64,000 bases of DNA, taken from positions 1-64,000 of the IMG/VR virus record IMGVR_UViG_3300013005_000034; one strand, written 5' to 3'. The DNA is from a virus. Made by a program: the position numbers and the translations under genes. Below are positions 1-64,000 of this stretch, piece after piece. How positions within the stretch are numbered: the first letter of the stretch is position 1; the number at the start of each line of letters is the position of its first letter. The notes under the pieces are model-generated. The model had not been told where the DNA came from, made no database searches, and saw only the letters and a list, made by a program, of their open reading frames with translations.

Positions 1-1
1 A

Positions 2-148
2 CAAAAATTAGAAAAATTTATTGTAAAAGGCAATCAAATAGCAGTTGAAGCAATTTTAGAACAAGCCAAAGAAATGGAAAACCAACAATTGAAAGAAAAA
101 TACGATAATGGGTATGCTAATGGGCAAAGAGATTTAATTATAAACTAA
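2..148 (+). CDS. Partial (5' end outside window) small phage protein, KAKEMEKQQ family
   Basis: Open frame QKLEKFIVKGNQIAVEAILEQAKEMENQQ, closely similar to 28040..28297. Confidence 0.7.
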   Translation, partial: QKLEKFIVKGNQIAVEAILEQAKEMENQQLKEKYDNGYANGQRDLIIN

Positions 149-166
149 CAACTAAAAACAAATAAA

Positions 167-433
167 ATGACACATAAAGAAAAAGCAAAACAATTAGTAG
201 ATAAATTTTATCAAACAACTCCAAACGAAGTATGGTATAATCACCCAATAGGATTAAAAGAAGAATATAAAGCGTGGGAACAGTCTAAACAATGTGCTTT
301 AATAGCAGTTGATGAGATATTAAATTCAAGTCCAAGTTTACCAGTATTAGGCGATGGAGGTACTTATGGTGAAGATATAGAGTTATCAACTAAATATTGG
401 CAAGAAGTAAAAATTGAAATAAATAAATTATAA
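167..433 (+). CDS. Hypothetical phage protein
   Basis: 88-aa ORF after an A-rich leader, tightly packed. Confidence 0.7.
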   Translation: MTHKEKAKQLVDKFYQTTPNEVWYNHPIGLKEEYKAWEQSKQCALIAVDEILNSSPSLPVLGDGGTYGEDIELSTKYWQEVKIEINKL

Positions 434-444
434 AAACAAATAAC

Positions 445-666
445 ATGAGAAAAGTAATGTATCAACAATGGTTGCCAGATGCAACACCAACAGGAAGTAG
501 TCAATTAAAATTATCAGAAGAAAGGGTTGGTTTTTTACATCAATGGGGGCTTGAATTAAAAGAAAGTGGAGAAAATATTTGTTCATATTCAGTTGCTATA
601 ATTGAAGATGAAGAAACTAAAGGAGTATTGACTACATATCCGCATCTTGTAACTTTTATAGATTAA
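445..666 (+). CDS. Hypothetical phage protein
   Basis: 73-aa ORF in the + strand run. Confidence 0.65.
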   Translation: MRKVMYQQWLPDATPTGSSQLKLSEERVGFLHQWGLELKESGENICSYSVAIIEDEETKGVLTTYPHLVTFID

Positions 667-694
667 CCAATACAAACAACTAAAAACACAAAAC

Positions 695-901
695 ATGGAA
701 CACAAACCAAAAATTAAGGATAAAATAAGAGTTAAAACCAAACTTGATGGAGAAAAACTTTGTGAAATTGATTGGCTAAATGATAAAACCATACATTTTA
801 AAAATAAAAGCAATTTTGGTATGACTGTAAATTATGATAGAGTTATATATACAAATAACTCTTGGAGAGGTGCTAATTTCACATATACAAGTTTCAACTA
901 A
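695..901 (+). CDS. Hypothetical phage protein
   Basis: 68-aa ORF preceded by the aacaactaaaaac junction motif. Confidence 0.6.
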   Translation: MEHKPKIKDKIRVKTKLDGEKLCEIDWLNDKTIHFKNKSNFGMTVNYDRVIYTNNSWRGANFTYTSFN

Positions 902-912
902 AAACAAATAAA

Positions 913-1101
913 ATGAAAAATAAAATTTTAGCATTATTGATTGCATTTAGTTTTGTAATAGGAGTAATTGGTTTTTTCTTATGTATTATTTCATACACTT
1001 ATAATTTTATAATTGTTTCTTTGGCTATTTGTATATTATATTATTTATATATACTTTATAAAGTTTGGCTTGAAATATTTAATGAAAAAAATAACAACTA
1101 A
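913..1101 (+). CDS. Small two-TM membrane protein
   Basis: Two hydrophobic stretches. Confidence 0.6.
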   Translation: MKNKILALLIAFSFVIGVIGFFLCIISYTYNFIIVSLAICILYYLYILYKVWLEIFNEKNNN

Positions 1102-1111
1102 AAAAAACAAC

Positions 1112-1825
1112 ATGAAACATAAACTAATTAACACAAAAAACTACTTACTTGTTGTAAGTGATGAACAAATAAAAAAAGATGATTGGGTTTATAATGAAAT
1201 CTCAAAAGAAATTTATCAGTTTGTAGAGATTAATGTTTCTTATGAGAAAAAAATCATTGCTCATTTACCACTAAACAACTATCCTATTCTTTTTACCTTT
1301 TACTCTCCAAACGTATGGGTTAGTATAAATCCAGTGATTAGTATTCCATTACTTCCCCCACTTGAACCACTTGAACAAGAATATGATGTTGAGAAGTTGG
1401 CAAAAGAATATTCCTTAAAAACAAATAAGGGACATTTGTATGATTTATATCCAAATTGTGACCAAACTTTATATGAAGTTAGTTTCGATGATTTTAAAGC
1501 AGTTTACAACAAAGCCCGAGAGAATTTCAAATACACAGAAAGACAACTTGATGTTGCTATTGATTGGGCTATAAAAAAAGGTAGAGAAGGCGATGTTACA
1601 ATTACTGATATTGATAATTTTATCCAATCCCTATCACTACCAAAGATGCCTGTTGCTTTTAAGTGTGAGGTTGAATGGATTAACTCTAAAGAAGATGTTG
1701 GAAATAATTTTACCAATGTTGCATTGTTTGAAGAAAGTATAAATCAGTATGATGCAATATTGATGCCTAAAACAACTACCACTCCCGAAGGACAAACTAT
1801 TTGGGTAGGAGAATATATTTATTAA
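1112..1825 (+). CDS. Paralogous phage protein family (IAHLPLNN...PKMPV...VGEYIY), copy 1
   Basis: Start moved to ATG 1112 (MKHKLINT) by alignment with 11503..12081 and 26861..27481. Confidence 0.8.
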   Translation: MKHKLINTKNYLLVVSDEQIKKDDWVYNEISKEIYQFVEINVSYEKKIIAHLPLNNYPILFTFYSPNVWVSINPVISIPLLPPLEPLEQEYDVEKLAKEYSLKTNKGHLYDLYPNCDQTLYEVSFDDFKAVYNKARENFKYTERQLDVAIDWAIKKGREGDVTITDIDNFIQSLSLPKMPVAFKCEVEWINSKEDVGNNFTNVALFEESINQYDAILMPKTTTTPEGQTIWVGEYIY

Positions 1826-1842
1826 AAACTAAAAAAAATAAA

Positions 1843-2064
1843 ATGAAAGGATTTTTAATTTTTTGTGCAGCAACTATTTTGTTGATGGTAGGGCTTCAAT
1901 ACTTTGACAGTAAGCAAGACCCTTACAATGAAGGTACTCATTGGGATTATTCAATAATGTGTGAGGATGGTTTCAAATATAAGGTTTTAAGCAGAAATAG
2001 AGGCACTATACCTTGCAAAAATAGTGATGGAACTCTTTTAAAATGCAACCAAAAAAGATATTAA
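1843..2064 (+). CDS. Small protein with N-terminal TM/signal and Cys-rich C-terminus
   Basis: MKGFLIFCAATILLMVGL; start moved to ATG 1843. Confidence 0.6.
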   Translation: MKGFLIFCAATILLMVGLQYFDSKQDPYNEGTHWDYSIMCEDGFKYKVLSRNRGTIPCKNSDGTLLKCNQKRY

Positions 2065-2586
2065 ATGAAAAAATATAAAATTGAATTATCAGAACAGCAA
2101 ATGATGTTAATTGCTAATTGTCTTGAAGATTTGTCAAGGTTTGCATCAGGTCAATCTGAAATGAGATATACAGTTGAAGAAATGTTGCGTGGCTTATCGT
2201 TTGATGAACAAATGAAAAAACGTGATGAGGTTGAAGAATTATTAAAGAAAGCTAAAAGAGTATTATTGCCTAATTTTCCTGATAATGCAAGTAAAGGTTA
2301 TAATGGTAGTGAGTTTATTGGAAATACTTATCAGATTTACAGAAGTATATTATACCAATTAGCCAAAGATAATAACTGGAATAATGTTTATTCTTCACCT
2401 GCTTTGCCAAGTGGTAATTTAGGGACAATTAAAATTGAATTGGTTGATGTAAAACAAAATACAGCCTTGCAATTGCAACAAGCTGGTGTTATAAAATCGG
2501 TTTGCGAACATAAGCATATTTCGGGTGGATATTTTGGAGGTGATAAGTATATTGTAAAATGTAAAGATTGCGATGAAATAACTTAG
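2065..2586 (+). CDS. Hypothetical protein; C-terminal Cys/His segment lies inside cassette 1
   Basis: ORF reads through the GTT at 2488 (AG-V-IKS). Confidence 0.7.
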   Translation: MKKYKIELSEQQMMLIANCLEDLSRFASGQSEMRYTVEEMLRGLSFDEQMKKRDEVEELLKKAKRVLLPNFPDNASKGYNGSEFIGNTYQIYRSILYQLAKDNNWNNVYSSPALPSGNLGTIKIELVDVKQNTALQLQQAGVIKSVCEHKHISGGYFGGDKYIVKCKDCDEIT

Positions 2587-2599
2587 CAAACTGACTTAT

Positions 2600-2664
2600 A
2601 ACGTTTTGCAGCTAATGGCTGTGAGCTTCTGAAAGTGGGCTGAAAATAGCCATTAGGTGCTGTT
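2600..2664. repeat. attC-like hairpin linker 1
   Basis: aac gtttt gcagctaatggct...agccattaggtgc t gtt. Confidence 0.8.
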
Positions 2665-2710
2665 ATGTTTTAGTTTTATTTTATTAATTTTTAAAAAAAG
2701 CGAAGGAATT

Positions 2711-3085
2711 ATGAAACAATTATTTGAAGAAAAAGAACTTATTGGAAAAACAATAGCTCAGGTTTTAATGCCAAAAGAAAGCTATCAAGATATGTGGATA
2801 AAATTTACCGACAATTCTTTTGCTGTATTTGATACGGAGGATAGGACGGAAGGGTTTGGACAAGAAAGGCGTATTCTTGTTATTTCTGATTGGGAAAAAG
2901 ACAATACAAATGAAGAATTAGTTGAGTTAGGACTAATAACAAAAGCTGAACACAAATACGCATTGGAGGAGGAAGAAAAAAGATACAAAAAAGAAAGAGC
3001 TGAACGAGACGCTGTTGAGCAAAAAAGAATTGAAGATTACGAGAAGGAACAACTTGCCAAACTTAAAACGAAATACGATGCGTAG
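2711..3085 (+). CDS. Cassette 2 cargo, hypothetical protein
   Basis: ATG 2711 just inside the left arm; stop just before the right arm. Confidence 0.75.
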   Translation: MKQLFEEKELIGKTIAQVLMPKESYQDMWIKFTDNSFAVFDTEDRTEGFGQERRILVISDWEKDNTNEELVELGLITKAEHKYALEEEEKRYKKERAERDAVEQKRIEDYEKEQLAKLKTKYDA

Positions 3086-3118
3086 GCTTTTAAAAATTAA
3101 TAAAATAAAATTGAACAC

Positions 3119-3245
3119 AACGGCACTCGGCTAAACTCTCGTTGCCGACTTAAATATGAGAGATAAACTTAATTAAAAGCACAAAATTATGAGTACAAAA
3201 AATATTTCAAACGAAGAAAAAGACAATGGAGTTTTAGCCGATGTT
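3119..3245. repeat. attC-like linker 2, contains the start of the next ORF
   Basis: tcggctaaactc...gagttttagccga t gtt; ATG at 3189 in the loop. Confidence 0.8.
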
Positions 3246-3419
3246 ATGCAACGTGATTTATATGCAGAATTACGTTCATCAGGTAGTATGACTTCTGACC
3301 AATGCTGTGAAGTTTTAGATTGGACAGAAAAATTACCAATACAAATTATAGGGTTAAATAATGTTAAGGTTTCAATAGTGCAAGGTGTTATTAGGGTAGA
3401 ACCTAATCATGTTGCATAA
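3189..3419 (+). CDS. Cassette 3 cargo, hypothetical protein
   Basis: Starts in the linker; stop TAA overlaps the terminal AAC. Confidence 0.7.
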   Translation: MSTKNISNEEKDNGVLADVMQRDLYAELRSSGSMTSDQCCEVLDWTEKLPIQIIGLNNVKVSIVQGVIRVEPNHVA

Positions 3420-3464
3420 CGTTTTGCGTATAAAAAATCGTTTTAATGTTTTTTATACGCTGTT
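3418..3464. repeat. Short attC-like linker, near-identical to 17502-17548 and 23985-24031
   Basis: gcgtataaaaaa tcgttttaatg ttttttatacgc. Confidence 0.9.
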
Positions 3465-3570
3465 ATAACCAGTAGGGATTATTTAGTAGTAACTTTAATC
3501 GGAGAACTGAACAAAAAATTAAAACAAAAAAAAGCGAATAATTTTTTAATAACTAATAAATAAAAACAAA

Positions 3571-4026
3571 ATGATGACAATTTCTAAATTAGCTTCTGAA
3601 ATCAGGGGCGAAAACAACAAAAAAGAATCTGAAAATGATTACAAAAGATTAACTGATACTTTGAAGCAATTCAATGAAGATTTCAAAGAGGTTGTTTGTG
3701 ATTTAATTAAATGTGAGGTTAAATACGAACCTTGTTTTTGGTATAAAAGTGATAACGATGGGCAATATCATATTTTCCCACACGAAACCAAATTAGATTT
3801 AAAAATGAATGGTGGAAGTGGTGGAACTTGTATTGCTAATTCTATTCTTTTCACATTTAATCACAATGGAGAAACAAGAAAGAAAAGATTATTTTATACG
3901 GAAAATAAAGGTTGGTATTATATTGCTCGTAGAGGAAATCACATGAATGATGATTATTTAATAAAAGATTACAGAAAAGACTTCATATTATACCTTGATA
4001 GTTATTTTGAAGGTGAATATAAATAA
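3571..4026 (+). CDS. Cassette 4 cargo, hypothetical protein
   Basis: 151-aa ORF filling the cassette. Confidence 0.75.
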   Translation: MMTISKLASEIRGENNKKESENDYKRLTDTLKQFNEDFKEVVCDLIKCEVKYEPCFWYKSDNDGQYHIFPHETKLDLKMNGGSGGTCIANSILFTFNHNGETRKKRLFYTENKGWYYIARRGNHMNDDYLIKDYRKDFILYLDSYFEGEYK

Positions 4027-4105
4027 ATCATTTGTGGGTGGGCTTTTTTGTTTTAATTTTTTGAACAATAAAGTTAATTCGGAGCAGTCCACCCCTATTG
4101 GTTAT

Positions 4106-4195
4106 AACGTTTTGCAGCTAACAGAAGTGGCTGCTTGTAAGAACTTCTGAATTAAAAACAAATGCTTGTAGCAGCCATTTTTGTTAGGTGCTGTT
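4106..4195. repeat. attC-like linker 4
   Basis: gcagctaacagaagtggctgct...agcagccatttttgttaggtgc. Confidence 0.8.
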
Positions 4196-4220
4196 ATAGG
4201 CTGTAAAAAATTAAAAAGCG

Positions 4221-4421
4221 ATGGAATTACAACTGATTAACTTAGGTAGAAACAACATTAACAAAACTATTGTTGTGAAAAACGAAAAAGCAATGTGGCG
4301 TGAACTTTCTAAACATTTAATGAGCAAAGGAATTGAACTTTCACCAACTGACGAACCGAATAAATACGATGTGTATGTAGGAATGTTTAGAAATGTTGGA
4401 CAGGTGATTATTAAAGAGTAA
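4221..4421 (+). CDS. Cassette 5 cargo, hypothetical protein
   Basis: 66-aa ORF between the arms. Confidence 0.7.
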   Translation: MELQLINLGRNNINKTIVVKNEKAMWRELSKHLMSKGIELSPTDEPNKYDVYVGMFRNVGQVIIKE

Positions 4422-4453
4422 CTGTGCGTAGGCTTTAATTTTTTATTGCCTAT

Positions 4454-4534
4454 AACGGTAGGAATTTGCGTCTGTTGATTTTTTACCAACAAGACAATAG
4501 ACGCTTAAAAAATCAATAGCGCAAATTTATTGTT
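4454..4534. repeat. attC-like linker 5
   Basis: aatttgcg(t)ctgttgatttt...aaaatcaatagcgcaaatt with one bulged T. Confidence 0.8.
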
Positions 4535-4557
4535 GGGCGCAGTTAAATTAAATCGGA

Positions 4558-4740
4558 ATGAGCAAACAAACAACTTGGAGCGAAAGAGCAAAATGCTATG
4601 ACGCAAAACACACAGAAAATGGAACAATATTATATTATGTGTGCCTTATTACAGGGAAGAAAACAGAATTGAAACACCCTGATAAACTTGCTTTATCGGC
4701 ATATATTGGGCATATAGGGGCTTTAGTGCAGTCCTATTAA
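4558..4740 (+). CDS. Cassette 6 cargo, hypothetical protein
   Basis: 60-aa ORF between the arms. Confidence 0.65.
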   Translation: MSKQTTWSERAKCYDAKHTENGTILYYVCLITGKKTELKHPDKLALSAYIGHIGALVQSY

Positions 4741-4748
4741 TTGCGCCC

Positions 4749-4871
4749 AACGGCTACGGCTATACGCAGTTGCGAACTTAAAAATTAAACAAAATGATAA
4801 AAAAAGAAGATTACTTAAAAGCAAAAGAAACCGTTGAAAAATACGAAGAGCAATTGCGTATAGCCGATGTT
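4749..4871. repeat. attC-like linker 6, contains the start of the next ORF
   Basis: cggctatacgcagttgc...gcaattgcgtatagccg; ATG 4794 in the loop. Confidence 0.8.
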
Positions 4872-5024
4872 ATGCGTAGTGCTAATTGCTACAATGAACT
4901 GAAAGCATTTTTGCAAGAGAAAAAGAAAAGTCCAAGATTATGCGCTTGGGATAGTGTTCACCATCAAGAGATATGGGATAAAATGCTTGAACTCGAACAG
5001 AAGTATTCAGAGCATTACGCATAA
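4794..5024 (+). CDS. Cassette 7 cargo, hypothetical protein
   Basis: Starts in the linker, ends at TAA(C). Confidence 0.7.
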   Translation: MIKKEDYLKAKETVEKYEEQLRIADVMRSANCYNELKAFLQEKKKSPRLCAWDSVHHQEIWDKMLELEQKYSEHYA

Positions 5025-5107
5025 CGGTTGAGGCTATGAGCAGTTGCCTTATAAATACTGCTCAATTAACCACAAATGTTGATAGGCAATTGCTTATAGC
5101 CTTTGTT
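5023..5107. repeat. attC-like linker 7
   Basis: aggctatgagcagttgcct...aggcaattgcttatagcct. Confidence 0.8.
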
Positions 5108-5124
5108 AGCACCAGTTTTTTATT

Positions 5125-5379
5125 ATGAATTACGAAGAAATAAAACAAAAAGTAACGGACAGAGAAATCAACTGTGAACAAGCATTTGAAAGCCTTGCAG
5201 AAATCGGTTATTGTCCAAATTTATTAAACGATGATAACGGTCATTGGGCTGTTAAATTTGATGGCTTTCAAAATGTGCCAATGGGTGATGAACCTGATGA
5301 TATTTCAACTACTTGTTTTATTGAAGCAAAGGATTGGAAAGATAGTATTTACGAAGCACTTGTTTGGGCGTTGTCCTAA
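5125..5379 (+). CDS. Cassette 8 cargo, hypothetical protein
   Basis: 84-aa ORF between the arms. Confidence 0.7.
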   Translation: MNYEEIKQKVTDREINCEQAFESLAEIGYCPNLLNDDNGHWAVKFDGFQNVPMGDEPDDISTTCFIEAKDWKDSIYEALVWALS

Positions 5380-5389
5380 AATTGGTGCT

Positions 5390-5484
5390 AACGTTTTGTG
5401 GCTTTGTGTCTGTTATTTTGGCTTGCAGACACTCGCCTTTAAAGATAAATTTTATAGCCAAAATAATAGCACAAAACCACTGTT
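5390..5484. repeat. attC-like linker 8
   Basis: gtggctttgtg(t)ctgttattttggct...agccaaaataatagcacaaaaccac. Confidence 0.8.
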
Positions 5485-5512
5485 AGTGGCTGGTGCGGTA
5501 AATTAAGAACAA

Positions 5513-5725
5513 ATGTTTAATAACAATCAAATTCAAAAAGTAGAAATAGACCAAGAAAAGAAAAAACTTTATGTCTATTATGTTCAGGACAACTCACATT
5601 TAATGAGTAACCCACCTCCGCCACCAAGTTATTATAGAGAAGTTTTTTCTTTTGATAATTTGGAATTTATTGAAAAGGAATATGCAAAAGTAGAACGAGG
5701 ATTTGAAAAGGTAACGTGGTCGTAG
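5513..5725 (+). CDS. Cassette 9 cargo, hypothetical protein
   Basis: 70-aa ORF between the arms. Confidence 0.7.
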   Translation: MFNNNQIQKVEIDQEKKKLYVYYVQDNSHLMSNPPPPPSYYREVFSFDNLEFIEKEYAKVERGFEKVTWS

Positions 5726-5736
5726 CACTTGCCACT

Positions 5737-5853
5737 AACGGTTCTCGGCTTGGCGAAGTTGCCGAACACAAAACTTCATTAGAATTACAAATTTTTAAAT
5801 TTAGATAAAATGTCAAACGAAGAACTAAACGGCAATTTTGCCAAACCGATGTT
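5737..5853. repeat. attC-like linker 9, contains the start of the methyltransferase
   Basis: tcggcttggcgaagttgccg...cggcaattttgccaaaccga; ATG 5810. Confidence 0.8.
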
Positions 5854-6466
5854 ACCTGCCGTTGTGGGTTCTCAAAGGAAATACCAAATTATTTACGCTG
5901 ACCCTGCTTGGTCACACTATAACGATATGACCGTTACTGTGCAACAGAATAAAGCAAAGGATTTTATTAGTAGAAACCCATATCCAGTAATGTCAAGTTC
6001 AGATATAAAAGCGTTGCCAATAAAAGATATAGCCGATGAAAATTGCATTTTGTTTATATGGACTACGGACTATCATTTATCAAGATGCTGTGAAGTGATA
6101 AAGGCTTGGGGATTTGAATATAAAACAGTTGGTTTTGTGTGGCAAAAGTTGAATAAACAAAATAAGCCTGTATGCTTTATGGGAAACTACACTTTGAAAA
6201 GTGGCGTAGAAATATGTTTATTAGCCACAAAGGGTAAGGGGGCTGCCAAATTAGTTAAGAAACGAAATGTAAGGTCGTTAGTTCAAAGCCAACGTGAAGA
6301 ACATAGTAAGAAACCCGATGAAGTAAGAAATAGAATAGTAGAACTTTGTGGCGATATACCAAGAGTAGAATTATTTGCAAGGGAAAATCACGATGGGTGG
6401 GATGCTTGGGGTAATGAAGTGGAAGAAAGTATCAACTTGGAAACGTCTGCTAACAATGGCAGGTAA
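5810..6466 (+). CDS. MT-A70 family adenine methyltransferase (cassette 10 cargo)
   Basis: IIYADPAW, LFIWT, AWGFEYKT, HSKKP, ELFAR, GWDAWGNE motifs. Confidence 0.9.
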   Translation: MSNEELNGNFAKPMLPAVVGSQRKYQIIYADPAWSHYNDMTVTVQQNKAKDFISRNPYPVMSSSDIKALPIKDIADENCILFIWTTDYHLSRCCEVIKAWGFEYKTVGFVWQKLNKQNKPVCFMGNYTLKSGVEICLLATKGKGAAKLVKKRNVRSLVQSQREEHSKKPDEVRNRIVELCGDIPRVELFARENHDGWDAWGNEVEESINLETSANNGR

Positions 6467-6514
6467 CGGTTTGCGTATAAGAGCCGTTTTTTCAATGGCT
6501 TCTTATACGCTGTT
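6465..6514. repeat. attC-like linker 10
   Basis: gcgtataagagcc...ggcttcttatacgc. Confidence 0.8.
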
Positions 6515-6570
6515 ATGCTCTCGTTTTGCGTGGGTGGGCTTGATAAAATATTAACTTAAAAAATATACAA

Positions 6571-6807
6571 ATGGAAATTGAAACAGTATCAGATTTAGCA
6601 AATGTAATAGCCGATTGGATTGGTGTTTATGGAGCTTGTAAAGACGAAGGTAAAAGTGATGGGTGCGAATTTTCTGAAAAGAAAGTTGCTTGTTGCAGAG
6701 TAGGATTTACAATGCACTTAGAGGAACGAATTAGAGAGGCTGTTGAAAATGATAAGAAAATTGAGGAAATGAATTTGCGTGAGCTGGCAAAGCAAAATGG
6801 AGCATAA
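6571..6807 (+). CDS. Cassette 11 cargo, hypothetical protein
   Basis: Ends at TAA(C) of the right arm. Confidence 0.7.
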   Translation: MEIETVSDLANVIADWIGVYGACKDEGKSDGCEFSEKKVACCRVGFTMHLEERIREAVENDKKIEEMNLRELAKQNGA

Positions 6808-6808
6808 C

Positions 6809-6894
6809 TCCAATCTTTGCGCTATATTAATGGAAATAAAAAGTTATTAACAATAGTATAATTAGATTATTTTATTACCTATATTTACCACAAT
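6809..6894 (+). promoter_or_regulatory. Conserved array-terminal element, copy 1 (attI-like site plus probable promoter)
   Basis: tttgcgctatattaatggaaataaaaagttattaacaatagtataatt shared with 18412-18496 and 25098-25183. Confidence 0.7.
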
Positions 6895-6909
6895 TAAAAA
6901 CCGAACAAA

Positions 6910-7344
6910 ATGCAAAATAACAAAACAGAATTTAAGATTAGGAATTTTTTTATAGATGAAAAAAATTATCTTCAAATTAAGAGTAATGATAAATTAATAT
7001 TCTTAACTCTATACTTAAATGGAGAAAAAAGAGGTAGGAATATAGGAACTGTTACTAAATCTACCCGAACAATATTTATGAAACGCAAAGTAGATAAACA
7101 TTTATTTAGGAAATTGAACGCTTGGGGGTTCAACGATTATGTTTTAAGAAATCAAAGTACATTCGATTTTGTGAGTTTAAGCGATGATAAAGGAAACCAT
7201 TGGAGTAAGATACCTGTAAGTATGATTTTAGAGGGAGCTACATACTTAAATTTTAAAAGTCAGGGATTTGAATTACAAAGATTTGTTTCTTTGGAAGATT
7301 TAGAGAAATATAAAGTAAAAAAAGAAGATAATACGAGATTTTAA
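6910..7344 (+). CDS. Hypothetical phage protein
   Basis: 144-aa ORF downstream of the terminal element. Confidence 0.75.
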   Translation: MQNNKTEFKIRNFFIDEKNYLQIKSNDKLIFLTLYLNGEKRGRNIGTVTKSTRTIFMKRKVDKHLFRKLNAWGFNDYVLRNQSTFDFVSLSDDKGNHWSKIPVSMILEGATYLNFKSQGFELQRFVSLEDLEKYKVKKEDNTRF

Positions 7345-7345
7345 G

Positions 7346-7837
7346 ATGAATACTGGAAACTATATGATAGATGGGGATGATGGTAGCCATTGCTTTTCTC
7401 CCTATCACAATTCAAGTAAATGTGAACTTTGCAAAGAACTTGAAGAAGAATTGGAAAAAGAACAAGAATTAGACGAAGATTTGGAAAATGATAATAACGA
7501 TGTTTTTGAATCTGAACACAAATTGCCTTTTTTAGTTGCTGAATATCCATTGAATTTAGATACTAAACACAAATGGATATGCTTTAAAGTTGGAACTTGC
7601 GAAGGACTTTGGAGATGCACCTATACGAGTTATGAGATTTTAGCACTTAAAAACAAAGAAAAAGGTAACGGACACCTCAACGATGTTTTTCAATGGTTTG
7701 AAATGAGTAGCAAAAGAGATAATAAAACTCTAAAGGTAAAAGAAGTTTGGAACGAGCGATTTCAAAACCACTTGCAAAAAAGAGGATTTAAAAGATGTTC
7801 GGCTTTTGATTTTGAAAAAACTTTTAAAAATAATTAA
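7346..7837 (+). CDS. Hypothetical protein, possible GNAT-like C-terminal domain
   Basis: KEKGNGHL...NERFQNHLQKRGF resembles GNAT motifs A/B; weak. Confidence 0.45.
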   Translation: MNTGNYMIDGDDGSHCFSPYHNSSKCELCKELEEELEKEQELDEDLENDNNDVFESEHKLPFLVAEYPLNLDTKHKWICFKVGTCEGLWRCTYTSYEILALKNKEKGNGHLNDVFQWFEMSSKRDNKTLKVKEVWNERFQNHLQKRGFKRCSAFDFEKTFKNN

Positions 7838-8140
7838 ATGGGAATGTTTGATGATTTGGTAATTGACAAAGTTCACTTACCTGACGAGTTGAAAAATTAT
7901 GAAAATGGTTGGCAGACAAAATCGCTTGATTGCTATATGAATTTTATTAAAATTGATGAAAATGGTAGTTTGTTTGAAACTATATGTCATTATCACAATG
8001 AAAAAGAAAGTCCAAGAAGAAAATATCATATCGGAGAAGTAAGATTTTACCAAAATATAAATGATGTTTGGTATGTCTTTGTCGCCTTTTTTGATGATGG
8101 AAAGATGTTTAGATTAATACAAGTAGAGCCAAAAAAATAA
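7838..8140 (+). CDS. Hypothetical phage protein (MGMFD...QTKSLD type)
   Basis: N-terminal motif familiar from small phage proteins. Confidence 0.7.
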   Translation: MGMFDDLVIDKVHLPDELKNYENGWQTKSLDCYMNFIKIDENGSLFETICHYHNEKESPRRKYHIGEVRFYQNINDVWYVFVAFFDDGKMFRLIQVEPKK

Positions 8141-8144
8141 TTTT

Positions 8145-8966
8145 ATGGAAAAAATATTTAAAATTCAACATATAAACGATTTACTTATCGTTGAATTTAG
8201 AAAATTAGTAGCCGAAGATTGCGAATTAGTATCTGATTCGGGATGTTTAATATCTATGCAAGAAAAATACATTAGCAGGAAAATAGTTTATTCGGTTAAA
8301 AAAGAATTAATCCAAGAAATAAAAGATTTTATCTCTTTAATTAAAGAAAAGAAAAATCATTATTTAGAATTTATGGCATTTGATGGTAAATTATTTATAA
8401 AAATAGAGGACAAATACCTTCGTGATGATTTTATCAAATACATAGATTTAATTGCTAATGAAATAGTATTGGATAAATCTAAATATTTAGATTTTAGAGG
8501 ATGTAAAACTGAACAAGATAAAGATAAGAAAATAGAAAAATTAAAAAAACAGGTTGATTTCTATGAATCTGAAAAATTGAGTTTTCTTGATGCTCATTTG
8601 GATTATCTAAATATGGAAATTGAAAAGTTAATTAAATATATCAATAAAGAAACTGAAAATGAACTTGTCATTTATATTACGAGTGGAGAATGTATAGAAA
8701 ACATAAGCGATGAAAAACTACTGGATTTATCAAGAGAATCAAAAAAACTATCTATTGAACTTGCAGTATTATCTGAACGAAGAAATGTAATAAATGAGGA
8801 ACTATCTAAGTTAAAAAGGCAAATTGTTATGGATAGGCTAATTTCAAATGATTTTACCATAACTGATGAATACGGAAATAAATATACTTTGCCTGAATCA
8901 ACAACTGAAAGAGTAAAAGAAAAATTGAACACGAGCTTTATTCCTAAAAAACATATTAAGATATAA
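8145..8966 (+). CDS. Hypothetical coiled-coil protein
   Basis: 273-aa charged ORF. Confidence 0.7.
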   Translation: MEKIFKIQHINDLLIVEFRKLVAEDCELVSDSGCLISMQEKYISRKIVYSVKKELIQEIKDFISLIKEKKNHYLEFMAFDGKLFIKIEDKYLRDDFIKYIDLIANEIVLDKSKYLDFRGCKTEQDKDKKIEKLKKQVDFYESEKLSFLDAHLDYLNMEIEKLIKYINKETENELVIYITSGECIENISDEKLLDLSRESKKLSIELAVLSERRNVINEELSKLKRQIVMDRLISNDFTITDEYGNKYTLPESTTERVKEKLNTSFIPKKHIKI

Positions 8967-9046
8967 TTTTAAAACTGATTATCAATACTATATAATAAAA
9001 AATTAAAATTTAACATTTACAATATTGACAATTAAAGTAAATTGAC

Positions 9047-9054
9047 TATATTTG
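9047..9054 (+). promoter_or_regulatory. Bacteroidota sigma-70 -7 element
   Basis: TATATTTG (TAnnTTTG) in an intergenic gap upstream of 9095. Confidence 0.55.
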
Positions 9055-9094
9055 TAAAAGTTTTAAATACCATTAAAAAATTCTACGGTCAAAA

Positions 9095-9592
9095 ATGAAT
9101 TTATTTATTTTATCAAACAGCAAAGAGGAATCGGCAATATTCCATACAGACAAACATATTGTTAAAATGCCGACTGAACTAAGTCAAATGTTATCGTTTG
9201 CTTATCATCATTCTAATTTATGGAAACATAATAATCCTGAATTTATTATGCAGTTTTCCAAAACACACGATTTGCACCCTTGCTCAAAATGGATGCGTGA
9301 AAGTTTATCTAACTGGATTTATAGTTGTGAGTTTGGATTAGAGCTATATAAAGAGTATCAGTTTAGATTCAATAAACCCGACAAACATCAAAGAGCAAAA
9401 AAAATATTTGAATTTTCACTAAACAACCCTCCTAATATTAAAGATATTGGCTTAACCCCTTTCGTTTGCGCTATGCCCGATGAAGTTAAGATTAGCGATT
9501 GTGCGGTATCTAATTACAGAAATTACTATAATAAATCGAAAACCCATTTGTTTAAGTGGACAGCAAGAAATAAACCTTATTGGATATATTAA
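9095..9592 (+). CDS. Pyrimidine-dimer DNA glycosylase/DenV-like protein
   Basis: MNLFIL...HTDKHIVKMPTELSQMLS...HPCSKW...YRNYY pattern. Confidence 0.75.
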   Translation: MNLFILSNSKEESAIFHTDKHIVKMPTELSQMLSFAYHHSNLWKHNNPEFIMQFSKTHDLHPCSKWMRESLSNWIYSCEFGLELYKEYQFRFNKPDKHQRAKKIFEFSLNNPPNIKDIGLTPFVCAMPDEVKISDCAVSNYRNYYNKSKTHLFKWTARNKPYWIY

Positions 9593-9602
9593 AAATAACA
9601 CT

Positions 9603-9908
9603 ATGAGAAAAACCTACAAAAAAATCAAACTTCAATTAGATACTGGGAAGATATTTGTTGAGGATGTAACCGAAAGTAACTTTCATCCCTCGCAAGTAAA
9701 TGAAATAATAAATGAAATAAATGATAAACACGATTATTCATTTACAATAGCAGAATCAAAATCAGTAAAAAAACAAACTATATCTTTAATCAAATACCAT
9801 TTGAGAAAAGTTGAAAAAGAGTTAAGTTATTTTAGAAGGCATCAGGAGTGTTACCAAAAGGCACTTGATAGAGTTTCAACAACAGATTTAATCAATGAAA
9901 ATGAATAA
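9603..9908 (+). CDS. Hypothetical protein
   Basis: Start moved to ATG 9603. Confidence 0.6.
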   Translation: MRKTYKKIKLQLDTGKIFVEDVTESNFHPSQVNEIINEINDKHDYSFTIAESKSVKKQTISLIKYHLRKVEKELSYFRRHQECYQKALDRVSTTDLINENE

Positions 9909-10332
9909 TAAAAGACCTTACAGATTAAAAGGCAATAAGTATCAGTTAGTTAATTTAAAGAAATTAACAGGGGAAGAAGTTTATTTGAGCAGAAACCAAG
10001 TTTTTGAAATAAACAACTTATTATTTGCCATAAAAGAAATTAACATAGAAATTAAAAACATAATCAAAGATGGCAAAAAAGGTACAAATAAAAGATGATT
10101 TAATCACAAATGAAGAATACAAAACTTTGAATATTATCTTAAATAAGATTCGTGTTCAGTTAAATTCCAAGATAAGCATTAGAGATACATTAGATGGCTT
10201 TATTATTATTCAAACTTACAATGATTCAGGAATAATTAGAAGTGAGGTGAAAACAAATAGCATAAAAACTGGTGTTAATTTTCTATATAACAAAATTTAT
10301 TAAATGAAATGTAATTTAAAATTATAATAAAA

Positions 10333-10497
10333 ATGATAAAAGTAGGAAGTGATTTTAGCGGAGTTGGTGCTTTTAATCAAGCACTTATGAGATTAGGTAT
10401 TGATTATGAAGAAGTATTTGCTTGTGAAAGTAAAAGAAAAGAAAAATTAATAATTAAATATGGAAAACTTAAAAAAAGAAATAGCCAAAAATATTAG
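10333..10497 (+). pseudogene. Truncated C5-cytosine DNA methyltransferase remnant
   Basis: MIKVGSDFSGVGAFNQALMRLGIDYEEVFACE matches motifs I-II; the frame then degenerates and stops at 54 aa. Confidence 0.7.
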
Positions 10498-10669
10498 GGC
10501 TAAAAGAAAAGAACTAAAATTAAAGCAACATCAAGTTGCCAAAGAATTAAATATTATACGAAATGCAGTAAGCAGATTGGAAAGTGGCAATCATTTAATT
10601 TCTATTGATGTGCTATATAAACTATGCAAGATATTTAATTGCGAATCCAAAGAAATACTTAAATTCTAA
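10460..10669 (+). CDS. XRE/Cro-type HTH regulator
   Basis: IRAKRKELKLKQHQVAKELNIIRNAVSRLESG. Confidence 0.85.
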   Translation: MENLKKEIAKNIRAKRKELKLKQHQVAKELNIIRNAVSRLESGNHLISIDVLYKLCKIFNCESKEILKF

Positions 10670-10850
10670 AAACATGAAACAAGAAAAAGAACAACAACAA
10701 GAACAACAATCAGCATTAGATTATTTTTGGAAACAAATAAGTAATAAATACTTAGATAGCTATCAAAAAGAATTATTTACTAAATTTTATGAAAAGGCTA
10801 AGTTAATTGAAATAGAACAGCAAAAAAAAACACAATTAAAAATTAAATAA

Positions 10851-11141
10851 ATGGAAGTAGGTCAAACATATTTAGGAAAAGAGATAAAAGAAAAGCACGA
10901 ATTTAACGTGGAGGGTACTTTTGAAAGTTTTTACGCAGCTCGTACTTGGGCAGTAAATAGGGGTTATGAAATAGGCTCTATGGATGGTCGTAATCCAATA
11001 GCAATGATGAAAGGTTATGACTATGTTGCTAAATGGCATAACTTAAACAGGAAAGAACAACAATCTGTTCATGGAGTAATGATTTCAGATTATTTTAGAG
11101 AAAAGCCAGTAACAATATTAATTTTTGAAAATTCAAATTAA
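10851..11141 (+). CDS. Hypothetical phage protein
   Basis: 96-aa ORF. Confidence 0.7.
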   Translation: MEVGQTYLGKEIKEKHEFNVEGTFESFYAARTWAVNRGYEIGSMDGRNPIAMMKGYDYVAKWHNLNRKEQQSVHGVMISDYFREKPVTILIFENSN

Positions 11142-11320
11142 TATTATGAAAAAAACAACACTAATAGCAATCGCACTTTTATTGTTAATAATAATGATAA
11201 CAAATGCAATTTTTAATAAAGACAAAAGTTCAGGATATATTATCGGGATTTGTGCAGGTCTATGTTTTGGTAGAATTTTAGCTGAAATAATATAATGGAA
11301 ACAAAATTTAATTAAAAAGA

Positions 11321-11503
11321 ATGAAAGACCAAAAATTTTTAATAGTAGAAAGCGCAAAAGAAGTGAATGATTATTTAGAAAAAGGATGGGAAGTAGTTTC
11401 GGTTACGCCTCAATCAGTTTCAGTTTCAGTAACTTCTTCTTCTTACGTTTACAAAGAATTAGTAGGGAAGTTTGCAGTAGTAATTCAAAAGATAAAACAA
11501 TAA
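11321..11503 (+). CDS. Small hypothetical protein
   Basis: NDYLEKGWEVVSV pattern. Confidence 0.55.
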   Translation: MKDQKFLIVESAKEVNDYLEKGWEVVSVTPQSVSVSVTSSSYVYKELVGKFAVVIQKIKQ

Positions 11504-12081
11504 TGGAAAATATTATAAACACAGGATATTATATGCTAATAGTAGATGATTCAGAGATTAAAAAGGAAACCTATTGTTATGATTCTATAAACAATATTCT
11601 TGTTTTCTACAAAGGTAGCATGAAGAATATTGGATTTCAAAAAGTGATTAGTCATTTACCACTCAATAACTCACCAATACTTGAAAATGTACCTCTTTTA
11701 CCACCACTTGAAGATGATAATATACATTTTGGAGATTTAAGAAATGTAGATGTAGATTCTTTTATGAGTGGCTACAACAAAGCCGAAGAGAAGTATAATT
11801 TAACTTTAGATAAGTTGCTTGACTTATACATTGAAGAAAGCGGTTATGGTATGGATATGTGGAGTAAAGAAGAAAATGCAACAATGAATATTGTAACTAA
11901 AATCATCCAATCCCTCCAACAACCAAAGATGCCTGTTGGGTTTAAGTGTGAAATAGAAGCAATGAACATAGATGAAATTAGAGAACAAGGAAAAGGTTTT
12001 TTAAATACTAATACAAAGAAATTAAAAACAATAACCAACTCACAAGGTCTTACTCAATTAGTAGGGGAATACATTTATTAA
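11503..12081 (+). CDS. Paralogous family (HLPLNNSPILE...VGEYIY), copy 2
   Basis: Start at ATG 11503 (MENIINTG). Confidence 0.8.
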   Translation: MENIINTGYYMLIVDDSEIKKETYCYDSINNILVFYKGSMKNIGFQKVISHLPLNNSPILENVPLLPPLEDDNIHFGDLRNVDVDSFMSGYNKAEEKYNLTLDKLLDLYIEESGYGMDMWSKEENATMNIVTKIIQSLQQPKMPVGFKCEIEAMNIDEIREQGKGFLNTNTKKLKTITNSQGLTQLVGEYIY

Positions 12082-12100
12082 CTAAAATCAAATAAAAAAA

Positions 12101-13129
12101 ATGAGAACATTAGCATCAATTCAAACAATAAAAGACATACAGCCAATAGAAAATGCCGATAGTATTGAGGTAGCAAGTATATTGGGTTGGAAAGTAGTAG
12201 TGTTGAAAAATCAATTCAAAGTTGGCGATAAGGTTGTTTATTGCGAAATAGATAGTTTATTGCCAGATATTGAAATATTTTCGTTCCTAAAACCAAGAGG
12301 TATGAGAATAAAAACTATTAGATTAAAAGGTCAAATAAGTCAGGGGATTTGCTTTCCGCTATCCACCGTTGAGTATTTTGGCTTACTTCCCGAAGATATG
12401 ATTGAAGGGCAAAATGTAACCGAAGCAATAGGTGTCGTTAAACACGAACCACCTATCCCAGCTTGTTTAAGTGGAGTTATGAAAGGAAAGTTCCCTTCGT
12501 TCATTCCTAAAACAGATGAAACAAGAGTGCAAGTATTACAAAAACTATTAGATAAATACGAGGGAACTAATTGCTACATTACCGAAAAAATTGATGGTAG
12601 TTCCGTTACCTATTACTTAAAAGATGGGGAATTTGGTGTTTGTAGTCGAAATATGGAATTGTTGGAATCCGAAGAAAATACATTTTGGAAAATGGCAAGA
12701 CAACTTAACATTGAAAACAAATTAAGGTCTTATGGAAAAAACATTGCTATACAGGGTGAATCGTTTGGCGAAAAAATACAAGACAACAAACTAAAAATAA
12801 AAGGGCATAGGGTATTATTTTTCAATGCTTTTGATATTGACAGGTTTGAGTATTTTAATTTTGAACAGTTTGCCTTACTAATGGCAAATTTAGGATTGGA
12901 TAATGTTCCTATTTTAGATTTCAACTATAAACTATCTAACAGTATTGATAGAATTATTGAAATGTCAAAAATAAAAAGCACCTTAAATAAAGATGTTTGG
13001 GCGGAGGGAATAGTAATTAGACCTCACAAAGAACGTATTGATTTGATGCTTTCAAATGAAAATTTCAACAATGGTCGTGTAAGTTTTAAAGCAATAAACC
13101 CTGAATTTTTAATTAAGTATGGAGAATAA
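12101..13129 (+). CDS. ATP-dependent RNA ligase, DRB0094 family
   Basis: N-terminal OB-like domain; TEKIDGSS (motif I), EGIVIR (IV), SFKAINPEFL (V). Confidence 0.9.
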   Translation: MRTLASIQTIKDIQPIENADSIEVASILGWKVVVLKNQFKVGDKVVYCEIDSLLPDIEIFSFLKPRGMRIKTIRLKGQISQGICFPLSTVEYFGLLPEDMIEGQNVTEAIGVVKHEPPIPACLSGVMKGKFPSFIPKTDETRVQVLQKLLDKYEGTNCYITEKIDGSSVTYYLKDGEFGVCSRNMELLESEENTFWKMARQLNIENKLRSYGKNIAIQGESFGEKIQDNKLKIKGHRVLFFNAFDIDRFEYFNFEQFALLMANLGLDNVPILDFNYKLSNSIDRIIEMSKIKSTLNKDVWAEGIVIRPHKERIDLMLSNENFNNGRVSFKAINPEFLIKYGE

Positions 13130-13619
13130 AAAAGTATTATTTCTTGACCACGATGGAGTAATTTGTTTGGCTACGGAGTGGGGTAGTCGTTTTAAAAACA
13201 AAGAGGGTTTTGATTCTTTATTTGATAGATTCAATCAAAAGGCAATAAATGTTTTGAATGAAATAATTGATGAAACCGATTGCGAGATAGTTATTAGTTC
13301 TGATTGGAGATTTCATTGCTCATTATCAGAAATGCAACAACTATATAAAATAAGAGGAATAGCAAAACCCCCTATGGCATATACTCGTTCTGATTTAGAT
13401 TGGAAACTATTTTTAGATGTTAATCCCAATAATGAATTAGAAAAAACAAGAGTTATGGAGATATTAAGTTATGTAAAGGAATATAATTTAGTTAATTGGG
13501 TAGCAGTAGATGATATGGATTTAAGTTTATTAGGGAATTTCGTTCATACTCCAAAATCTATGGAGGGAATTAAGCAGTCAGGTGTAAAAGAAAAAATAAT
13601 TAAATTTTTAAACAAATGA
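13119..13619 (+). CDS. HAD phosphatase (Swiss Army Knife RNA-repair type)
   Basis: FLDHDGV, ISSDWR, WVAVDD motifs; overlaps the RNA ligase stop. Confidence 0.85.
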   Translation: MENKKVLFLDHDGVICLATEWGSRFKNKEGFDSLFDRFNQKAINVLNEIIDETDCEIVISSDWRFHCSLSEMQQLYKIRGIAKPPMAYTRSDLDWKLFLDVNPNNELEKTRVMEILSYVKEYNLVNWVAVDDMDLSLLGNFVHTPKSMEGIKQSGVKEKIIKFLNK

Positions 13620-13757
13620 GATATAGAATAATGACAATTATATTGTTTTTCCCTTGCTGTTTGCTTGATTTTTTATTCTTATTAATCATTTATTTGCCTC
13701 TTTGGATAGTATGTGGAACTAAATTAACATCAAGGCAACCACTATTAGAATGGATAT

Positions 13758-14054
13758 TTGAACAATCAAATAATAAACACAATGAAAACTAAAGAAGAAA
13801 TAGAACAGTTGGCAGAAAAAGAATATAGAGAATATCCTAACAACCCTTTAGATGAACCAGCATGGCATTATAACAAGGATATACATTGCCATAAAAAAAG
13901 AAAAGCATTTATCAATGGCTACACTCAATGCCAAGAAAATATTAGTGAAATTTTAAAAAAAGCTATTGAATTTGGTTATCAATTAAGGAACAATAATAAA
14001 CCTATAAATAGTGGAATTGATTGGGTAAATGAATTTAAAAAAACAAAAAAATAA
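13758..14054 (+). CDS. Hypothetical phage protein
   Basis: MKTKEEIEQLAEKEY...AFINGY. Confidence 0.65.
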   Translation: MNNQIINTMKTKEEIEQLAEKEYREYPNNPLDEPAWHYNKDIHCHKKRKAFINGYTQCQENISEILKKAIEFGYQLRNNNKPINSGIDWVNEFKKTKK

Positions 14055-14260
14055 TTTTATCATGAATTGGGAAGCATTTAAAAAAATGACCTTTAAACAA
14101 AAGTTATTCACGATTTTTGTTGTTTGTCCAATATTTTTCATTTTTATTATCCCTTTGAGCAAAGCGGTTGCTAATAAAATCTATGAAAAAAAGAAATATA
14201 AAAAAGTAATCAAAAAAGGTTTGCTTTGGGATACTGAATACTTAATAGAAAAAGACTAAT

Positions 14261-14515
14261 ATGAAAACTAAAGAAGAATTTATAGCAAACTACTTAGATA
14301 AAAGTAAAAGGTTGAAAAACCACAACTTACCTTATGGATTACAGTATCTCATCTTAGTAGCACAGGTAGAAGAAGATGCCGAAAAGAAGTATAAATCTTA
14401 CCTTAAAAAACAACAAAATAATGATATTATTTGTCCTAAATGCGGAGGAGATAGTTGGAAGTTTAATGCTGTAAAAACAACTATTAAATATTGTAAATGT
14501 GGACATGATTTTTAA
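14261..14515 (+). CDS. Hypothetical protein with C-terminal Zn ribbon
   Basis: CPKC...CKCGH. Confidence 0.65.
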   Translation: MKTKEEFIANYLDKSKRLKNHNLPYGLQYLILVAQVEEDAEKKYKSYLKKQQNNDIICPKCGGDSWKFNAVKTTIKYCKCGHDF

Positions 14516-14538
14516 CTCACTAAACAAAAAAGATTAAT

Positions 14539-14769
14539 ATGACTAATGGAGAATATCAACATTTAACAAATGGTTTATTTACTAAACTTAATAGAATAAG
14601 CAAAGTATCTAAATATGCAAAGCAAGAAATTCACGATATTTTAAACGAAGAATTAAGTGAGCAAGATATTGAAATGGCTCATTCTCGTTTTATTTCTATG
14701 ATTGAACAAATTGATATATTATCAAGTGAAATTAAAGAGAATTATAAACTATTAAACAAACAAGACTAA
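14539..14769 (+). CDS. Hypothetical protein ending NKQD
   Basis: ORF track; shared terminus. Confidence 0.6.
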   Translation: MTNGEYQHLTNGLFTKLNRISKVSKYAKQEIHDILNEELSEQDIEMAHSRFISMIEQIDILSSEIKENYKLLNKQD

Positions 14770-14770
14770 T

Positions 14771-14962
14771 ATGAAAAAAACAACATCTATAAAGAAAATA
14801 TTATGCTTTTTAGGAATACACAAATTAGTATATTATCAAAAAGGACTACATACATCTATAATAGGTTGTACAAGATGCAACAAAACATATTTAGTAGGAG
14901 ATGTAGAAATATATAATTGTGATTTTGAATTAAAACTAACAAGTAAAAACAAACAAGATTAA
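14771..14962 (+). CDS. Small Cys/His protein ending NKQD
   Basis: LCFLGIH...CTRC. Confidence 0.6.
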   Translation: MKKTTSIKKILCFLGIHKLVYYQKGLHTSIIGCTRCNKTYLVGDVEIYNCDFELKLTSKNKQD

Positions 14963-14985
14963 TAACAACTAAAAACAAATAACAA

Positions 14986-15273
14986 ATGAAAATACAGCCA
15001 AACAAAAAACTAAATAAGTTAAGCAAATTCGATTTAGAATATGTTTTTAATTCAGCATTTCCAAAAATACCTAAAGAGGTAGATGAAATTATCATAGCTC
15101 ACGAAGAAGATTATGTGTTAATAACTAAATTGGGTTGTACTTTAGTTCTATTTAGCGATTATAGTATTGAGGTGTTTTCAAACATTATGCCTATTAGGGA
15201 AATTAATTTAGTTAATATAACAAACTCTCTAATTGATGTTAGAGCATTAAAAATCGAAAAAAATGAAAAGTAA
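14986..15273 (+). CDS. Hypothetical protein
   Basis: ORF track. Confidence 0.6.
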   Translation: MKIQPNKKLNKLSKFDLEYVFNSAFPKIPKEVDEIIIAHEEDYVLITKLGCTLVLFSDYSIEVFSNIMPIREINLVNITNSLIDVRALKIEKNEK

Positions 15274-15649
15274 AGTAAATACTGAATACAAAAAGTGTAG
15301 TCATTGCGGAAGTGAAAACATGGTGTCTGATTACCACTATAAGAGTGAAGAACTTTATGAGAGTTGCGATGTTTGCGGATTTTACTATTCCAAAATATTA
15401 TTAAATAATATTGAGGATGGTAACTACCCTAATGATTGGAAACCTGAATATAAAGAAACGAAAGGGCTAACTGGATTTGTATTTAAGATTTTCAGTTTTG
15501 ATTTAGAGGGTTTTTCAGTATGCTTTTGTGAAAAAAAGGATTTAGAAGCACTTATAGATAGTTTAGAGAATGACGAATCAGTAGATTTTTTTGGAGTTAC
15601 ATTTAAAGGTAAAAACGGATGTTACAAAACACAAATATTTAAACAATGA
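15263..15649 (+). CDS. Zn-ribbon protein
   Basis: CSHCG...CDVCG. Confidence 0.7.
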   Translation: MKSKVNTEYKKCSHCGSENMVSDYHYKSEELYESCDVCGFYYSKILLNNIEDGNYPNDWKPEYKETKGLTGFVFKIFSFDLEGFSVCFCEKKDLEALIDSLENDESVDFFGVTFKGKNGCYKTQIFKQ

Positions 15650-15927
15650 GAATAGTATCAGAAATTATTAAAACAAACAGGTTGAAAAAAGGAATTTCAA
15701 CAAAAGAATTTTCAAAGTATTTAGGAATATCTGAATCTATGCTTTCGAGAATAGAGGCAGGAAATAGAAAAATTAGTTCTAATAAGCTAAATAAAGTAGC
15801 TAAATTTCTTGAACTCCCTGAAAGAGAAATTAAAGTTCATTATTTAATTGATGACATAAAGAATAAATTTTCAAATGATAGTAATTTTAAAGAAGCAATT
15901 AAAAGATTAAGCCATGAACACAACTGA
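15646..15927 (+). CDS. XRE-type HTH regulator
   Basis: RLKKGISTKEFSKYLGISESMLSRIEAGNR. Confidence 0.85.
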   Translation: MRIVSEIIKTNRLKKGISTKEFSKYLGISESMLSRIEAGNRKISSNKLNKVAKFLELPEREIKVHYLIDDIKNKFSNDSNFKEAIKRLSHEHN

Positions 15928-16252
15928 ACTACTTAATAAAATAAATTACAATCCAAAACTTGTAGAAGAAATTATGAATTTCTTTGAGGGTAAGCATAGA
16001 ATAAAAACATCTTTTGAAAAGTTTTGTAATAAACACTACATAGATGTTAGTCCTTCTATATTGTTTGATTTTTTTGATAGCATAAATATAAAAATAGCAA
16101 TTTTACCTTTAAATAATACTGACTTTTGGACTTGTAGAATTTTTACTACCAATGGTATTATAATTCTAAATGATTTCTACAATAGAAAAGATGCAATATT
16201 AGGCGGATTAGATAGAGCTTTATACATATATAGTAATGGATTTGAATTTTAA
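15914..16252 (+). CDS. Hypothetical protein
   Basis: ORF track, overlapping neighbours. Confidence 0.6.
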   Translation: MNTTELLNKINYNPKLVEEIMNFFEGKHRIKTSFEKFCNKHYIDVSPSILFDFFDSINIKIAILPLNNTDFWTCRIFTTNGIIILNDFYNRKDAILGGLDRALYIYSNGFEF

Positions 16253-16622
16253 TATGAAAACAAAAGATATATTATTGGCAATACAAGAATTTGAAAAAAT
16301 TGATGATTTAATATGTTTCAAAGAAGAAATAAAATCCTTTAATGGTAAATCTCTTAGTATTAATAACCAAGTTTATTTACTTGATAATATAGAGGAATTG
16401 AAAAGATTATATATTAATGAAGTTTGCGAAAAAAGGAAATATACAAAAGATAAGATTGAAAACATTAAAATTTTTGAATATAGAGTTGAAGATTTTATAG
16501 ATATTTTATATTCCCACCTCATCAGCGAAAATCTAATAAGCATAATTTCTAATGCTATTATAAGCGATATTACAACAAAAATTTTTAATGATATTATAAA
16601 AGAAAAAATAAACAATAAATAA
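16236..16622 (+). CDS. Hypothetical protein
   Basis: ORF track. Confidence 0.6.
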   Translation: MDLNFNMKTKDILLAIQEFEKIDDLICFKEEIKSFNGKSLSINNQVYLLDNIEELKRLYINEVCEKRKYTKDKIENIKIFEYRVEDFIDILYSHLISENLISIISNAIISDITTKIFNDIIKEKINNK

Positions 16623-17104
16623 AAAACAAATGGAACAATTAGAACAACAATTAAATGAAAAAATGCTACAAATAGCAAAAGATTACATTCAGAGAAGAAA
16701 TGATAAACCTTTTGAGCAATACGAGGAGGCAAATTATCTTAATGAAAAATACCTTTCAGTAAAAAATGAATTTGAAAAGGAAGGCGATTTTTATATAATC
16801 TTAAATGAGTGCATAAAAGTAGTTTTAGGAAAAACAAAAAAAAATACAATATGAAAATTAAAAAAAGAAAAATTAAAAACCCTTGTACTATTTGTGGTAA
16901 AGAAGTTCGTTGGGGAATTGATGGATGCCCTATTGTTGAAAAAGGCAAAGATTTTGAAACTTTATTGGGTGGAGTAAAAGGTATGAAGCATTATGAGTGC
17001 AAATAAAATTTTTAACATAACGGTTTGCAAATAGGCAATCGTTTTAATGTTGCTTATTTGCTGTTAGCACCAATACGGATTATTAACAACAAAAATTAAA
17101 TAAG

Positions 17105-17491
17105 ATGAAAGAATTTAAAAAAGAAAATTTAGAATTTTACTTACCTGATACATTTAAAGGATTAAGTAAAGATTATTTACTTGAATGTATCTTCAATGAT
17201 GAGATACAGAAAAAATGGAATCCTGATGTTGGAGATATTATTATTGGTTGCACTGGCAATATTTTTGTAATTGGGGTTAAAGAAACATTACATGAAAGTA
17301 TTGGTGGGGCGAGATATTATTTTGGTGGTGGCTCTTGTAATAGAGATGGTGGTAATATATTAGACAGCACATTTTGTTATACCGCAAATGAATCAGGTAA
17401 GTTTTATCACACATTAAAAGGTGAAATTCAAAATATTTATCATTCGTGTATTAGAGATTTTAGATACGTTCCTTATCCACACGAAAGGTAG
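17105..17491 (+). CDS. Cassette cargo, hypothetical protein
   Basis: Between arms gttagcaccaatac/gtattggtgctaac. Confidence 0.75.
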   Translation: MKEFKKENLEFYLPDTFKGLSKDYLLECIFNDEIQKKWNPDVGDIIIGCTGNIFVIGVKETLHESIGGARYYFGGGSCNRDGGNILDSTFCYTANESGKFYHTLKGEIQNIYHSCIRDFRYVPYPHER

Positions 17492-17575
17492 TATTGGTGC
17501 TAACGGTTTGCGTATAAAAAATCGTTTTAATGTTTTTTATACGCTGTTATATTTAGTTTTTTAAAACTTTTACAA

Positions 17576-17761
17576 ATGAAAAATATAGAAGAAGCAATAC
17601 AACTTAACTCAATAGATGAAATTGAGGAAGAAATAAGACAACGAAAGGAATTAAGAGCAACGATGGTTGGTCAATTATATCCAAGAATATTAACTGACGA
17701 GATTTATAAACTCAATGAAAAGTTGTGGAATATAAGACACTCAAAAGTTTTAAAAACTTGA
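17576..17761 (+). CDS. Cassette cargo, hypothetical protein
   Basis: 61-aa ORF between the arms. Confidence 0.65.
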   Translation: MKNIEEAIQLNSIDEIEEEIRQRKELRATMVGQLYPRILTDEIYKLNEKLWNIRHSKVLKT

Positions 17762-17809
17762 ATATAACCGCTAACAGATATATGTAGTTTTAACACAATA
17801 TTTAATAAT

Positions 17810-18058
17810 ATGGAAGAAAGTAAAAATTTAGAACAAAATTTGAATAAGAGTAATGAAAAATTACATATATCTAATGTTAGTTGTAGTTTATCATACCAAC
17901 CAAGTTATGTTGAAACTGTTTGTGAAGGTGTGTTTTTCAGAATTAAAGCACCATTGATATTCAGTGCTGATGTTTTAGCTTATGCTGGTATATTTTCTTT
18001 GTTAGACAAAAAACACACCTTTGAATATTATTGCTTAAAATATCTATCTGAAAGATAA
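17810..18058 (+). CDS. Cassette cargo with linker-encoded N-terminus
   Basis: Starts in the linker loop (MEESKN...LHISN-V-SCS). Confidence 0.65.
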   Translation: MEESKNLEQNLNKSNEKLHISNVSCSLSYQPSYVETVCEGVFFRIKAPLIFSADVLAYAGIFSLLDKKHTFEYYCLKYLSER

Positions 18059-18221
18059 ATTACAACTAACGGTTTGCGTGTATAAGAAGTGGCGGATTAG
18101 AACTCCAAAACTTTCAGCAAACGCAGAACTTAATTAGAATTACAAAACATTAAATAACCAAGAAACCCGCCATTTTTTATACACGCTGTTAGTGGCTGGG
18201 CTTTTCACAAATTGAAACAAA

Positions 18222-18398
18222 ATGAACAAAATATTGATATGTGTATTATTGCAAATCGTTCTTTTTATTCCATTTTATTTGATATGGAGAAATGATTGTA
18301 AAACGATAGGTAAAGACAACTTGGCTGTTAGCTTACAAGAACGATTTTTGTATTGGCTAATATTTTGTCCAATTTGGTTGGTTGGTGTGTTGGATTAG
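18222..18398 (+). CDS. Cassette cargo, 58-aa two-TM protein (not in ORF track)
   Basis: MNKILICVLLQIVLFIPFYLIW...FLYWLIFCPIWLVGVLD. Confidence 0.65.
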   Translation: MNKILICVLLQIVLFIPFYLIWRNDCKTIGKDNLAVSLQERFLYWLIFCPIWLVGVLD

Positions 18399-18411
18399 CC
18401 TTGCCACTAAC

Positions 18412-18496
18412 TTACTTCTTTACGCTACAATTAAGGAAATAAAAAGTTATTAACAATTGCATAATTAAATAAAATAATTACTAATTTTGACCACAA
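18412..18496 (+). promoter_or_regulatory. Conserved array-terminal element, copy 2
   Basis: cgctacaattaaggaaataaaaagttattaacaat...ctaattttgaccac, contains TAATTTTG. Confidence 0.75.
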
Positions 18497-18751
18497 ATGA
18501 TACTAAAGTTTAAATACGGTTTTGAATACAATGATTTTCTTTATGGATGGAACAATAAAGAATTATACAGATTGCCCTCTAAGAGTGGCAATAAATCTTA
18601 TGGATTAAAGAAATTAGATTCTATTGTAGTTGGTAACTCAATTGGATATAGAATTAAACAACAAAAGTTCTCTTTAAAACAACTTAAAGATAGAACGATA
18701 TTCATAGACAAAGAATATCAAGTTATTAGCGATACAGTTGATATACCTTAA
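18497..18751 (+). CDS. Hypothetical protein, weakly similar to 22256..22504
   Basis: ELYRLP...YRIKQQKFSLKQLK. Confidence 0.65.
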   Translation: MILKFKYGFEYNDFLYGWNNKELYRLPSKSGNKSYGLKKLDSIVVGNSIGYRIKQQKFSLKQLKDRTIFIDKEYQVISDTVDIP

Positions 18752-18802
18752 AAAATCACAAACAAACAATAAACCAAAACACAAATCAAAATCACAAACA
18801 AC

Positions 18803-19996
18803 ATGAAAAGACAAACCACCCTCGCAGAATTGGTAACGGAGTTGAAAGACCAAAATCTGCAAAAAAAAGATTTCGTAGTTCCTGCAAATCTTTTATCAAT
18901 GGAAAATGGAAAATTAGTAGTGAACAATTATAGTTCAAACGATTCTCTACAAAAGATACTTACAGAAGTAGGTATTCAATCAGAGGATTCCAATAAACTA
19001 ATTTTAAATTGCTTACCTGTAATTCATCAAAACTTATCAGATAAATGCGATATTCCTCGTAAATACTATAATCGTATTCAAGGACTAAAAGACCAAACAC
19101 TAATTGATACAAATGTTACTCATTGGTTAAAATCCATGAAAGGAAATGTTTTTTTAAGAACATTTATTGACAAAGATGAACAAAATGGATTCGCAAGAGC
19201 ATTACTTTCAGATAGATATAACGTAATTGATAACTTTGATGTTTTATTAGCTACACTTGAAGCAGTTAAGAATAGTGGATTAAACTTAAAGATTGAAGAT
19301 AACGGTTGTGATTTATCAGAATCTAAAATGTATGTAAGATTTGTTGCTCCTGAAATTGAAATTAACGCACCCGATTTATTAAAAAACTACAAAAATCCAA
19401 AAGGTAATAGTAATGTAGGTGATGGTATTATTACTGGATTTGTTGTTACTAATAGCGAAATAGGGCAAGGTTCATTTAATATCAGTCCAAGAGCTGTTAT
19501 ATTAAAGTGCCAAAACGGAATGGTATTTAAAAATGATGCCTTTGGTAAAATTCACTTAGGTTCAAAAATGGAACAATATTCTCAAATTGATTGGAGCGAA
19601 GAAACTAAAAGAAAAAATTACGAGTTAATTCAGGCGCAAGTAAAAGATGCGGTTAAGAAATTCACAAGCGAAGATTTTTTAGCACAAAAAATAAGTGAAT
19701 TAAACGAATATGCTGAAATTGAATTAAAACATCCTATTGAAACAGTTAAGAATGTTAGCAAATTATTAAACATTACCGAAGAAAAAGAAAAAAGTATTCT
19801 TGACTTCTTTATGAGAGGTGGCGATTTTAGTTACATGGGAGTAAGTCAGGCATTAACATTCTTTGCTCACGAAACAAAAGATGCAGACGAAGCTCACGAT
19901 TTAGAAACAACAGCTATTGAAATTTTACCAAAAATTAAAGAGTTGGATAAACCCTCTGTTTCAAAATCAGTTAAAACTCAAATGAGTTTAAATTAA
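18803..19996 (+). CDS. DUF932-family protein
   Basis: RALLSDRYNVIDN, NSEIGQGS, CQNGM motifs. Confidence 0.75.
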   Translation: MKRQTTLAELVTELKDQNLQKKDFVVPANLLSMENGKLVVNNYSSNDSLQKILTEVGIQSEDSNKLILNCLPVIHQNLSDKCDIPRKYYNRIQGLKDQTLIDTNVTHWLKSMKGNVFLRTFIDKDEQNGFARALLSDRYNVIDNFDVLLATLEAVKNSGLNLKIEDNGCDLSESKMYVRFVAPEIEINAPDLLKNYKNPKGNSNVGDGIITGFVVTNSEIGQGSFNISPRAVILKCQNGMVFKNDAFGKIHLGSKMEQYSQIDWSEETKRKNYELIQAQVKDAVKKFTSEDFLAQKISELNEYAEIELKHPIETVKNVSKLLNITEEKEKSILDFFMRGGDFSYMGVSQALTFFAHETKDADEAHDLETTAIEILPKIKELDKPSVSKSVKTQMSLN

Positions 19997-20010
19997 TAAT
20001 TTAGGAAATA

Positions 20011-20040
20011 AAAAAAGGGGGAAATCACGCCCCCTTTCTA
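20011..20040 (+). terminator. Probable intrinsic terminator
   Basis: aaaggggg-aaatcacg-cccccttt hairpin after the DUF932 gene. Confidence 0.55.
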
Positions 20041-20150
20041 AACCAAAGACACTATGTCAAAATAACACTAACGCCACAATAGGCGATACTAAATTATAAA
20101 TTAAATAAACAATTAATTAATTTTTATATTATACAACTAAATTGTAAAAA

Positions 20151-21038
20151 ATGAACATCAGTCAATCACTACTAAAATCCCTATTAGATTATCGTAATGG
20201 AAAAGAATGTGGATTAATATTTAAGGCAAAGTATATAGATGGAAGATACGATTTATTTCCTCCCTCCGATGCACAAAATGTAGGTGCATGGTTTGAATAT
20301 ATGGCTACTGGTAGCATACCTAAAAATGGTATAGTGCCAAAAGCAGAATATATGAAAAGAGGTAAAGATGAAAATGGCAACCCTGAACTTACTGCCGATT
20401 ATCGCTTAATGAGAGAACATATAGATAATTTCAAAAAGAATATGGAGAGTTACTCATTAGATATTATTACAGCAGGAGAAGATATTAAAGTTTTATATCC
20501 TAATTCTTTAGAAGAATATGGAGAAGAAGTTTATTTAACAGGAACTCTTGATGTAAGAGCAAGAGCAAATAAAGATATTTTTGCTAAATACCAAGATACT
20601 ATCGTTAAGGTAGCTTCAAAAGATGAAGAAGTTATTATTGATATTAAAACGACTGGATTGTTAGACGATAAATGGTCGGAAATGGGCTGGGAGATTAATA
20701 ATCTATCAAATAAAATTAAACTTGTTACTCAACCTGTTCACTATAAATTTATTGAGTATTTAAAAACAGACAAAGATGTACCTTTTATATTTATGTTGTT
20801 CAATTCTAAAAACTCAAAAGATGCAAGAATTATTGATTTTAAAGTTGATAGTTCATCTTTTGAAGAACATAAAGCGTTTATTGAATCGGGAGTTGAAAAT
20901 ATGTTGCATTTGAGAAAATATGGTTTCAAAGCGTTGCCATCACTTGAAAAATGTTCAAAATGTCCTTTGAATACTGATTGTAAGTTTAAAGCAGAAATTT
21001 CGCCAATAACTATATTTTATTTTGCTCATCAGGTTTAA
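20151..21038 (+). CDS. PD-(D/E)xK (RecB/Cas4-like) exonuclease
   Basis: GTLDV...IIDIKTT and C-terminal CSKCPLNTDC. Confidence 0.75.
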   Translation: MNISQSLLKSLLDYRNGKECGLIFKAKYIDGRYDLFPPSDAQNVGAWFEYMATGSIPKNGIVPKAEYMKRGKDENGNPELTADYRLMREHIDNFKKNMESYSLDIITAGEDIKVLYPNSLEEYGEEVYLTGTLDVRARANKDIFAKYQDTIVKVASKDEEVIIDIKTTGLLDDKWSEMGWEINNLSNKIKLVTQPVHYKFIEYLKTDKDVPFIFMLFNSKNSKDARIIDFKVDSSSFEEHKAFIESGVENMLHLRKYGFKALPSLEKCSKCPLNTDCKFKAEISPITIFYFAHQV

Positions 21039-21173
21039 TATATTATGTTTGTATCGCACAATTCAACTAAAATGAAATTACAAAAAAAATATTTAAAAAA
21101 AACCTTTAAGCAAGTAGGAATCCTCTATTTTTAGTTGATTGTGCAACCTACTTGCGAGAAGGGATTTTTAATC

Positions 21174-21986
21174 ATGGAAACATCATTAATTATTGAAATT
21201 TCATCTTTGCCTTGTATAGATGATAAAAGAGGGCGTTATAGAACAATAGAATTATATCCAAAAATTAGTGGAATTTATAAAATAACATCTCCTAATGGCT
21301 CTATTTATATTGGTTTATCAAATGATATTTATTATAGGATTTATAGTTGTTATAAGAAATTAAGATGTAAGGCTCAACATAAAATATATAATTCTTTAAT
21401 TAAATATGGTATTGATAATCATAAATTTGAAATTATTCATATTGTTGAAAATTTTGAAGAATATGAGAAAATTAAAATTTTAAGAAAATTAGAAATAGCT
21501 TATATACAAAAATATAATTCATTTTATGGAAATAATAATTTTGGAATGAATTTAACAAAAGGAGGCGAAATAATTGAATTAACAGATGAAACTAAAAAAA
21601 TAATGAATGATAAGAAAAAAGGTAGGATTGTTTCCCAAGAAACAAGAGAAAAGTTAAGGAAAATAAATTTAGGTAAAAAATTATCACAAGAACATAAAGA
21701 TAAAATTAGTATATCTCATAAAGGAAAAATTGTTTCAGAATTAACAAAAAAAAGATTAAGTGAATCTCACAAAGGAGAAAAACATAGTTTTGAACGAATA
21801 CAAAAAAAAATTGGAAGTAAACAAAATCCTGAAACAATAAAAAAAAGAATTGATAAGATTAGCGGTATTAATCATTGGACAAAAAAATATGGCGGTCATT
21901 CAGAGCAAACAAAGATAAAAATAAGTATATCACTCAAAGAAAGGCATAAAAAAATGTCTAATAAGAATGAAAAAAACACTAATTAA
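21174..21986 (+). CDS. GIY-YIG homing endonuclease with NUMOD3 repeats
   Basis: SGIYKIT...IYIGLS; repeated SQETREKL/SEQTKIKIS. Confidence 0.85.
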   Translation: METSLIIEISSLPCIDDKRGRYRTIELYPKISGIYKITSPNGSIYIGLSNDIYYRIYSCYKKLRCKAQHKIYNSLIKYGIDNHKFEIIHIVENFEEYEKIKILRKLEIAYIQKYNSFYGNNNFGMNLTKGGEIIELTDETKKIMNDKKKGRIVSQETREKLRKINLGKKLSQEHKDKISISHKGKIVSELTKKRLSESHKGEKHSFERIQKKIGSKQNPETIKKRIDKISGINHWTKKYGGHSEQTKIKISISLKERHKKMSNKNEKNTN

Positions 21987-22278
21987 AAGAAAAAAATTAA
22001 GTAAGAGTTTAAGAATAAAAATATTTGAGAGGGATAATTATGAATGTCAGTTGTGCTATGACAATTTAATAGATAAAAAAGATTTAAGAGTAATAGACCA
22101 TAAAATACCTCTTTCAAAAGGAGGCAGTAACTCAATATCAAATCTTTGGCTACTTTGTAATGATTGTGATAAAAGAAAGAAAAATAAATTGTTTCCTGAA
22201 TTGATGAAACAATACATAAAGGGTAAGTTAAATTATCTTTCTAATTTAAGATTTAATGGAAATCGTTATAATAAGTGA
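21967..22278 (+). CDS. HNH endonuclease
   Basis: RDNYECQLC...DHKIPLSKGG...NLWLLCNDC. Confidence 0.85.
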   Translation: MKKTLIKRKKLSKSLRIKIFERDNYECQLCYDNLIDKKDLRVIDHKIPLSKGGSNSISNLWLLCNDCDKRKKNKLFPELMKQYIKGKLNYLSNLRFNGNRYNK

Positions 22279-22504
22279 ATATGAAAATTTACCTTACATA
22301 GTTAAAAGCGAGAATGGAGAAATATATCAGTTAAGTTATTATGATACTAAAAAAAGAATTAAAAAATACAAAATATTAATACCTAAAGAGCATAACGGAA
22401 GTATGTATTATAGAATTAATAGTGAGAGATATTCAGATTATAGATTAAAAACAATTGAGATTAAAGTTTATAAAAGAATTAACCTAAATAAAATAAAAAA
22501 ATGA
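22256..22504 (+). CDS. Hypothetical protein
   Basis: ORF track. Confidence 0.6.
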   Translation: MEIVIISEYENLPYIVKSENGEIYQLSYYDTKKRIKKYKILIPKEHNGSMYYRINSERYSDYRLKTIEIKVYKRINLNKIKK

Positions 22505-22791
22505 AACCATTAAAAATCAAAGGAGTTAAATTAAAAAAAGGAGAAGAATTATTACATTATTATCCTTTTTGTTATTGCATAGCAAAATCTACTGAAAGTA
22601 GTGCTTTATTTGTAATACCTCCACAAAATAAAGGAACTGTTGCAGATAATGGTTATTTAAGCGTTTGTTTTGATTATAAATTATGTAAAGATGTAAAAGT
22701 AGGAGATTGGTGCGAAGTAGGTTATATAAGTGATTATAGTAAAGGAGAAAATAAAGTGCTTAAAATATTAAAATCTAAAAAAAATAAATAA
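22501..22791 (+). CDS. Hypothetical protein
   Basis: ORF track. Confidence 0.6.
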   Translation: MKPLKIKGVKLKKGEELLHYYPFCYCIAKSTESSALFVIPPQNKGTVADNGYLSVCFDYKLCKDVKVGDWCEVGYISDYSKGENKVLKILKSKKNK

Positions 22792-23023
22792 TATGAATAA
22801 AAAAATTAATATTATAGGAATCATTATTTTTTTATTTTCTCTTTCATATTTAACAATATACACTATGATTATTGATTTATATTATGGTATATCTATGGGA
22901 TTAATTTCAATTTTATTTATAATAATTATATTAAAAAGTAAAAAAAAGAAAAATGAATAAGTATGGAAAATAAAAATACTTTCTATGGGATTGAAATATT
23001 TAAAAACTAAAAAAAATAAAAAT

Positions 23024-23061
23024 AAATAAAAACAAACAAAATGAAAACAACAAAAACAAAA
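23024..23061 (+). repeat. 38-bp direct repeat, left of array 3 (second copy 25205-25242)
   Basis: aaataaaaacaaacaaaatgaaaacaacaaaaacaaaa at both sites. Confidence 0.7.
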
Positions 23062-23085
23062 ACAAAAATGAAAACAACAAAAAAA

Positions 23086-23313
23086 ATGGAACACAAAAAT
23101 TTGAATACAAAAGAAACCGCCAATAGCGATTTAGGTGCTGTTAGCGGTAGTTTGAGGGAACAATCTCTTGAATGGTTTTTCGCAAAAAGTGAAATTGAGA
23201 AACACGATTTAAAAGACAAACACTTTCCAAACACACCAATACAGCATAGTAGGCAATGGGGATTTCATTTCACTTTTGGTCAAATTGAGGAAATGTATGT
23301 TAAAGAACGGTAA
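23086..23313 (+). CDS. Cassette cargo with linker-derived N-terminus
   Basis: MEHKNLNTKETANSDLGA-V-SGS crosses the GTT at 23140. Confidence 0.7.
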   Translation: MEHKNLNTKETANSDLGAVSGSLREQSLEWFFAKSEIEKHDLKDKHFPNTPIQHSRQWGFHFTFGQIEEMYVKER

Positions 23314-23391
23314 CAAATTACCGCTAACGGTTTGCAAATATATTTCAGTTGCGGTAAAAATAATAATAACTTAATTAAATAAATAAAAAAA

Positions 23392-23946
23392 ATGGAAAAC
23401 ACAAAAAAAGCATACAAAGAAATATTTAAAGTCTTAAATAAATATAAAGATGTTATTGTTATTGATATTAAAACATTAGAGGAAAAATCAAAACTCCATT
23501 TATTTGGATTAGAATTAAAAGAAGTTTACGGACTTGAAATCAATGAGAAACGTATCAATAATATGCAATATCAGGAATTAAAAGACAACGTATATCTAAC
23601 TTTTATTGATAGCGAAACGAGAACTATAAGCTGGGAAGATAATGGCAAAAAACCAAAAGGAGAAAGTTTGATTAAGTTTAGTTATCCAACAGGAGCTTAC
23701 ATTTTTGGTGGAGATTATCCTACTGATTTTTTCCAAAAGTTTTTTTTAGAATTGAAATCATTTAATCCCGATTATTGCGATAGCGCCAATAAAAGCCTGT
23801 ATTTTAAATTGGAAAATGCAAAAGAAATATTTAATAGTTATGATTCAATAATAAAAAAATATTACGAATTAAACAAAGAAGATATTAAACAAAGACAGAT
23901 TTTAAAAATGAAAGCCGATTTAGAAAAATTAGAAGCAAGTAAGTAA
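23392..23946 (+). CDS. Hypothetical protein in a damaged cassette
   Basis: 184-aa ORF; right arm present, left arm missing. Confidence 0.75.
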   Translation: MENTKKAYKEIFKVLNKYKDVIVIDIKTLEEKSKLHLFGLELKEVYGLEINEKRINNMQYQELKDNVYLTFIDSETRTISWEDNGKKPKGESLIKFSYPTGAYIFGGDYPTDFFQKFFLELKSFNPDYCDSANKSLYFKLENAKEIFNSYDSIIKKYYELNKEDIKQRQILKMKADLEKLEASK

Positions 23947-24135
23947 CGCACCCACAGGCGGGGAGGGTTTTAAAACTTGTACCTAACGGTTTGTGTATAA
24001 AAAATCGTTTTAATGTTTTTTATACGCTGTTATAACCAGTAGGGATTATTAAGTACAAATGCTCATTCGGAGAAGTAAACAAAAAATTAAAACAAAAAAA
24101 GTGTAGGGAATAATTAATCAATTAAATAATAAAAA

Positions 24136-25008
24136 ATGACAACAGAAAAACAATTTGGCGACTTATCACATTTTGCAAAAAGAGATGTAGAACTTTTTAG
24201 AAGTTCAGACCAAAACGAAACCGCTATCTATTTTACGGAATTAGAAGATAAGCAAAGAGAAACTGCGAAAGCGTTTTTTGAAATACTGCGATTTGGCTTG
24301 GATGGTGGCGACCATCAAATATATGTTCGTTTCCCAAATACTGACCATTTTGTAGAAATGATTGGTGGTGGATTTGGTTCAGGTAGAGGGTATATGAAAG
24401 TAGCTGATGGTAAAAATGTTTGGGAGGATAAAAACAAAGCACCATTTAGAATCTATTCACATAATAAGGATTTACTTTTCATAATTGGTAGAACTGATTG
24501 GACTGGAGAATTTAATTTTATGACAAAAGTTGCAAGTTATGATAAAGGAAATCCATTCAATCATCCTTATCCTAATGAAACATTTGTGAATTTCAAAGAG
24601 ATTGAAAAAGCACTTTCAATGAAATATTTAAAGATACCTGAAAGTATAAGAAAGATTGAATATTGCTACAAAACTAAAGATACAACACCAAAATATTTTG
24701 TAGTGGATTATCCAGCTTACAATTTCAAATATGACAACCATAGATTTTTTGTGATTGAAAATGAACATATAAAAGAATTTGGGATTAAAAACTTTGTAAG
24801 ATACAAAGATGGTGGAACAACTATCATTACTGTAACCGATGAAAACGGAATTGAACACAAATTCTTTTCACCAACATCATTGCCTGAAAAAACGCTTTGT
24901 GAAAAGTGGGATAAAACTGAATTGATAGAAGCAAGTGAAACTGAAAAGCAAAAACTTACAGAACTTTTGAATTTGAATGTAGAACCAAATATAGTTGACA
25001 AAGAATAA
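24136..25008 (+). CDS. Cassette cargo, hypothetical protein
   Basis: 290-aa ORF inside a shell homologous to cassette 4. Confidence 0.8.
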   Translation: MTTEKQFGDLSHFAKRDVELFRSSDQNETAIYFTELEDKQRETAKAFFEILRFGLDGGDHQIYVRFPNTDHFVEMIGGGFGSGRGYMKVADGKNVWEDKNKAPFRIYSHNKDLLFIIGRTDWTGEFNFMTKVASYDKGNPFNHPYPNETFVNFKEIEKALSMKYLKIPESIRKIEYCYKTKDTTPKYFVVDYPAYNFKYDNHRFFVIENEHIKEFGIKNFVRYKDGGTTIITVTDENGIEHKFFSPTSLPEKTLCEKWDKTELIEASETEKQKLTELLNLNVEPNIVDKE

Positions 25009-25097
25009 TCATTTAGTCATTTGTGTGTGGATTTTTTTGTTTTAATTTTTTGAACGATAAAGTTAATTCGGAGCAGTCCACACCTATTGGTTATAAC

Positions 25098-25183
25098 TTA
25101 TTTATTTGCGCTACAATTAAGGAAATAAAAAGTTATTAACAATAGTATAATTATGTAAAATAATTACTAATTTTGACCACAAT
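25098..25183 (+). promoter_or_regulatory. Conserved array-terminal element, copy 3
   Basis: tttgcgctacaattaaggaaataaaaagttattaacaatagtataatt...taattttgaccac. Confidence 0.75.
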
Positions 25184-25248
25184 ACAGAAAATAAGAAGCA
25201 CGAGAAATAAAAACAAACAAAATGAAAACAACAAAAACAAAATAAAAA

Positions 25249-26064
25249 ATGAAAACAAAAATGAAAACAAAAATTGTAACATTAGCAATCGCATTAGTAT
25301 TAATTTTAACATCATGCGGAACACTTGTAGAGCCTAACTATGGTGGTGTATTAATGCAAAATTATGGAAAGAATGGTAAATCAGATTTTACCGAAGTTCA
25401 GGGGAGGGTATCAACTTGGGGTATGGGAACGGAATTGTATCAAGTGCCTATGTGGGAGCAAAGAGGACAAGTAGATGATACATTACATTTAATTTCTGCC
25501 GATAATAACGAAATTGAAGCATACCCTAAATATTCATATCAGGTAAACAAAGGTCGTTTAGTTGATGTAGTATTTGATAATAGACAATTAGGAAAGGGAA
25601 AAGAATTTTTATCATCTGTTGAAAGTAATTCTTTAGAACCAAGAATTTATGATATTATAAAAGAAGAAAGCCGTAAATATATTACTGATACCCTTATGTC
25701 TATTGGTGGTGCTTTAAAGTTTGAAAAGGATTGTGAGGCATTAGTTAGAAAAGCATTTGAAGATAAAGGTTTCAAACTATTAACTTTTGTCGCTCAACTT
25801 AAATATTCCGATAAAGTTCGAGAAAAGATTGACCAAAGATTAGAGGTTAATACAAACATATCGGTTATTGACCAACAAATAGCAGAACAAAAGAAAAAGA
25901 ATGAATTGGAAAAGTTAAGAACAGAGTTTATTCTTATTCAAAATCAGGCATTAACACAAGCATACCTACAAAACAAATGGCTTGACAAATGGGATGGTAA
26001 GTTAAGCACTTATAGTTCAAATGGTAATATGCCTATTCCAATGATTAATGCAAATCAAAAATAA
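25249..26064 (+). CDS. SPFH/band-7 domain lipoprotein
   Basis: Lipobox LTSC, VEPNYGGV, C-terminal coiled coil and KWLDKWDGKL. Confidence 0.8.
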   Translation: MKTKMKTKIVTLAIALVLILTSCGTLVEPNYGGVLMQNYGKNGKSDFTEVQGRVSTWGMGTELYQVPMWEQRGQVDDTLHLISADNNEIEAYPKYSYQVNKGRLVDVVFDNRQLGKGKEFLSSVESNSLEPRIYDIIKEESRKYITDTLMSIGGALKFEKDCEALVRKAFEDKGFKLLTFVAQLKYSDKVREKIDQRLEVNTNISVIDQQIAEQKKKNELEKLRTEFILIQNQALTQAYLQNKWLDKWDGKLSTYSSNGNMPIPMINANQK

Positions 26065-26292
26065 AATCATAATGAAAAAAATATTTAAAATAGCCATAAT
26101 CTTTTGTGTTATGGCTTTATGTTCCTGCGATTGCGAAGAACATAAATATAGAATAATATCAAATGGGGATGTTTATTTCTCAAATGAATACAAAAAAGAA
26201 GGCGACTGCATAAAGTTTACCAATTACGACAATGGTAAACTAACAATATGCGGTAACTATTCAATAGTAGAAACAATTTCAACACAATAACA

Positions 26293-26856
26293 ATGAAAAA
26301 TACAAAAAAACAAAAAACAAACTATCCATTGTATTATAAATACATAGGGGTTACAACAACAGAGGGTTTTACTAAAGATAGAATTTATAAAATTATAAAT
26401 CGAGAACATTTAGAAACACCTTGCAATTTCATAGATGATTATGGCAAAAAAAATGGACATTCAGGCAATAATCATAAATATTTTAAACCATCAACATTAA
26501 AAGCATTTATGCAACAAGAATCTTTAAATAAAAAAACAAGTATGAAAACAACAAAAAAAACATTAGTAAATACAGATACTAATGGAGCAAAGAAAAACGT
26601 AAAAGATATTCAGTTTTTCGGAGATGGCGATACTTTTAAATTAATTAGCAAAGCATCATCTGTTAAAGAAGGTTGGATGAAATCAACCAAAGCAATGCAA
26701 ATTGATACTGTTGGTTGTGTTGTTCAGGTTACTACACAGCAAGGTAATAATATTGCCGAAGCAGTTACTTTCGTTCCTAATGTAAAAATAAAGGAAACAA
26801 AAGATAAAGAGGGTAAAGTTATTTCAAGAAAACTAATAGCAATATATAATATTTAA
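26293..26856 (+). CDS. Hypothetical phage protein (GWMKSTKAM domain), possibly a two-gene fusion
   Basis: Internal MKTTKK start-like segment followed by a conserved-looking C-terminal domain. Confidence 0.65.
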   Translation: MKNTKKQKTNYPLYYKYIGVTTTEGFTKDRIYKIINREHLETPCNFIDDYGKKNGHSGNNHKYFKPSTLKAFMQQESLNKKTSMKTTKKTLVNTDTNGAKKNVKDIQFFGDGDTFKLISKASSVKEGWMKSTKAMQIDTVGCVVQVTTQQGNNIAEAVTFVPNVKIKETKDKEGKVISRKLIAIYNI

Positions 26857-26860
26857 AACA

Positions 26861-27481
26861 ATGGAACACAAAATTTTAAACACAGGAGATTATCTGATAA
26901 TAGTAGATGACTCAGAGATTAAAGAAGGTGATTGGATTAAACCAAACGCTTATAACACAATTATTAAAGCAACAAAAGTTCATACAACAGAATTTGTTCG
27001 AAGTGGTGTATTAAATGATTGTAAAAAAATCATAGCACACTTACCACTCAACAACTCACCAATACTTGAAGGTGTAATTCTTTTACCACCACTTGAAGAT
27101 GAGGTTGATAAATTTGAATCCTTTTTAGATAGAGAAATAGAATTAGGATTAAATACAAAAGAAACTATTGATAGAATAAAATGGTATTATCAACAATATT
27201 TCAAATCCAAACAGAAAAATTACACAGAGGAGGATTTGATGAAGGCGATTGATATGGCAAGAGAATACACTCCAGATGTAGTTGGATTTACAAAAGATGA
27301 AATCATACAATCCCTTAATCAACCCAAGATGCCTGTTAAGTTTGTGTGCGAGATGAAAAAAGATTATAGAAAAAATGATGATGGTGAACCAATAGGTTTA
27401 CCTGTGCATGAAACTTATAAACCTAAAACAACAACCAACTCACAAGGTATTATTCAATGGGTAGGGGAATATATTTATTAA
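26861..27481 (+). CDS. Paralogous family (IAHLPLNNSPILE...WVGEYIY), copy 3
   Basis: Shared N- and C-terminal blocks. Confidence 0.8.
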   Translation: MEHKILNTGDYLIIVDDSEIKEGDWIKPNAYNTIIKATKVHTTEFVRSGVLNDCKKIIAHLPLNNSPILEGVILLPPLEDEVDKFESFLDREIELGLNTKETIDRIKWYYQQYFKSKQKNYTEEDLMKAIDMAREYTPDVVGFTKDEIIQSLNQPKMPVKFVCEMKKDYRKNDDGEPIGLPVHETYKPKTTTNSQGIIQWVGEYIY

Positions 27482-27501
27482 ACAACTAAAAACAAATAAA
27501 T

Positions 27502-27756
27502 ATGAAAAAACAAACAGCAGTAGAATGGTTCATTGAGCAATTAACTAAAAATCCTCTACCTCAAAGTAAAGATGAATTTATAGATGGAGATTTAGTAGAT
27601 ATTATAAATAAAGCCAAAGAAATGGAAAAGCAGCAGATTATTGATGCTATTGTGGATACTCAAAAAGAGTATATTATCCAAGCAAGTTGTTATCCACCAC
27701 AATTTATTCTTGACAAAGCTTTTAATTATTATAAAGAAACATTTAAACAAGATTAA
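27502..27756 (+). CDS. KQTAVEW...KAKEMEKQQ family protein
   Basis: Motif shared with 28040..28297 and 2..148. Confidence 0.75.
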   Translation: MKKQTAVEWFIEQLTKNPLPQSKDEFIDGDLVDIINKAKEMEKQQIIDAIVDTQKEYIIQASCYPPQFILDKAFNYYKETFKQD

Positions 27757-27774
27757 TAACTAAAAATAAACAAA

Positions 27775-28017
27775 ATGGAAAAAGATGAAATGAAGTGTTT
27801 AAGTTGCAATAAAGTAATTAAAGCACGAAACTTAAAAAGACATAGTAAGGTAAAACTACACTTGAAAAATGTAGAAAAGAAAGTTAATATTATGAAAGAG
27901 TATTCATACGAACAGGTTTGCTCACATACAGATAAGTATTTTGTGGGCGGAGTTTTTGGTGGGTATTGGTGTCCAAAATGTAATAGAAATGTAGATAGTG
28001 AAATTAAACAAGATTAA
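27775..28017 (+). CDS. Zn-finger protein
   Basis: CLSC...H..KLH and CPKC. Confidence 0.6.
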   Translation: MEKDEMKCLSCNKVIKARNLKRHSKVKLHLKNVEKKVNIMKEYSYEQVCSHTDKYFVGGVFGGYWCPKCNRNVDSEIKQD

Positions 28018-28039
28018 TAACAACTAAAAACAAATAAAA

Positions 28040-28297
28040 ATGGAAACTAAAAAACAATCAGCAGTAGAATTTGCAGTGGAACAATTAGAAAAATTTATCC
28101 CTGAAGGTAATCAAATAGCTATTGATGCTATTTTAGAAAAAGCCAAAGCAATGGAAAAACAACAAATTATGGGTCGAAAATATACAGAAAGACAACTTGA
28201 TGATGCTATTAGTTACGGTATAAATAATGGCAGAAAAGGTGATGTTACTATAACAGATATAGATAATTTTATCAACTCACTAAACAAACAAGACTAA
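28040..28297 (+). CDS. Chimeric KAKAMEKQQ / YTERQLD protein
   Basis: C-terminal half matches an internal segment of 1112..1825. Confidence 0.75.
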   Translation: METKKQSAVEFAVEQLEKFIPEGNQIAIDAILEKAKAMEKQQIMGRKYTERQLDDAISYGINNGRKGDVTITDIDNFINSLNKQD

Positions 28298-28346
28298 TAA
28301 CAACTAAAAACTAAAAACAAACAAGATTAATAAATAACAAAATAAC

Positions 28347-28595
28347 ATGAAAAACAACAAAAAACAAACAGAATGTCCTATGAATGAGAACGTATATGAA
28401 AATTGTGCAATAGGTAACAATTATAATGTAGATGGAACAAATTTTGAAATTCCTGAAGTATGGAATCCAACTTTTCAGTTAAGATGGAATAGAAAATTTA
28501 TTCGCCAAACTTATCTTAACACATTAGAGCAACTTTGGATTAATAGTAATACAGGTAGTGCAGAATGGAGAGATATACCACAAGTAGAAAATTAA
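28347..28595 (+). CDS. Hypothetical phage protein
   Basis: QLRW...LEQLW...EWRDIP. Confidence 0.65.
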   Translation: MKNNKKQTECPMNENVYENCAIGNNYNVDGTNFEIPEVWNPTFQLRWNRKFIRQTYLNTLEQLWINSNTGSAEWRDIPQVEN

Positions 28596-28611
28596 TTAAA
28601 AAATAAAAAAA

Positions 28612-28878
28612 ATGATTCAAAAATTTAGAAAAAAGCCAGTAGTAATTGAGGCAATTCAATTTACAAGACATAATTGGCAAGAAGTAAAACAGTTTACAAA
28701 TAATACAGCTCGTGATTTAGTAAATATGACAAAAATTGAAGATAATTGGACTTGTATTATTCCAACTCTTGAGGGTGAACATATAGCAACGGAGGGAGAT
28801 TGGATTATCAAAGGAGTTAATAATGAATTTTATCCCTGTAAACCTGATATTTTTGAAAAAACTTACGAATTAGCATAA
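28612..28878 (+). CDS. Conserved phage protein (PGDYG-like)
   Basis: KFRKKPVVIEAIQF...TLEG...GDWIIKG...YPCKPDIFEKTYE. Confidence 0.8.
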   Translation: MIQKFRKKPVVIEAIQFTRHNWQEVKQFTNNTARDLVNMTKIEDNWTCIIPTLEGEHIATEGDWIIKGVNNEFYPCKPDIFEKTYELA

Positions 28879-29129
28879 TACAAAAAATCAAACTAATAAG
28901 AATGGAAGATAAATTATTTGAAACCGACTACACAAAAGAATTTTACAAGATTGAAATTACTGTTTGTGAAAATGGAAATCTTTTTGGAGTAACGCAAATT
29001 GATAAAAACCATAAAATAACTTATGATTCAGTTATCGGAACTCTTGAAATTGTAAAAAACAATTATATCCAAAAACAAAGCGAGGAGAATAGAAAATTAT
29101 ATAATAAAACAAAAAAAGTAAAAAAATAA

Positions 29130-29504
29130 ATGGAGGCAGCAACAATTTGGACACCAAGCACAATAAAAGAGTGGCTGGAAGAAAGAATAGAATTTACAAA
29201 TACAATTTTAAATTTAGCAGAAGTGATAGACGACAACCAAAAGGCACAAATGGTTTCTGATTTTACTCTTGCTAATCAAAACTTTACTTATTGCTTAAAA
29301 CTATACGATGAAAGAAGTAATGATGAGAATTTACGTTTATTCAAAAATTTGGCATTAAAATTACTTTTTGATATTTCTTACGAATTTGATAAGCAAGAAA
29401 ATAAATGTGTTACTATTCATGGAATTACTTTTCCAACCAATGAAAAGTCAGATTCTTTACCGCAGAGATTTTGGGATAATCAAAAAAGTGGAGAGATGCT
29501 TTAA
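29130..29504 (+). CDS. Hypothetical protein
   Basis: ORF track. Confidence 0.65.
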   Translation: MEAATIWTPSTIKEWLEERIEFTNTILNLAEVIDDNQKAQMVSDFTLANQNFTYCLKLYDERSNDENLRLFKNLALKLLFDISYEFDKQENKCVTIHGITFPTNEKSDSLPQRFWDNQKSGEML

Positions 29505-29703
29505 GTAATATTTATAATCAAATTATTTCACTATAATAAAAAATAAAAAATGGAATTAAAAATTTTCAAAATCGTAATTTTTTTAGCGTTATTTATTTTC
29601 GCTATTAACTTATCAATTAAAATATTCAACACTTATGATGCTTGGCTTGGTATAGGTATGGGCATAGTGAGTTTTGGTTTTATAATTGTAATCATTAAGC
29701 AAA

Positions 29704-30231
29704 TTGGAAAACTATTTTAATATGAAAGAATTAATTACAATAGCCTTATTTTTATCAAGCATTATAGTTGGCGCACAAACTCCATTAGAAGATAGATACG
29801 ATGTGTTTGATAGCATTTCTAATGATGGAATTGAATTTATACCTAAATACGAAGGAGCATTTGTTGATTCTGAAAACAGGAGTGATACAATTGTTGTTTA
29901 TCCTTACATTTGTTACTATGAGTTTGAAGGATTTAAAATCGAAGGGATTTGGTTTCATTTTTTAAATAAGTTTGAGAAAGTTAAAAATGCTGATTTTGTT
30001 TTTGAAAAAGAAACAATCTCTTTACATACTTGCAAATCTCAAAATCAAACTAAATTTAATAAAAAATATATCATGTCAGCAAAAAGCAAGGTTAAGCCAA
30101 ATGCTTTTTTAACGCCATTATACATGATTAACTTTAATAGTAAAACTTATATTCCTGTAAATAATTGCGATGTCTATTTTATATATATGCTTAATGTAAT
30201 TGAAGATTTAAAGTCTAACTGGTTAAAATAG
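29704..30231 (+). CDS. Secreted hypothetical protein
   Basis: Signal-like MKELITIALFLSSIIVGAQ. Confidence 0.6.
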   Translation: MENYFNMKELITIALFLSSIIVGAQTPLEDRYDVFDSISNDGIEFIPKYEGAFVDSENRSDTIVVYPYICYYEFEGFKIEGIWFHFLNKFEKVKNADFVFEKETISLHTCKSQNQTKFNKKYIMSAKSKVKPNAFLTPLYMINFNSKTYIPVNNCDVYFIYMLNVIEDLKSNWLK

Positions 30232-30271
30232 GGAATTAAAAAACAAAAAAACAACTAAAAAACTAAAAAAA

Positions 30272-31156
30272 ATGACACTATTAAGCGAACAATTTAACGA
30301 AAAACCAACAGTAAACTATGATTTAAAAGTAAACTCTGTTGAAGTTTTTGAGGCAGACACAAGAGCAAACATTGACATTCAGGTTAGCACAGCAAAAAAA
30401 TACAAGAGGCATTTACCAACAGTTCTTGAAAATATATTATTTCTTGCAACCCAAGACAAAGAAACAGCAGAAAATTGTTTCTATGCTTTAAAAAGAGATG
30501 GCAAAGTAATTCGTGGAGCAAGTATAAGATTAGCCGAAATTATTTCTAATTGCTATGGTAATTTGAGAGCAAGTGCAAGAATTATTGCTAATGATGGAAA
30601 GTTAGTAACTGCACAAGGACTTTGCTGGGATTTAGAAAACAATGTAGCATATTCGGTAGAAGTTAGAAGAAAGATAACCAATAAAGATGGAAAACCTTTT
30701 AGTGAGGATATGCAAGTCGTTACATCAAATGCAGCTTGTGCTATTGCTATTCGTAATGCAGTATTCAAGTGTATTCCTTTAGCTTTAACCAGTAGAGTTC
30801 AGGATAAGATTAAGCAAGTAATGATGGGAGAGGAAAAAGATTTTTCTACTATTAGAAAAAATGCAGTTGATTATTTTGAAAAACAAGGAGTTGGTGTAAA
30901 AAATATACTTGCTTTATTTGAGAAAAAATCAGTAGAAGAACTAACGAGAGAAGATGTTTTTGATTTAAGAGGTATAGCAACAGCGATAAAAGATGGCGAT
31001 ACTACTATTGAACAAGCATTTTCAGTAGCTCCAAAATCAAATCCATTCGGTAAGGCATCAAAGATTTTATCTATTCCACAAGATGAAAAAGAAGAAGAAA
31101 TTTTAGTGGTAAAAGAAGAACAAGTTAAAATTGAATTAGATGATAATACCAAATGA
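30272..31156 (+). CDS. Phage DNA recombination/annealing-type protein (uncertain)
   Basis: RGASIRLAE..YGNL motif, acidic tail, position in the replication module. Confidence 0.5.
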   Translation: MTLLSEQFNEKPTVNYDLKVNSVEVFEADTRANIDIQVSTAKKYKRHLPTVLENILFLATQDKETAENCFYALKRDGKVIRGASIRLAEIISNCYGNLRASARIIANDGKLVTAQGLCWDLENNVAYSVEVRRKITNKDGKPFSEDMQVVTSNAACAIAIRNAVFKCIPLALTSRVQDKIKQVMMGEEKDFSTIRKNAVDYFEKQGVGVKNILALFEKKSVEELTREDVFDLRGIATAIKDGDTTIEQAFSVAPKSNPFGKASKILSIPQDEKEEEILVVKEEQVKIELDDNTK

Positions 31157-31353
31157 GGATTTTCTTTCTGAAAACAAATCTGAATATCAGGAATACGAAA
31201 AATTAAATGCTTATCAAAAGAAATGTTTGAGTGCAACAAACTATTGGCGAGTTATGAGTGGTTTAAAAGAAATTAAAGTTCCTGCCGAAGATGTTGATTA
31301 TTACAAATATTTTAACAGAAGTTGTTTTGATAAATACAATAAAAAGGTAAAGT

Positions 31354-31854
31354 ATGCCAAATTCGTTTGAAAAATACCTATCAATTGAAGATTTAGAACA
31401 TATTCGGGTAGTTAATTACATAAAAGACAAACTACCCGAAATTGTTGCATTTCATGTTCCCAATGAGGGAAAGAAGTCGCCTTTTGAACGCTATAAACAT
31501 AGTTTGATGGGCGCACTAAAAGGTTGCCCTGACTTTGCTTTTATGTTTCCTAAATACAAATCTTTAGATTCAAAAGAAATACTTTATCATGGATTTTTTA
31601 TTGAATTAAAAGCTCCCGAACATAGCAAAGTTGTTTTAAAAGGCAAAGATGCAGGTAAATTAGTTAAAAGAAAAGGTAAGTTAAGTCCTGAACAAAAGGA
31701 AGTTTTGGATAAACTGACTAATATAGGTTATTATTCGGTTTGTTGTTTTGGTTCGGAGGATGCTATAAAAGTAATCAATGAATACTTTGCTGAATATTTA
31801 GAGTTGAAAAAAAAATTAAGGTTAAAAGAAATTTTTAAAAATAAAATTGATTAA
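31354..31854 (+). CDS. VRR-NUC domain nuclease
   Basis: FHVPNEG, GCPD, IELK, LSPEQK. Confidence 0.8.
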   Translation: MPNSFEKYLSIEDLEHIRVVNYIKDKLPEIVAFHVPNEGKKSPFERYKHSLMGALKGCPDFAFMFPKYKSLDSKEILYHGFFIELKAPEHSKVVLKGKDAGKLVKRKGKLSPEQKEVLDKLTNIGYYSVCCFGSEDAIKVINEYFAEYLELKKKLRLKEIFKNKID

Positions 31855-31856
31855 TA

Positions 31857-32144
31857 TTGCTAAAAGTAAAAATGGAAATTTTTAGATTAAACCACGATGA
31901 AATTCCCGAAGAATATTTTGTAATTCGAGTAGATAATTCATACCAATACCTACATTTTGAAAATAATAGTTTCTTTTTTAAAGAAAGATTTCATGGCTGC
32001 TTTGTTACTTCAAATGAAATAGCTGATGAAATAATAAATCATATAAAAGATATTTCAGAAAGTAAACAGAAAATAAAAAAAGTGAAATTTAATAATGCTT
32101 ATAAAAAGCATGGTATTTTAGAGAAACAAGTTTTTTACAATTAA
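31857..32144 (+). CDS. Hypothetical protein
   Basis: ORF track. Confidence 0.55.
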   Translation: MLKVKMEIFRLNHDEIPEEYFVIRVDNSYQYLHFENNSFFFKERFHGCFVTSNEIADEIINHIKDISESKQKIKKVKFNNAYKKHGILEKQVFYN

Positions 32145-32156
32145 AATTTATTTAAA

Positions 32157-32867
32157 ATGATTAGAGTAACTAAACCCGAAAAGTGGAAAGATACTTTCTT
32201 TCTTAATCTGAAACCTATTGAAAAATTAGTTTTCATTTACATTTACGAAAACTGCGATGATGCAGGTTTTTTTGATATTAACTTTAGTAGAATGACAACT
32301 GATATAGGAATTGATAATAAAACTATATCTGAATCATTAAACAAGTTAGAGAAAACATACTTAACCAGTGTTGATGCTGATAGGATTTGGTTAAAGAAAT
32401 TTTTATTACACCAAAATAGATTACCATTAGATTTATCTTCGACAGAGGGTAACTTTATAAAGTTTCAAATTGAAAGTAATATCATTAAATTCAATAATCC
32501 AAAAGATTTTCAAGATATTCTAAATAACATTAAAAAGAAAACAACAAAAGTTAAATCAGAATTTATAAAACCATCTATTGAACAAGTTGTAGAAAGTTTT
32601 AGAGCAGGAGAATGGTCTTTTGTTCCTGAATATGAAATTGTTTCTATTTTTGATTATTACGAAAGTGTTGGTTGGAAAGTAGGAAAAAAACCTATGGCTG
32701 ATTGGAAAAAAGCATTTATAGGTTGTTTTAGGAGAGGTATGAGTAAAAATAAATACAAACAAAATGACAACAAGTCAGCACCAAGCAAAATGGATATGAT
32801 TATTAAAGGAAATGAAAAGATTAATGGATTTGACTTTAACACCTTATTACAAAAGGAAAAGCCCTAA
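32157..32867 (+). CDS. Phage replication initiator/replisome organiser
   Basis: N-terminal wHTH (WKDTFFLNL...ENCDDAG); C-terminal FDYYESVGWKVGKKPMADWK. Confidence 0.7.
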   Translation: MIRVTKPEKWKDTFFLNLKPIEKLVFIYIYENCDDAGFFDINFSRMTTDIGIDNKTISESLNKLEKTYLTSVDADRIWLKKFLLHQNRLPLDLSSTEGNFIKFQIESNIIKFNNPKDFQDILNNIKKKTTKVKSEFIKPSIEQVVESFRAGEWSFVPEYEIVSIFDYYESVGWKVGKKPMADWKKAFIGCFRRGMSKNKYKQNDNKSAPSKMDMIIKGNEKINGFDFNTLLQKEKP

Positions 32868-32930
32868 ATTAATAGGGCTAATCTGAATAAAAATACAAAC
32901 TAATTGAAACATGAAAATCGTTGCTAATTT

Positions 32931-33833
32931 ATGGAAAACAATCAAATAATCCAAACAGAAAACACAAATATTCAAATAAAAACTTTAGATAATACTTTAG
33001 TTTATGGAGATTTAACATTAAACGACATTAAGAATAGTTCAATTTCCAAAGCTAATAAGGAAATTATTATATCTAAATTTGGAGAAAAGCAAATAAAACA
33101 TTTAGACCCAAACTATGCAGGAGAGAAATTAAAAACTGCTATTAACCTTACAATATTTGAATCAGGATTTAAAGTAGATAATATTTCTGAACTTATACTA
33201 ATGATTATTAAAGATATATTTACAGATTTCAGTCATCTTACTATTTCGGAGTGTAGTATAGCTTTTAGGAATGGAGTAAGAGGTTTGTTAGGTGATTTTA
33301 TGGGTTTATCGGTTAGGACTTTTTACAATTGGTTAATTACATATAATGAAACAATAAAAGCCGAAGCGATAAAACAACTTCAATATATCAGAAAAGAAAA
33401 AGTAATAACCGATGAAGATAAAGAAAGAATAAAATGGGAATGGTTAAATACTTTTATTAAAGATTTTGAATTATATAAAAAAGAAGGAGTTATTGAGCAA
33501 TTAGATTTTAATAATGGTTTTTATGAATATTGCGTAAAAACTGGAATAGGATATTTGACTATTAAAGAAAAACTTGAAATTAAAGAGTTAGCTAAAAAAA
33601 GAATATTAAGTGCTAATAATGTTTTAAACGCAAAAAATTCAGATGAAAGGAAATCTTTTAAATCAATAGTAAGTTCGATAGCCAATAATACATATAATAA
33701 AACTGCTGAAATTCAAATTGTTTCAGAATCTAAAAGAATTGCTCTTAAAATAATTTACGATAAATTAATTGAAAAGGAAATTGATTTACGAAAAGCTGTA
33801 ATTGAATACGAAGAAAAAGAAAAGGCGAATTAA
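32931..33833 (+). CDS. Replication-associated protein (helicase-loader position)
   Basis: Follows the initiator; AFRNGVRG...SVRTFYNWL. Confidence 0.5.
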   Translation: MENNQIIQTENTNIQIKTLDNTLVYGDLTLNDIKNSSISKANKEIIISKFGEKQIKHLDPNYAGEKLKTAINLTIFESGFKVDNISELILMIIKDIFTDFSHLTISECSIAFRNGVRGLLGDFMGLSVRTFYNWLITYNETIKAEAIKQLQYIRKEKVITDEDKERIKWEWLNTFIKDFELYKKEGVIEQLDFNNGFYEYCVKTGIGYLTIKEKLEIKELAKKRILSANNVLNAKNSDERKSFKSIVSSIANNTYNKTAEIQIVSESKRIALKIIYDKLIEKEIDLRKAVIEYEEKEKAN

Positions 33834-33843
33834 TTTCGCCTTA
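33822..33843. terminator. Hairpin at the convergence of the two transcription blocks
   Basis: aaggcgaa-ttaat-ttcgcctt flanked by A/T runs. Confidence 0.6.
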
Positions 33844-34170
33844 TTTTTTTTTGTTACCTAATCCTTTCCAAAATTTGCACCAAGCATCGTAATCTACATC
33901 ACCTCTTACCCAAGAGCAAATACCTGCTTTTCTCAATGGCTGAACATAATAATATTTACAATTACCACAAAATACATTAGGGTATGGAGTTGGGTCTGCA
34001 TACTTTGAATCTTTTTTACTCATTTTGTAAGGTGGAGTTCCTTTGCCATCTCCTAACACAAACCATAAGAAAGGATTTTTGCTCATATATTCCTCTCCCA
34101 TTTTTCTGTAAGCATCCCAAGCTGTTTTAATCCATTCGGGAGCATTTTTTAAAGCATCTGTATAATCCAT
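33841..34170 (-). CDS. HiPIP-like four-cysteine protein
   Basis: Y...CGNCKYY...CSWVRGDVDYDAWCKFW matches HiPIP Cys spacing. Confidence 0.65.
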   Translation of the reverse strand: MDYTDALKNAPEWIKTAWDAYRKMGEEYMSKNPFLWFVLGDGKGTPPYKMSKKDSKYADPTPYPNVFCGNCKYYYVQPLRKAGICSWVRGDVDYDAWCKFWKGLGNKKK

Positions 34171-34171
34171 T

Positions 34172-34348
34172 TTACTTTATTTTACTTTTTTCTATTTCGT
34201 TTTTTAAATGTTTTCTTTGTTTCATTGTTAAATCAATCAAAAGCAAAGTTGATACAATTGTTAAAACAATAGATGCTATTGCTAAACCTCTTTCCCCTTT
34301 AAACCCTTGACCTGTATAATTTTGCATAGGACTTCTGTTAATTGTCAT
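34172..34348 (-). CDS. 58-aa single-TM protein (not in ORF track)
   Basis: MTINRSP...GLAIASIVLTIVSTLLLIDL. Confidence 0.6.
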   Translation of the reverse strand: MTINRSPMQNYTGQGFKGERGLAIASIVLTIVSTLLLIDLTMKQRKHLKNEIEKSKIK

Positions 34349-34365
34349 TTTATTTTCTATTAATG

Positions 34366-34767
34366 TTATTTGCTTTTTAATAAGTTGCTTAAAATTTCGT
34401 GCGCTTTATCATCAACAAGTTGTTTCCAATCTTCCTGACCTGTTTTTATTTGATTTCTTATATTGGTAGCAGAAATATTTGCTATTTCTCCGCTAACTTT
34501 AATTTCTTTTACTTCATATCCTACACCACGCCCATAATTTACAGAAGCTATATCAGGAATGATAATTACTTTAACTAATTCATTACCCTCATATATTTTT
34601 TCCCAAATACTTTTAACTTCTTCGGCTGTCAATGGATTACTTTCGTCTGTTGCTACATCACGAATAGCTATCATAATTGGCAAACCTTTGTTAAGGTATT
34701 CATTGAAAATTGTTTGGTGTCCTTTGTGTGGGCTTTGGTATCTACCAATAAATAAATTATATTTCAT
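34366..34767 (-). CDS. HxGH-class nucleotidyltransferase (cytidylyltransferase-like)
   Basis: FIGRYQSPHKGH and ISATNIR. Confidence 0.8.
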   Translation of the reverse strand: MKYNLFIGRYQSPHKGHQTIFNEYLNKGLPIMIAIRDVATDESNPLTAEEVKSIWEKIYEGNELVKVIIIPDIASVNYGRGVGYEVKEIKVSGEIANISATNIRNQIKTGQEDWKQLVDDKAHEILSNLLKSK

Positions 34768-34792
34768 AGTGTTTTAGTTTTTGTAAATATAA

Positions 34793-35458
34793 TTATTTTT
34801 TATTAATTACCTGACTACCAATATATCCTGCACCCAATCCTATTGCAAAATTAACCCACATCTTTTCATACCACTTCTTTTTTGGCTCATAAACATAACC
34901 ACTTATATTTGAAGTTACTATGTATGGATTTGAGTTATTTACATCAACAACTAATTTATTTTTTAATTTTAAAAACCCCTCTCTTTTTTCTCCAATAACA
35001 ATTTTTGATTCATTAGGTATTTTTAAACTATCTATTGTTAAACCAGTATTTGAAACTTTAGTATAAAATTGAAAATCTTTATTAATCTTATTTGCTGAAA
35101 ACGGTTTAAAGTCGCAAGGTATAATTCTATCAAACGGAACTACTATTTCTTTTATTATTGTAGTTTCCCTTAAAGTTACAGCACCATTTATAACTTTAAA
35201 TTGTTTTATCCAATCCATTAATGTATCATTTGTTGCAAGTAAAGTTCTCATTTGTTTTTGAGAATTTAATGATAACGCTCTATTTGTGTTTATTTCAAGA
35301 CCAAGTTTTGTTTTATAAACTTGCGCTTCTGTTTTATAATTTGAAATATCATCAATCAAATCATCTACCTTTTTTTGATTACAACCCTCTCTGAATAATA
35401 AAACTATAAGAATTATTATTATAAAAAAAGAATATATTTTATTTAAGTCAAATCTCAT
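34793..35458 (-). CDS. Membrane-anchored coiled-coil protein, spanin-like
   Basis: N-terminal TM, KKKWYEK plus hydrophobic C-terminus, adjacent to lysis genes. Confidence 0.5.
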   Translation of the reverse strand: MRFDLNKIYSFFIIIILIVLLFREGCNQKKVDDLIDDISNYKTEAQVYKTKLGLEINTNRALSLNSQKQMRTLLATNDTLMDWIKQFKVINGAVTLRETTIIKEIVVPFDRIIPCDFKPFSANKINKDFQFYTKVSNTGLTIDSLKIPNESKIVIGEKREGFLKLKNKLVVDVNNSNPYIVTSNISGYVYEPKKKWYEKMWVNFAIGLGAGYIGSQVINKK

Positions 35459-35459
35459 T

Positions 35460-35777
35460 TCAATTATTTTTAACTCTACTTGCGTACATATTCATTAATG
35501 ACTTGAACAAACTTTGAGTTTGATAACCTGCTAAAACGGCAGTAGCTTTATTGATAGGGAATATGTCTTTTAAACTGCTATCTGTTAATACAACTAAAAT
35601 AACAGGTATCATAATTAAACTTGCAACTATTGTATATATGTTCTTTTTAACATGACTTTTTAGTTTAAAGTCGGGAGTTTGATTTAAGTCAGCAACCTTT
35701 AATAGAATGTGAATAGCCATTCCTGCGTAAGCAAGTAACCAATGTATTAAATCTATTCCTAAAAAAATTTTGTCCAT
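35460..35777 (-). CDS. Putative holin
   Basis: 105 aa, 2-3 TM segments, next to the endolysin. Confidence 0.55.
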   Translation of the reverse strand: MDKIFLGIDLIHWLLAYAGMAIHILLKVADLNQTPDFKLKSHVKKNIYTIVASLIMIPVILVVLTDSSLKDIFPINKATAVLAGYQTQSLFKSLMNMYASRVKNN

Positions 35778-35782
35778 TTTGT

Positions 35783-36019
35783 TTATTTGTTTTGTTTTAT
35801 AATATAAGGGGGATATATTCTAACTATACCACCATCACTATTTTTATAACATAAAGTATCACTATCAAAACTTATACTATCCGTATTCCAAATAGCATAT
35901 TTCAAACCAACTTTTGTATCAACCCAACCTGAAATTTGATATTTATAATCTCCTTCTTTACAAAAGTTTAATGTCAAAGTTAAAAAACAAAGCGTTAGTA
36001 TTTTAATTAAATTATACAC
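35783..36019 (-). CDS. Small putative lipoprotein
   Basis: Signal peptide ending LNFC. Confidence 0.5.
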   Translation of the reverse strand: MYNLIKILTLCFLTLTLNFCKEGDYKYQISGWVDTKVGLKYAIWNTDSISFDSDTLCYKNSDGGIVRIYPPYIIKQNK

Positions 36020-36031
36020 TTCAAGATATTA

Positions 36032-37349
36032 GTGAACTACCCACCCACGCCACAGGCGATGGGATGGGCTTCAAGGGTTAACGCTCCAACTAACGTTGGC
36101 AACTTACCTTGATTTTTCCTATCCGTTCCAGATAAGATATTTTTTAATGCAAATGATTTAATATTTATGGCAGCATTCAAATCCCTCGAAACTACTTCAC
36201 CGCACTTCGGACAAGTCCATTCTCTATCTTTTAGAGTTAGGTCTTTGTTTGTGTATCCACAGTTTGCGTGTAGTTTGCTTGATGGCTCAAATCTGCCAAT
36301 TTTTAGAATGTTTTTACCGTGCCATTCTGCTTTGTATTCTAACATAGTTACAAAAGTTGACCACCCTGCATCACTTATTGATTGTGCAAGTTTGTGGTTC
36401 TTTACCATATTAGAAACTGCTAAATCTTCTATTGCTAAACTATCGTGGTTCTTGATTAGTTCGCTTGAAGTTTTATGTAAGAAGTCTTTTCTTTGGTTAG
36501 CTACTTTTTCGTGTAGTATAGCCAACTTATGTTTTGTTCTTTTTCCTTTGTGCTTTGAGTATTTTCGTTGCACATACTTTAATTTACTTTGTGCTTTACG
36601 AACGAATTTAGGATTATCAAATTCCTGTCCATCAGATGCAACAAGGTATGTTTTAATTCCTAAATCTATTCCAACGGTTGTGCTTTCTTTAATCGGTGCT
36701 TTTGGTTTAATTGCTTCACCAGTTTCACAAAGTATAGAAACAAAATATTTACCTGTTGGAGTTCTGCTAATTGTGGCTTGCCTTATTTCTCCTTTGATTT
36801 GTCGGTGCAGAACAATATCAATTCCTTTTTTAAATTTAGGAATAACAAGTTTACCATCTTCTAAAGATACATTTTGTGGTATATTGAAACTACCACCGTT
36901 TGATTTCTTTTTAAAATTAGGGAAACTGTTTTGTCCTTTAAAAAAAGCTGTATATGCTTTGTCTAAGTTAGTAATTGATTGTTGTAAGGATTGGCTGTTT
37001 ATTTCTTTAAGCCATTCACATTCAGTTTTAAGGTCTTTTAATTGGCTATGTAAGGCAAAGCAACTTAAATTAACTTTATTTCCAGCCCAAGCCATCTGTT
37101 TACATTCTAAGGCTAAATTAAACACAAAACGACTTGCTCCAATATGCTTATTCAGCAAAATGGATTGTTCCTTTGTAGGAGATAAACGATATTTAAAAGC
37201 CTTTAGCATCAATTATAAATATGTACAAATATACAAAAGTTTAAAGAAACAACAACATTTATTTAAAATAATTATCAACATTTAATAGATAAGGTCGCTT
37301 TCATCCCACCCACGCTAAAAAGCGATGAGTGGGCTTTTGCTCCCATTCT
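36032..37349 (-). mobile_element. Non-autonomous IS200/IS605-family element (tnpB only)
   Basis: Inserted 3' of TTAC; left-end guide AAAG plus hairpin, right-end guide GAAG plus hairpin, ends TCAC; no target duplication. Confidence 0.85.
36037..37212 (-). CDS. tnpB: RNA-guided endonuclease TnpB
   Basis: KAFKYRL HTH; RuvC residues in GIDLG, IEDL and RDLNAAINI; Zn ribbon CPKCG. Confidence 0.95.
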   Translation of the reverse strand: MMLKAFKYRLSPTKEQSILLNKHIGASRFVFNLALECKQMAWAGNKVNLSCFALHSQLKDLKTECEWLKEINSQSLQQSITNLDKAYTAFFKGQNSFPNFKKKSNGGSFNIPQNVSLEDGKLVIPKFKKGIDIVLHRQIKGEIRQATISRTPTGKYFVSILCETGEAIKPKAPIKESTTVGIDLGIKTYLVASDGQEFDNPKFVRKAQSKLKYVQRKYSKHKGKRTKHKLAILHEKVANQRKDFLHKTSSELIKNHDSLAIEDLAVSNMVKNHKLAQSISDAGWSTFVTMLEYKAEWHGKNILKIGRFEPSSKLHANCGYTNKDLTLKDREWTCPKCGEVVSRDLNAAINIKSFALKNILSGTDRKNQGKLPTLVGALTLEAHPIACGVGG

Positions 37350-37956
37350 GTAAAGAATAATATTTTTTAGTTAGAGTAATACGTTCAGCAAGTCCGTTCA
37401 CTCCTCCATTAATCTTTTTAGTTACTGCCGTAATTGTTGCATCATCAATTCCTTTATCACAAATACTCCATAAACCATTTTTATCAAAAAAGTAAAATGC
37501 TGATTCAAATGCAAATTCAGTCGCAACTAAATCAGGATTCGCCATAATTTCAGGCTTATTCAAAAACTTTGAAAATGCTTCAAAATTTGATTTCCCAGTA
37601 AGCTGCAATGCTCCTCTACCTCTAAATTTGAAACCTTCTCCACTTGCTTCATCTCCATTACCCATTCGACTTGCGTAAACTCTATTAGCTATTCTTTCAG
37701 GTTTCCTTTCATATCCCTGCGCTTCAGTTAAAGTTTTAAAATATTTAGGGAATGTTTTTAGTAAACCTTGTGCTGAATAATTTAAGTTTTCAGAAAAAAC
37801 TTTGAAATGACCAGTTTCGTGAGAAGTCTGTCCAAAAAAATGCGCTGCCCTTATTGGCGACATTTTATAAAAATTCATTGCTGCTTTTAGAGTTCCTACT
37901 CCCAAAACCCCATCGGCTATTGTGCCAATTTTTGTTTGTAGAATTTTTAAACTCAT
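37315..37956 (-). CDS. GH19-family endolysin (C-terminus altered by the IS)
   Basis: FFGQTSHETG, ENLNYSA, FRGRGALQLTG, TKKINGG. Confidence 0.9.
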   Translation of the reverse strand: MSLKILQTKIGTIADGVLGVGTLKAAMNFYKMSPIRAAHFFGQTSHETGHFKVFSENLNYSAQGLLKTFPKYFKTLTEAQGYERKPERIANRVYASRMGNGDEASGEGFKFRGRGALQLTGKSNFEAFSKFLNKPEIMANPDLVATEFAFESAFYFFDKNGLWSICDKGIDDATITAVTKKINGGVNGLAERITLTKKYYSLQNGSKSPLIAF

Positions 37957-38645
37957 TTTTTCTCGTTTTTAATCACAACAAAATACTTTGGTGCTTTTGC
38001 CAAATCTATTTTACCATCAGAAGTTAAAGGAACTTTTGTCATTGTAACAGAATTTCCTACATTACCTCCTATTGTTTCCGCTATACCATTCTTAATTCCA
38101 ACAACAATATCCGTATGAGAACTAAAAGAACCTGTCGTATCATAATTAACTCCACTTTGTCTTGCAAAACCAACTAAATCACCAACTTGCAATTTTACCT
38201 CATTAGGCTTATATCCTTTGAATGGTTTATCATTATTTAATTTTCTATTCTTAATACTATCAACAATATAAGTTGAATGAGATGGCGAATATTTCCAATC
38301 GCTACCTGCACCCGATTTTTTCATAAGATAAGAAATGAAAGCTGCACTCCACGCTTCATCAGTCATTTGTCTATCAGACCAATTTTTTACTCCTGCACCC
38401 TCTCTCCAATATTCTCTTAATCTTTCCATTGTTGATGGGTCGCCCTCTTTTATTTGACCATTTTTCCAATAGTTCCATTCTGAAATGGCTGTATCTTTTA
38501 GTTTATTTACAAAATCTGAAATCATTTGATAGCCCTCCGATAATTTACTTTTAATTGATTTTCTATATATAACAATTAATGTTATGGCAGTTATACCTAA
38601 CATTCCTGCTATAATCCATTTTTCTTTATTTGTTAGTGCCTTCAT
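37953..38645 (-). CDS. DUF2272/CHAP-like hydrolase with N-terminal TM
   Basis: AWSAAFIS, SHSTYI, SHTDIV, IGGNV. Confidence 0.75.
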   Translation of the reverse strand: MKALTNKEKWIIAGMLGITAITLIVIYRKSIKSKLSEGYQMISDFVNKLKDTAISEWNYWKNGQIKEGDPSTMERLREYWREGAGVKNWSDRQMTDEAWSAAFISYLMKKSGAGSDWKYSPSHSTYIVDSIKNRKLNNDKPFKGYKPNEVKLQVGDLVGFARQSGVNYDTTGSFSSHTDIVVGIKNGIAETIGGNVGNSVTMTKVPLTSDGKIDLAKAPKYFVVIKNEKK

Positions 38646-38865
38646 TTAGTTTTTTTGTTTCTAAATAGTTTTTTGCATTATAATACAAGGTACAACCACC
38701 TATGACAACAAGCGATAAACTTAACCATGTAGGTAAAACTTTTCTATATTGTATTCCTCCATATATTAAAATAGGTGCAATAACGTAAACATCAATAAGT
38801 CGGATATTCTGACTTTTTTGCATTTCTTTTACAGTTGTCTGTATTTGTTCTTTAATTTCCATCAT
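38626..38865 (-). CDS. Two-TM membrane protein
   Basis: KSQNIRLIDVYVIAP plus hydrophobic segments. Confidence 0.65.
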   Translation of the reverse strand: MMEIKEQIQTTVKEMQKSQNIRLIDVYVIAPILIYGGIQYRKVLPTWLSLSLVVIGGCTLYYNAKNYLETKKLNEGTNK

Positions 38866-39467
38866 AAAGTATTATCAATGCTCTTTCCTATTTCTTTATA
38901 AATTGGCAAATTTGAATGAGGGTCTTTTACTGAACCGATTGCAGGATTTATAATTTTAACTCCCTCGTTTTCAAATTTTTTATAATAGGCATTAACTTTT
39001 GTTTCGGTTACATCTTTGTTTCCTCCCCAACCCCAAGAACCTTTTACTACAAAAAGTTTTGAATTAGGAAAAACTCTTTTTAGTTCATTAACTAAGCCAT
39101 TAATATCTTCGTTAGCATTAAAACCACCATTTGTTCCTATGTTAATTACAACATTTTTAATGTCTTTTGTGATTGGATATTTAGATACAGCATCTTTTAA
39201 CCACTTCAAACCCATGCCACCTTTCCACAAAACATTTTCGCTACCAACACTCCCAAGCATTTGAACTTTACTTGATTGTTTTTTTATGAATGGTGTTTGG
39301 CTATCTCCAATTATAATACTTCTTCCGCTAACTAATTCATCTTTATTTTCTTCTTTATCAGTTATTGATTTATCTTTCGTTACAAAATAATAGATTGCAC
39401 CTCCAATAACTAAAATTGATGCGCCTATACCTAAACCTATTAATAATTGTTTAGTATTATCTTTCAT
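38862..39467 (-). CDS. SGNH/GDSL-like hydrolase with N-terminal TM
   Basis: IIGDSQ, IGTNG, DPH. Confidence 0.7.
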   Translation of the reverse strand: MKDNTKQLLIGLGIGASILVIGGAIYYFVTKDKSITDKEENKDELVSGRSIIIGDSQTPFIKKQSSKVQMLGSVGSENVLWKGGMGLKWLKDAVSKYPITKDIKNVVINIGTNGGFNANEDINGLVNELKRVFPNSKLFVVKGSWGWGGNKDVTETKVNAYYKKFENEGVKIINPAIGSVKDPHSNLPIYKEIGKSIDNTL

Positions 39468-40213
39468 TTTAATTTTATAGTTTTTGATTTAATGAGATAA
39501 AAACCTAAACCAGTTAAGCCAACTAATATTATTACAATAGGCATCCAATTTCTTTTTGTAAATTGAGCTGTTTCTATTACTATATCTTTAAATTTTTTTT
39601 TAGCTTCTTCTATTGAGTAAGGAAAATAATCAAGTGAAAACACAGGATTTGATAGTGCTTTCATTGTATAATCTTTTGGAGTTCTAATACCTGCATTTGC
39701 TCTTTGAACATTTTCAGGAAATACATAGTTAGGATTACTAACTGATACAGGATAAAATATAGTCATAAACAATTGTCCTTGCGTAAAGCTATCAGGTACT
39801 TTGCCATTTACTAATACTTTTCTTAAACCTCTACTCAAAAAGCCATCTACATATTCCATTTGCTCCTTGAAAGACATTTTTCTTAATTTATCAGTTCCAA
39901 CAGCATCACTACCATCGGCTTTTGCATAATACATAGTTTTACCTCCAATCTTTGTCATAAATTGAATTAAACCAGTTGCACCTATGCTATTTGTTATTTC
40001 GGGATTGAAAGTTCCTGCCGATTCGTGTCGGAATAAGTTGATTAACCACTCAAAAGGCAAACCATACTTATCGGCTACATCTGAAACTTTTTGTAAATCT
40101 GTTTTTGTTACGTTGTAAATGGGATAACCTCCATACTTATAACCTTGCTTTATTCGGTTTTGTATGTAGTCGTATGCTTTATTTATAGATTCTTGCCTAT
40201 TATAAACACTCAC
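39464..40213 (-). CDS. Lysozyme-fold lytic transglycosylase with C-terminal TM
   Basis: HESAGTFNP...GATGLIQF...EQMEYV. Confidence 0.75.
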   Translation of the reverse strand: MSVYNRQESINKAYDYIQNRIKQGYKYGGYPIYNVTKTDLQKVSDVADKYGLPFEWLINLFRHESAGTFNPEITNSIGATGLIQFMTKIGGKTMYYAKADGSDAVGTDKLRKMSFKEQMEYVDGFLSRGLRKVLVNGKVPDSFTQGQLFMTIFYPVSVSNPNYVFPENVQRANAGIRTPKDYTMKALSNPVFSLDYFPYSIEEAKKKFKDIVIETAQFTKRNWMPIVIILVGLTGLGFYLIKSKTIKLK

Positions 40214-40221
40214 TTTTACTA

Positions 40222-40395
40222 TTATTTATAACCTTCGTCTTTTAATTTTCTTAAAGATAGACGATTTACTTTAATTGACAAAGAAAAAGCATAAACACTT
40301 AATCCAAAAATTAAAACCCCCATAGTAAAACCTATAATTTTACCTGCCTTGCCTCCATTTTGCTTAACTTGTTGTATTGCTATTTCGGGTGTCAT
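40222..40395 (-). CDS. 57-aa single-TM protein (not in ORF track)
   Basis: MTPEIAIQQ...IIGFTMGVLIFGLSVYAFSL. Confidence 0.6.
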   Translation of the reverse strand: MTPEIAIQQVKQNGGKAGKIIGFTMGVLIFGLSVYAFSLSIKVNRLSLRKLKDEGYK

Positions 40396-40397
40396 TA

Positions 40398-40763
40398 TTA
40401 TTTTCTTTTACCGTTCATTTCAATAAGAATTTTCATCATTTCCTCTTGGCTTTTTCTTATTTCTTTAATATCACTATTCAGATTGTCTATCTGCTCTTTA
40501 TTTGAAGTCGTGTAAATTCCTGTTTCCGAAAGATTAATCTTTATTTCAGAAACATCTTTTTTTAGTTCTTTTATATCGTTTGCTGTTTCTGTTTTGTTCT
40601 CATTTAATTCCGATATGTTATTAACAGTATTGTAATAAAAACTATAAGATGTTAAAAATGCTCCTATTATTGTTACTACTAATGCGCCAAGAATTGTTTT
40701 GATAAGATGATTCTGTAATGATTTAAAAGTCAATCTTTCATCAATTTCAACGGATTTGCTCAT
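40398..40763 (-). CDS. TM plus coiled-coil protein
   Basis: One TM followed by heptad repeats. Confidence 0.6.
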   Translation of the reverse strand: MSKSVEIDERLTFKSLQNHLIKTILGALVVTIIGAFLTSYSFYYNTVNNISELNENKTETANDIKELKKDVSEIKINLSETGIYTTSNKEQIDNLNSDIKEIRKSQEEMMKILIEMNGKRK

Positions 40764-40844
40764 ATTGTAAAGTTTTTTTTTTCAAAAATAATTAAAAAAA
40801 ACTATTGTATTATAATTTTTAAACTTTACGTTTTTTTTGTAAAA

Positions 40845-41681
40845 TCAAAAATAGTCGAAAGCATCATAAAACCATTTGAAGTTTGCTTTTACGTTTGATG
40901 AGATTGCAGTACCCAATAACTCATCGTAATCTTTTTTTAATGGTTGTATGTTTGGTTTAATTGTATGGTCGCCATATATTCCAAAATCTGAAATTCTATC
41001 ATTTTCAACGGTCATCTGCTTTATATTATTGTAATCTAATTCACAATAAGGTTCATCTATAAACTCATAAACTTTTTTCATTGTTTCTTCGGGCTTCTTA
41101 CTAAATTCCTCTGCACGAATAACAAGCATATTCTTTATTGTTTTAGTTTGAATGGCATTGAATATCCTTTTTAGTGCTATTCCGAGTGGGGGGTCGCTTA
41201 ACCAATGATTAACTCTTTGTTCAATTGTTATAAATTGTTGTTGCGAAGGATTATCCCTGATGTCTAATATAGATGGATTTTCTCTCCACTTTTTTTCAAA
41301 AGATGATAATACTGAACGAATATCCCTTACCATAACTATAATTTTAGCATCAGGATTTATTTCCCATAAAAAAGGTGCGTAATGAACCCAACCTCTGCTT
41401 TTATCCAAGTAAATTTCAGCATCCTCTTTTTGTTTGCACATATATTCAGCATAGCCTTTCATTCCCTCTCTACAAAAGTTTAAAAAACTTTCGTGCATAA
41501 TATCTTCGGTTAATGCTGATTTGACTTCGGGAGTTGAAGAATAGTTGCCACGACTTGAATAAATGTATTCCAATAGGGGTGAAGTTTCACCTCCAACTAT
41601 TCTTGGATTATTAGCAAGGGTGTTGCACATAAGAGTTGTCATCGCTCTTGGCAAACCAGTAGTATATATTATTTTTTTCAT
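40845..41681 (-). CDS. Sulfotransferase family protein
   Basis: GLPRAMTT (5'-PSB loop), DKSRGW, MVRDIRSVLSS (3'-PB). Confidence 0.85.
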   Translation of the reverse strand: MKKIIYTTGLPRAMTTLMCNTLANNPRIVGGETSPLLEYIYSSRGNYSSTPEVKSALTEDIMHESFLNFCREGMKGYAEYMCKQKEDAEIYLDKSRGWVHYAPFLWEINPDAKIIVMVRDIRSVLSSFEKKWRENPSILDIRDNPSQQQFITIEQRVNHWLSDPPLGIALKRIFNAIQTKTIKNMLVIRAEEFSKKPEETMKKVYEFIDEPYCELDYNNIKQMTVENDRISDFGIYGDHTIKPNIQPLKKDYDELLGTAISSNVKANFKWFYDAFDYF

Positions 41682-41722
41682 AGTGTTTGATTTTTATTGA
41701 TTCTTTGGTTTATGAAAATAGA

Positions 41723-41760
41723 AAAGTTTGCCACTAATTTAGTAGCAAACCTTTTTATTT
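41723..41760. terminator. Probable terminator
   Basis: gtttgccactaa-t-ttagtagcaaac with flanking A/T runs. Confidence 0.5.
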
Positions 41761-41766
41761 AATTTT

Positions 41767-42081
41767 TTACTTTGCAGGTGCAGGTTCAGCATCATGCAAA
41801 GTTTTAAACTCTGCTTTTAAAGCATCTAACTTTGCACTATCAACATCAGCAAATTTTACAGAAAAACTACCCTCTTTTTCTTTTGATAAATAAGATACTT
41901 TATGTGAATCAAAGATATTAATTGCATGATAATCTTTATCCTGAACATCAGCAGGTTTTTTAGATTTAATGTCATCTACTACCGCTTGTAATTTTGTAAA
42001 TTTACTTTTATCTGTTTTGTAATTTACATCTTTGGAGATAATTTGTGCTTCTCCGTAACTGAAAATGTGAATTGTACTCAT
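41767..42081 (-). CDS. Hypothetical protein
   Basis: ORF track. Confidence 0.65.
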   Translation of the reverse strand: MSTIHIFSYGEAQIISKDVNYKTDKSKFTKLQAVVDDIKSKKPADVQDKDYHAINIFDSHKVSYLSKEKEGSFSVKFADVDSAKLDALKAEFKTLHDAEPAPAK

Positions 42082-42115
42082 TTTGTTTTTTTATTTTTAT
42101 TATTTATTTTAATTG

Positions 42116-43033
42116 TTACTGAACAATATTTTTTAATCCTTGATTGGATAATGAATCTAATATTCTTTCTGTGCTGAACAATTTAGTTCCCTCTTTGAAA
42201 GGACATTGGTATATGTTTCCTGAAATATCATAAGGTTCAAGAAAACTATCTCCTAATACATCAATTTCATCCTCTACTTCGGTAACAATATTATCGTGAA
42301 TAGGATAACCTAAAATTTCAGGACTATTTCTTACCCACAATACAGTTGATGGCTTATCTAAAGCACAAGCAATATGTTGGCAAACAGAATCTATTAATAA
42401 TCTTTTATCAGAAAATTTCACTAAAATCATTAATTCTCTTAAATTCCCTTTAAATTGCTCAACATTAGGTAAAGCAAGTTGGTCATCTCTGCGAACTTGT
42501 ATAATTCTATGTGTATTTCTAAATTTATCTACCACTTCGTTTGCAGTTCCATAAGGCATATCTCTCATCCAAGAAAATTTAATATCTTGAACAGCACCAC
42601 CATTACTCTGAACTAAAAAGTATGGTTGATTAAATAAACCATATTTGTTAATGCAATAATCTATTTCTCTTTGGTTGAAATAAACTTGTGGTCTTTCGCC
42701 ATCGTATTTAACTCCAACAAGTGAACACCAAATATCAATTAAATGTTTCTTTTTAAGAATATAGTCATTTGTTGAATATGGCTCTAATCCGAAAATTTTA
42801 ATGTTTTCTCTATCTTTTACAAAATCTAAATAGAAATTTTCAGTATTGCCAAACGTATAAATTCTATAAACATCAGGATTATACATCCAAATTTCTTTAT
42901 AGGCAGTTACAACAATAATTTTAGCTTTTTCGTTTGATTTTTTAAGTGCATTTACGACTGCTGTGGCTAATACGTTTTTACCTGCACCTCCGTTTATTGT
43001 GAAAACATAGATTTGCTCATCTTTATTTAACAT
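42116..43033 (-). CDS. GT9-like (heptosyltransferase-like) glycosyltransferase
   Basis: GGAGKNVLATAVV...YNPDV...IDSVCQHIACALDKPSTVLW. Confidence 0.75.
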   Translation of the reverse strand: MLNKDEQIYVFTINGGAGKNVLATAVVNALKKSNEKAKIIVVTAYKEIWMYNPDVYRIYTFGNTENFYLDFVKDRENIKIFGLEPYSTNDYILKKKHLIDIWCSLVGVKYDGERPQVYFNQREIDYCINKYGLFNQPYFLVQSNGGAVQDIKFSWMRDMPYGTANEVVDKFRNTHRIIQVRRDDQLALPNVEQFKGNLRELMILVKFSDKRLLIDSVCQHIACALDKPSTVLWVRNSPEILGYPIHDNIVTEVEDEIDVLGDSFLEPYDISGNIYQCPFKEGTKLFSTERILDSLSNQGLKNIVQ

Positions 43034-43108
43034 AGTTGTATGGTTTTAAGATACAAATATAATGTTTTTTTTAGGTTTAAAATATACTAACAATTCATTA
43101 GTTATTTT

Positions 43109-43981
43109 TTAATATATCTTATTTAATACAAAAATATCACTATAAATTGAGTTTCCTACATTCGCTGAACCCCATTGTGCAGTTACATCTAAAGTATTAG
43201 GAATGGTAGTATCAAATGTAGTGTTATTAATAGTATAAAATCCATAACCCTCTTGTGTTCCACTTGCTAATTTAAGAATGTGCATATTACCAAAAGTAAC
43301 TATTGATGCTACTCCTGCTCCTCCAATAGTTCTTATTGTAAAATTTATATTTAACTGCCAAACTTGGTTTGTAATGTTAGGCATTACTAATGGATTAGAT
43401 TGAGCCAATACTGTGCTTCCTGCCTTAACTCTAATTGTAAGTGTTTCATTATTTTGTGCGGACATTAATCCTCCAAATATTGCAACAAAACTATCTGCTA
43501 CTGAAAATCCATTTGCAGGTACAGACAAAGTTCCAACTCCGCCATTTATTAAAGTTCCCTCTGTCGTTGTTGCTGTTATTGGGGTGCTATCTGATGTTTG
43601 CGCAAACAAACCATAATTCGTTGCAGGTATTGGAGGCGGTATAATACCCCCTTGTAAAGTCCATGTATTTGATGAAGTTTTAATTAGTTCACACATACAA
43701 TATTGAGATGCTAAACTCAATATGCCTGACTGACTATTTATTGTAACTCCTAAACTTGCTAAAATAGATGTTTGTCCTACTCCTGATTGTAAAACATATA
43801 TTCTTGTGCCAATTAGAAAATCAACCGAACTATCATTGGGTATAGTAACTGTATTGGCAGTTGCTAAATCCATAATAATTAATTTTGATGGGTCGAAAAT
43901 ACCAAGAACATAATTACTTATTTGATTATTTATATGTAGATTTTGAGTTTCGTTAAACTCTATTCCATTAAATATTGGCAT
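43109..43981 (-). CDS. Virion/fibre-associated protein; N-terminal domain paralogous to 51184..51573
   Basis: ANTVTIPND..VDFL.GTR.YVLQ.G.GQTSI...WTLQGGI. Confidence 0.7.
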   Translation of the reverse strand: MPIFNGIEFNETQNLHINNQISNYVLGIFDPSKLIIMDLATANTVTIPNDSSVDFLIGTRIYVLQSGVGQTSILASLGVTINSQSGILSLASQYCMCELIKTSSNTWTLQGGIIPPPIPATNYGLFAQTSDSTPITATTTEGTLINGGVGTLSVPANGFSVADSFVAIFGGLMSAQNNETLTIRVKAGSTVLAQSNPLVMPNITNQVWQLNINFTIRTIGGAGVASIVTFGNMHILKLASGTQEGYGFYTINNTTFDTTIPNTLDVTAQWGSANVGNSIYSDIFVLNKIY

Positions 43982-43996
43982 TTTTTATAATAAATT

Positions 43997-46900
43997 TTAT
44001 ATTGATTTTGTCATATTAGGGTCGCCAACTAAATATTTAGGTACTGAATATGTCATTTGATTTTGAACACTTGGGTCATTTTTAGCAATTCCATTAGGGG
44101 ATTGATTATTATATCTTGTACCTCTCGCATTAGTAGAACTCTTTTTTGTATTAGTGAGCATCAATAATTGTTGAGGTCTTGATAATGTGCAATTATTTAC
44201 ATTAACAAACTTTGCTATTTTCTCAAAATTATCAGTAAACGCTATTGTATAATTAGTTGTTGATGTTGAAGAAATAATTGTTTGCAATTCAGGTGAGCCA
44301 TTAAAAAACTCATTCATTGTTATAGTGTTACCTGCTGTTATAACTACATCATCAAAGTTTATTTTATTGCAATTAACAAATGTTGAATTACCTGTTATGT
44401 TTAAAGTTGAGTTTTTTGTATTTACTTTACCATTTCTATATGTAAAAGTATTTGCTCCAGCAAAATAAACATTTCCACTTAATGTTAAAACACCACTTGT
44501 ATTTATTGTAAAATTTGCACTTATTGATTGATTTGCAACAGTTTGATTTGTAGTCCATGTTCCTGAGCCTACATAATATATTTGCACTGTTCCACCAAAA
44601 GGTGCTAACAAATTTGAATTACCTATTCTAATATTTCTTGAAATATATAAATTTGCACTATTCATTGTCGTACCTGTACCAGCGGTAAAAGCATTAGTTA
44701 ATAAATCATTTGTGTAAATATTAGTATTATTAAAATTAAGATTAAATGCGTTACCATTACTCGGTTGTGGTTGTAAAACATTACAGATTATAGAGCCATT
44801 TCCTGCATAAGTAGTTGTTGAAGCAACACCTCCATTAGTTAAAGAAAAAGTGTTTAAAATACTTAAATCACTTGTTAATGTAAATGTTCTTGCTGTTCCA
44901 CCACTACTTGTTAATGCAATATTATACCATGACATACCTGCTGTATCTAAATTTACTGAAAACCAAGTATTTGTATTGCTTAATAAAATATTAAGAGTGT
45001 TTGAATTTGTAGAAGAATCAACTGTTCCTGAAATATAAGTTATTGTATTTACGGAGTAATAAATATTAGCACCTAAAGTTAAAGTTCCTGATGTGTTTAT
45101 ATTTATGTTTTTTAATATGTATCCAGCAGCAGTATGATTCCAAGTTCCTGTTCCCGTAAAGTTTATTATAGATGAACCAACAATACTTGGAGTAGTTGTA
45201 ACTAATAATCCACCTACATTTATATCACTATTATTGATTGTCATGCTTGTACCACCTCCTGATAATGTTAAAGTTCCTGATAATGTAAAATTGTTTGTTA
45301 ATGTAAATGTTGGGTTAGTTCCACTAAAAGTTGCATTATTCCAAACTATACCATCTGTAACAAATGTTGTACTTGCATTTGAATTTAATCTTGAATTATT
45401 AGTTGTAGTATCAACAGTTCCTCCTGATGCTACAAATGTTAATGTTCTTGTTCGATAATAAACATTAGCACCAATAGTTAAAACTCCACTTGTTTTATCT
45501 ATTATAAGGTTATTTGATAAATATTGAGTTGATGAATGTGTCCAAGATTGGCTTCCTGTACCATTAATTCTAATAGTGGAAGTGCCTGTGGTTTCACCAT
45601 TATTTGCTATTAGTAAGTTTCCTGACACATTTATATTAAATAAACCATTTATAGTACAAGCTCCACCACCTGAACTTGTGGTAAAATTCCCCCCAACATT
45701 AAAATCACTATTTAAAGTTATGGTAGGTGTACCAGCAGTAATTGAAACATTACCCCATGTCATACCACTTGTATTAAATGTGCAAGTATTTCCAGCAATA
45801 TCTAAAGTAGAACCTGAAGTGTTTACTGTTCCATTTAGATAAGTTAAAGTTTTACCACCTGTTAAATAACCATAAGTAACAGTACCACTTATAGTAATAG
45901 TTCCTAATGTATCTATTGTTAAATTATTAACTATTCTTCCAACTTGACCAACTGTTCTTGACCATGTTCCTGTACCACTCATAGTGATTAAAGTTGTACC
46001 ATCAATAACACCATTAGCAGTTATATTTATATTTCCTGTTATAAAAATAGTGTTTGAATTAAATATGTGAGTACCTGTGTTGGTTAATGAATAATTGGTA
46101 ATTGTAATGTTGTTTGGCAATGTAGTTGTGCCTCCACCAGCAGATGTACCTGTTATTAAACTACCTGTTGGATTAAATAAATTTCCTCCTGTTGAAAAAC
46201 CTAAAGTGCTTGAATTGTTAATTGTTAATATACCTATTATATTCCAATCACTTGTTAAAGTTATGGTAGTAGCAACACTTGAACTAAAAGTTACATTATT
46301 CCAATTTATACCATTGGTATTAAGAGTGGTTGAAGCTGATATATTTAAAGTAGAACTTCCTGCATTTACAGTTCCTCCACTTGCAACATAAGTTAATGTT
46401 CCTGTATTATAAGTTAATGTTCCTGATAAATTAAGAACACCACTTGATTTATCTATTGTTAAGTTATTTCTAATCTGATGATTACCACTTGCCGTTAATG
46501 TTTGGGTAGCTGTACCAGTTATTTTTATAGCAGCACTACCTGTATAAGTGCCATTATTGAAAATAGTAATATTTCCAAATGCTTGAACTTCTTGTGTAGG
46601 GTCAAAAACATTATTTCTTGTTATTACAGGACTTGTAGTAGAAGATAATGTTAATAAAGCATTTATTTTAAAAGTATCTAATAAATTAACTTGTGGTGAT
46701 GTAGCACCAATAGTTATTGGTATATCCCAATTTGTATTTGCTGTTGTTATACTTTGTGTTGTTGTACCACCTATAATTATCCCACCTGTTCCTGCATAAC
46801 TAAAAACTGATGCGCTTCTTGTTAGATTTCCAGTTATTGTAAGATTAGCACTAAAAGTTATAGTGTTTGTGTAACCACTAAAATTTATATCAACACATTG

Positions 46901-47038
46901 ACGAGAGTTTGAAACTGTAACTTGCCCTGATGTTCCATTTAAAATAACACTATCAGTAGTTAAAGGCGCAACACCCCCTACCCAAGTAGAGCCATCATTC
47001 CAATTACCACCACCTGCTGCTGCTGTAATAGTAGCCAT
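43997..47038 (-). CDS. Large beta-helix-type fibre/spike protein
   Basis: 1013 aa, T/G/N/S-rich with recurring NNLTID.SGVLT and TFNT.GM.W.N units. Confidence 0.7.
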   Translation of the reverse strand: MATITAAAGGGNWNDGSTWVGGVAPLTTDSVILNGTSGQVTVSNSRQCVDINFSGYTNTITFSANLTITGNLTRSASVFSYAGTGGIIIGGTTTQSITTANTNWDIPITIGATSPQVNLLDTFKINALLTLSSTTSPVITRNNVFDPTQEVQAFGNITIFNNGTYTGSAAIKITGTATQTLTASGNHQIRNNLTIDKSSGVLNLSGTLTYNTGTLTYVASGGTVNAGSSTLNISASTTLNTNGINWNNVTFSSSVATTITLTSDWNIIGILTINNSSTLGFSTGGNLFNPTGSLITGTSAGGGTTTLPNNITITNYSLTNTGTHIFNSNTIFITGNINITANGVIDGTTLITMSGTGTWSRTVGQVGRIVNNLTIDTLGTITISGTVTYGYLTGGKTLTYLNGTVNTSGSTLDIAGNTCTFNTSGMTWGNVSITAGTPTITLNSDFNVGGNFTTSSGGGACTINGLFNINVSGNLLIANNGETTGTSTIRINGTGSQSWTHSSTQYLSNNLIIDKTSGVLTIGANVYYRTRTLTFVASGGTVDTTTNNSRLNSNASTTFVTDGIVWNNATFSGTNPTFTLTNNFTLSGTLTLSGGGTSMTINNSDINVGGLLVTTTPSIVGSSIINFTGTGTWNHTAAGYILKNININTSGTLTLGANIYYSVNTITYISGTVDSSTNSNTLNILLSNTNTWFSVNLDTAGMSWYNIALTSSGGTARTFTLTSDLSILNTFSLTNGGVASTTTYAGNGSIICNVLQPQPSNGNAFNLNFNNTNIYTNDLLTNAFTAGTGTTMNSANLYISRNIRIGNSNLLAPFGGTVQIYYVGSGTWTTNQTVANQSISANFTINTSGVLTLSGNVYFAGANTFTYRNGKVNTKNSTLNITGNSTFVNCNKINFDDVVITAGNTITMNEFFNGSPELQTIISSTSTTNYTIAFTDNFEKIAKFVNVNNCTLSRPQQLLMLTNTKKSSTNARGTRYNNQSPNGIAKNDPSVQNQMTYSVPKYLVGDPNMTKSI

Positions 47039-47051
47039 AACTTATAATTTA

Positions 47052-47468
47052 TTAATAATCTCCTGCAAAAGCACAAGCATCAATGTTATCTGCTATTGTT
47101 GCCCAATTAGTAGAAGTAACTGAAATTTTTTCTCCTGTCTTTAAAATTATTGGTTGGTCGAAAGTGTAAATAGCAGTTGCTCCTAAGTTAGTTGCGGATT
47201 TTAATGTTCCAGCAGGAAATAAAACTTGTCCTATAAGTCGTATTGTTGCTCCTGTTGTTAAGAACATATTTACTCTTGTCGCAGTTGAGGCAGTTGTTGA
47301 AGCACCAGAGTTATTAAACCTGATGCCATCTACTCTTGCGCCATTTGCACCTGCTGTTACTACATCAACAAGTGTTCCTCCTCCGCTATTATCACTATTA
47401 GCGGCTGCTATTCTCGCAGGTGTAAAATTACCTTGAAGGATAAATATGGGTGTGGTGTTTACTGGCAT
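47052..47468 (-). CDS. Small beta-rich virion protein
   Basis: MPVNTTPIF...TAGANGARVD...LKTGEKI. Confidence 0.65.
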   Translation of the reverse strand: MPVNTTPIFILQGNFTPARIAAANSDNSGGGTLVDVVTAGANGARVDGIRFNNSGASTTASTATRVNMFLTTGATIRLIGQVLFPAGTLKSATNLGATAIYTFDQPIILKTGEKISVTSTNWATIADNIDACAFAGDY

Positions 47469-47471
47469 CGA

Positions 47472-47735
47472 TTAAATTATTTGAGGGGGTTTGTTTTCGT
47501 TTTGATAATCTATTAGTTCTTGTTCGCTAAACTCTTTTACAGTTATAGCAACATTATTGTTCTGCACTATTCTATTTATGTGTATTCCTTGAATACCAAT
47601 AGGAGTTGCAGCTCCTTTAATTTCATAAGAGTAATACACTCCATCATCTCCCATATAGTCGCAAAGATATACAACTTCATCAGGTAATGGAACACTCTCA
47701 ATTATATGCCCATCAGGCGCAGGATATGTCATCAT
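47472..47735 (-). CDS. Hypothetical protein
   Basis: ORF track. Confidence 0.6.
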   Translation of the reverse strand: MMTYPAPDGHIIESVPLPDEVVYLCDYMGDDGVYYSYEIKGAATPIGIQGIHINRIVQNNNVAITVKEFSEQELIDYQNENKPPQII

Positions 47736-47762
47736 TTTTTATGTATTTTTTATTTTTAAAAT

Positions 47763-48266
47763 TCAAATATAATTATAGTAATTGAATAAATTAACAGCAG
47801 GTGGAGCATAATTTTCAAATTTATTATCCACATATTCCTTTACTGCATTTTGTGTAGGATATAGAGTATTACTATTTCCTAAATTAATATCTGTTGATTT
47901 ATTAGCAACATTTTCAGGGGTAAACCCTAAAGCATTTTGTTTTTCATTAAAAGTATTCCAATCAGTTGAAGATAAATAACCATCAGTCGTGTTATTTGAT
48001 TGTGAAATACTAATATCGGGAGTATCACCCCCACTTGAAGATAAAGGTTCAGTTGCAGTAACATCAGTAACAGTTCCGCTTCCTCCTCCACCTCCTAATA
48101 CTAACCAATTTGTGCCATTTGAATAATAATATTCTCCATTCCAATAAACAATTCGCTTGGTATTAGAACTTGCAGGGCTTTGCGTTATATCCAAAGTATC
48201 AGCCTTTAGATTAACCACTTGGTTACTCTGCAAATCTACATTAACAAAAAATTTTCTTTCAGACAT
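47763..48266 (-). CDS. Fibre-type protein
   Basis: GTVTDV...GYLSSTDWNTFNEKQNALGFTPEN...YPTQNAVKEYVD. Confidence 0.7.
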   Translation of the reverse strand: MSERKFFVNVDLQSNQVVNLKADTLDITQSPASSNTKRIVYWNGEYYYSNGTNWLVLGGGGGSGTVTDVTATEPLSSSGGDTPDISISQSNNTTDGYLSSTDWNTFNEKQNALGFTPENVANKSTDINLGNSNTLYPTQNAVKEYVDNKFENYAPPAVNLFNYYNYI

Positions 48267-48342
48267 TATTATTTATTTAACACAAATATATAAAAAACGA
48301 AAAAAACTAAATCAATTTAATAATTAAGTTTTTTTTTTAAAA

Positions 48343-48370
48343 TATCCCCTCTATATTTCAAGAGGGGATT
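48343..48370. terminator. Intrinsic terminator for the 48380 gene
   Basis: atcccctct-atatttca-agaggggat. Confidence 0.6.
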
Positions 48371-48379
48371 ATTTAATTT

Positions 48380-50452
48380 TTATTTAGAAACACCTACACT
48401 TACAGATGCAGGAGGAGCAATGTTAGATTTTAATATAATTGTATTAACATTATAAAGTTCAACTGCAAATTCTACTAAATTACCTGAAACATAAGCAGAT
48501 ACTTTTGGAGAAGCAGATTCAATGTTATGAGCTACTTGTAAAGAGTAATAACCTTTTACAGCATCATAAGTCCAATCAGTATCAGCAAATGTTCCACTAA
48601 ATACAGCGTTACCTAATTGAGTATCTACATAGTTCTTAGTAGCAGCATCTTGAGCAGATGTTGGTTCAGGTAAGTTGTTAATAGTATTAGTATTTTGGAA
48701 GTCTAAGTTAGAAACAACATTTATAGTATCACTAACGTCTATACTGGAAAGTAAATTTGTATGAACTTCATTTCCTTTTATTTGTTCTGCATTATAAATA
48801 ACATTATTACCCATGTCAATATTACCTGACATAGTACCACCTGCTAAGTCTAATTTAAGAGCAAGACCAGCATCCGCATAATCTTCTGCATTTCCCTGAG
48901 CAAGTGCAGCAGTGTCATCTACATATTTTTTAGGAGTTGCATCAGCTACATTGATAGGAGTAGGTAAATTAGTAATAGCATTACCATTAGCATCTAATGA
49001 ATCTACTAAAGATGCTGATGTTAATCCTACGCTACTAATGTTATTTCCATTAGCATTGATACTATTGTTCAAAGATATATCTTGACCAGCTATACCACTT
49101 AAACTTGCAGCAGCTATATCATTAACATTACTAATATCATAACCTCCCATGTCAATACTACCCGACATAGTACCACCTGCTAAATCTAACTTAGTAGCAG
49201 CTAAACCATCTGTATAAGAATTAGCATTTGATTGTGCAGCATCAGCTTTTGCAGTAGCATCAGCAGAAGCAGTTGCTTCAGCATTTGATTGTGCAGTTGA
49301 AGCAGCAGTATCTACATAAATCTTACTGGCAGCATCATTATCAGCAATTGGGTTTGCTAAATCCGTTACAGAATTACCACCCATCTCAATATTGCCCGAC
49401 ATAGTACCACCTGCTAAATCTAACTTAGTAGCAAGACCAGTGTCAGTGTAACTATTAGCATTTGATTCTGCTGTATTAGCAGCATTTGTAGCAAATGTTT
49501 CAGCATTACTTTGAGCTGTGTTAGCAGCAGTTGTAGCAAAACTTTCAGCATTTGATTGTGCAGCATCAGCTTTTGCAGTAGCATCAGCAGAAGCATTTGC
49601 CTCAGCATTTGATTGTGCAGTTGAAGCAGCATTATCTACATAATCTTTGTTAGCTGCATCACCTCCGTTTACTGGAGCAGGTAAATTAGTAATAGCATTA
49701 CTATTAGCATCTAAAGCATTTGCTAATTTAGCATCATGAATAGGTGAAGCATTAGTATATATATCTCCACCTTCATTTACTGTTAAACCATTAGTATTAA
49801 CACCACCAGCAATAAAAGAATTAACATTACTAATATCATTACCATCCATATCAAGACTGCCACTCATTACTTGACTGCCATTTCTTGATAATTTATCATC
49901 TGTTAAACCACTAATTGAATTATTAATGTCAGCAAGTTGAGAAGAAGCAGCAAAAGTAGCAGGAGTTAATACAACTGCACCACCTTCTGTTCCAGCATCA
50001 ACCTCAGCTTGTGTAGCTAATCTTACAATACCATCTACTGAATCAGTAGCAATAACTACATTACCTTGAATAATTAACCAATCACCAATAGAAGCACCAG
50101 CAGCATCAACTTTAGCAATTAAAGAATCACCAACTTGAACTGATTCTCCTAAGAAAGAACCTGCTGTTTCTACAACCCAAAAGAAACCTTTTAAAGCTGA
50201 ACCATCTGTAATGTCTGGAGTGTTTGTTGACGCATCATAACCTGTTTGTAAAATCAAACCACCTGTTACTGCTGAAATATCAGACAAGTCAGCTACTTGT
50301 TGAACACTTGAACCATTATAGTATTCTAATCTTGTTCCATTGTACTGAAATGAACCACCTTTGGTCATATCAGAGTTCGAACCAATCGTTGCGTTGTTTA
50401 ACGCATTGCCTTGTAGATTAATATCTACAAAAAACTTTTTGTCTACTGCCAT
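48380..50452 (-). CDS. Trimeric fibre protein with internal repeats
   Basis: Repeated DAATKxYVD, KLDLAGGTMSG and AQSNAE units. Confidence 0.8.
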   Translation of the reverse strand: MAVDKKFFVDINLQGNALNNATIGSNSDMTKGGSFQYNGTRLEYYNGSSVQQVADLSDISAVTGGLILQTGYDASTNTPDITDGSALKGFFWVVETAGSFLGESVQVGDSLIAKVDAAGASIGDWLIIQGNVVIATDSVDGIVRLATQAEVDAGTEGGAVVLTPATFAASSQLADINNSISGLTDDKLSRNGSQVMSGSLDMDGNDISNVNSFIAGGVNTNGLTVNEGGDIYTNASPIHDAKLANALDANSNAITNLPAPVNGGDAANKDYVDNAASTAQSNAEANASADATAKADAAQSNAESFATTAANTAQSNAETFATNAANTAESNANSYTDTGLATKLDLAGGTMSGNIEMGGNSVTDLANPIADNDAASKIYVDTAASTAQSNAEATASADATAKADAAQSNANSYTDGLAATKLDLAGGTMSGSIDMGGYDISNVNDIAAASLSGIAGQDISLNNSINANGNNISSVGLTSASLVDSLDANGNAITNLPTPINVADATPKKYVDDTAALAQGNAEDYADAGLALKLDLAGGTMSGNIDMGNNVIYNAEQIKGNEVHTNLLSSIDVSDTINVVSNLDFQNTNTINNLPEPTSAQDAATKNYVDTQLGNAVFSGTFADTDWTYDAVKGYYSLQVAHNIESASPKVSAYVSGNLVEFAVELYNVNTIILKSNIAPPASVSVGVSK

Positions 50453-50520
50453 TTTTTTTTGTTTTTTATTTTTTTTATTTATATTCCCTCACCATGAGGA
50501 AAATGTTTTTTTATTTTAAA

Positions 50521-51090
50521 TCAGTTACAATACACATATCCCGTTATTGCTGAATTAAATTCAACTTTAACAGTATTATTATTTAACCAAGTTATATTAC
50601 CAATTATCTCTTGAAAATCATTATCTACAATCTGAACCGCACATCTTTTATCTAAATTATGATTTACCACCCAACTACTTGCATTTGTAATTTGTTGATA
50701 TACAAAATTTTTATCATTTCCTCCACCACCACCTGATGTAGTGTAAGTGAAATTTGCGTTCCACAAGGTATCTGAAATAGGTTTTACAGTAACATTTCCA
50801 TTATTTTGATTTATAACCAAATTAGAAATGTTATTAGAAAAAATTTCACCTGAATTTGTGCTAATAGTTATATTATTAACAGATGCGTTATTTGATATAT
50901 CTGTAACGGTTAAATTGAATATGCTACCGCCTAAATTAAATCCTGACCTCGAATTAAAGTTTATAATATCGCTTATTTTAGGGAGTATTAGATTAATAGC
51001 ACCCGAAGATGTATCACATAATATATTGACATCCGAAACAGATACATTTTGTGTACCTGCGTTTACTATTCGTGAATAAGGAAAAGTCAT
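50521..51090 (-). CDS. Virion protein
   Basis: C-terminal ASSWVVNHNL...GYVYCN domain. Confidence 0.65.
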   Translation of the reverse strand: MTFPYSRIVNAGTQNVSVSDVNILCDTSSGAINLILPKISDIINFNSRSGFNLGGSIFNLTVTDISNNASVNNITISTNSGEIFSNNISNLVINQNNGNVTVKPISDTLWNANFTYTTSGGGGGNDKNFVYQQITNASSWVVNHNLDKRCAVQIVDNDFQEIIGNITWLNNNTVKVEFNSAITGYVYCN

Positions 51091-51183
51091 TATTCTAAAC
51101 TACTTTCAACAAAGTTAAGATAAAAAAAAATTGATTTTATAACTTTATCCTATACGATAATTTAGTAAATATTGACAACAATA

Positions 51184-51573
51184 CTACTCGAAATTGTAAT
51201 AGTTGAAAAGTGCATCAGAAGTGGAATTTCCTCCACCACCTGCCGTAATACCTCCTTGTAAAGTCCAAGTATCAGCAGCTATTTTTATTAACTCACACAT
51301 AGCGTATTGAGCAATTAAATCTAAAACACCGCCTTGACTATTTATTGTAACTCCAACTCCACCATTTATAGAAGTTTGACCTGCACCTGCTTGGAGAACA
51401 TATACTCTTGTTCCTAATAGAAAATCTACTGTCGCATCATTTGGAATAGTAACCGTATTTGCACTACCTACATTCATTATAATCAAAGTAGAAGTATCAG
51501 TTTTTTGCAAAACATAACTTGCTACTTGATTATTAAGTTTTAAATTCTCGGTTTGTAAAAATTCTAAAGACAT
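51184..51573 (-). CDS. Virion protein, paralog of the 43109 N-terminal domain
   Basis: Direct sequence similarity. Confidence 0.7.
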   Translation of the reverse strand: MSLEFLQTENLKLNNQVASYVLQKTDTSTLIIMNVGSANTVTIPNDATVDFLLGTRVYVLQAGAGQTSINGGVGVTINSQGGVLDLIAQYAMCELIKIAADTWTLQGGITAGGGGNSTSDALFNYYNFE

Positions 51574-51588
51574 TTTTTATTTTTTAAA

Positions 51589-54021
51589 TTACCAAGCGAC
51601 TTCTTCAAAATAAACACTTGCTACAATTCTAAAAGTTGAGCCATTTGCTGTTGTTGGAGCAACCATTGTTAATTGTAAATCATTACTTCCACCAACTGCG
51701 TAAGTTAAATCAGATGTACTCATAGTTGCATCTGATTGATTTGCAACTCTTGTTTGTACGCCACTTATACTTGAAGTTCCACCAACACGTTTAAAGAAAA
51801 ATGTATCAGTTGCATATTTAACATCTCCAACAATAACTGTACCTGTACCAACTGATGTTGCAACCATAACCCACTTAACCATTACGTTCCAAGCTCTATT
51901 ATTTCCGTTTGGTAAAATTGTTTGAGAAGTACCATCAAGATATAATATAGATGTTCCTGCTGAATTTAATGTAGCTAATTTTCTTGCAATAACTTTTGAA
52001 GATTGAGCATCACCAACAGATGCGAAAAATCCACTTGAATAAGCGTTTTGAGAATATAAATAAGAGTAACCACCGTAGCCACCACTAATTGTAGAATAAG
52101 TACACGAAGCTGTGTTTAGATAACCACCACCTATTGTAGAAGTACAACCCGATGAATTATTGCAATAACCTCCACTTATTGTTGAATAATTGCCTGATGC
52201 TGTATTAAAATATCCAGCTCCAATGAATGAACCAATACCCGATGCGTTATTATTATATCCACCGCTTATAGTCGAATACTGTTGTGTTGTCAAATTTTGA
52301 AATCCACCTCCAATAGTTGAATATTTACCTGCATTACAAATTGTTGGTGCTACTGAAAAACAATTATTTGTGCTATCCCAAGTACCTCCTGTCGTATTAT
52401 TTCCAACGCCACCTGATACTGTTGCTCCTACGGAATAACATCCACTTGTTGAATTACAAATATTATTACATTGACCACCTCCAACAAAAGAATAGAAACC
52501 TTGTACTAAATTCGCATAACCTCCACTAATTGTTGAAATAATCCCTGATGCTGTATTACAAATACCACCCGATATAGTGCTTATCTCACCCGAAGCCACG
52601 TTATTTGCTCCGCCACCTATTGTACCGCAAGAGCAACTCGCTGTATTTCCATTACCACCCGATATTGTCGTGTTTGCTGCCGATGCTATATTACCTTCAC
52701 CGCCACCTATAACACTTGCAATTCCTGAAACTGTATTGCCATAACCACCACTAATAGTCGAACGATAAATAGTAACCGAATTAGCTGAACCTCCACCTAT
52801 CGTTGATGTATAACAAGAAATTATATTGTTATAACCACCCGAAATTGTAGAAAATGCTGCTATATTTGATACGCCACCATCTACACAATTTGCATAACCA
52901 CCCGATATTGTATTAGATGATGTACTACATTGAATAAGGTTTTTATATCCCCCCGAAACTGTATTGTTCCCTACAATATATGTTTTTCCACCAGTATAAG
53001 GAGTTGAATTAGTACATATACAATTTTGATAACCACCGCCTATAACATTAGGTAAACAAGCAACTATTTCACAATATGGAGTTGCTGCACATATTTTATT
53101 TTGAAAACCACCAAAAATTGAAGAGTATTTATAATCTATAAGATTTGAATCCCCTCCTCCTATTGAAGAATATAAACCCGATGCAGTATTTTGACGACCT
53201 CCGTTAATTGTTGAGTAATTTGCTGACGCTGAATTATTACGACCACCTGCAATGTTTGAATAATTACCCGATGAAGTATTTGCGAATCCACCTGCAACTG
53301 TTGAAAAACAAGCACTTGAAATATTCCCACTTCCACCACCTATGGTAGCATAATTAGCGGATGAAGTATTACAATATCCACCACTTATGGTAGTGTAATT
53401 ACAACTTGAATTATTATTTCGACCACCACTTATTGAAGAATATACACCCGATGCTGTATTCCCACATCCTCCACCTATTGTAGCATAGTTTTGATTTGAA
53501 GTATTATTAGCTCCTCCCCCTACATTAGCAAATAAACTTGATGCTGTGTTAAAACAGCCACCACTAATTGTAGTATAAGGTTTAGTTGCTGAATTAGAAT
53601 AACCTCCACTAACGATTGTATAATCACAACTTGATATATTGTTATATCCGCCACTAATAGTTGAGTAAACACCTGATGCAGTATTTCCACGACCTCCGCC
53701 AATGGTTGATAGATTACATGATGCTATATTATTATATCCTCCACTAACTGTTGTATAATCACAAGATGCAGTGTTACCTCTACCGCCACTTACAGTTGAG
53801 GAATAGTTTGATGATGTATTCTGATACCCTCCTCCAACGCTTGAATAATTACCCGATGCAGTATTATTAACTCCTAAAGCTGTTGAATAAATTCCCGAAG
53901 AACTATTACTATTCCCACAACGATATGAACTACCTGAACCTGCTCCAAGCAAAATAACAGCATTTCCACCGCCACCGCCTCCACCCGAAGTTCCTGTCCA
54001 TCCAAAATTTGAAATTTCCAT
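51589..54021 (-). CDS. YadA/Hep-Hag-like beta-roll fibre (about 15-aa STISGGxxN repeats)
   Basis: Dozens of tandem GGxxNxAS repeats, Cys-rich. Confidence 0.8.
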   Translation of the reverse strand: MEISNFGWTGTSGGGGGGGNAVILLGAGSGSSYRCGNSNSSSGIYSTALGVNNTASGNYSSVGGGYQNTSSNYSSTVSGGRGNTASCDYTTVSGGYNNIASCNLSTIGGGRGNTASGVYSTISGGYNNISSCDYTIVSGGYSNSATKPYTTISGGCFNTASSLFANVGGGANNTSNQNYATIGGGCGNTASGVYSSISGGRNNNSSCNYTTISGGYCNTSSANYATIGGGSGNISSACFSTVAGGFANTSSGNYSNIAGGRNNSASANYSTINGGRQNTASGLYSSIGGGDSNLIDYKYSSIFGGFQNKICAATPYCEIVACLPNVIGGGYQNCICTNSTPYTGGKTYIVGNNTVSGGYKNLIQCSTSSNTISGGYANCVDGGVSNIAAFSTISGGYNNIISCYTSTIGGGSANSVTIYRSTISGGYGNTVSGIASVIGGGEGNIASAANTTISGGNGNTASCSCGTIGGGANNVASGEISTISGGICNTASGIISTISGGYANLVQGFYSFVGGGQCNNICNSTSGCYSVGATVSGGVGNNTTGGTWDSTNNCFSVAPTICNAGKYSTIGGGFQNLTTQQYSTISGGYNNNASGIGSFIGAGYFNTASGNYSTISGGYCNNSSGCTSTIGGGYLNTASCTYSTISGGYGGYSYLYSQNAYSSGFFASVGDAQSSKVIARKLATLNSAGTSILYLDGTSQTILPNGNNRAWNVMVKWVMVATSVGTGTVIVGDVKYATDTFFFKRVGGTSSISGVQTRVANQSDATMSTSDLTYAVGGSNDLQLTMVAPTTANGSTFRIVASVYFEEVAW

Positions 54022-54040
54022 TTAATAAGTTTTAATAAGT

Positions 54041-54313
54041 TTAACGAGCAATTATTTCAATAGTTCCGCCAGTCGCATCAATTATAAATTCACTAATGTA
54101 TTTAGATTGTTCTGAACTTACTGTTACAGGCTCACCAACTACAAGTGGAATTGGAGCTGAACTTATAGCGCCTAAAGGCTTTGTTCCTGAATATGTACCT
54201 GCACCTGCTGTTAATTTTAAAGCAACTGCTGTAATACCAAATTCTTCATTTATAGTTAAAGTACCTGCTGATAAAACGTAGGTAAATATTGGTTGTTTCT
54301 TATCAAAACTCAT
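54041..54313 (-). CDS. Small all-beta structural protein
   Basis: 90 aa with alternating hydrophobic pattern. Confidence 0.55.
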   Translation of the reverse strand: MSFDKKQPIFTYVLSAGTLTINEEFGITAVALKLTAGAGTYSGTKPLGAISSAPIPLVVGEPVTVSSEQSKYISEFIIDATGGTIEIIAR

Positions 54314-54339
54314 TTTTATTTTATTTTTTCATAAAGCGA

Positions 54340-54702
54340 TTAAATATAGTCATCTAAATTTAATGGCTTTACTGGGTTTGTTTCTTTAAATAAATAAAGT
54401 AACGGTTCACAATCATCAGTTTTTGTGTAAATTCTTACATTTACTAAAGGTTCAGGTATTGAATTTTTTTTGGAAATAGTATCAATAATTGTATTTAACT
54501 TATTTCCTACCATAAAAGCAACTATTGAATTTAAGTTCAATGCTGTTGCGATGTTGGTTTGCTCTAAAATTTCCGAATTTTTCATAATCTCGTATTTAAG
54601 ATTATCATTTGGTTTAGAAATTTTAATTCTCAATTCCTTCTCGCTGATTTTGTGTTTGCTACTCAATGAACGAATTGCGTTTTTTAGTGTTTCCTTAATC
54701 AT
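54340..54702 (-). CDS. Hypothetical protein
   Basis: ORF track. Confidence 0.6.
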   Translation of the reverse strand: MIKETLKNAIRSLSSKHKISEKELRIKISKPNDNLKYEIMKNSEILEQTNIATALNLNSIVAFMVGNKLNTIIDTISKKNSIPEPLVNVRIYTKTDDCEPLLYLFKETNPVKPLNLDDYI

Positions 54703-54773
54703 AGTGTCTAATTTAGTTTGATTTGATTTTTATTTTGATTTTCTTTGGTTTTCACTTGACAAATTTAACAAAT

Positions 54774-55298
54774 TTAATCACATTTTTTAGCGTTTGGATT
54801 AGGTGTTAATAATTCTTGCAATGTAACATCTTCCTCAAAAGGTATTTCTTTTAATGAAATTCCTCCTGTTTTTGCTGAAAAATATCCTTTTGTTGTTATT
54901 ACAAGTTTTTCTTTGTCATAAATTATTGGTGCTATATTGGTTAAACCTGCTCTTAATAAATCTTTTGGATTAAACTCAAAGTCAAGTTTAATTGTAGTAG
55001 ACGATTTGCTATAAAGCGTTTGTTTTTCTATCTTTTTAATCTTAGTTATAAATAATTTATTTACATAAATATTAAAATTTAGATTTGAGATTTCTATTGT
55101 TAAATCACTTTCATTTACAATTTTAAAAAACAAAGTAATTTTTACGTTATCTAATCCTAATGTATGAATGATACCACCCGAAATAGTATAACAAGCATCT
55201 TTTAATAAGTTGAATTGATTTTTAAAGTATGCAATTAAACTAATTAAAGCTAAAGATATACCCCCTATTATTAATCCGTTTCTTAATCCTTTATTCAT
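54774..55298 (-). CDS. LEA_2-like protein with N-terminal TM
   Basis: TM followed by KIVNESDLTIEISNLNFNIYVN. Confidence 0.6.
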   Translation of the reverse strand: MNKGLRNGLIIGGISLALISLIAYFKNQFNLLKDACYTISGGIIHTLGLDNVKITLFFKIVNESDLTIEISNLNFNIYVNKLFITKIKKIEKQTLYSKSSTTIKLDFEFNPKDLLRAGLTNIAPIIYDKEKLVITTKGYFSAKTGGISLKEIPFEEDVTLQELLTPNPNAKKCD

Positions 55299-55336
55299 TT
55301 TTTAATTTTTTATCGAATGTTGCAAATATCGTGATT

Positions 55337-56884
55337 TTACATATCATTTTTAATCTGATAAAAGAAATCTTTTACCGAAACTTTTGATAATGGCACTAAA
55401 TTATCAAATTTATTTCCATTAATCGGCTTAACTTTATTTCTAAATAAATCAAAATTATCAGTTTTTGTTAAAAGTTTTGATTTTTCAAGCTGTTGCTGAA
55501 CTAAAATCAACTTAACTGACGATTGACCCTGAATAGTAAAGTTTGAAAGAGAAGTATTTGCATCTAAAGTAAAACCCCTATTACCAAAATCAATTTTTGA
55601 TACTGATGCTTGGAACTGATTAACATTCAAAGACAAAGCAGGGAATTTAGGATAGTAAAAAGCCTTACCATTTGCATCTTTTGTTGTTGCGTATATTACC
55701 TGATTTATGTTAGCAATGTTATTTGAATATAACATAAATTGCTTAACATTAACAGGGTTGTATAGTAAATCTCTTACAAAGTCGTTATAATTAAAGCTAC
55801 CACCTATGTATGTTGTTGTGGTTACAGCAGGGGAAACAAATCCCGATGTATTATTTGAGTTATTAGCAGTATATAAAGTGTTGCTTAAATTGTTATACGC
55901 AGAAGCTATTGGGCTACCTGCCATACTTATAGTTGATGCTACTGAATTAGTTATTGCATTTATTTCAACAATCGTATTTGAAAAAAAACAAGCAACATAT
56001 ATTATATTTAATTGAGAATTGTATGACAAATCAAAAGGGGAAGCACCAATAGGTATTGTAGCTATTACTGTATTAGTGTTACAATCTATAACTGAAATAT
56101 CATTACTGCCATTATTGCTTACATACATACAGTTATTAAATGGGCAATATTGAATATATATAGGTGAAGCACCAACGGGTATTGGTAAACCAACAACCGT
56201 ATTACTAAAACAATCTATTACATAAACGCCATTCGTTAATGTATCAGGGATATACATAGCGTTATTTGTAGTGTTATATTCTATTCTCAATGAACTTGTA
56301 GCTAATGGTATTGTAGATATAATTGTATTTGTATTACAATCTAAAATACCAATAACACTTGATATAAGTTGAGATACTACATAAATAGTATTATTTGTAG
56401 TGTTTAAAGCTAAACCATTTGTTCCAAAAAAAGGCAATAAAATTGTGGTAATGTCTAAATTAGTTGCGCAATCAACAACTCTAATTTGATTATTATTAAG
56501 ATATATATAAATAGTATTGTTAATACTATTATATAATACTTCTTGAGGTATTCCTATTGTTGCGGTAGAAGTAAATATTACTGAATTTGTATTACAATCT
56601 ATTACGTTAAAATCATTAGAACTTTGATTTATAACATACATAGTATTGTTCGTGGTATTGTAGGCTATATCTAATGGATTAGTTCCAACAGTAATAGGAG
56701 TTCCAACAACACTCGGAGGTAAAGTTGGTGCAGGTACGGTTTGAACATTTGTCAAAGTTGTTGTATTAAATAAATCATAACTTACAGGCAAACCAGTAGC
56801 ATTAACTAAATCAAATTCAGTCAAATAATACTGATTTTGATTTATGCCATACTTTTCTCCCTCTGTTTTATTAATTATACTCAT
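55337..56884 (-). CDS. YVTN-type beta-propeller inserted in a beta-sandwich protein
   Basis: About seven repeats of P..IAYN..NN.MYV.N..SN..SVIDCNTN.V. Confidence 0.75.
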   Translation of the reverse strand: MSIINKTEGEKYGINQNQYYLTEFDLVNATGLPVSYDLFNTTTLTNVQTVPAPTLPPSVVGTPITVGTNPLDIAYNTTNNTMYVINQSSNDFNVIDCNTNSVIFTSTATIGIPQEVLYNSINNTIYIYLNNNQIRVVDCATNLDITTILLPFFGTNGLALNTTNNTIYVVSQLISSVIGILDCNTNTIISTIPLATSSLRIEYNTTNNAMYIPDTLTNGVYVIDCFSNTVVGLPIPVGASPIYIQYCPFNNCMYVSNNGSNDISVIDCNTNTVIATIPIGASPFDLSYNSQLNIIYVACFFSNTIVEINAITNSVASTISMAGSPIASAYNNLSNTLYTANNSNNTSGFVSPAVTTTTYIGGSFNYNDFVRDLLYNPVNVKQFMLYSNNIANINQVIYATTKDANGKAFYYPKFPALSLNVNQFQASVSKIDFGNRGFTLDANTSLSNFTIQGQSSVKLILVQQQLEKSKLLTKTDNFDLFRNKVKPINGNKFDNLVPLSKVSVKDFFYQIKNDM

Positions 56885-57270
56885 TCGTATATTTTTGAAA
56901 TTATTTCAAGAAATTTTTTGTTTTCTTCTTCCGTTCTATTTATTAGTGTCTTATAAATTATATCGTAAAAACTTTTAACATCTTCAAATTTCATTTTCTC
57001 GATGGTTTCTTTTTTATCAACTAATTTACTTAAATCATAACCAAACTGAATAGGTTGTTCGAGATATTTAATCCCCTCAAAGAACTCATCAAGGTTATTT
57101 ATGTTTTTGTACCTCTCTCTTAATTCATTTAACTTTTGTTCGTCTTTACTTTTATTTCTTTTATCAATAAAGTATTTTACAGCAAAATATCCTCCGACTA
57201 AAATTGTTGGAAGAACAACCCATGCTGTTACTTTTGTTGCCTTACTATTTAAAATATTTTTAAAGTTCAT
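56881..57270 (-). CDS. N-terminal TM-anchored protein
   Basis: AWVVLPTILVGGYFAVKYF. Confidence 0.65.
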   Translation of the reverse strand: MNFKNILNSKATKVTAWVVLPTILVGGYFAVKYFIDKRNKSKDEQKLNELRERYKNINNLDEFFEGIKYLEQPIQFGYDLSKLVDKKETIEKMKFEDVKSFYDIIYKTLINRTEEENKKFLEIISKIYE

Positions 57271-57926
57271 TAAATTAAAATATCTAATAATCCGTTTGTA
57301 CCTACTAATTTTGTTATATAAGCAGATGGCTCTTTAGGTAAAATTGAAACCAAATCCTCTACACTACCTTTATGATTAATAGTTTTTTTAGCTATTTTAC
57401 CATAACGACCTGCATTATAAATTACTGCAACTTTATCTAAACGAGGAACTCCGTTTTCAGTAAACTCATCGGCTAATTGCTTAATTATTATACTACCTAT
57501 CAGAATGTTTAATTCAGGATTAAATAATTCTTTTTTACCAATCCACGTTTTACCTGTACTTTTTTGATTCTTTTTTAGTTTTTCAAGATTTTTCATCTTG
57601 CTACCTAAATGCTTTTTCAATATTTCTTCTTCATCGTTGCTTAATCTACCACTTGATTTTTCGTAAACTAAGGCATCTGATGCTGTCGCCAAACCAACCT
57701 GCATAATCCCGATGGCATAAACAGTTTCAGCAGTTTCCTTTCCACCTGATTCAATGAAAATGAAACTTTTTATTATTTCATCATTCAATCCAGTAATTTT
57801 AGAAATATTATTAATTATTTTACCATACTTAGTTACTATGACATCTTCAATTTTATCCTTAATCAAAGGAATTTGTTTAGCTTCATAGAATTTTAAAGTT
57901 GTTGCAGGTATTTTTAATTTTGCCAT
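57270..57926 (-). CDS. SLT-family lytic transglycosylase
   Basis: IESGG, AIGIMQV, LFNPELNILIG, YNAG. Confidence 0.8.
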   Translation of the reverse strand: MAKLKIPATTLKFYEAKQIPLIKDKIEDVIVTKYGKIINNISKITGLNDEIIKSFIFIESGGKETAETVYAIGIMQVGLATASDALVYEKSSGRLSNDEEEILKKHLGSKMKNLEKLKKNQKSTGKTWIGKKELFNPELNILIGSIIIKQLADEFTENGVPRLDKVAVIYNAGRYGKIAKKTINHKGSVEDLVSILPKEPSAYITKLVGTNGLLDILI

Positions 57927-57930
57927 GATT

Positions 57931-58095
57931 TTATTCTCTTACAAATTGTATTTTACTTTGTTTTGATTCTGCTGTTACTTTATTTTCATCTATGTTAGGT
58001 TCATTTTTTGAAAATTTCTTATAAAGAAAATATCCTCCTACCGCAAGTGCTAAACCACCCACAACATATAAAATAGTTTTTGTTGTATTGTTCAT
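57931..58095 (-). CDS. 54-aa TM-anchored protein (not in ORF track)
   Basis: ILYVVGGLALAVGGYFLYKK. Confidence 0.65.
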   Translation of the reverse strand: MNNTTKTILYVVGGLALAVGGYFLYKKFSKNEPNIDENKVTAESKQSKIQFVRE

Positions 58096-58098
58096 AAT

Positions 58099-58623
58099 TT
58101 AAACTAATTGATTACTTAATGTGTTTTTTATTGGATTCGCTAAAGGACTTTTTGTCAAATCTACAACTTCTTTTATAACTTTAAACTCTACTCTCCTATT
58201 TTTTTCTCTACCTTCTTCGGTTGAATTATCTGCAATAGGTTTTGTACTACCAAATCCATCTGCTTCAATTCTTGTAGGTTTTATACCTTTATCTTCTAAA
58301 TATTTCTTAACAGAGTTTGCTCTTGCTTTAGATAGCTTTAAATTATAATCAGCCGAACCTTTATTATCAGTATGACCTTCTAATTTTAAATTCCACTCTT
58401 TTTCTCTTAAAACATTTACTATTTCATCTAAAAAAGGAAATGAACTCGGTTTGATAACATCTTTGTTAAATTCAAACTGCAAATTATCATAAGCATCTTT
58501 GAAAACTTTTTCAGGACTTAAATTAGGTTTTGGTTTTGGCTTTCTTCTAAATGCTAAATACAACCCAAACGCTAAAGCAACTACTACTGCTCCCCCAATA
58601 ATTAATTTATTCTTATTATTCAT
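58099..58623 (-). CDS. OmpA C-terminal (peptidoglycan-binding) domain protein with N-terminal TM
   Basis: LEGHTD, YNLKLSKARA, GFGSTKP, NRRVEF. Confidence 0.9.
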   Translation of the reverse strand: MNNKNKLIIGGAVVVALAFGLYLAFRRKPKPKPNLSPEKVFKDAYDNLQFEFNKDVIKPSSFPFLDEIVNVLREKEWNLKLEGHTDNKGSADYNLKLSKARANSVKKYLEDKGIKPTRIEADGFGSTKPIADNSTEEGREKNRRVEFKVIKEVVDLTKSPLANPIKNTLSNQLV

Positions 58624-59066
58624 TTTTTACTTTTTAATATAAACAATCCTACCGTTACACCTAATAATAATCCACCTAAACTATACATTATTTTATTCTT
58701 TCCAAATCTTTCAGCAACAAAATAAGCTAATATTCCACCGCCTAAACCTGTAATACTTGGTATTGTGTAATTATTTTTTTTATCTCCCTCAATACTTGAA
58801 GTTTTTTCAAAATATTGTTTAAAGTTTTCTTTTGCTCCCGAATAAATTTTTTGCTCTTTATTTGTGTTTGCAAATTTAATTACACGAAAACGATATATTA
58901 TTTGATTTCCCTTTTTAACTTTCTGAATAACATAAATAGCATCTCCCTCATTGAGAACGCCATCAGTATTCCCATTAGGGAGTAAAAGTTCAAGTTTTTT
59001 TACAACTTCATAAACTTTTTTCCTCCCTTTACGAATTACTTCATTATCGGAAAAGTTAGAATACAT
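58620..59066 (-). CDS. Protein with two C-terminal TM segments
   Basis: Gly-rich hydrophobic C-terminus. Confidence 0.65.
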   Translation of the reverse strand: MYSNFSDNEVIRKGRKKVYEVVKKLELLLPNGNTDGVLNEGDAIYVIQKVKKGNQIIYRFRVIKFANTNKEQKIYSGAKENFKQYFEKTSSIEGDKKNNYTIPSITGLGGGILAYFVAERFGKNKIMYSLGGLLLGVTVGLFILKSKK

Positions 59067-59067
59067 T

Positions 59068-59718
59068 TTATATTGCAGTTATTACATCAGCCCAATTAAC
59101 CCAAAATTCAAACATAGCCTTATCGTTTATATCTTTAGGATAAGAAGATATGTTTTTAAATTTTGCTACAATTTTATTTTTTAATGGGTCTTTCTTTAAA
59201 TCAATTAAAACGCCAACATATTGACCTTGTTCAAAATTGCCTCTACCATCTCCGCCACCTTTAATATAAGGCTTTGTAGTGTATTCTGATGTAAAAGAAT
59301 TTATTAATTTTTTAGCAATAAATCTTTTATCTTTGTATTTTGATAATTCATTTGGCAAATTAATCTGTTCTGCTAATTTTTTAACATCATCTTTATAAGC
59401 AGAGCCAAATTCTTTATAAGCTGCTCTAATTGTTGAGTTATCAGGTTTACCTATTGGGTCTAATTTATCTCCATTAAAACGCCAGTCAGGATAATTTTTA
59501 TTCATCCATACACGAAAAGCATCTCCTTGTTCTTGGTTAAATCCTGTTGAATCATAAGAAGTTGTTGAAGTTGTTGTAGTTGTTTCATTTGTGCCTTTTC
59601 CTTCTTCTTCTTTTTTTGGCTCATTAGTAAGTTTATTTTTATTTCTCATCCACCAAAATACACCACCGCCTATTAATAATGCCGATGCAATTCCAATCCA
59701 AATTACTTTTTTGTTCAT
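59068..59718 (-). CDS. N-terminal TM-anchored protein
   Basis: Start moved to ATG 59718 (MNKKVIWIGIASALLIGGGVFWW). Confidence 0.7.
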   Translation of the reverse strand: MNKKVIWIGIASALLIGGGVFWWMRNKNKLTNEPKKEEEGKGTNETTTTTSTTSYDSTGFNQEQGDAFRVWMNKNYPDWRFNGDKLDPIGKPDNSTIRAAYKEFGSAYKDDVKKLAEQINLPNELSKYKDKRFIAKKLINSFTSEYTTKPYIKGGGDGRGNFEQGQYVGVLIDLKKDPLKNKIVAKFKNISSYPKDINDKAMFEFWVNWADVITAI

Positions 59719-59737
59719 TTTGCTATATTTTAATAAA

Positions 59738-59926
59738 TTATTCTTGAATTTTTTGCATAGCTTCCTTAAAAGCATAAATCGCAATTAGAGTTGTTAATGC
59801 ACCAACTGCAATTACACCTGCGCTTTTGCCTTTAACTCCATTGATTAAAGCATTAATTCCACCATAACCAACTACTAAACTTCCTACGATTACAGTTGCA
59901 TCTGTTACTTTTCCTAAAGTTCTCAT
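59738..59926 (-). CDS. Small two-TM protein
   Basis: Hydrophobic 62-aa ORF. Confidence 0.65.
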   Translation of the reverse strand: MRTLGKVTDATVIVGSLVVGYGGINALINGVKGKSAGVIAVGALTTLIAIYAFKEAMQKIQE

Positions 59927-59956
59927 TTTGTTTTTATTTTATTTGTTTTTTATTTA

Positions 59957-60460
59957 TTAAAGCGTTATTCCAATTTTCTTCAAATGCTCTCTTAAAACTT
60001 TACCAGTAGTTAAATAATCTGTTTGTTCTTTTAACAATTCAGGTAGAGGATATTTTTCACTAATTTGCCCAAAAGAACCACAATAACTAATATCTCTAAC
60101 ATCAAATTCTTTAACTAAATAATACCAATCAATAGGAGCTTTTACTAATTTGATTATTGAACTTACAACCATTGCTTCGGTAGTTATTGCCTCACATCCA
60201 TCAAATTGTTTTTGTATGTAATTTGCTAATGAACTATATGCTGAAATATTGCTATCACTAAGTTTTTTACCTTCTTTTTTCAATTTTTCATACATAGATT
60301 TAGCATCTTTAACGGTAGCTTTTACCTCTTGCGTTTCTTCAATGTCTTTTATTTTTCTATAAATTTTATAACCAATAAAACCTATACCACCTACAATTAC
60401 TACTGCTATTGTACCTTTTGCCCATTGAGGCAATTGAGTGAAATATTCTCCTGTTTTCAT
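59957..60460 (-). CDS. N-terminal TM-anchored protein
   Basis: WAKGTIAVVIVGGIGFIGYKIYRK. Confidence 0.7.
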   Translation of the reverse strand: MKTGEYFTQLPQWAKGTIAVVIVGGIGFIGYKIYRKIKDIEETQEVKATVKDAKSMYEKLKKEGKKLSDSNISAYSSLANYIQKQFDGCEAITTEAMVVSSIIKLVKAPIDWYYLVKEFDVRDISYCGSFGQISEKYPLPELLKEQTDYLTTGKVLREHLKKIGITL

Positions 60461-60461
60461 A

Positions 60462-60821
60462 TTAAATTATTGCCTTGTTTAAATTTTCCCAAATAGAATT
60501 ACCCTCAATAGTATTTCCTTCGTCAATAATTAGTTTCTTTCCACCATCAAGATAAGTTCCTTTTTTTAAATATCCAGTTATTCCTTTTGTAGTAATAGAA
60601 AATCTATTATTATTGAAAAAAGCAGCTTGATTTTTACCGTTATTAAAATCAACCATAACTGTATCTTTAGCTGAATTAATCAGTTTTGCTCCCCCTAAAT
60701 TATCTGCAACATCATCAAAGTTTTTCTTATCAGAATTTCTATATATTAAAAAATAATAAACTGCACCTATTAATCCTAATGTCGCTGCAACTGCGATTAT
60801 CCCTTTTGTATTTTTATTCAT
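60462..60821 (-). CDS. N-terminal TM-anchored protein
   Basis: GIIAVAATLGLIGAVYYFLI. Confidence 0.7.
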   Translation of the reverse strand: MNKNTKGIIAVAATLGLIGAVYYFLIYRNSDKKNFDDVADNLGGAKLINSAKDTVMVDFNNGKNQAAFFNNNRFSITTKGITGYLKKGTYLDGGKKLIIDEGNTIEGNSIWENLNKAII

Positions 60822-61248
60822 GACCTTTTTGTTCTAATTTATAATAAGGCTTCAAAAAGCATTTAACATATTTTTTTCCACTTATGAAGTCATAAGGATA
60901 TTTAGGCTCACGACCTAAAGCTATTCTCATATCTTCCATGCTCATTTCAACTACCGTTTCGCCTCCATGCTCAAATTTCTTTTTTAAATTATCGTCAGAA
61001 TGTTTTTTATCATCTCTTGATTCGTGATAAATTTGTTTTACATCATCAGGATAATTCCCATCACTATCTTTTTTAAATTTTTCAATTTCAGATTTCAATG
61101 GTCTTTTAAATCTTAATTTTTTACCTTTTTTGTTTAAAGTTCCATCTTTTTTAGTAAGAGCATCAATTCCATCTGTTTTGAAACGATAACCAGTTGGTTT
61201 TGCTTTTACTGCCTTATCTTTAGCACTTGCTTTTTTCTTCTTTGCCAT
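60814..61248 (-). CDS. Basic protein with FEHGG motif and shared C-terminal domain
   Basis: LGREPKYP...KCFLKPYYKL resembles the C-terminus of 61271..63442. Confidence 0.7.
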   Translation of the reverse strand: MAKKKKASAKDKAVKAKPTGYRFKTDGIDALTKKDGTLNKKGKKLRFKRPLKSEIEKFKKDSDGNYPDDVKQIYHESRDDKKHSDDNLKKKFEHGGETVVEMSMEDMRIALGREPKYPYDFISGKKYVKCFLKPYYKLEQKGHE

Positions 61249-61270
61249 TTTTATTTTGGGTTTTTGAAAA

Positions 61271-63442
61271 TTAAATTTTATAAAAATTTCTTAAATATGC
61301 TTTTTCTAAAACTAAACTACCTATAACTTGTTTTGGATAGTTTGGTTCATGTCCTAATATTTTTGTTAATTTACATATACAGATTTCGCCATTCTGTAAA
61401 TTTTCACGAACTAACATTTCAGCAGATTTAGAAAATTCTTTTGATGCTGATTTTAAATCATCTTGGTATTCGATTCCACCGCCTGTTTCTTTGTAGTATT
61501 CTTTAGGTTTAACTTCATAGTGTAATTTTAAATTTGGTTTATTTAATTTTACAGACAATATTTCCCTTTCTTTAATAGCTTCATAAGGTGTATTATGTAT
61601 TGAAATAATTTTATTTGTTTTATTATCTATAACGTATGATATTGATGGCTTATATAACTGCCAACTTTCATCGTACTTTGCGTTGGGATTTCCAATAAAC
61701 GTATCGCCTACTTTATAATTCCCAACCCCACCGCCATTGGCGTATCTTTTAGGAATTGTATCAAAATAATCTTGCATATAAGTTGCCATTCCATCTATGT
61801 AATATTCAAAACTATTATATCCATTTTTTTCTAATTTTGATATTTTAGAATAACCTCTTTTTATGCTTTTTGCAAATTCTTCTGCTTCTTTTAAATTATC
61901 TGTCCAAAAAGATTTTGATTTAGGGTTGTTTTCTAATTCATTTACATAACCTACCTGATATTTACTTATACCATGACCAACCCCACCGCCATTGGCGTAT
62001 TCCATAACTTCTGGAAATAAATCTAATCCTTTTTTTGTAAATTTCCATTTTGAAGTGTCAATATCTTCAATAGTATTCGCTTTTATTGTATTCCATCTAT
62101 TCCCTAATACATCAACAATATTAATGTAAAATTTTCCCGTTTTTGGTTCAAAGTAGTAACTATTATCTTTATATTCAGCTATTAAAATTTTACTTTCAAC
62201 CCCACCGCCATTTTTAAATCTCTTTAATTTCCAATTATAAAATTCATCTAATATGTATTTTTCAGCATTTTCCCAATCTTCGGGTACATTTTGTCCCCAT
62301 TCAATTTCGTCATTCATCCTACTTGATGATGGTGCTTCAATAATATAACCATCATAATCAAGAATTGATGCGCCTTCGCTATCTTCTGTTTCAAAAGAGA
62401 AATCATAACGACCAAGCCTTCTATCCGTATTGTCAGAAAAATCAATATTTTTAATTATTTCCTTGTTTGACAAAACCATTCCTCCCATTTCATATCCATT
62501 ATCGGCAAGGCTATAATAATTATCTGAATTTGGAACTATTATCATGCTATCTAAAACGGTTACATTAAACATTTTTAATGCAGTTTTAACTTGTTGATAT
62601 AATTTAATATCTGCTTCGCTCGGTCTATTATTTCCGCTTGGATGATTGTGTGCTAAAATTACACCTTTAGATAATGTTTTTAAAGCTAAAGCACCAATCA
62701 TTTCAACATCAACTAAAGTAGAATTAATTGCGCCTTTTGTATGTTCATAATATCCTATTGGCTCATTTGCATTGTTTAAAAACAATACGTTCAATTCTTC
62801 ACGAACATTTATGCTTTCTTTATTCCAAAGTTGTTTAAAAATTTCGTAAGCATCTCTTGAACTACCAATTTTTGTTTTTTCAATGCCAAAATCTTGACGA
62901 ACAAGTGTAATATCAATAAGTGCAATATCAATTTCGCTAATCTTTTGATTATTAGGCTCATTTATAACAATAGGAGTTTCTGAACTTAAATCAGGATATT
63001 TCATTATTCCGCCAGTAGCAAATTTTTTTTGACTTGCTCTATTGCCAATTTTATAATCTAAATGATGATATAAGTTATCAATATCATTAGCTGATATAGC
63101 TAATTTATTCTCTTGCCATGACATTAACTTAGAACCGCCTTTAATCATTTCAATTAACTTGTTAGCGTATTTTGAAATTGATAAAAGTTGTTTTTTAAAT
63201 ATCATTCCTCCCTCATCAAATTTTTCCCAGCCCTCTAATGAGTGTGCAACATCGGAAACATTTTGTTCAATACGAGTAAGTTTCATCTTTACCCATTCTT
63301 CTAAATTACTTTCTTCGGTTACGATAATATCTAATTTAACAGCATACTCATAAATCATATCAAGATTTATTAATGCCATTTTTTTATCAAAATCAAATAC
63401 ATCAAAAACTCCACCTAAATCGTATTTATCCCAATGTTTCAT
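61271..63442 (-). CDS. Polyvalent protein with a RadC/JAB domain and repeated [FY]xxGG linkers
   Basis: REELNVLFLN...ILAHNHPSGNNRPSEADI...VLDSMII; YDLGG, FDEGG, FATGG, YEMGG, FKNGG, YANGG x2. Confidence 0.8.
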   Translation of the reverse strand: MKHWDKYDLGGVFDVFDFDKKMALINLDMIYEYAVKLDIIVTEESNLEEWVKMKLTRIEQNVSDVAHSLEGWEKFDEGGMIFKKQLLSISKYANKLIEMIKGGSKLMSWQENKLAISANDIDNLYHHLDYKIGNRASQKKFATGGIMKYPDLSSETPIVINEPNNQKISEIDIALIDITLVRQDFGIEKTKIGSSRDAYEIFKQLWNKESINVREELNVLFLNNANEPIGYYEHTKGAINSTLVDVEMIGALALKTLSKGVILAHNHPSGNNRPSEADIKLYQQVKTALKMFNVTVLDSMIIVPNSDNYYSLADNGYEMGGMVLSNKEIIKNIDFSDNTDRRLGRYDFSFETEDSEGASILDYDGYIIEAPSSSRMNDEIEWGQNVPEDWENAEKYILDEFYNWKLKRFKNGGGVESKILIAEYKDNSYYFEPKTGKFYINIVDVLGNRWNTIKANTIEDIDTSKWKFTKKGLDLFPEVMEYANGGGVGHGISKYQVGYVNELENNPKSKSFWTDNLKEAEEFAKSIKRGYSKISKLEKNGYNSFEYYIDGMATYMQDYFDTIPKRYANGGGVGNYKVGDTFIGNPNAKYDESWQLYKPSISYVIDNKTNKIISIHNTPYEAIKEREILSVKLNKPNLKLHYEVKPKEYYKETGGGIEYQDDLKSASKEFSKSAEMLVRENLQNGEICICKLTKILGHEPNYPKQVIGSLVLEKAYLRNFYKI

Positions 63443-63472
63443 TATTTTATTTTTTTTTTAATCTTACGTTTT

Positions 63473-64000
63473 TCATTTATTTTTTATATTTTCCCAATAA
63501 AGTTTTCTTACATCACTCATAATTTTTTTTGTTGCTTCGCTATGTTTTTTTCCAAAAAATGTATTTTTCTTATTAGATAATCTCAATTTTGCCATTTCAC
63601 TTAATTTCTTTTTAGTTTCATCTGTCATAAATATTTTTCTTCCAGAAATTCTTTTTTTAATGTGTTCTGGAGATTGTTTTTTTCCTAATTTTGACAATCT
63701 CATATTTATTTTAGCCTGTTCGCTCATGGGCTTTTTCATATTTATAGTTTGAGCCTCTGTCATTTTTTTTCCTTTATTCCATGGTGTTTTTCCCTTTAGT
63801 GATTCGCTTATTTTTTTCTTACATTCATCACTTAAATTAATACCCCTTAATTTACTTGGCTTACCAATTTTTGATAAACTCATTTTTAATATTGATTCTT
63901 TAGAATGATGTTTTCCAGTTATAAAAGGTTTAACCCCTTTTTTAGACAAACTCATTTTTAATCTTGATTCTTTACTCTTTTTTTTACCTAATGAAGATAA
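63473..64000 (-). CDS. Partial homing-endonuclease-type protein (NUMOD3 repeats), 5' end outside window
   Basis: GKKHSEATKK-type repeats; frame open to the window edge. Confidence 0.75.
   Translation of the reverse strand, partial: LSSLGKKKSKESRLKMSLSKKGVKPFITGKHHSKESILKMSLSKIGKPSKLRGINLSDECKKKISESLKGKTPWNKGKKMTEAQTINMKKPMSEQAKINMRLSKLGKKQSPEHIKKRISGRKIFMTDETKKKLSEMAKLRLSNKKNTFFGKKHSEATKKIMSDVRKLYWENIKNK

Follow-up and report, generated by a model that had tools for sequence, protein, structure and literature searches.

A conserved non-coding shell is reused around unrelated genes in a phage array of hairpins and gene modules

How does one set of non-coding ends come to enclose genes that have no detectable relationship to each other? 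This question is raised by a phage genome fragment carrying two cassette-like units with the same ends and different ORFs, and it touches on two larger problems. How integron cassettes gain their genes is an unsolved question, and the precision with which phages shuffle accessory and counter-defence genes is only partly understood. The window, by which we mean the whole stretch analysed, comprises 64,000 nt (positions 1 to 64,000 of IMG/VR record IMGVR_UViG_3300013005_000034), and its source is a phage contig of 73,651 bp (73.6 kb) that is about 62% complete. This is phage DNA rather than a bacterial integron. The phage is probably a Bacteroidota phage from lake water and is probably lytic, with the array described below sitting in its accessory-gene region. 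All shells, hairpins and gene modules given here lie on the + strand.

The two units, which we call shell A (3462-4108, around a 151-aa ORF) and shell B (24029-25097, around a 290-aa ORF), share both ends, as a first reading made from the sequence only had proposed. Self-BLAST of the contig aligns the left ends (3417-3532 and 23984-24100) at 89.7% identity over 117 nt (E 1e-32) and the right ends (4028-4108 and 25017-25097) at 93.8% over 81 nt (E 1e-30), and direct alignments of both ends agree. An outer inverted repeat, P1, closes each unit by pairing 3462-3477 with 4093-4108 in shell A (16 bp, including one G.T) and 24029-24044 with 25082-25097 in shell B (15 of 16 positions paired). The second, inner repeat that had been described around the gene is also present: the P2 arms, 20-21 nt long, are 100% complementary in both shells (3512-3531 with 4044-4063, and 24080-24100 with 25032-25052), and both P1 and P2 form in the MFE folds of the whole cassettes. 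The sequence GTTATAAC occurs six times in the window, compared with 1.9 expected, and four of these occurrences are shell termini.

Similarity between the shells extends to the start codon and picks up again at the stop codon, and the shell amounts to the entire 5' and 3' non-coding flanks of the ORF. On the left (3462..3570 in shell A, 24029..24135 in shell B) it forms a leader of about 110 nt, which in shell A runs from the P2 arm as A/T-rich sequence to the start codon, and on the right (4027..4108 and 25009..25097) a trailer of about 82 nt that folds into a hairpin by itself. For the right end at 4024-4108, the + strand hairpin reaches -28 kcal/mol (z -4.4), compared with -11.3 kcal/mol (z -0.1) for the minus strand; where shell A has a G-C pair, the corresponding hairpin of shell B has a compensatory T-A.

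The genes within these ends are indeed unrelated. Cargo A (3571..4026) has 21 homologous clusters at E<=0.001 with no Pfam, PHROG or PADLOC family, and its AF2 model (pLDDT 81) is a helical hairpin plus sheet with no PDB fold match. Cargo B (24136..25008) has 111 homologous clusters with no Pfam or PHROG family, and its AF2 model (pLDDT 88.5) is mostly beta, again with no PDB fold match. Between the two, the best BLASTP match has E = 6.4, hhalign gives a probability of 0.4% (family alignments of 12 and 27 sequences), and the predicted architectures differ. Distant homology of the cargos would have indicated simple duplication and divergence; none was found, so that reading is not supported.

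Moreover, the shell is not confined to this phage. Thirty-five copies with 19 unrelated cargo types are found on public contigs, namely two in the window, two in IMG/VR (L001 and L002), 23 metagenome loci, three MAG contigs and further IMG/VR hits (three further loci among five hits, with L036 and L038 diverged). A readable cargo ORF is present in 21 of the first 27 copies, and these ORFs form 15 families between which BLASTP finds no match at E<0.05; later copies add four more cargo types. Pfam names three of the cargos, which are a homologue of the anti-Thoeris protein Tad3 (Tad3, 2e-23), an SPFH protein (Band_7, 1.6e-20) and an RNA ligase (RNA_ligase, 5e-12). The proposal of a reused frame with truly unrelated cargo is supported. 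A more ordinary history, in which a regulatory region was duplicated locally within one genome and the genes were then independently replaced or diverged, with no special mobility or structural function, is disfavoured, and we consider it highly improbable. The same hairpin does precede both window copies, and phage intergenic regions often share expression signals, but this reading is at odds with so many copies on independent contigs with different flanks, with the lack of kinship among the cargos, and with the stem covariation and strand bias described below.

The hairpin before each window shell had been taken as an 'upstream linker' belonging to the unit. It is present in both places (3417..3465 and 23984..24032), but it is a separate module rather than part of the shell, because it stands alone at 17501-17549 and because the complete shells inspected on other contigs follow different hairpins. 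The first copy contains an invariant loop, TCGTTTTAATG, and about 50 nt of the second are 87% identical to a stretch of Polaribacter phage P12002L.

The shell is the longest form of a general array in which short hairpins alternate with gene modules. No other gene-module frame is as long or as widespread, because the shell adds P2, a further stem of 20 bp. Hairpin modules take the form TAAC-GKTTT-stem-loop-stem-T-GTTA, with covarying stems and, in some cases, the loop TCGTTTTAATG. Gene modules start with GTTA-nnnn-CAGT, which pairs over 12-16 bp with ATTG-nnnn-TAAC at the 3' end and keeps a fixed G.T wobble at position 11. The array at 2.6-6.5 kb opens with a TAAC..GTTA hairpin (2599..2665) and includes a CAAC..GTTA hairpin (3118..3246) whose loop holds the start codon of ORF 3189-3419. 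Beyond shell A lie a hairpin (4105..4196) whose TAAC is common with the end of that shell and a short shell relative (4193..4456, ORF 4221-4421) with a 9-bp P1 plus extension and a short A-rich/T-rich inner pairing. The rest of the array (4453..6515) consists of hairpins (4453-4535, 4748-4872, 5022-5108, 5389-5485, 5736-5854 and 6464-6515) and gene modules with paired ends (4532-4751, 4869-5025, 5105-5392, 5482-5739 and 5851-6467), the last of which carries an MT-A70 methyltransferase gene (5810-6466) with its start codon in a hairpin loop. Elsewhere in the window, a hairpin that has another stem but keeps the loop TCGTTTTAATG (17018..17066) is followed by a minimal shell relative (17063..17504; ORF 17105-17491, 128 aa), whose 14-bp P1 shows compensatory TA->GC changes in both arms. 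Next to it lies the solitary hairpin (17501..17549), 98% identical to 3417-3465 and with no shell after it, and a 125-nt hairpin module is found at 18067..18191. P2 itself occurs as four different sequences (in the window shells, in 4193-4456, in L038 and in L036), one of them with swapped polarity.

Such an array invites comparison with an integron. The hairpins could be attC-like sites folded from single-stranded DNA, forming part of a structure-specific cassette system (a phage 'CALIN') in which gene modules would be excised as circles and inserted at GTTA/TAAC by a recombinase of the phage or the host that is not IntI1. On this view, the shell would be one cassette frame that proved successful. 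Several features speak for this possibility, which we nevertheless consider rather unlikely. There are 76 distinct hairpin sites (48-212 nt, median 118.5) with xAAC-G...T-GTT ends and, as in attC sites, variable but covarying stems, together with a conserved second box (T 95%, G 86%) that includes a fixed G.T. In the short hairpin subfamily, both partners have changed in 11 of 12 stem pairs while the 11-nt loop is invariant, and 93.8% of hairpin stem cells are paired, compared with 71.5% in shuffles (a value reached by 0 of 500). In 31 of 48 consecutive pairs, the sequence after a GTT is complementary to that before the next TAAC at 10 or more of 12 positions, compared with 4.6% of 4,989 non-cognate controls, although five of the 31 are copies of the shell itself. 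With more than 15 different 4-nt cores, this pattern is what circle insertion via R-box crossover would produce. The cargo, which includes the methyltransferase, Tad3 and RNA ligase, is likewise of the accessory or counter-defence type seen in integron cassettes.

A published experiment bears on the same possibility. P12002L_attC1, listed as a predicted phage attC by Qi et al. 2023 (PMC9892861, Table S3) and called there by HattCI only, aligns with the hairpin family described here and is a member of it. According to section 3.4 of that paper, IntI1 recombined the other phage attC sites, and P12002L_attC1, the sole family member tested in this source, was the only one of six that yielded no recombinants. 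Rfam, which holds no attC model, gave no family matching our sites. Furthermore, a tyrosine recombinase (PF00589) is not matched at E<=10 in the contig, whose missing portion (it is about 62% complete) could hold one, or at E<=0.01 in a related phage of 44 kb with a completeness rating of 100% (G001) or in another genome rated 48% complete (G002). Pfam scans of the contig's ORFs agree in finding no integrase.

The strand preference of the hairpins also runs against an integron. Among 63 hairpins detected by Watson-Crick pairs only, the coding (top) strand is more stable by >1 kcal/mol at 50 and less stable at 7 (Wilcoxon p 2e-8), and the MFE folds of the coding strand contain 250 G.U pairs, compared with 143 for the other strand. 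By contrast, it is the bottom strands of attC sites that are described as more recombinogenic (PMC9892861). With DNA folding parameters the bias persists, at 45 sites versus 3, and it does not separate RNA from top-strand DNA because G.T pairs stabilise single-stranded DNA too. The earlier reading, that the shell may record how cassettes are built, is thus supported in part: the attC-like palindromes and the complementarity rule hold, whereas the phage setting, the lack of an integrase in the searches above, the negative IntI1 result and the top-strand bias do not fit.

Where copies carry the same cargo, their sequences part directly at the outer edges of the shell, to the left as well as to the right. 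The downstream hairpin therefore does not accompany the gene in the way an attC site would, and no hairpin is linked to its gene. In array regions, 81 of 200 BLASTN alignment ends fall within 6 nt of a module border, compared with 5.4% expected, and most ends away from these borders are at start or stop codons. The breakpoints between shell and cargo, whose mapping had been suggested, lie at the start and stop codons. In four lake metagenomes, contigs branch at 3417, 4105/4108, 4197/8 and 5389, and depth is highest on the hairpin and left end. Empty shells, which had also been proposed as a target, were not found among the public contigs searched (including IMG/VR), nor were circle junctions or tandem shells in IMG/VR, which also counts against circle-based insertion. 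Right ends without left ends occur at six loci, each holding at least 650 nt upstream.

These solitary right ends are also poorly suited to a non-autonomous transposon, be it a MITE-like element that is bounded by terminal inverted repeats and duplicates its target, the palindrome GTTATAAC, or a derivative of IS200/IS605 mobilised in trans. In favour of such an element are the terminal inverted repeats of 16 bp, the flanking GTTATAAC on both sides and the different flanks among copies; in addition, the end hairpins of a TnpB gene (36037-37212) share with the shell right end a 9-mer, GTGGGTGGG, that has only four occurrences in the contig. However, a palindromic GTTATAAC makes target duplication indistinguishable from repeat extension, the shell hairpin has the opposite polarity to the TnpB ends, and neither TnpA (Y1; PF01797) nor any transposase other than TnpB was found in the contig. 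Other gene modules share the same architecture with cassette-specific arms, which a transposon family would not show. We view this origin as very improbable.

The reading that we prefer, with a probability of roughly 45%, is that the shells and hairpins are structural modules of the transcribed strand and act at the same time as joints for recombination. The mRNA would form a separate stem-closed domain around each ORF, which may serve processing, stability or translational insulation. The ends, conserved between co-infecting phages, would also be joints for the exchange of whole ORFs, as proposed for the promoter early stem-loops (PeSLs) of T4, and the presence of one shell with 19 unrelated genes would follow from this role. 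We infer that function is exercised at the RNA level and that exchange is homologous rather than site-specific. Expression signals are not evident: sigma-70-like sites (17 found, 16.5 expected) and terminator-like sites (3 found, 2.5 expected) are at background, a Bacteroidetes-type -7 motif is absent from shell and hairpins, and neither a promoter nor a canonical terminator can be recognised in the shell. It is therefore not a PeSL in composition.

Two aspects of the architecture deserve separate mention. RNA-level selection alone leaves unexplained why paired ends abut the hairpins with a common GTTA/TAAC, an arrangement that integron-like insertion predicts exactly. Homologous exchange accounts for the joint movement of shell and cargo, and not for the first entry of a new ORF into the shell. 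A further, rather unlikely possibility is that these phages have their own IntI-independent cassette system, with modules defined by a bipartite 12-bp stem (GTTA/TAAC plus CAGT/ATTG with an obligatory G.T) beside hairpins whose loop would be read by a protein. A structure-specific enzyme acting on single-stranded DNA or RNA might cut and join the modules, and the shell would be a standard chassis loaded with counter-defence genes. If true, cassette genesis would be directly observable.

Whichever mechanism operates, one non-coding frame surrounds 19 unrelated ORFs with breakpoints at start and stop codons, and the arrays follow an integron cassette rule with no integrase found. The reuse of the shell suggests modular, integron-like swapping of accessory genes in lake phages, and at least some phage CALINs reported by attC predictors may be separate, phage-specific structured modules. 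The series, in which the same shell holds different cargo, offers material for uncovering how genes are loaded, and it can be used to flag unknown cargo genes as candidates for counter-defence.

Known systems offer partial parallels. rRNAs are bracketed by processing stems, and RNase III sites lie between phage T7 genes. As a functional analogy only, these resemble the modules in that complementary sequences around a unit form a long stem and hairpins separate polycistronic early genes; the modules described here differ in having conserved boxes and an invariant loop without a known reader.

PeSLs of T4-type phages, each a sigma-70-type promoter plus a terminator stem-loop, are proposed vehicles for modular shuffling (Arbiol et al. 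2010, PMC2839356; Comeau et al. 2014, PMC4122927). They do not enclose an ORF in a long-range stem as the shell does, and mini-circles were shown for them, whereas our search of IMG/VR for circle junctions found none and the shell and hairpins have neither a promoter motif nor a T-tailed terminator. In both systems, however, the ORFans of hyperplastic regions are flanked by short non-coding motifs that are conserved, and the breakpoints of indels and replacements between related phages fall on these motifs.

Unlike integrons, the arrays have no integrase, attI or Pc that we could find. They also depart from integrons and CALINs in the 12-16 bp of complementarity with a second conserved box and the fixed G.T at position 11, in favouring the top strand, in breaking on both sides of hairpins, and in the inner 20-bp stem and conserved leader and trailer that the shell adds. 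Nevertheless, as in integrons and CALINs, small ORFs follow one another in a single direction with imperfect palindromes (ending in ...AAC and GTT...) between them, the stems vary in sequence while keeping their structure, and cassette starts are complementary to the inverse core before the next site. To these can be added methyltransferase cargo and the published site P12002L_attC1 (PMC9892861), which belongs to the same hairpin family.

The shell around the two cassettes at 3462-4108 (shell A) and 24029-25097 (shell B) is confirmed, and it extends well beyond the window. Self-BLAST bears out the claim of common ends: identity is 89.7% over 117 nt for the left flanks (3417-3532 and 23984-24100) and 93.8% over 81 nt for the right flanks (4028-4108 and 25017-25097). 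An outer inverted repeat (P1) closes each cassette by joining 3462-3477 with 4093-4108 and 24029-24044 with 25082-25097. The second, inner repeat (P2) that had been noticed around the gene is equally evident, as it is perfect over 20-21 nt in both cassettes (3512-3531 with 4044-4063; 24080-24100 with 25032-25052), and both P1 and P2 form in RNA folds of the whole cassette. The word GTTATAAC occurs six times, with 1.9 occurrences expected, and shell termini account for four of the six. The right end of the shell forms a long hairpin (-28 kcal/mol, z -4.4), with a compensatory change in shell B, exclusively on the plus strand; the other strand reaches -11.3 kcal/mol (z -0.1). The supposed upstream linker does precede both cassettes, but self-BLAST reveals it to be a separate 49-nt hairpin module that also stands alone at 17501-17549. 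A short G-rich box forms a direct repeat around the cargo, GCGTAGGC-like after the left P2 arm and GTGGGTGGGC-like before the right one, with examples at 24101-24108 and 25023-25031 in the window and in outside loci L002, L015 and L020; the left and right copies in shell B have an identical T variant. These boxes could be a trace left where cargo entered a hairpin loop, or they could reflect chance.

The cargos of shell A (151-aa ORF, 3571-4026) and shell B (290-aa ORF, 24136-25008) exhibit no similarity by BLASTP, their families (12 and 27 sequences) reach an hhalign profile-profile probability of 0.4%, and their predicted structures have different architectures, and they are therefore not distant homologues. 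No cross-family matches appear among 21 cargos, which likewise speaks against distant homology, and the description of the cargos as unrelated holds. Plain duplication, in which one cassette would have been copied and its cargo would then have diverged, is unlikely. A readable cargo ORF is present in 21 of 27 shell copies, and these represent 15 families, none of them significantly similar to another; later loci add four cargo types, for a total of 19. The cargos with a Pfam match are a Tad3 anti-Thoeris inhibitor (2e-23), a protein of the SPFH/Band-7 type (1.6e-20) and an RNA ligase (5e-12); the remaining shell cargos are assigned no family. PADLOC reports nothing for 15 cargos, Foldseek yields no PDB match at E<=0.001 for models of cargos A and B, and cargo B has no usable match in the protein atlas. 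The gene directly downstream of shell B (25249-26064) matches PHROG 200 (‘lipoprotein’), as does the SPFH/Band-7 cargo of outside locus L001, and thus a matching kind of gene lies outside the shell here and inside it elsewhere. RNA ligase is the shell cargo in outside loci L033 and L040, and the window itself encodes at 12101-13619 an RNA ligase (PHA02142 OB fold plus RNA_ligase) followed by the HAD domain of ‘Swiss Army Knife’ RNA-repair proteins.

The sequence-only reading had proposed collecting the shell from metagenomes, mapping its breakpoints with the cargo and looking for empty shells. Exact-word scans located the right-end word in two IMG/VR contigs, 23 metagenome contigs and three MAG contigs, and the left-end word at five IMG/VR loci, three of them new and two of these diverged shells. 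An alignment of 27 right ends shows almost no variation over approximately 82 nt, which begin just past the stop codon and run up to the terminal TAAC, and divergence sets in directly past this TAAC. Conservation of the 20-nt search word follows from the search itself, and the 65 nt of the right end beyond it have a mean identity of 90.5% between shells with different cargo. Twelve of the 27 copies have a recognisable left end, six loci have the right end alone (each with at least 650 nt upstream), and nine are too short to judge. Two copies with Tad3-like cargo (92% nucleotide identity) differ in that only one has the left end. P2 is retained in the diverged shells L036 and L038, with a sequence that is quite different and, in one of them, with A-rich and T-rich arms swapped. 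BLASTN against the phage collection returns no match for shell A and, for shell B, solely a 50-nt hairpin of P12002L. Slower evolution of the right end than of the cargo is not supported by three same-cargo pairs, whose right ends are 96.7, 100 and 95.2% identical and whose cargos are 92.0, 99.6 and 95.2% identical, respectively. Empty shells did not appear, either among the 12 shells whose left end is recognisable, where the smallest gap from left inner arm to right-end search word is 445 nt, or in an IMG/VR scan for a left inner arm 1-31 nt from a right inner arm (0 matches). Circle junctions and tandem shells also gave no matches in IMG/VR, and directly abutting hairpins, a possible empty target, are absent from 23 GTTRYAACG sites.

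Shells are members of a larger array in which short hairpins alternate with gene modules. The pattern xAAC-G(K)TTT-stem-loop-stem-T-GTT(A/G) describes hairpins at 14 plus-strand places, with clusters at 2.6-6.5 kb, 17.0-18.2 kb and 24.0 kb. Two related phage contigs have arrays of such hairpins on their coding strand, and many fetched loci contain them too; the hairpin sites comprise 76 distinct examples of 48-212 nt. Of 48 consecutive site pairs, 31 have at least 10 of 12 positions paired between the 12 nt after GTTA and the 12 nt before the next TAAC, versus 4.6% of 4,989 non-cognate combinations. Shell copies contribute five of the 31 cases, and over 15 distinct core sequences occur among the rest. 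Module ends have the consensus GTTA-nnnn-CAGT (left) and ATTG-nnnn-TAAC (right), with a fixed G.T wobble between left position 11 (G in 86% of sites) and its opposing T (95%). One shell relative (17063-17504) keeps its stem through TA-to-GC changes in both arms, and a short relative (4193-4456) has its own small inner stem. Pairing inside P1 of ordinary gene modules is weakly above the non-cognate control (-15.9 versus -13.4 kcal/mol, p 0.007), and this excess is driven by shells; P2 is therefore a feature of the shell and not of gene modules in general.

In an alignment of eleven short hairpins with the common loop TCGTTTTAATG, both partners vary in 11 of the 12 stem pairs, and 93.8% of cells are paired, compared with 71.5% after shuffling (0 of 500 shuffles reach 93.8%) and 37-56% when the partner is slid. 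Among 63 hairpins detected with Watson-Crick pairs only, the coding strand folds better in 50, worse in 7 and within 1 kcal/mol in 6 (p 2e-8); DNA parameters give the same bias (45 sites versus 3), and MFE folds contain 250 G.U pairs on the coding strand versus 143 on the other. Rfam offers no match at gathering score, with two chance-level rows alone at E<=1. Short ORFs that begin at the ATG of the TCGTTTTAATG loop vary in length and look incidental. Three ORFs, the MT-A70 methyltransferase included, have start codons (3189, 4794 and 5810) inside hairpin-module loops and read on across the hairpin 3' arm and then across the left arm of the gene module that follows, which places module borders inside coding sequence.

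Breakpoints were mapped by comparing the plus-strand half with every fetched locus in BLASTN. Among 200 alignment ends in array regions, 81 fall within 6 nt of a module border (5.4% expected) and most others are at the start or stop codon of a cargo; exchange is therefore ORF by ORF. Contigs from four lake metagenomes branch at 3417, 4105/4108, 4197/8 and 5389, all module borders, and their summed depth has a several-fold peak on the hairpin and left end, as judged over the covered parts of 2400-6700 and leaving aside short-sided joints in lake metagenome run X7. Same-cargo copies differ on both sides in the sequence directly outside the shell. In run X7, the hairpin at 5736-5854 (5712-5855) has a summed contig depth of ~817 versus ~6 on neighbouring genes, and hairpins of this type are therefore highly repeated in the community as a whole.

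We favour, at a probability of roughly 0.45, the reading that the modules are structures of the transcribed strand, each of which would enclose one ORF, and that they also would be joints for exchange, ORF by ORF. It is their conservation among phages that would let them act as such joints. An integron-like recombination, in which a putative enzyme would recognise the structures, provides a more direct account of the cognate arms; however, it is left without an enzyme and runs contrary to the strand bias, and we consider it less likely than the first reading.

The contig (single, 73,651 bp, G+C 28%, with its first 64 kb in the window) is a phage and not a bacterial chromosome. Genes for an endolysin, tail fibres and baseplate-like proteins lie in its minus-strand half, and its plus-strand half (1-34 kb) has ~70 small ORFs, mostly unknown, with the MT-A70 methyltransferase, the RNA ligase and its HAD partner, regulators of the HTH type, and endonucleases of the HNH and GIY-YIG types among the recognisable genes. 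The runs containing this stretch are labelled lake water, one shell-bearing contig is within a Bacteroidota MAG, one cargo B homologue is named from a Bacteroidia MAG and one hairpin matches a Polaribacter phage, all of which point to a Bacteroidota phage of lake water. Neither a tyrosine recombinase nor a Y1 transposase is found on the contig, whose IMG/VR virus record is rated ~62% complete, and the sole transposon gene is an IS605-type TnpB (OrfB_IS605, Cas12f1-like TNB, HTH; 36037-37212, minus strand, ends near 37340-37300 and 36070-36040). The shell is unlikely to be a transposon. The TnpB gene has similar hairpins at both ends, and its insertion point is the 3' terminus of the endolysin ORF (37315-37956); the 9-mer GTGGGTGGG, with four occurrences in the contig, is common to these hairpins, the right end of shell A (4034) and position 6530.

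Other repeats are also present. Copies of an 89-nt family (6805-6893, 18408-18496 and 25094-25182, the last directly after shell B) are 78-92% identical and start with TAAC. Those at 18408 and 25094 contain TAATTTTG, which fits the Bacteroidetes -7 promoter consensus, and the repeats are probably promoters of the gene blocks that follow. An 810-aa ORF (51589-54021, minus strand) with at least ~19 degenerate 45-nt (15-aa) repeats adjoins tail-fibre-like genes and has no family match. ORFs 1013-1825, 11386-12081 and 26861-27481 have common 45-105-nt segments (66-82% identity) and are a paralogous accessory-region family.

Literature searches found no published description of the shell or the bipartite arm motif, though supplementary files of papers may hold more. 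The arrays follow the formal rules of integron cassettes, with attC-like palindromes and with cassette starts complementary to the next inverse core. Qi et al. 2023 (PMC9892861) describe integrase-less predicted attC clusters in 17 phages, including Polaribacter phage P12002L, whose P12002L_attC1 belongs to the present hairpin family, with the same loop and ends. That site was called by HattCI only and was the sole one of six without IntI1 recombinants. The integron label is partly right for the form and putative for the mechanism: no integrase was found here or in a related 44-kb phage rated 100% complete, the one published experiment was negative, the hairpins fold better on the top strand, and no hairpin is linked to a given gene. 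T4-type PeSLs (PMC2839356, PMC4122927) are promoter-terminator composites, unlike the present shell and hairpins, where promoter-like and T-tailed terminator motifs are not above chance. They are nonetheless the closest functional analogue, being conserved non-coding motifs where hyperplastic regions gain, lose and replace ORFans.

Follow-up and report, generated by a model that had tools for sequence, protein, structure and literature searches.

A candidate attI-type arm and phage promoter region at the ends of three cassette arrays in a lake phage

In classical integrons, the attI site (for example attI1) has the adjacent promoters Pint and Pc, and the first cassette abuts the site at G|TT. 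To our knowledge, all reports of integron cassettes in virulent phages to date concern orphan attC clusters, for which no entry route is known. In T4-type phages, the promoter-stem-loop modules called PeSL are repeated and flank small accessory genes in the hyperplastic early region, and gene shuffling has been proposed for them. Qi et al. 2023 (PMC9892861) reported a CALIN (an attC cluster lacking an integrase) in the Polaribacter phage P12002L, one site of which was recombined by IntI1. Secondary or attG-type insertion, by which cassettes enter outside the canonical attI, is described in the accessible part of a preprint (bioRxiv 10.1101/2022.09.11.507474).

We analysed a window of 64,000 nt, the whole stretch from position 1 to 64,000 of the virus record IMGVR_UViG_3300013005_000034, and the full 73,651-nt record of this lake phage, which is estimated to be 62% complete. 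An element of 89 nt stands at the right-hand end of each of three runs of small genes. We think it somewhat probable that this element is a composite of a backbone promoter and an attI-type arm; to its left lie cassette arrays of integron type, whose cassettes each comprise an attC hairpin and, after it, a small ORF.

The element is like a classical attI in lying, on the canonical strand, at the upstream end of the array, in abutting the cassette at G|TT, in separating a conserved side from a side of variable cassettes, and in having a neighbouring candidate promoter that points as Pint does. It is unlike a classical attI in that no integrase gene follows, the candidate promoter would serve ordinary genes of the phage and no promoter is directed into the cassettes, three copies are present in one genome, and the site is a half-site only. 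PeSL modules are similar as repeated regulatory modules around small accessory genes; the hairpins described here, however, are promoterless, their cores are AAC/GTT and they are found next to tyrosine recombinases as well, and the promoter element is present just three times. The CALINs of virulent phages (PMC9892861) resemble our arrays as integrase-less attC arrays in lytic-type phages with methyltransferase cassettes in both, whereas an attI-like end, an inverted ORF orientation or multiple platforms are not described in the accessible text of that paper. As with attG-type sites, judged from the accessible part of the preprint, cassettes would be inserted outside a canonical attI, at a GTT in host DNA, and a lone R' half is left at one junction; here, in contrast, the target has a sequence that itself resembles attI arms, and three loci make use of it.

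Cassette arrays and their hairpins

Array 1 (2598..6808, + strand) contains attC-type hairpins at 2598-2666, 3415-3469, 4102-4199, 4452-4545, 5021-5112, 5386-5490 and 6464-6520, and long-range hairpins at 3119/3245, 4749/4871 and 5737/5853; its ORFs are small, lie on the + strand and include a gene for an MT-A70 methyltransferase (5810-6466). The hairpins of array 2 (17015..18411, + strand) are at 17015-17070, 17498-17552, 17766/17878 and 18063-18195. Array 3 (23120..25097, + strand) comprises a relic arm within an ORF (23120-23146), a truncated hairpin (23322-23360), a hairpin (23982-24036) and an inverted-repeat end (25008-25097). Throughout the record, the hairpin start TAACGKTTTGY was found 10 times on the + strand and never in reverse, in three clusters, each of which is closed by one copy of the element. 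With no recombinase in the record, these clusters are CALINs in the sense of at least two clustered sites with integrase absent nearby.

The hairpins are imperfect palindromes with AAC..GTT cores, a variable centre, an asymmetric unpaired spacer and a 4-nt bulge on one arm, and 8 of them fold with z-scores of -3.4 to -5.3. Among 32 short members, 92.3% of the cells were paired, compared with 72.9% after shuffling (a value reached by 0 of 500 shuffles); 11 of the 12 L-stem pairs had changes on both sides; slid controls gave 32-50%; and the R stem was closed by a G-T (G-U) pair in 29 of the 32 sequences. The view that the hairpins are selected structures, namely attC-type sites of integrons, is supported, with the assignment resting on the same hairpin family between the methyltransferase genes of P12002L, in the region of the reported CALIN. 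No Rfam family matched the hairpins. IS200/IS605-type palindrome elements were considered but not supported: the resident TnpB-like gene (36037-37212) has different GCGTGGGTGGG hairpins and the annotation contains no Y1 gene.

It had been suggested in an earlier note that the left ends of the arrays are decayed and that the arrays erode leftwards. We confirmed the relics at about 2470 and 23120, both of which lie inside ORFs, but the presumed orphan arm at about 17010 turned out to be a complete hairpin (17015-17070, z -1.66). The leftmost members are indeed decayed; otherwise, hairpin quality shows no gradient.

Structure of the element

Copies A (6805..6893), B (18408..18496) and C (25094..25182), all on the + strand, close arrays 1, 2 and 3, respectively, in agreement with the earlier note, and a motif search of the 73,651 nt returned these 3 forward copies and 0 reverse. 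Copy B, whose position is kept in relatives, was used as the reference; over 89 nt, copy A is 78% and copy C 92% identical to it. The three copies are in direct orientation and each begins at the TAAC that terminates a run of hairpin-punctuated small genes; similarity between the copies starts at this TAAC, and the left flanks are unlike one another in all three. A 23-nt core, GGAAATAAAAAGTTATTAACAAT, is invariant across the copies, with 0.01 matches expected by chance (100 shuffles, at most 3 mismatches). It is contained, together with the palindrome GTTATTAAC, in a 33-nt block (6832..6864, 18435-18467 and 25121-25153, + strand) that is the same in copies A and C. Because the three copies are homologous, we treat them as a single event and not as three. 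A previous observation that no hairpin follows the last AAC holds for copy A (z of the DNA fold +0.72) and copy B (-0.74) but not for copy C, in which GTTATAACTT..AAGTTATTAAC form an imperfect palindrome (z -3.51, equalled by 0 of 200 shuffles). An nhmmer search with the whole 89-nt element as the profile gave no significant match at other phage arrays.

The left 25 nt or so (TAAC-N10-GCGCTAC) may represent the arm next to the junction in a primary recombination site of integron type, one of the Flavobacterium attI family, a proposal that is partly supported by sequence kinship. In copy C, this candidate arm lies at 25094..25118 and reads ..TTGTAGCGCAAATAAATAA|GTTATAA on the - strand; the same arm is found at 6805-6829 and 18408-18432. 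The three element sites are the only occurrences of AAC-N10-RCGCTA on the + strand, and all three copies abut the cassette end at TAAC. Chromosomal attI sites of Flavobacterium (L287-L316) have the same register, ..GTAGCGC-N10-|GTT, and the same attC family, and 16 of 19 bases match, by eye, between copy C and the attI of locus L296. A matrix derived from 26 Flavobacterium attI arms was used to score 147,256 genome positions. In this test, which was designed post hoc with the similarity already seen and used mononucleotide shuffles only, the copy C junction ranked first of the 147,256 positions (score 21.8, matched by 1 of 200 shuffles). The copy B and copy A junctions scored weakly, at 8.8 (per-position p 2.6e-5; 4 genome positions at or above this score) and 5.4 (p 1e-4; 11 positions at or above it), respectively; copy B nonetheless occupies the ancestral position.

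The arm is also found elsewhere. An array end of phage L110 repeats 21 nt of copy B, TAACTTACTTCTTTACGCTAC, and the same register is present at the array ends of phages L061, L135 and L157; these four phages share the arm without the promoter half. At 115 other phage loci the matrix gave 13 hits of at least 11, of which 7 lie to the right of a hairpin, within 1.5 kb and in the right orientation, against a background of 13.8% of positions that qualify; the top 3 hits all qualify. The arm corresponds to the proximal half only of a bacterial attI. Unlike the element, Flavobacterium attI sites have a second inverted-repeat copy (GTAGCG) and a conserved CTACCCAAATTTGGGTGTATA core, both of which are missing from the element; they also have a TAnnTTTG box that reads into the cassettes, with TATATTTG directed towards them, and are located downstream of a co-directional recombinase gene.

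The right 55 nt or so, from AAAGTTATTAACAA to ACCACAA, are plausibly a promoter region of the phage backbone that would drive genes rightward; directly 3' of copy B is the ATG of an 84-aa gene, at 18497. The housekeeping promoter consensus of Bacteroidota consists of TAnnTTTG at -7 and TTTG at -33. On this consensus, we take TAATTTTG to be a candidate -7 box. As claimed before, it is present in two copies, B (18482..18489) and C (25168-25175), and copy A has TATATTTA, with one mismatch, at 6880-6887. A -33 TTTG at about 19-21 nt was looked for by eye, and a TTG was seen in copy B only, 22 nt upstream. The candidate box is on the + strand and points away from the cassettes, unlike Pc. TAnnTTTG occurs 22 times on the + strand in the first 34 kb, which by our estimate is about the expectation from composition, and 4 such boxes lie within 60 nt of a gene start in the early region.

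The promoter reading is plausible because relatives retain this half 5' of the orthologous gene. In the distant relatives G001 and G002, which have neither hairpins nor arrays, AAAGTTNTNAACAA followed by TAnnTTTG is found once each, at the place that corresponds to site B and 5' of the gene orthologous to the 84-aa one, with AAAGTTNTNAACAA standing where the element has its 33-nt block. Relatives conserve the box as TATTTTTG and TAAATTTG, and L027 and L028 have a promoter orthologous to that of copy B. The search of relatives for the motif recovered the promoter half but not the left arm: the left 25 nt are missing from the promoters of the two array-free relatives. Since the promoter half exists where there are no arrays, the 85-89 nt are not a single attI unit.

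These findings could also be read as an ordinary promoter in triplicate, that is, 89 nt of promoter and upstream regulatory sequence at three operon starts, with arrays accumulating where the ends of transcription units tolerate insertion, and with the TAAC boundary and the attI likeness due to chance or to neighbouring attC halves. The occurrence of the promoter half at the orthologous site in array-free relatives fits this explanation, as do the scarcity of other TAnnTTTG boxes near early gene starts and the fact that the best-conserved block, with its palindrome, belongs to the promoter half and not to the arm. We nevertheless consider it unlikely: the relatives' promoters are without the left 25 nt, the 25-nt arm is found at the array ends of the four unrelated phages named above without the promoter half and in bacterial attI in the same register, and three random placements among about 75 gene junctions would hit all array ends with a chance that we estimate at about 1e-5.

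Array polarity and cassette turnover

Hairpins of attC type are widespread in phages of Flavobacteriia, and arrays of them also occur beside Xer/IntI-like recombinases in chromosomes of Flavobacteriaceae. In the bacterial loci L284, L285 and L286 the order is recombinase gene, attI, cassettes, with TAACGKTTT on the strand antisense to the recombinase. A set of 30 more Flavobacterium loci gave 9 in which the hairpin strand was opposite to that of the recombinase and 3 in which it was the same. The recombinase ortholog was found in 117 of the 201 genomes of the genus of G007. A PF00589 recombinase is present in 7 of 28 array-bearing phage records; in 4 of these 7 the array is closed by a lone YTAAC, and the gene begins 45-80 nt to its right. 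When the polarity is calibrated on these bacterial and phage arrays with a recombinase, the element lies at the attI end, abutting the first cassette at G|TT. No match to PF00589 at E <= 1 was obtained in the 73,651-nt record, and the genes to the right of the three copies encode proteins of 144, 84 and 271 aa with no recombinase domains. The orientation of the cassette genes differs between phages and bacteria: ORFs of phage arrays lie on the bulged ('bottom') strand in 214 cases versus 36, whereas hairpins of this family run antisense to the genes in bacterial arrays that adjoin a recombinase.

The last cassette of array 2 (18067..18411, + strand), made up of an attC hairpin and a 58-aa ORF, is shared with the unrelated phage contig L098 at 88.4% identity over 346 nt. 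The similarity is bounded by the hairpin TAAC at the start and by CACTAAC| at the end, beyond which there is another attC in L098 and element copy B in this phage. The alignment supports the view that the cassette beside copy B is a discrete mobile unit ending at the junction. In a related pair of recombinase-bearing phages, L133 and L129, 99.985% identity over 6,856 nt begins at the array-closing TAAC; to the left of it the two have different cassettes (2.65 kb and 1.7 kb, respectively), and farther left they are again 97% identical. This comparison shows cassette turnover at the equivalent junction of that pair.

Possible use of the sites

Of the attI-like site coupled to a promoter that had been proposed, the polarity towards the attI end, the kinship of the arm and the junction cassette hold good, along with the anatomy of the arrays and the turnover in the related pair; on the other side, the promoter half is separable, only half of an attI is present and the record contains no recombinase. 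If the element is a composite of promoter and attI-type arm, a tyrosine recombinase acting in trans, from a host chromosomal integron or from a co-infecting phage that encodes one, would recombine folded attC sites with the G|TT at the element's left edge, which is AA|C when read on the + strand. Incoming cassettes would be placed beside the element and older ones would shift leftwards. The cassettes would be transcribed through read-through from the left, and the element would restart transcription of the backbone genes. We infer that the three sites are still in use in this phage and that such a recombinase acts on them.

A bolder and more tentative form of this reading is that lytic Flavobacterium phages keep integrase-less landing pads, each with half an attI and its own promoter, and borrow a host Xer/IntI-like recombinase during infection to swap phage-specific cassettes, with three platforms per phage being possible. 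The inversion of phage cassette genes relative to the bacterial ones would then mean that they ride on phage read-through transcription.

The element might instead be a relic. A single import, whether out of a phage that carries a recombinase or out of an integron of bacteria, would have brought in the array with its attI arm. Fusion with the promoter at site B would have followed, and then homologous or illegitimate recombination would have placed copies at two further positions; the arm would no longer be an entry point, and later change would be due to attC x attC or ordinary recombination. This would agree with the half architecture, with the drift of copies A (5.4) and B (8.8) from the attI matrix and with the lack of a recombinase in the 73,651 nt. 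In addition, there has been copying within the genome, as seen from the hairpin-plus-UTR and inverted-repeat modules that array 1 has in common with array 3 (83-94% identity). We hold this explanation to be rather improbable, however, because the cassettes differ from array to array (a comparison of 19 cassette ORFs with the other loci brought no paralogues among the 19 to notice), because the similarity of the copies ends at TAAC in all three cases, which en-bloc duplication would not predict, and because another phage has the cassette adjacent to copy B at 88% identity, a sign that it was probably acquired there recently.

The position of the hairpins on the sense strand (10 of 10 starts co-oriented with genes, with phage ORFs favouring the bulged strand and the G-U closing pair near-invariant) would also suit a role in processing, stabilising or terminating early transcripts, the element being just the next promoter and the attC likeness convergent, but we regard this as very improbable given that the hairpins are antisense to genes in recombinase-adjacent bacterial arrays, cassette boundaries fall at AAC/GTT and Rfam holds no match; a DNA role is, moreover, compatible with an RNA role.

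Should the composite element prove to be a working attI-type site, it would be an entry point for cassettes into virulent phages. Recombinases of the host or of co-infecting phages would then update, at defined positions, the accessory genes of the phage, among them those for methyltransferases and for many small proteins of unknown kind, and the cassette pools of phages and bacteria would be linked in Bacteroidota. As side results for the integron field, the comparison revealed a conserved architecture of Flavobacterium attI sites, phage arrays with their own Xer-like recombinase and a systematic inversion of genes in phage cassettes.

The 89-nt element and its three copies

The earlier note had proposed that one and the same element closes all three hairpin arrays of the phage genome, and this was borne out. 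An 89-nt sequence occurs in three direct copies, one per hairpin cluster: copy A at 6805-6893 closes array 1 and is 78% identical to copy B, copy B at 18408-18496 closes array 2 and served as the reference (100%), and copy C at 25094-25182 closes array 3 and is 92% identical to copy B. The likeness among the copies starts at TAAC, and a 23-nt core, for which shuffling predicts 0.01 matches, is identical in all three. The motif search of the full record that the note had asked for revealed no fourth copy in the 73,651 nt, and no inverted partner of the element was found in the phage genome. The note had also described the array ends as free of hairpins; this holds for copies A and B, which are unfolded, but not for copy C, which folds as an imperfect palindrome.

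Searches with an exact 20-mer of the core against IMG/VR gave 21 matches, each of them single, in unrelated sequence and with no flanks in common, while the exact 23-mer gave zero matches in metagenome contigs, a count in which near-identical records are possibly masked. An nhmmer profile of the 89 nt, run against the collected loci, yielded a best E-value of 0.036, which came from chance loci of the 20-mer search; the same profile matched the viral contig loci L061 and L135 at E 5.6 over model positions 1-25 only, that is, over the left arm of the element. The Rfam scan of positions 1-34000 (E <= 1) returned a single chance miRNA match. A-rich repeats with short ATGAAAACAAC.. frames were observed just right of copy C (window 25190-25291) and at the left edge of array 3 (23009-23101).

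Hairpin arrays in phages and bacteria

The + strand carries all 10 TAACGKTTTGY hairpin starts, in three clusters. The hairpins consist of an R stem of 5-6 bp (ATAACG/TGTTAT), a 4-nt bulge on the 5' arm, an L stem of 12-20 bp and a variable centre. By a pattern scan of IMG/VR, the family was found in at least 115 contigs; among the 115 loci listed, there were 64 hairpins in which 9 or more of 12 stem positions were complementary, two or more hairpins in 62 loci, and 27 clusters with three or more. For covariation analysis, complementarity at 8 or more of 12 positions was required; 34 of 45 pattern matches passed, and 30 of them were aligned (4 near-duplicates omitted) together with 2 window copies. 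In these 32 short members, pairing was observed in 92.3% of cells against 72.9% in shuffles, a comparison biased towards pairing by the 8/12 pre-selection, and both-sided changes occurred at 11 of the 12 L-stem pairs. The note had the hairpins decaying leftwards; the leftmost members are indeed decayed, but no gradient was found.

The family is also present in 26 isolate records, including 21 Cellulophaga phage records and Polaribacter phage P12002L, in which the hairpins are located between the methyltransferase genes. Qi et al. 2023 (PMC9892861) report in P12002L a CALIN (an attC cluster without integrase) with two methyltransferases, one attC site of which is recombined by IntI1. Because their location is the same, we infer that those attC sites belong to the present hairpin family.

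Two other identities were considered for the hairpins. That they are IS200/IS605-type ends of the resident TnpB element was rejected, because their sequences differ from the ends of that element; T4-like PeSL modules were set aside, since the present hairpins, unlike those modules, have no promoter. The 391-aa 'transposase' at window 36037-37212 (- strand; phrog_506, E 3e-121), taken to be TnpB-like, carries GCGTGGGTGGG-type hairpins on its flanks, and the motif GTGGGTGGGC is also present inside array 1 (4035-4045 and 6530-6541). Two unrelated ORFs of 151 and 290 aa (window 3462-4108 and 24029-25097) each lie within the same kind of inverted repeat, of about 75 nt and with GTTATAAC at both ends, an arrangement that looks like an attC site with a gene in its loop. 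In four long-range hairpins (window 3119/3245, 4749/4871, 5737/5853 and 17766/17878), the 3' arm falls within the first codons of the next ORF, where it yields peptides such as ..ADVM..; therefore, attC and gene start overlap in one cassette.

A scan of GTDB genomes detected at least 120 loci, nearly all from Bacteroidota, a phylum counted among the integron-bearing ones in a review (PMC8618304). Among the 120 loci listed, a hairpin was verified in 98, and 38 loci carried at least three on the same strand. On three chromosomes (L284, L285 and L286) the array begins just downstream of a tyrosine recombinase gene, which in L286 occupies 9929-10972. The recombinase of the bacterial loci has its best match in NCBIfam NF040815 (XerA/integron integrase); its match to TIGR02249 is split in two and stays under the cut-off, and it is without the IntI insertion. 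In L284-L286 the cassette genes are co-directional with the recombinase, and the TAACGKTTT strand is antisense to both. In the 115 viral loci listed, 214 flanking ORFs were on the TAACGKTTT (bulged) strand versus 36 on the other, and the ORF strand distribution of the genome-contig loci is bimodal. Judged by the attC polarity of the recombinase-adjoining bacterial arrays, each array has the element at its attI end, as the note had supposed. In bacterial arrays beside the recombinase, the cassette ORFs are on the non-TAACGKTTT strand (e.g. 0:9 in L222 and 0:8 in L227), and MAG-binned short contigs follow the phage class in ORF strand. L259, a contig in a Flavobacterium MAG with a phage-type array, equals the viral contig L151 in length (34,585 nt); it is probably of phage origin and was binned together with its host.

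The two halves of the element

The recombinase ortholog was found in 117 of 201 sampled Flavobacterium genomes, so that a chromosomal integron-like platform is common in this genus. Its conserved attI site lies downstream of the co-directional recombinase and comprises a TATATTTG box, a repeat, CTACCCAAATTTGGGTGTATA, the inverted repeat, the repeat once more and the junction of TATATACAA with GTTR, followed by the cassettes (L287-L316). Three repeat types, TAGCG, CGAAGGTTTGTTTCG and GTCTGA..TCAGAC, were distinguished in these loci and L284-L286. A scoring matrix was built from 26 junction arms of 30 Flavobacterium loci, the 4 dropped being L295 and L298 (site not recognisable), L304 (contig end) and L313 (junction unmatched by the pattern). 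In a test designed after the likeness had been seen, the junction of copy C ranked first in the phage genome with a score of 21.8, which was reached by 1 of 200 shuffles; copies B and A scored weakly (8.8 and 5.4).

The TAGCG-type bacterial sites have the same AAC-N10-GCGCTAC register as the element arm, but the element corresponds to only half of the bacterial site. This register is common to array ends in other phages: that of L110 shares 21 identical nt with copy B and has the inverted repeat in full, and those of L061, L135 and L157 are similar to the arm. In the 115 other phage loci listed, 7 of 13 matrix matches were just right of a correctly oriented hairpin, against an expected 13.8%.

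The right part of about 55 nt contains TAATTTTG, a candidate box of the Bacteroidota promoter consensus TAnnTTTG. In the distant phage relatives G001 and G002, AAAGTTNTNAACAA followed by TAnnTTTG occurs once each, upstream of the ortholog of the 84-aa gene, and the 25-nt arm is absent at this promoter site. Since these relatives carry that half without the arm at an orthologous gene, the right part is predicted to be backbone promoter sequence; the predicted direction is away from the cassettes. We consider it unlikely that the whole element is a plain promoter in triplicate.

Cassette boundaries, turnover and the nature of the element

The segment 18067-18411, a hairpin with a 58-aa ORF, is 88.4% identical to an unrelated viral contig (L098). 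The likeness begins at the hairpin TAAC and stops at the end of CACTAAC, past which L098 has another attC and the window phage has copy B. Thus a phage cassette consists of a hairpin and then an ORF, and the element adjoins a true cassette boundary.

A PF00589 recombinase gene is present in 7 of 28 array-bearing phage records. In L133, L129, L055 and L127 it begins 45-80 nt right of a lone array-closing YTAAC; in a fifth record the distance to the right is about 2.8 kb, going by coordinates only, and in two more it is far from the examined locus. L133 (1-9892) and L129 (2449-11399) are 99.985% identical over 6,856 nt from the TAAC, including a 277-aa tyrosine recombinase (L133 3108-3941). Left of the TAAC they carry unrelated cassettes (2.65 and 1.7 kb, respectively), and farther left they are 97% identical; their sole difference is the set of cassettes that lies between an attC and the recombinase-adjoining TAAC junction. 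The pair shows, for a sister system, that cassettes are turned over at the junction.

The note had read the element as an attI-like site coupled to a promoter. Anatomy, polarity, arm kinship, the cassette boundary and the turnover in the sister system favour this, and we lean towards an attI-type junction fused to a promoter, a putative landing site served in trans. Against a working attI stand the half site, the weak scores of copies A and B, the matrix test devised after the likeness was seen, the promoter pointing away from the cassettes, and the missing recombinase, no PF00589 gene being found in the 73,651 nt of a record about 62% complete. The half site and missing recombinase would also suit a relic of an imported array, which we regard as a minor possibility; purely RNA-level punctuation by the hairpins is highly improbable given the cassette boundary. 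Among the papers found by full-text literature search, Qi et al. 2023 (PMC9892861) is the sole one to deal with attC arrays in this group of phages, and an attI-like end of integrase-less phage arrays is described in none of them.

The record, of which the window is the first 64 kb, is linear, with a G+C content of 28% and an estimated completeness of 62%, about 25-40 kb of the phage genome being absent from it. Small genes on the + strand extend to about 33.8 kb, beyond which structural and lysis genes are on the - strand. Metagenome runs from lakes or other freshwater, 24 in number, contain the region, and lake runs among them cover 45-92% of it. Isolates are distant even where nearest, Tenacibaculum phage Gundel_1 sharing a 74-nt match. 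Through the neighbouring 397-aa and 84-aa proteins, only G001, G002, Gundel_1 and one further contig were found, all distant and none with hairpins at the site; a TAACGKTTTGY-type search detected no hairpins in G001 and G002 either. These two have a dozen genes in common with the window phage, one neighbouring protein being about 80% identical.

In the early region, three paralogous genes (window 1013-1825, 11386-12081 and 26861-27481) and duplicated blocks (3-88 and 28080-28165) point to possible segmental copying inside the genome. At 12101-13619, an RNA ligase (PF09414 with a PHA02142 OB domain) adjoins a HAD 'Swiss Army Knife' RNA-repair domain protein, a pair that suggests tRNA or RNA repair, perhaps as counter-defence. 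Homing endonuclease genes of GIY-YIG/NUMOD type and HNH type lie in the backbone between arrays 2 and 3 (window 21135-22278) and past the window (record 63473-64438).
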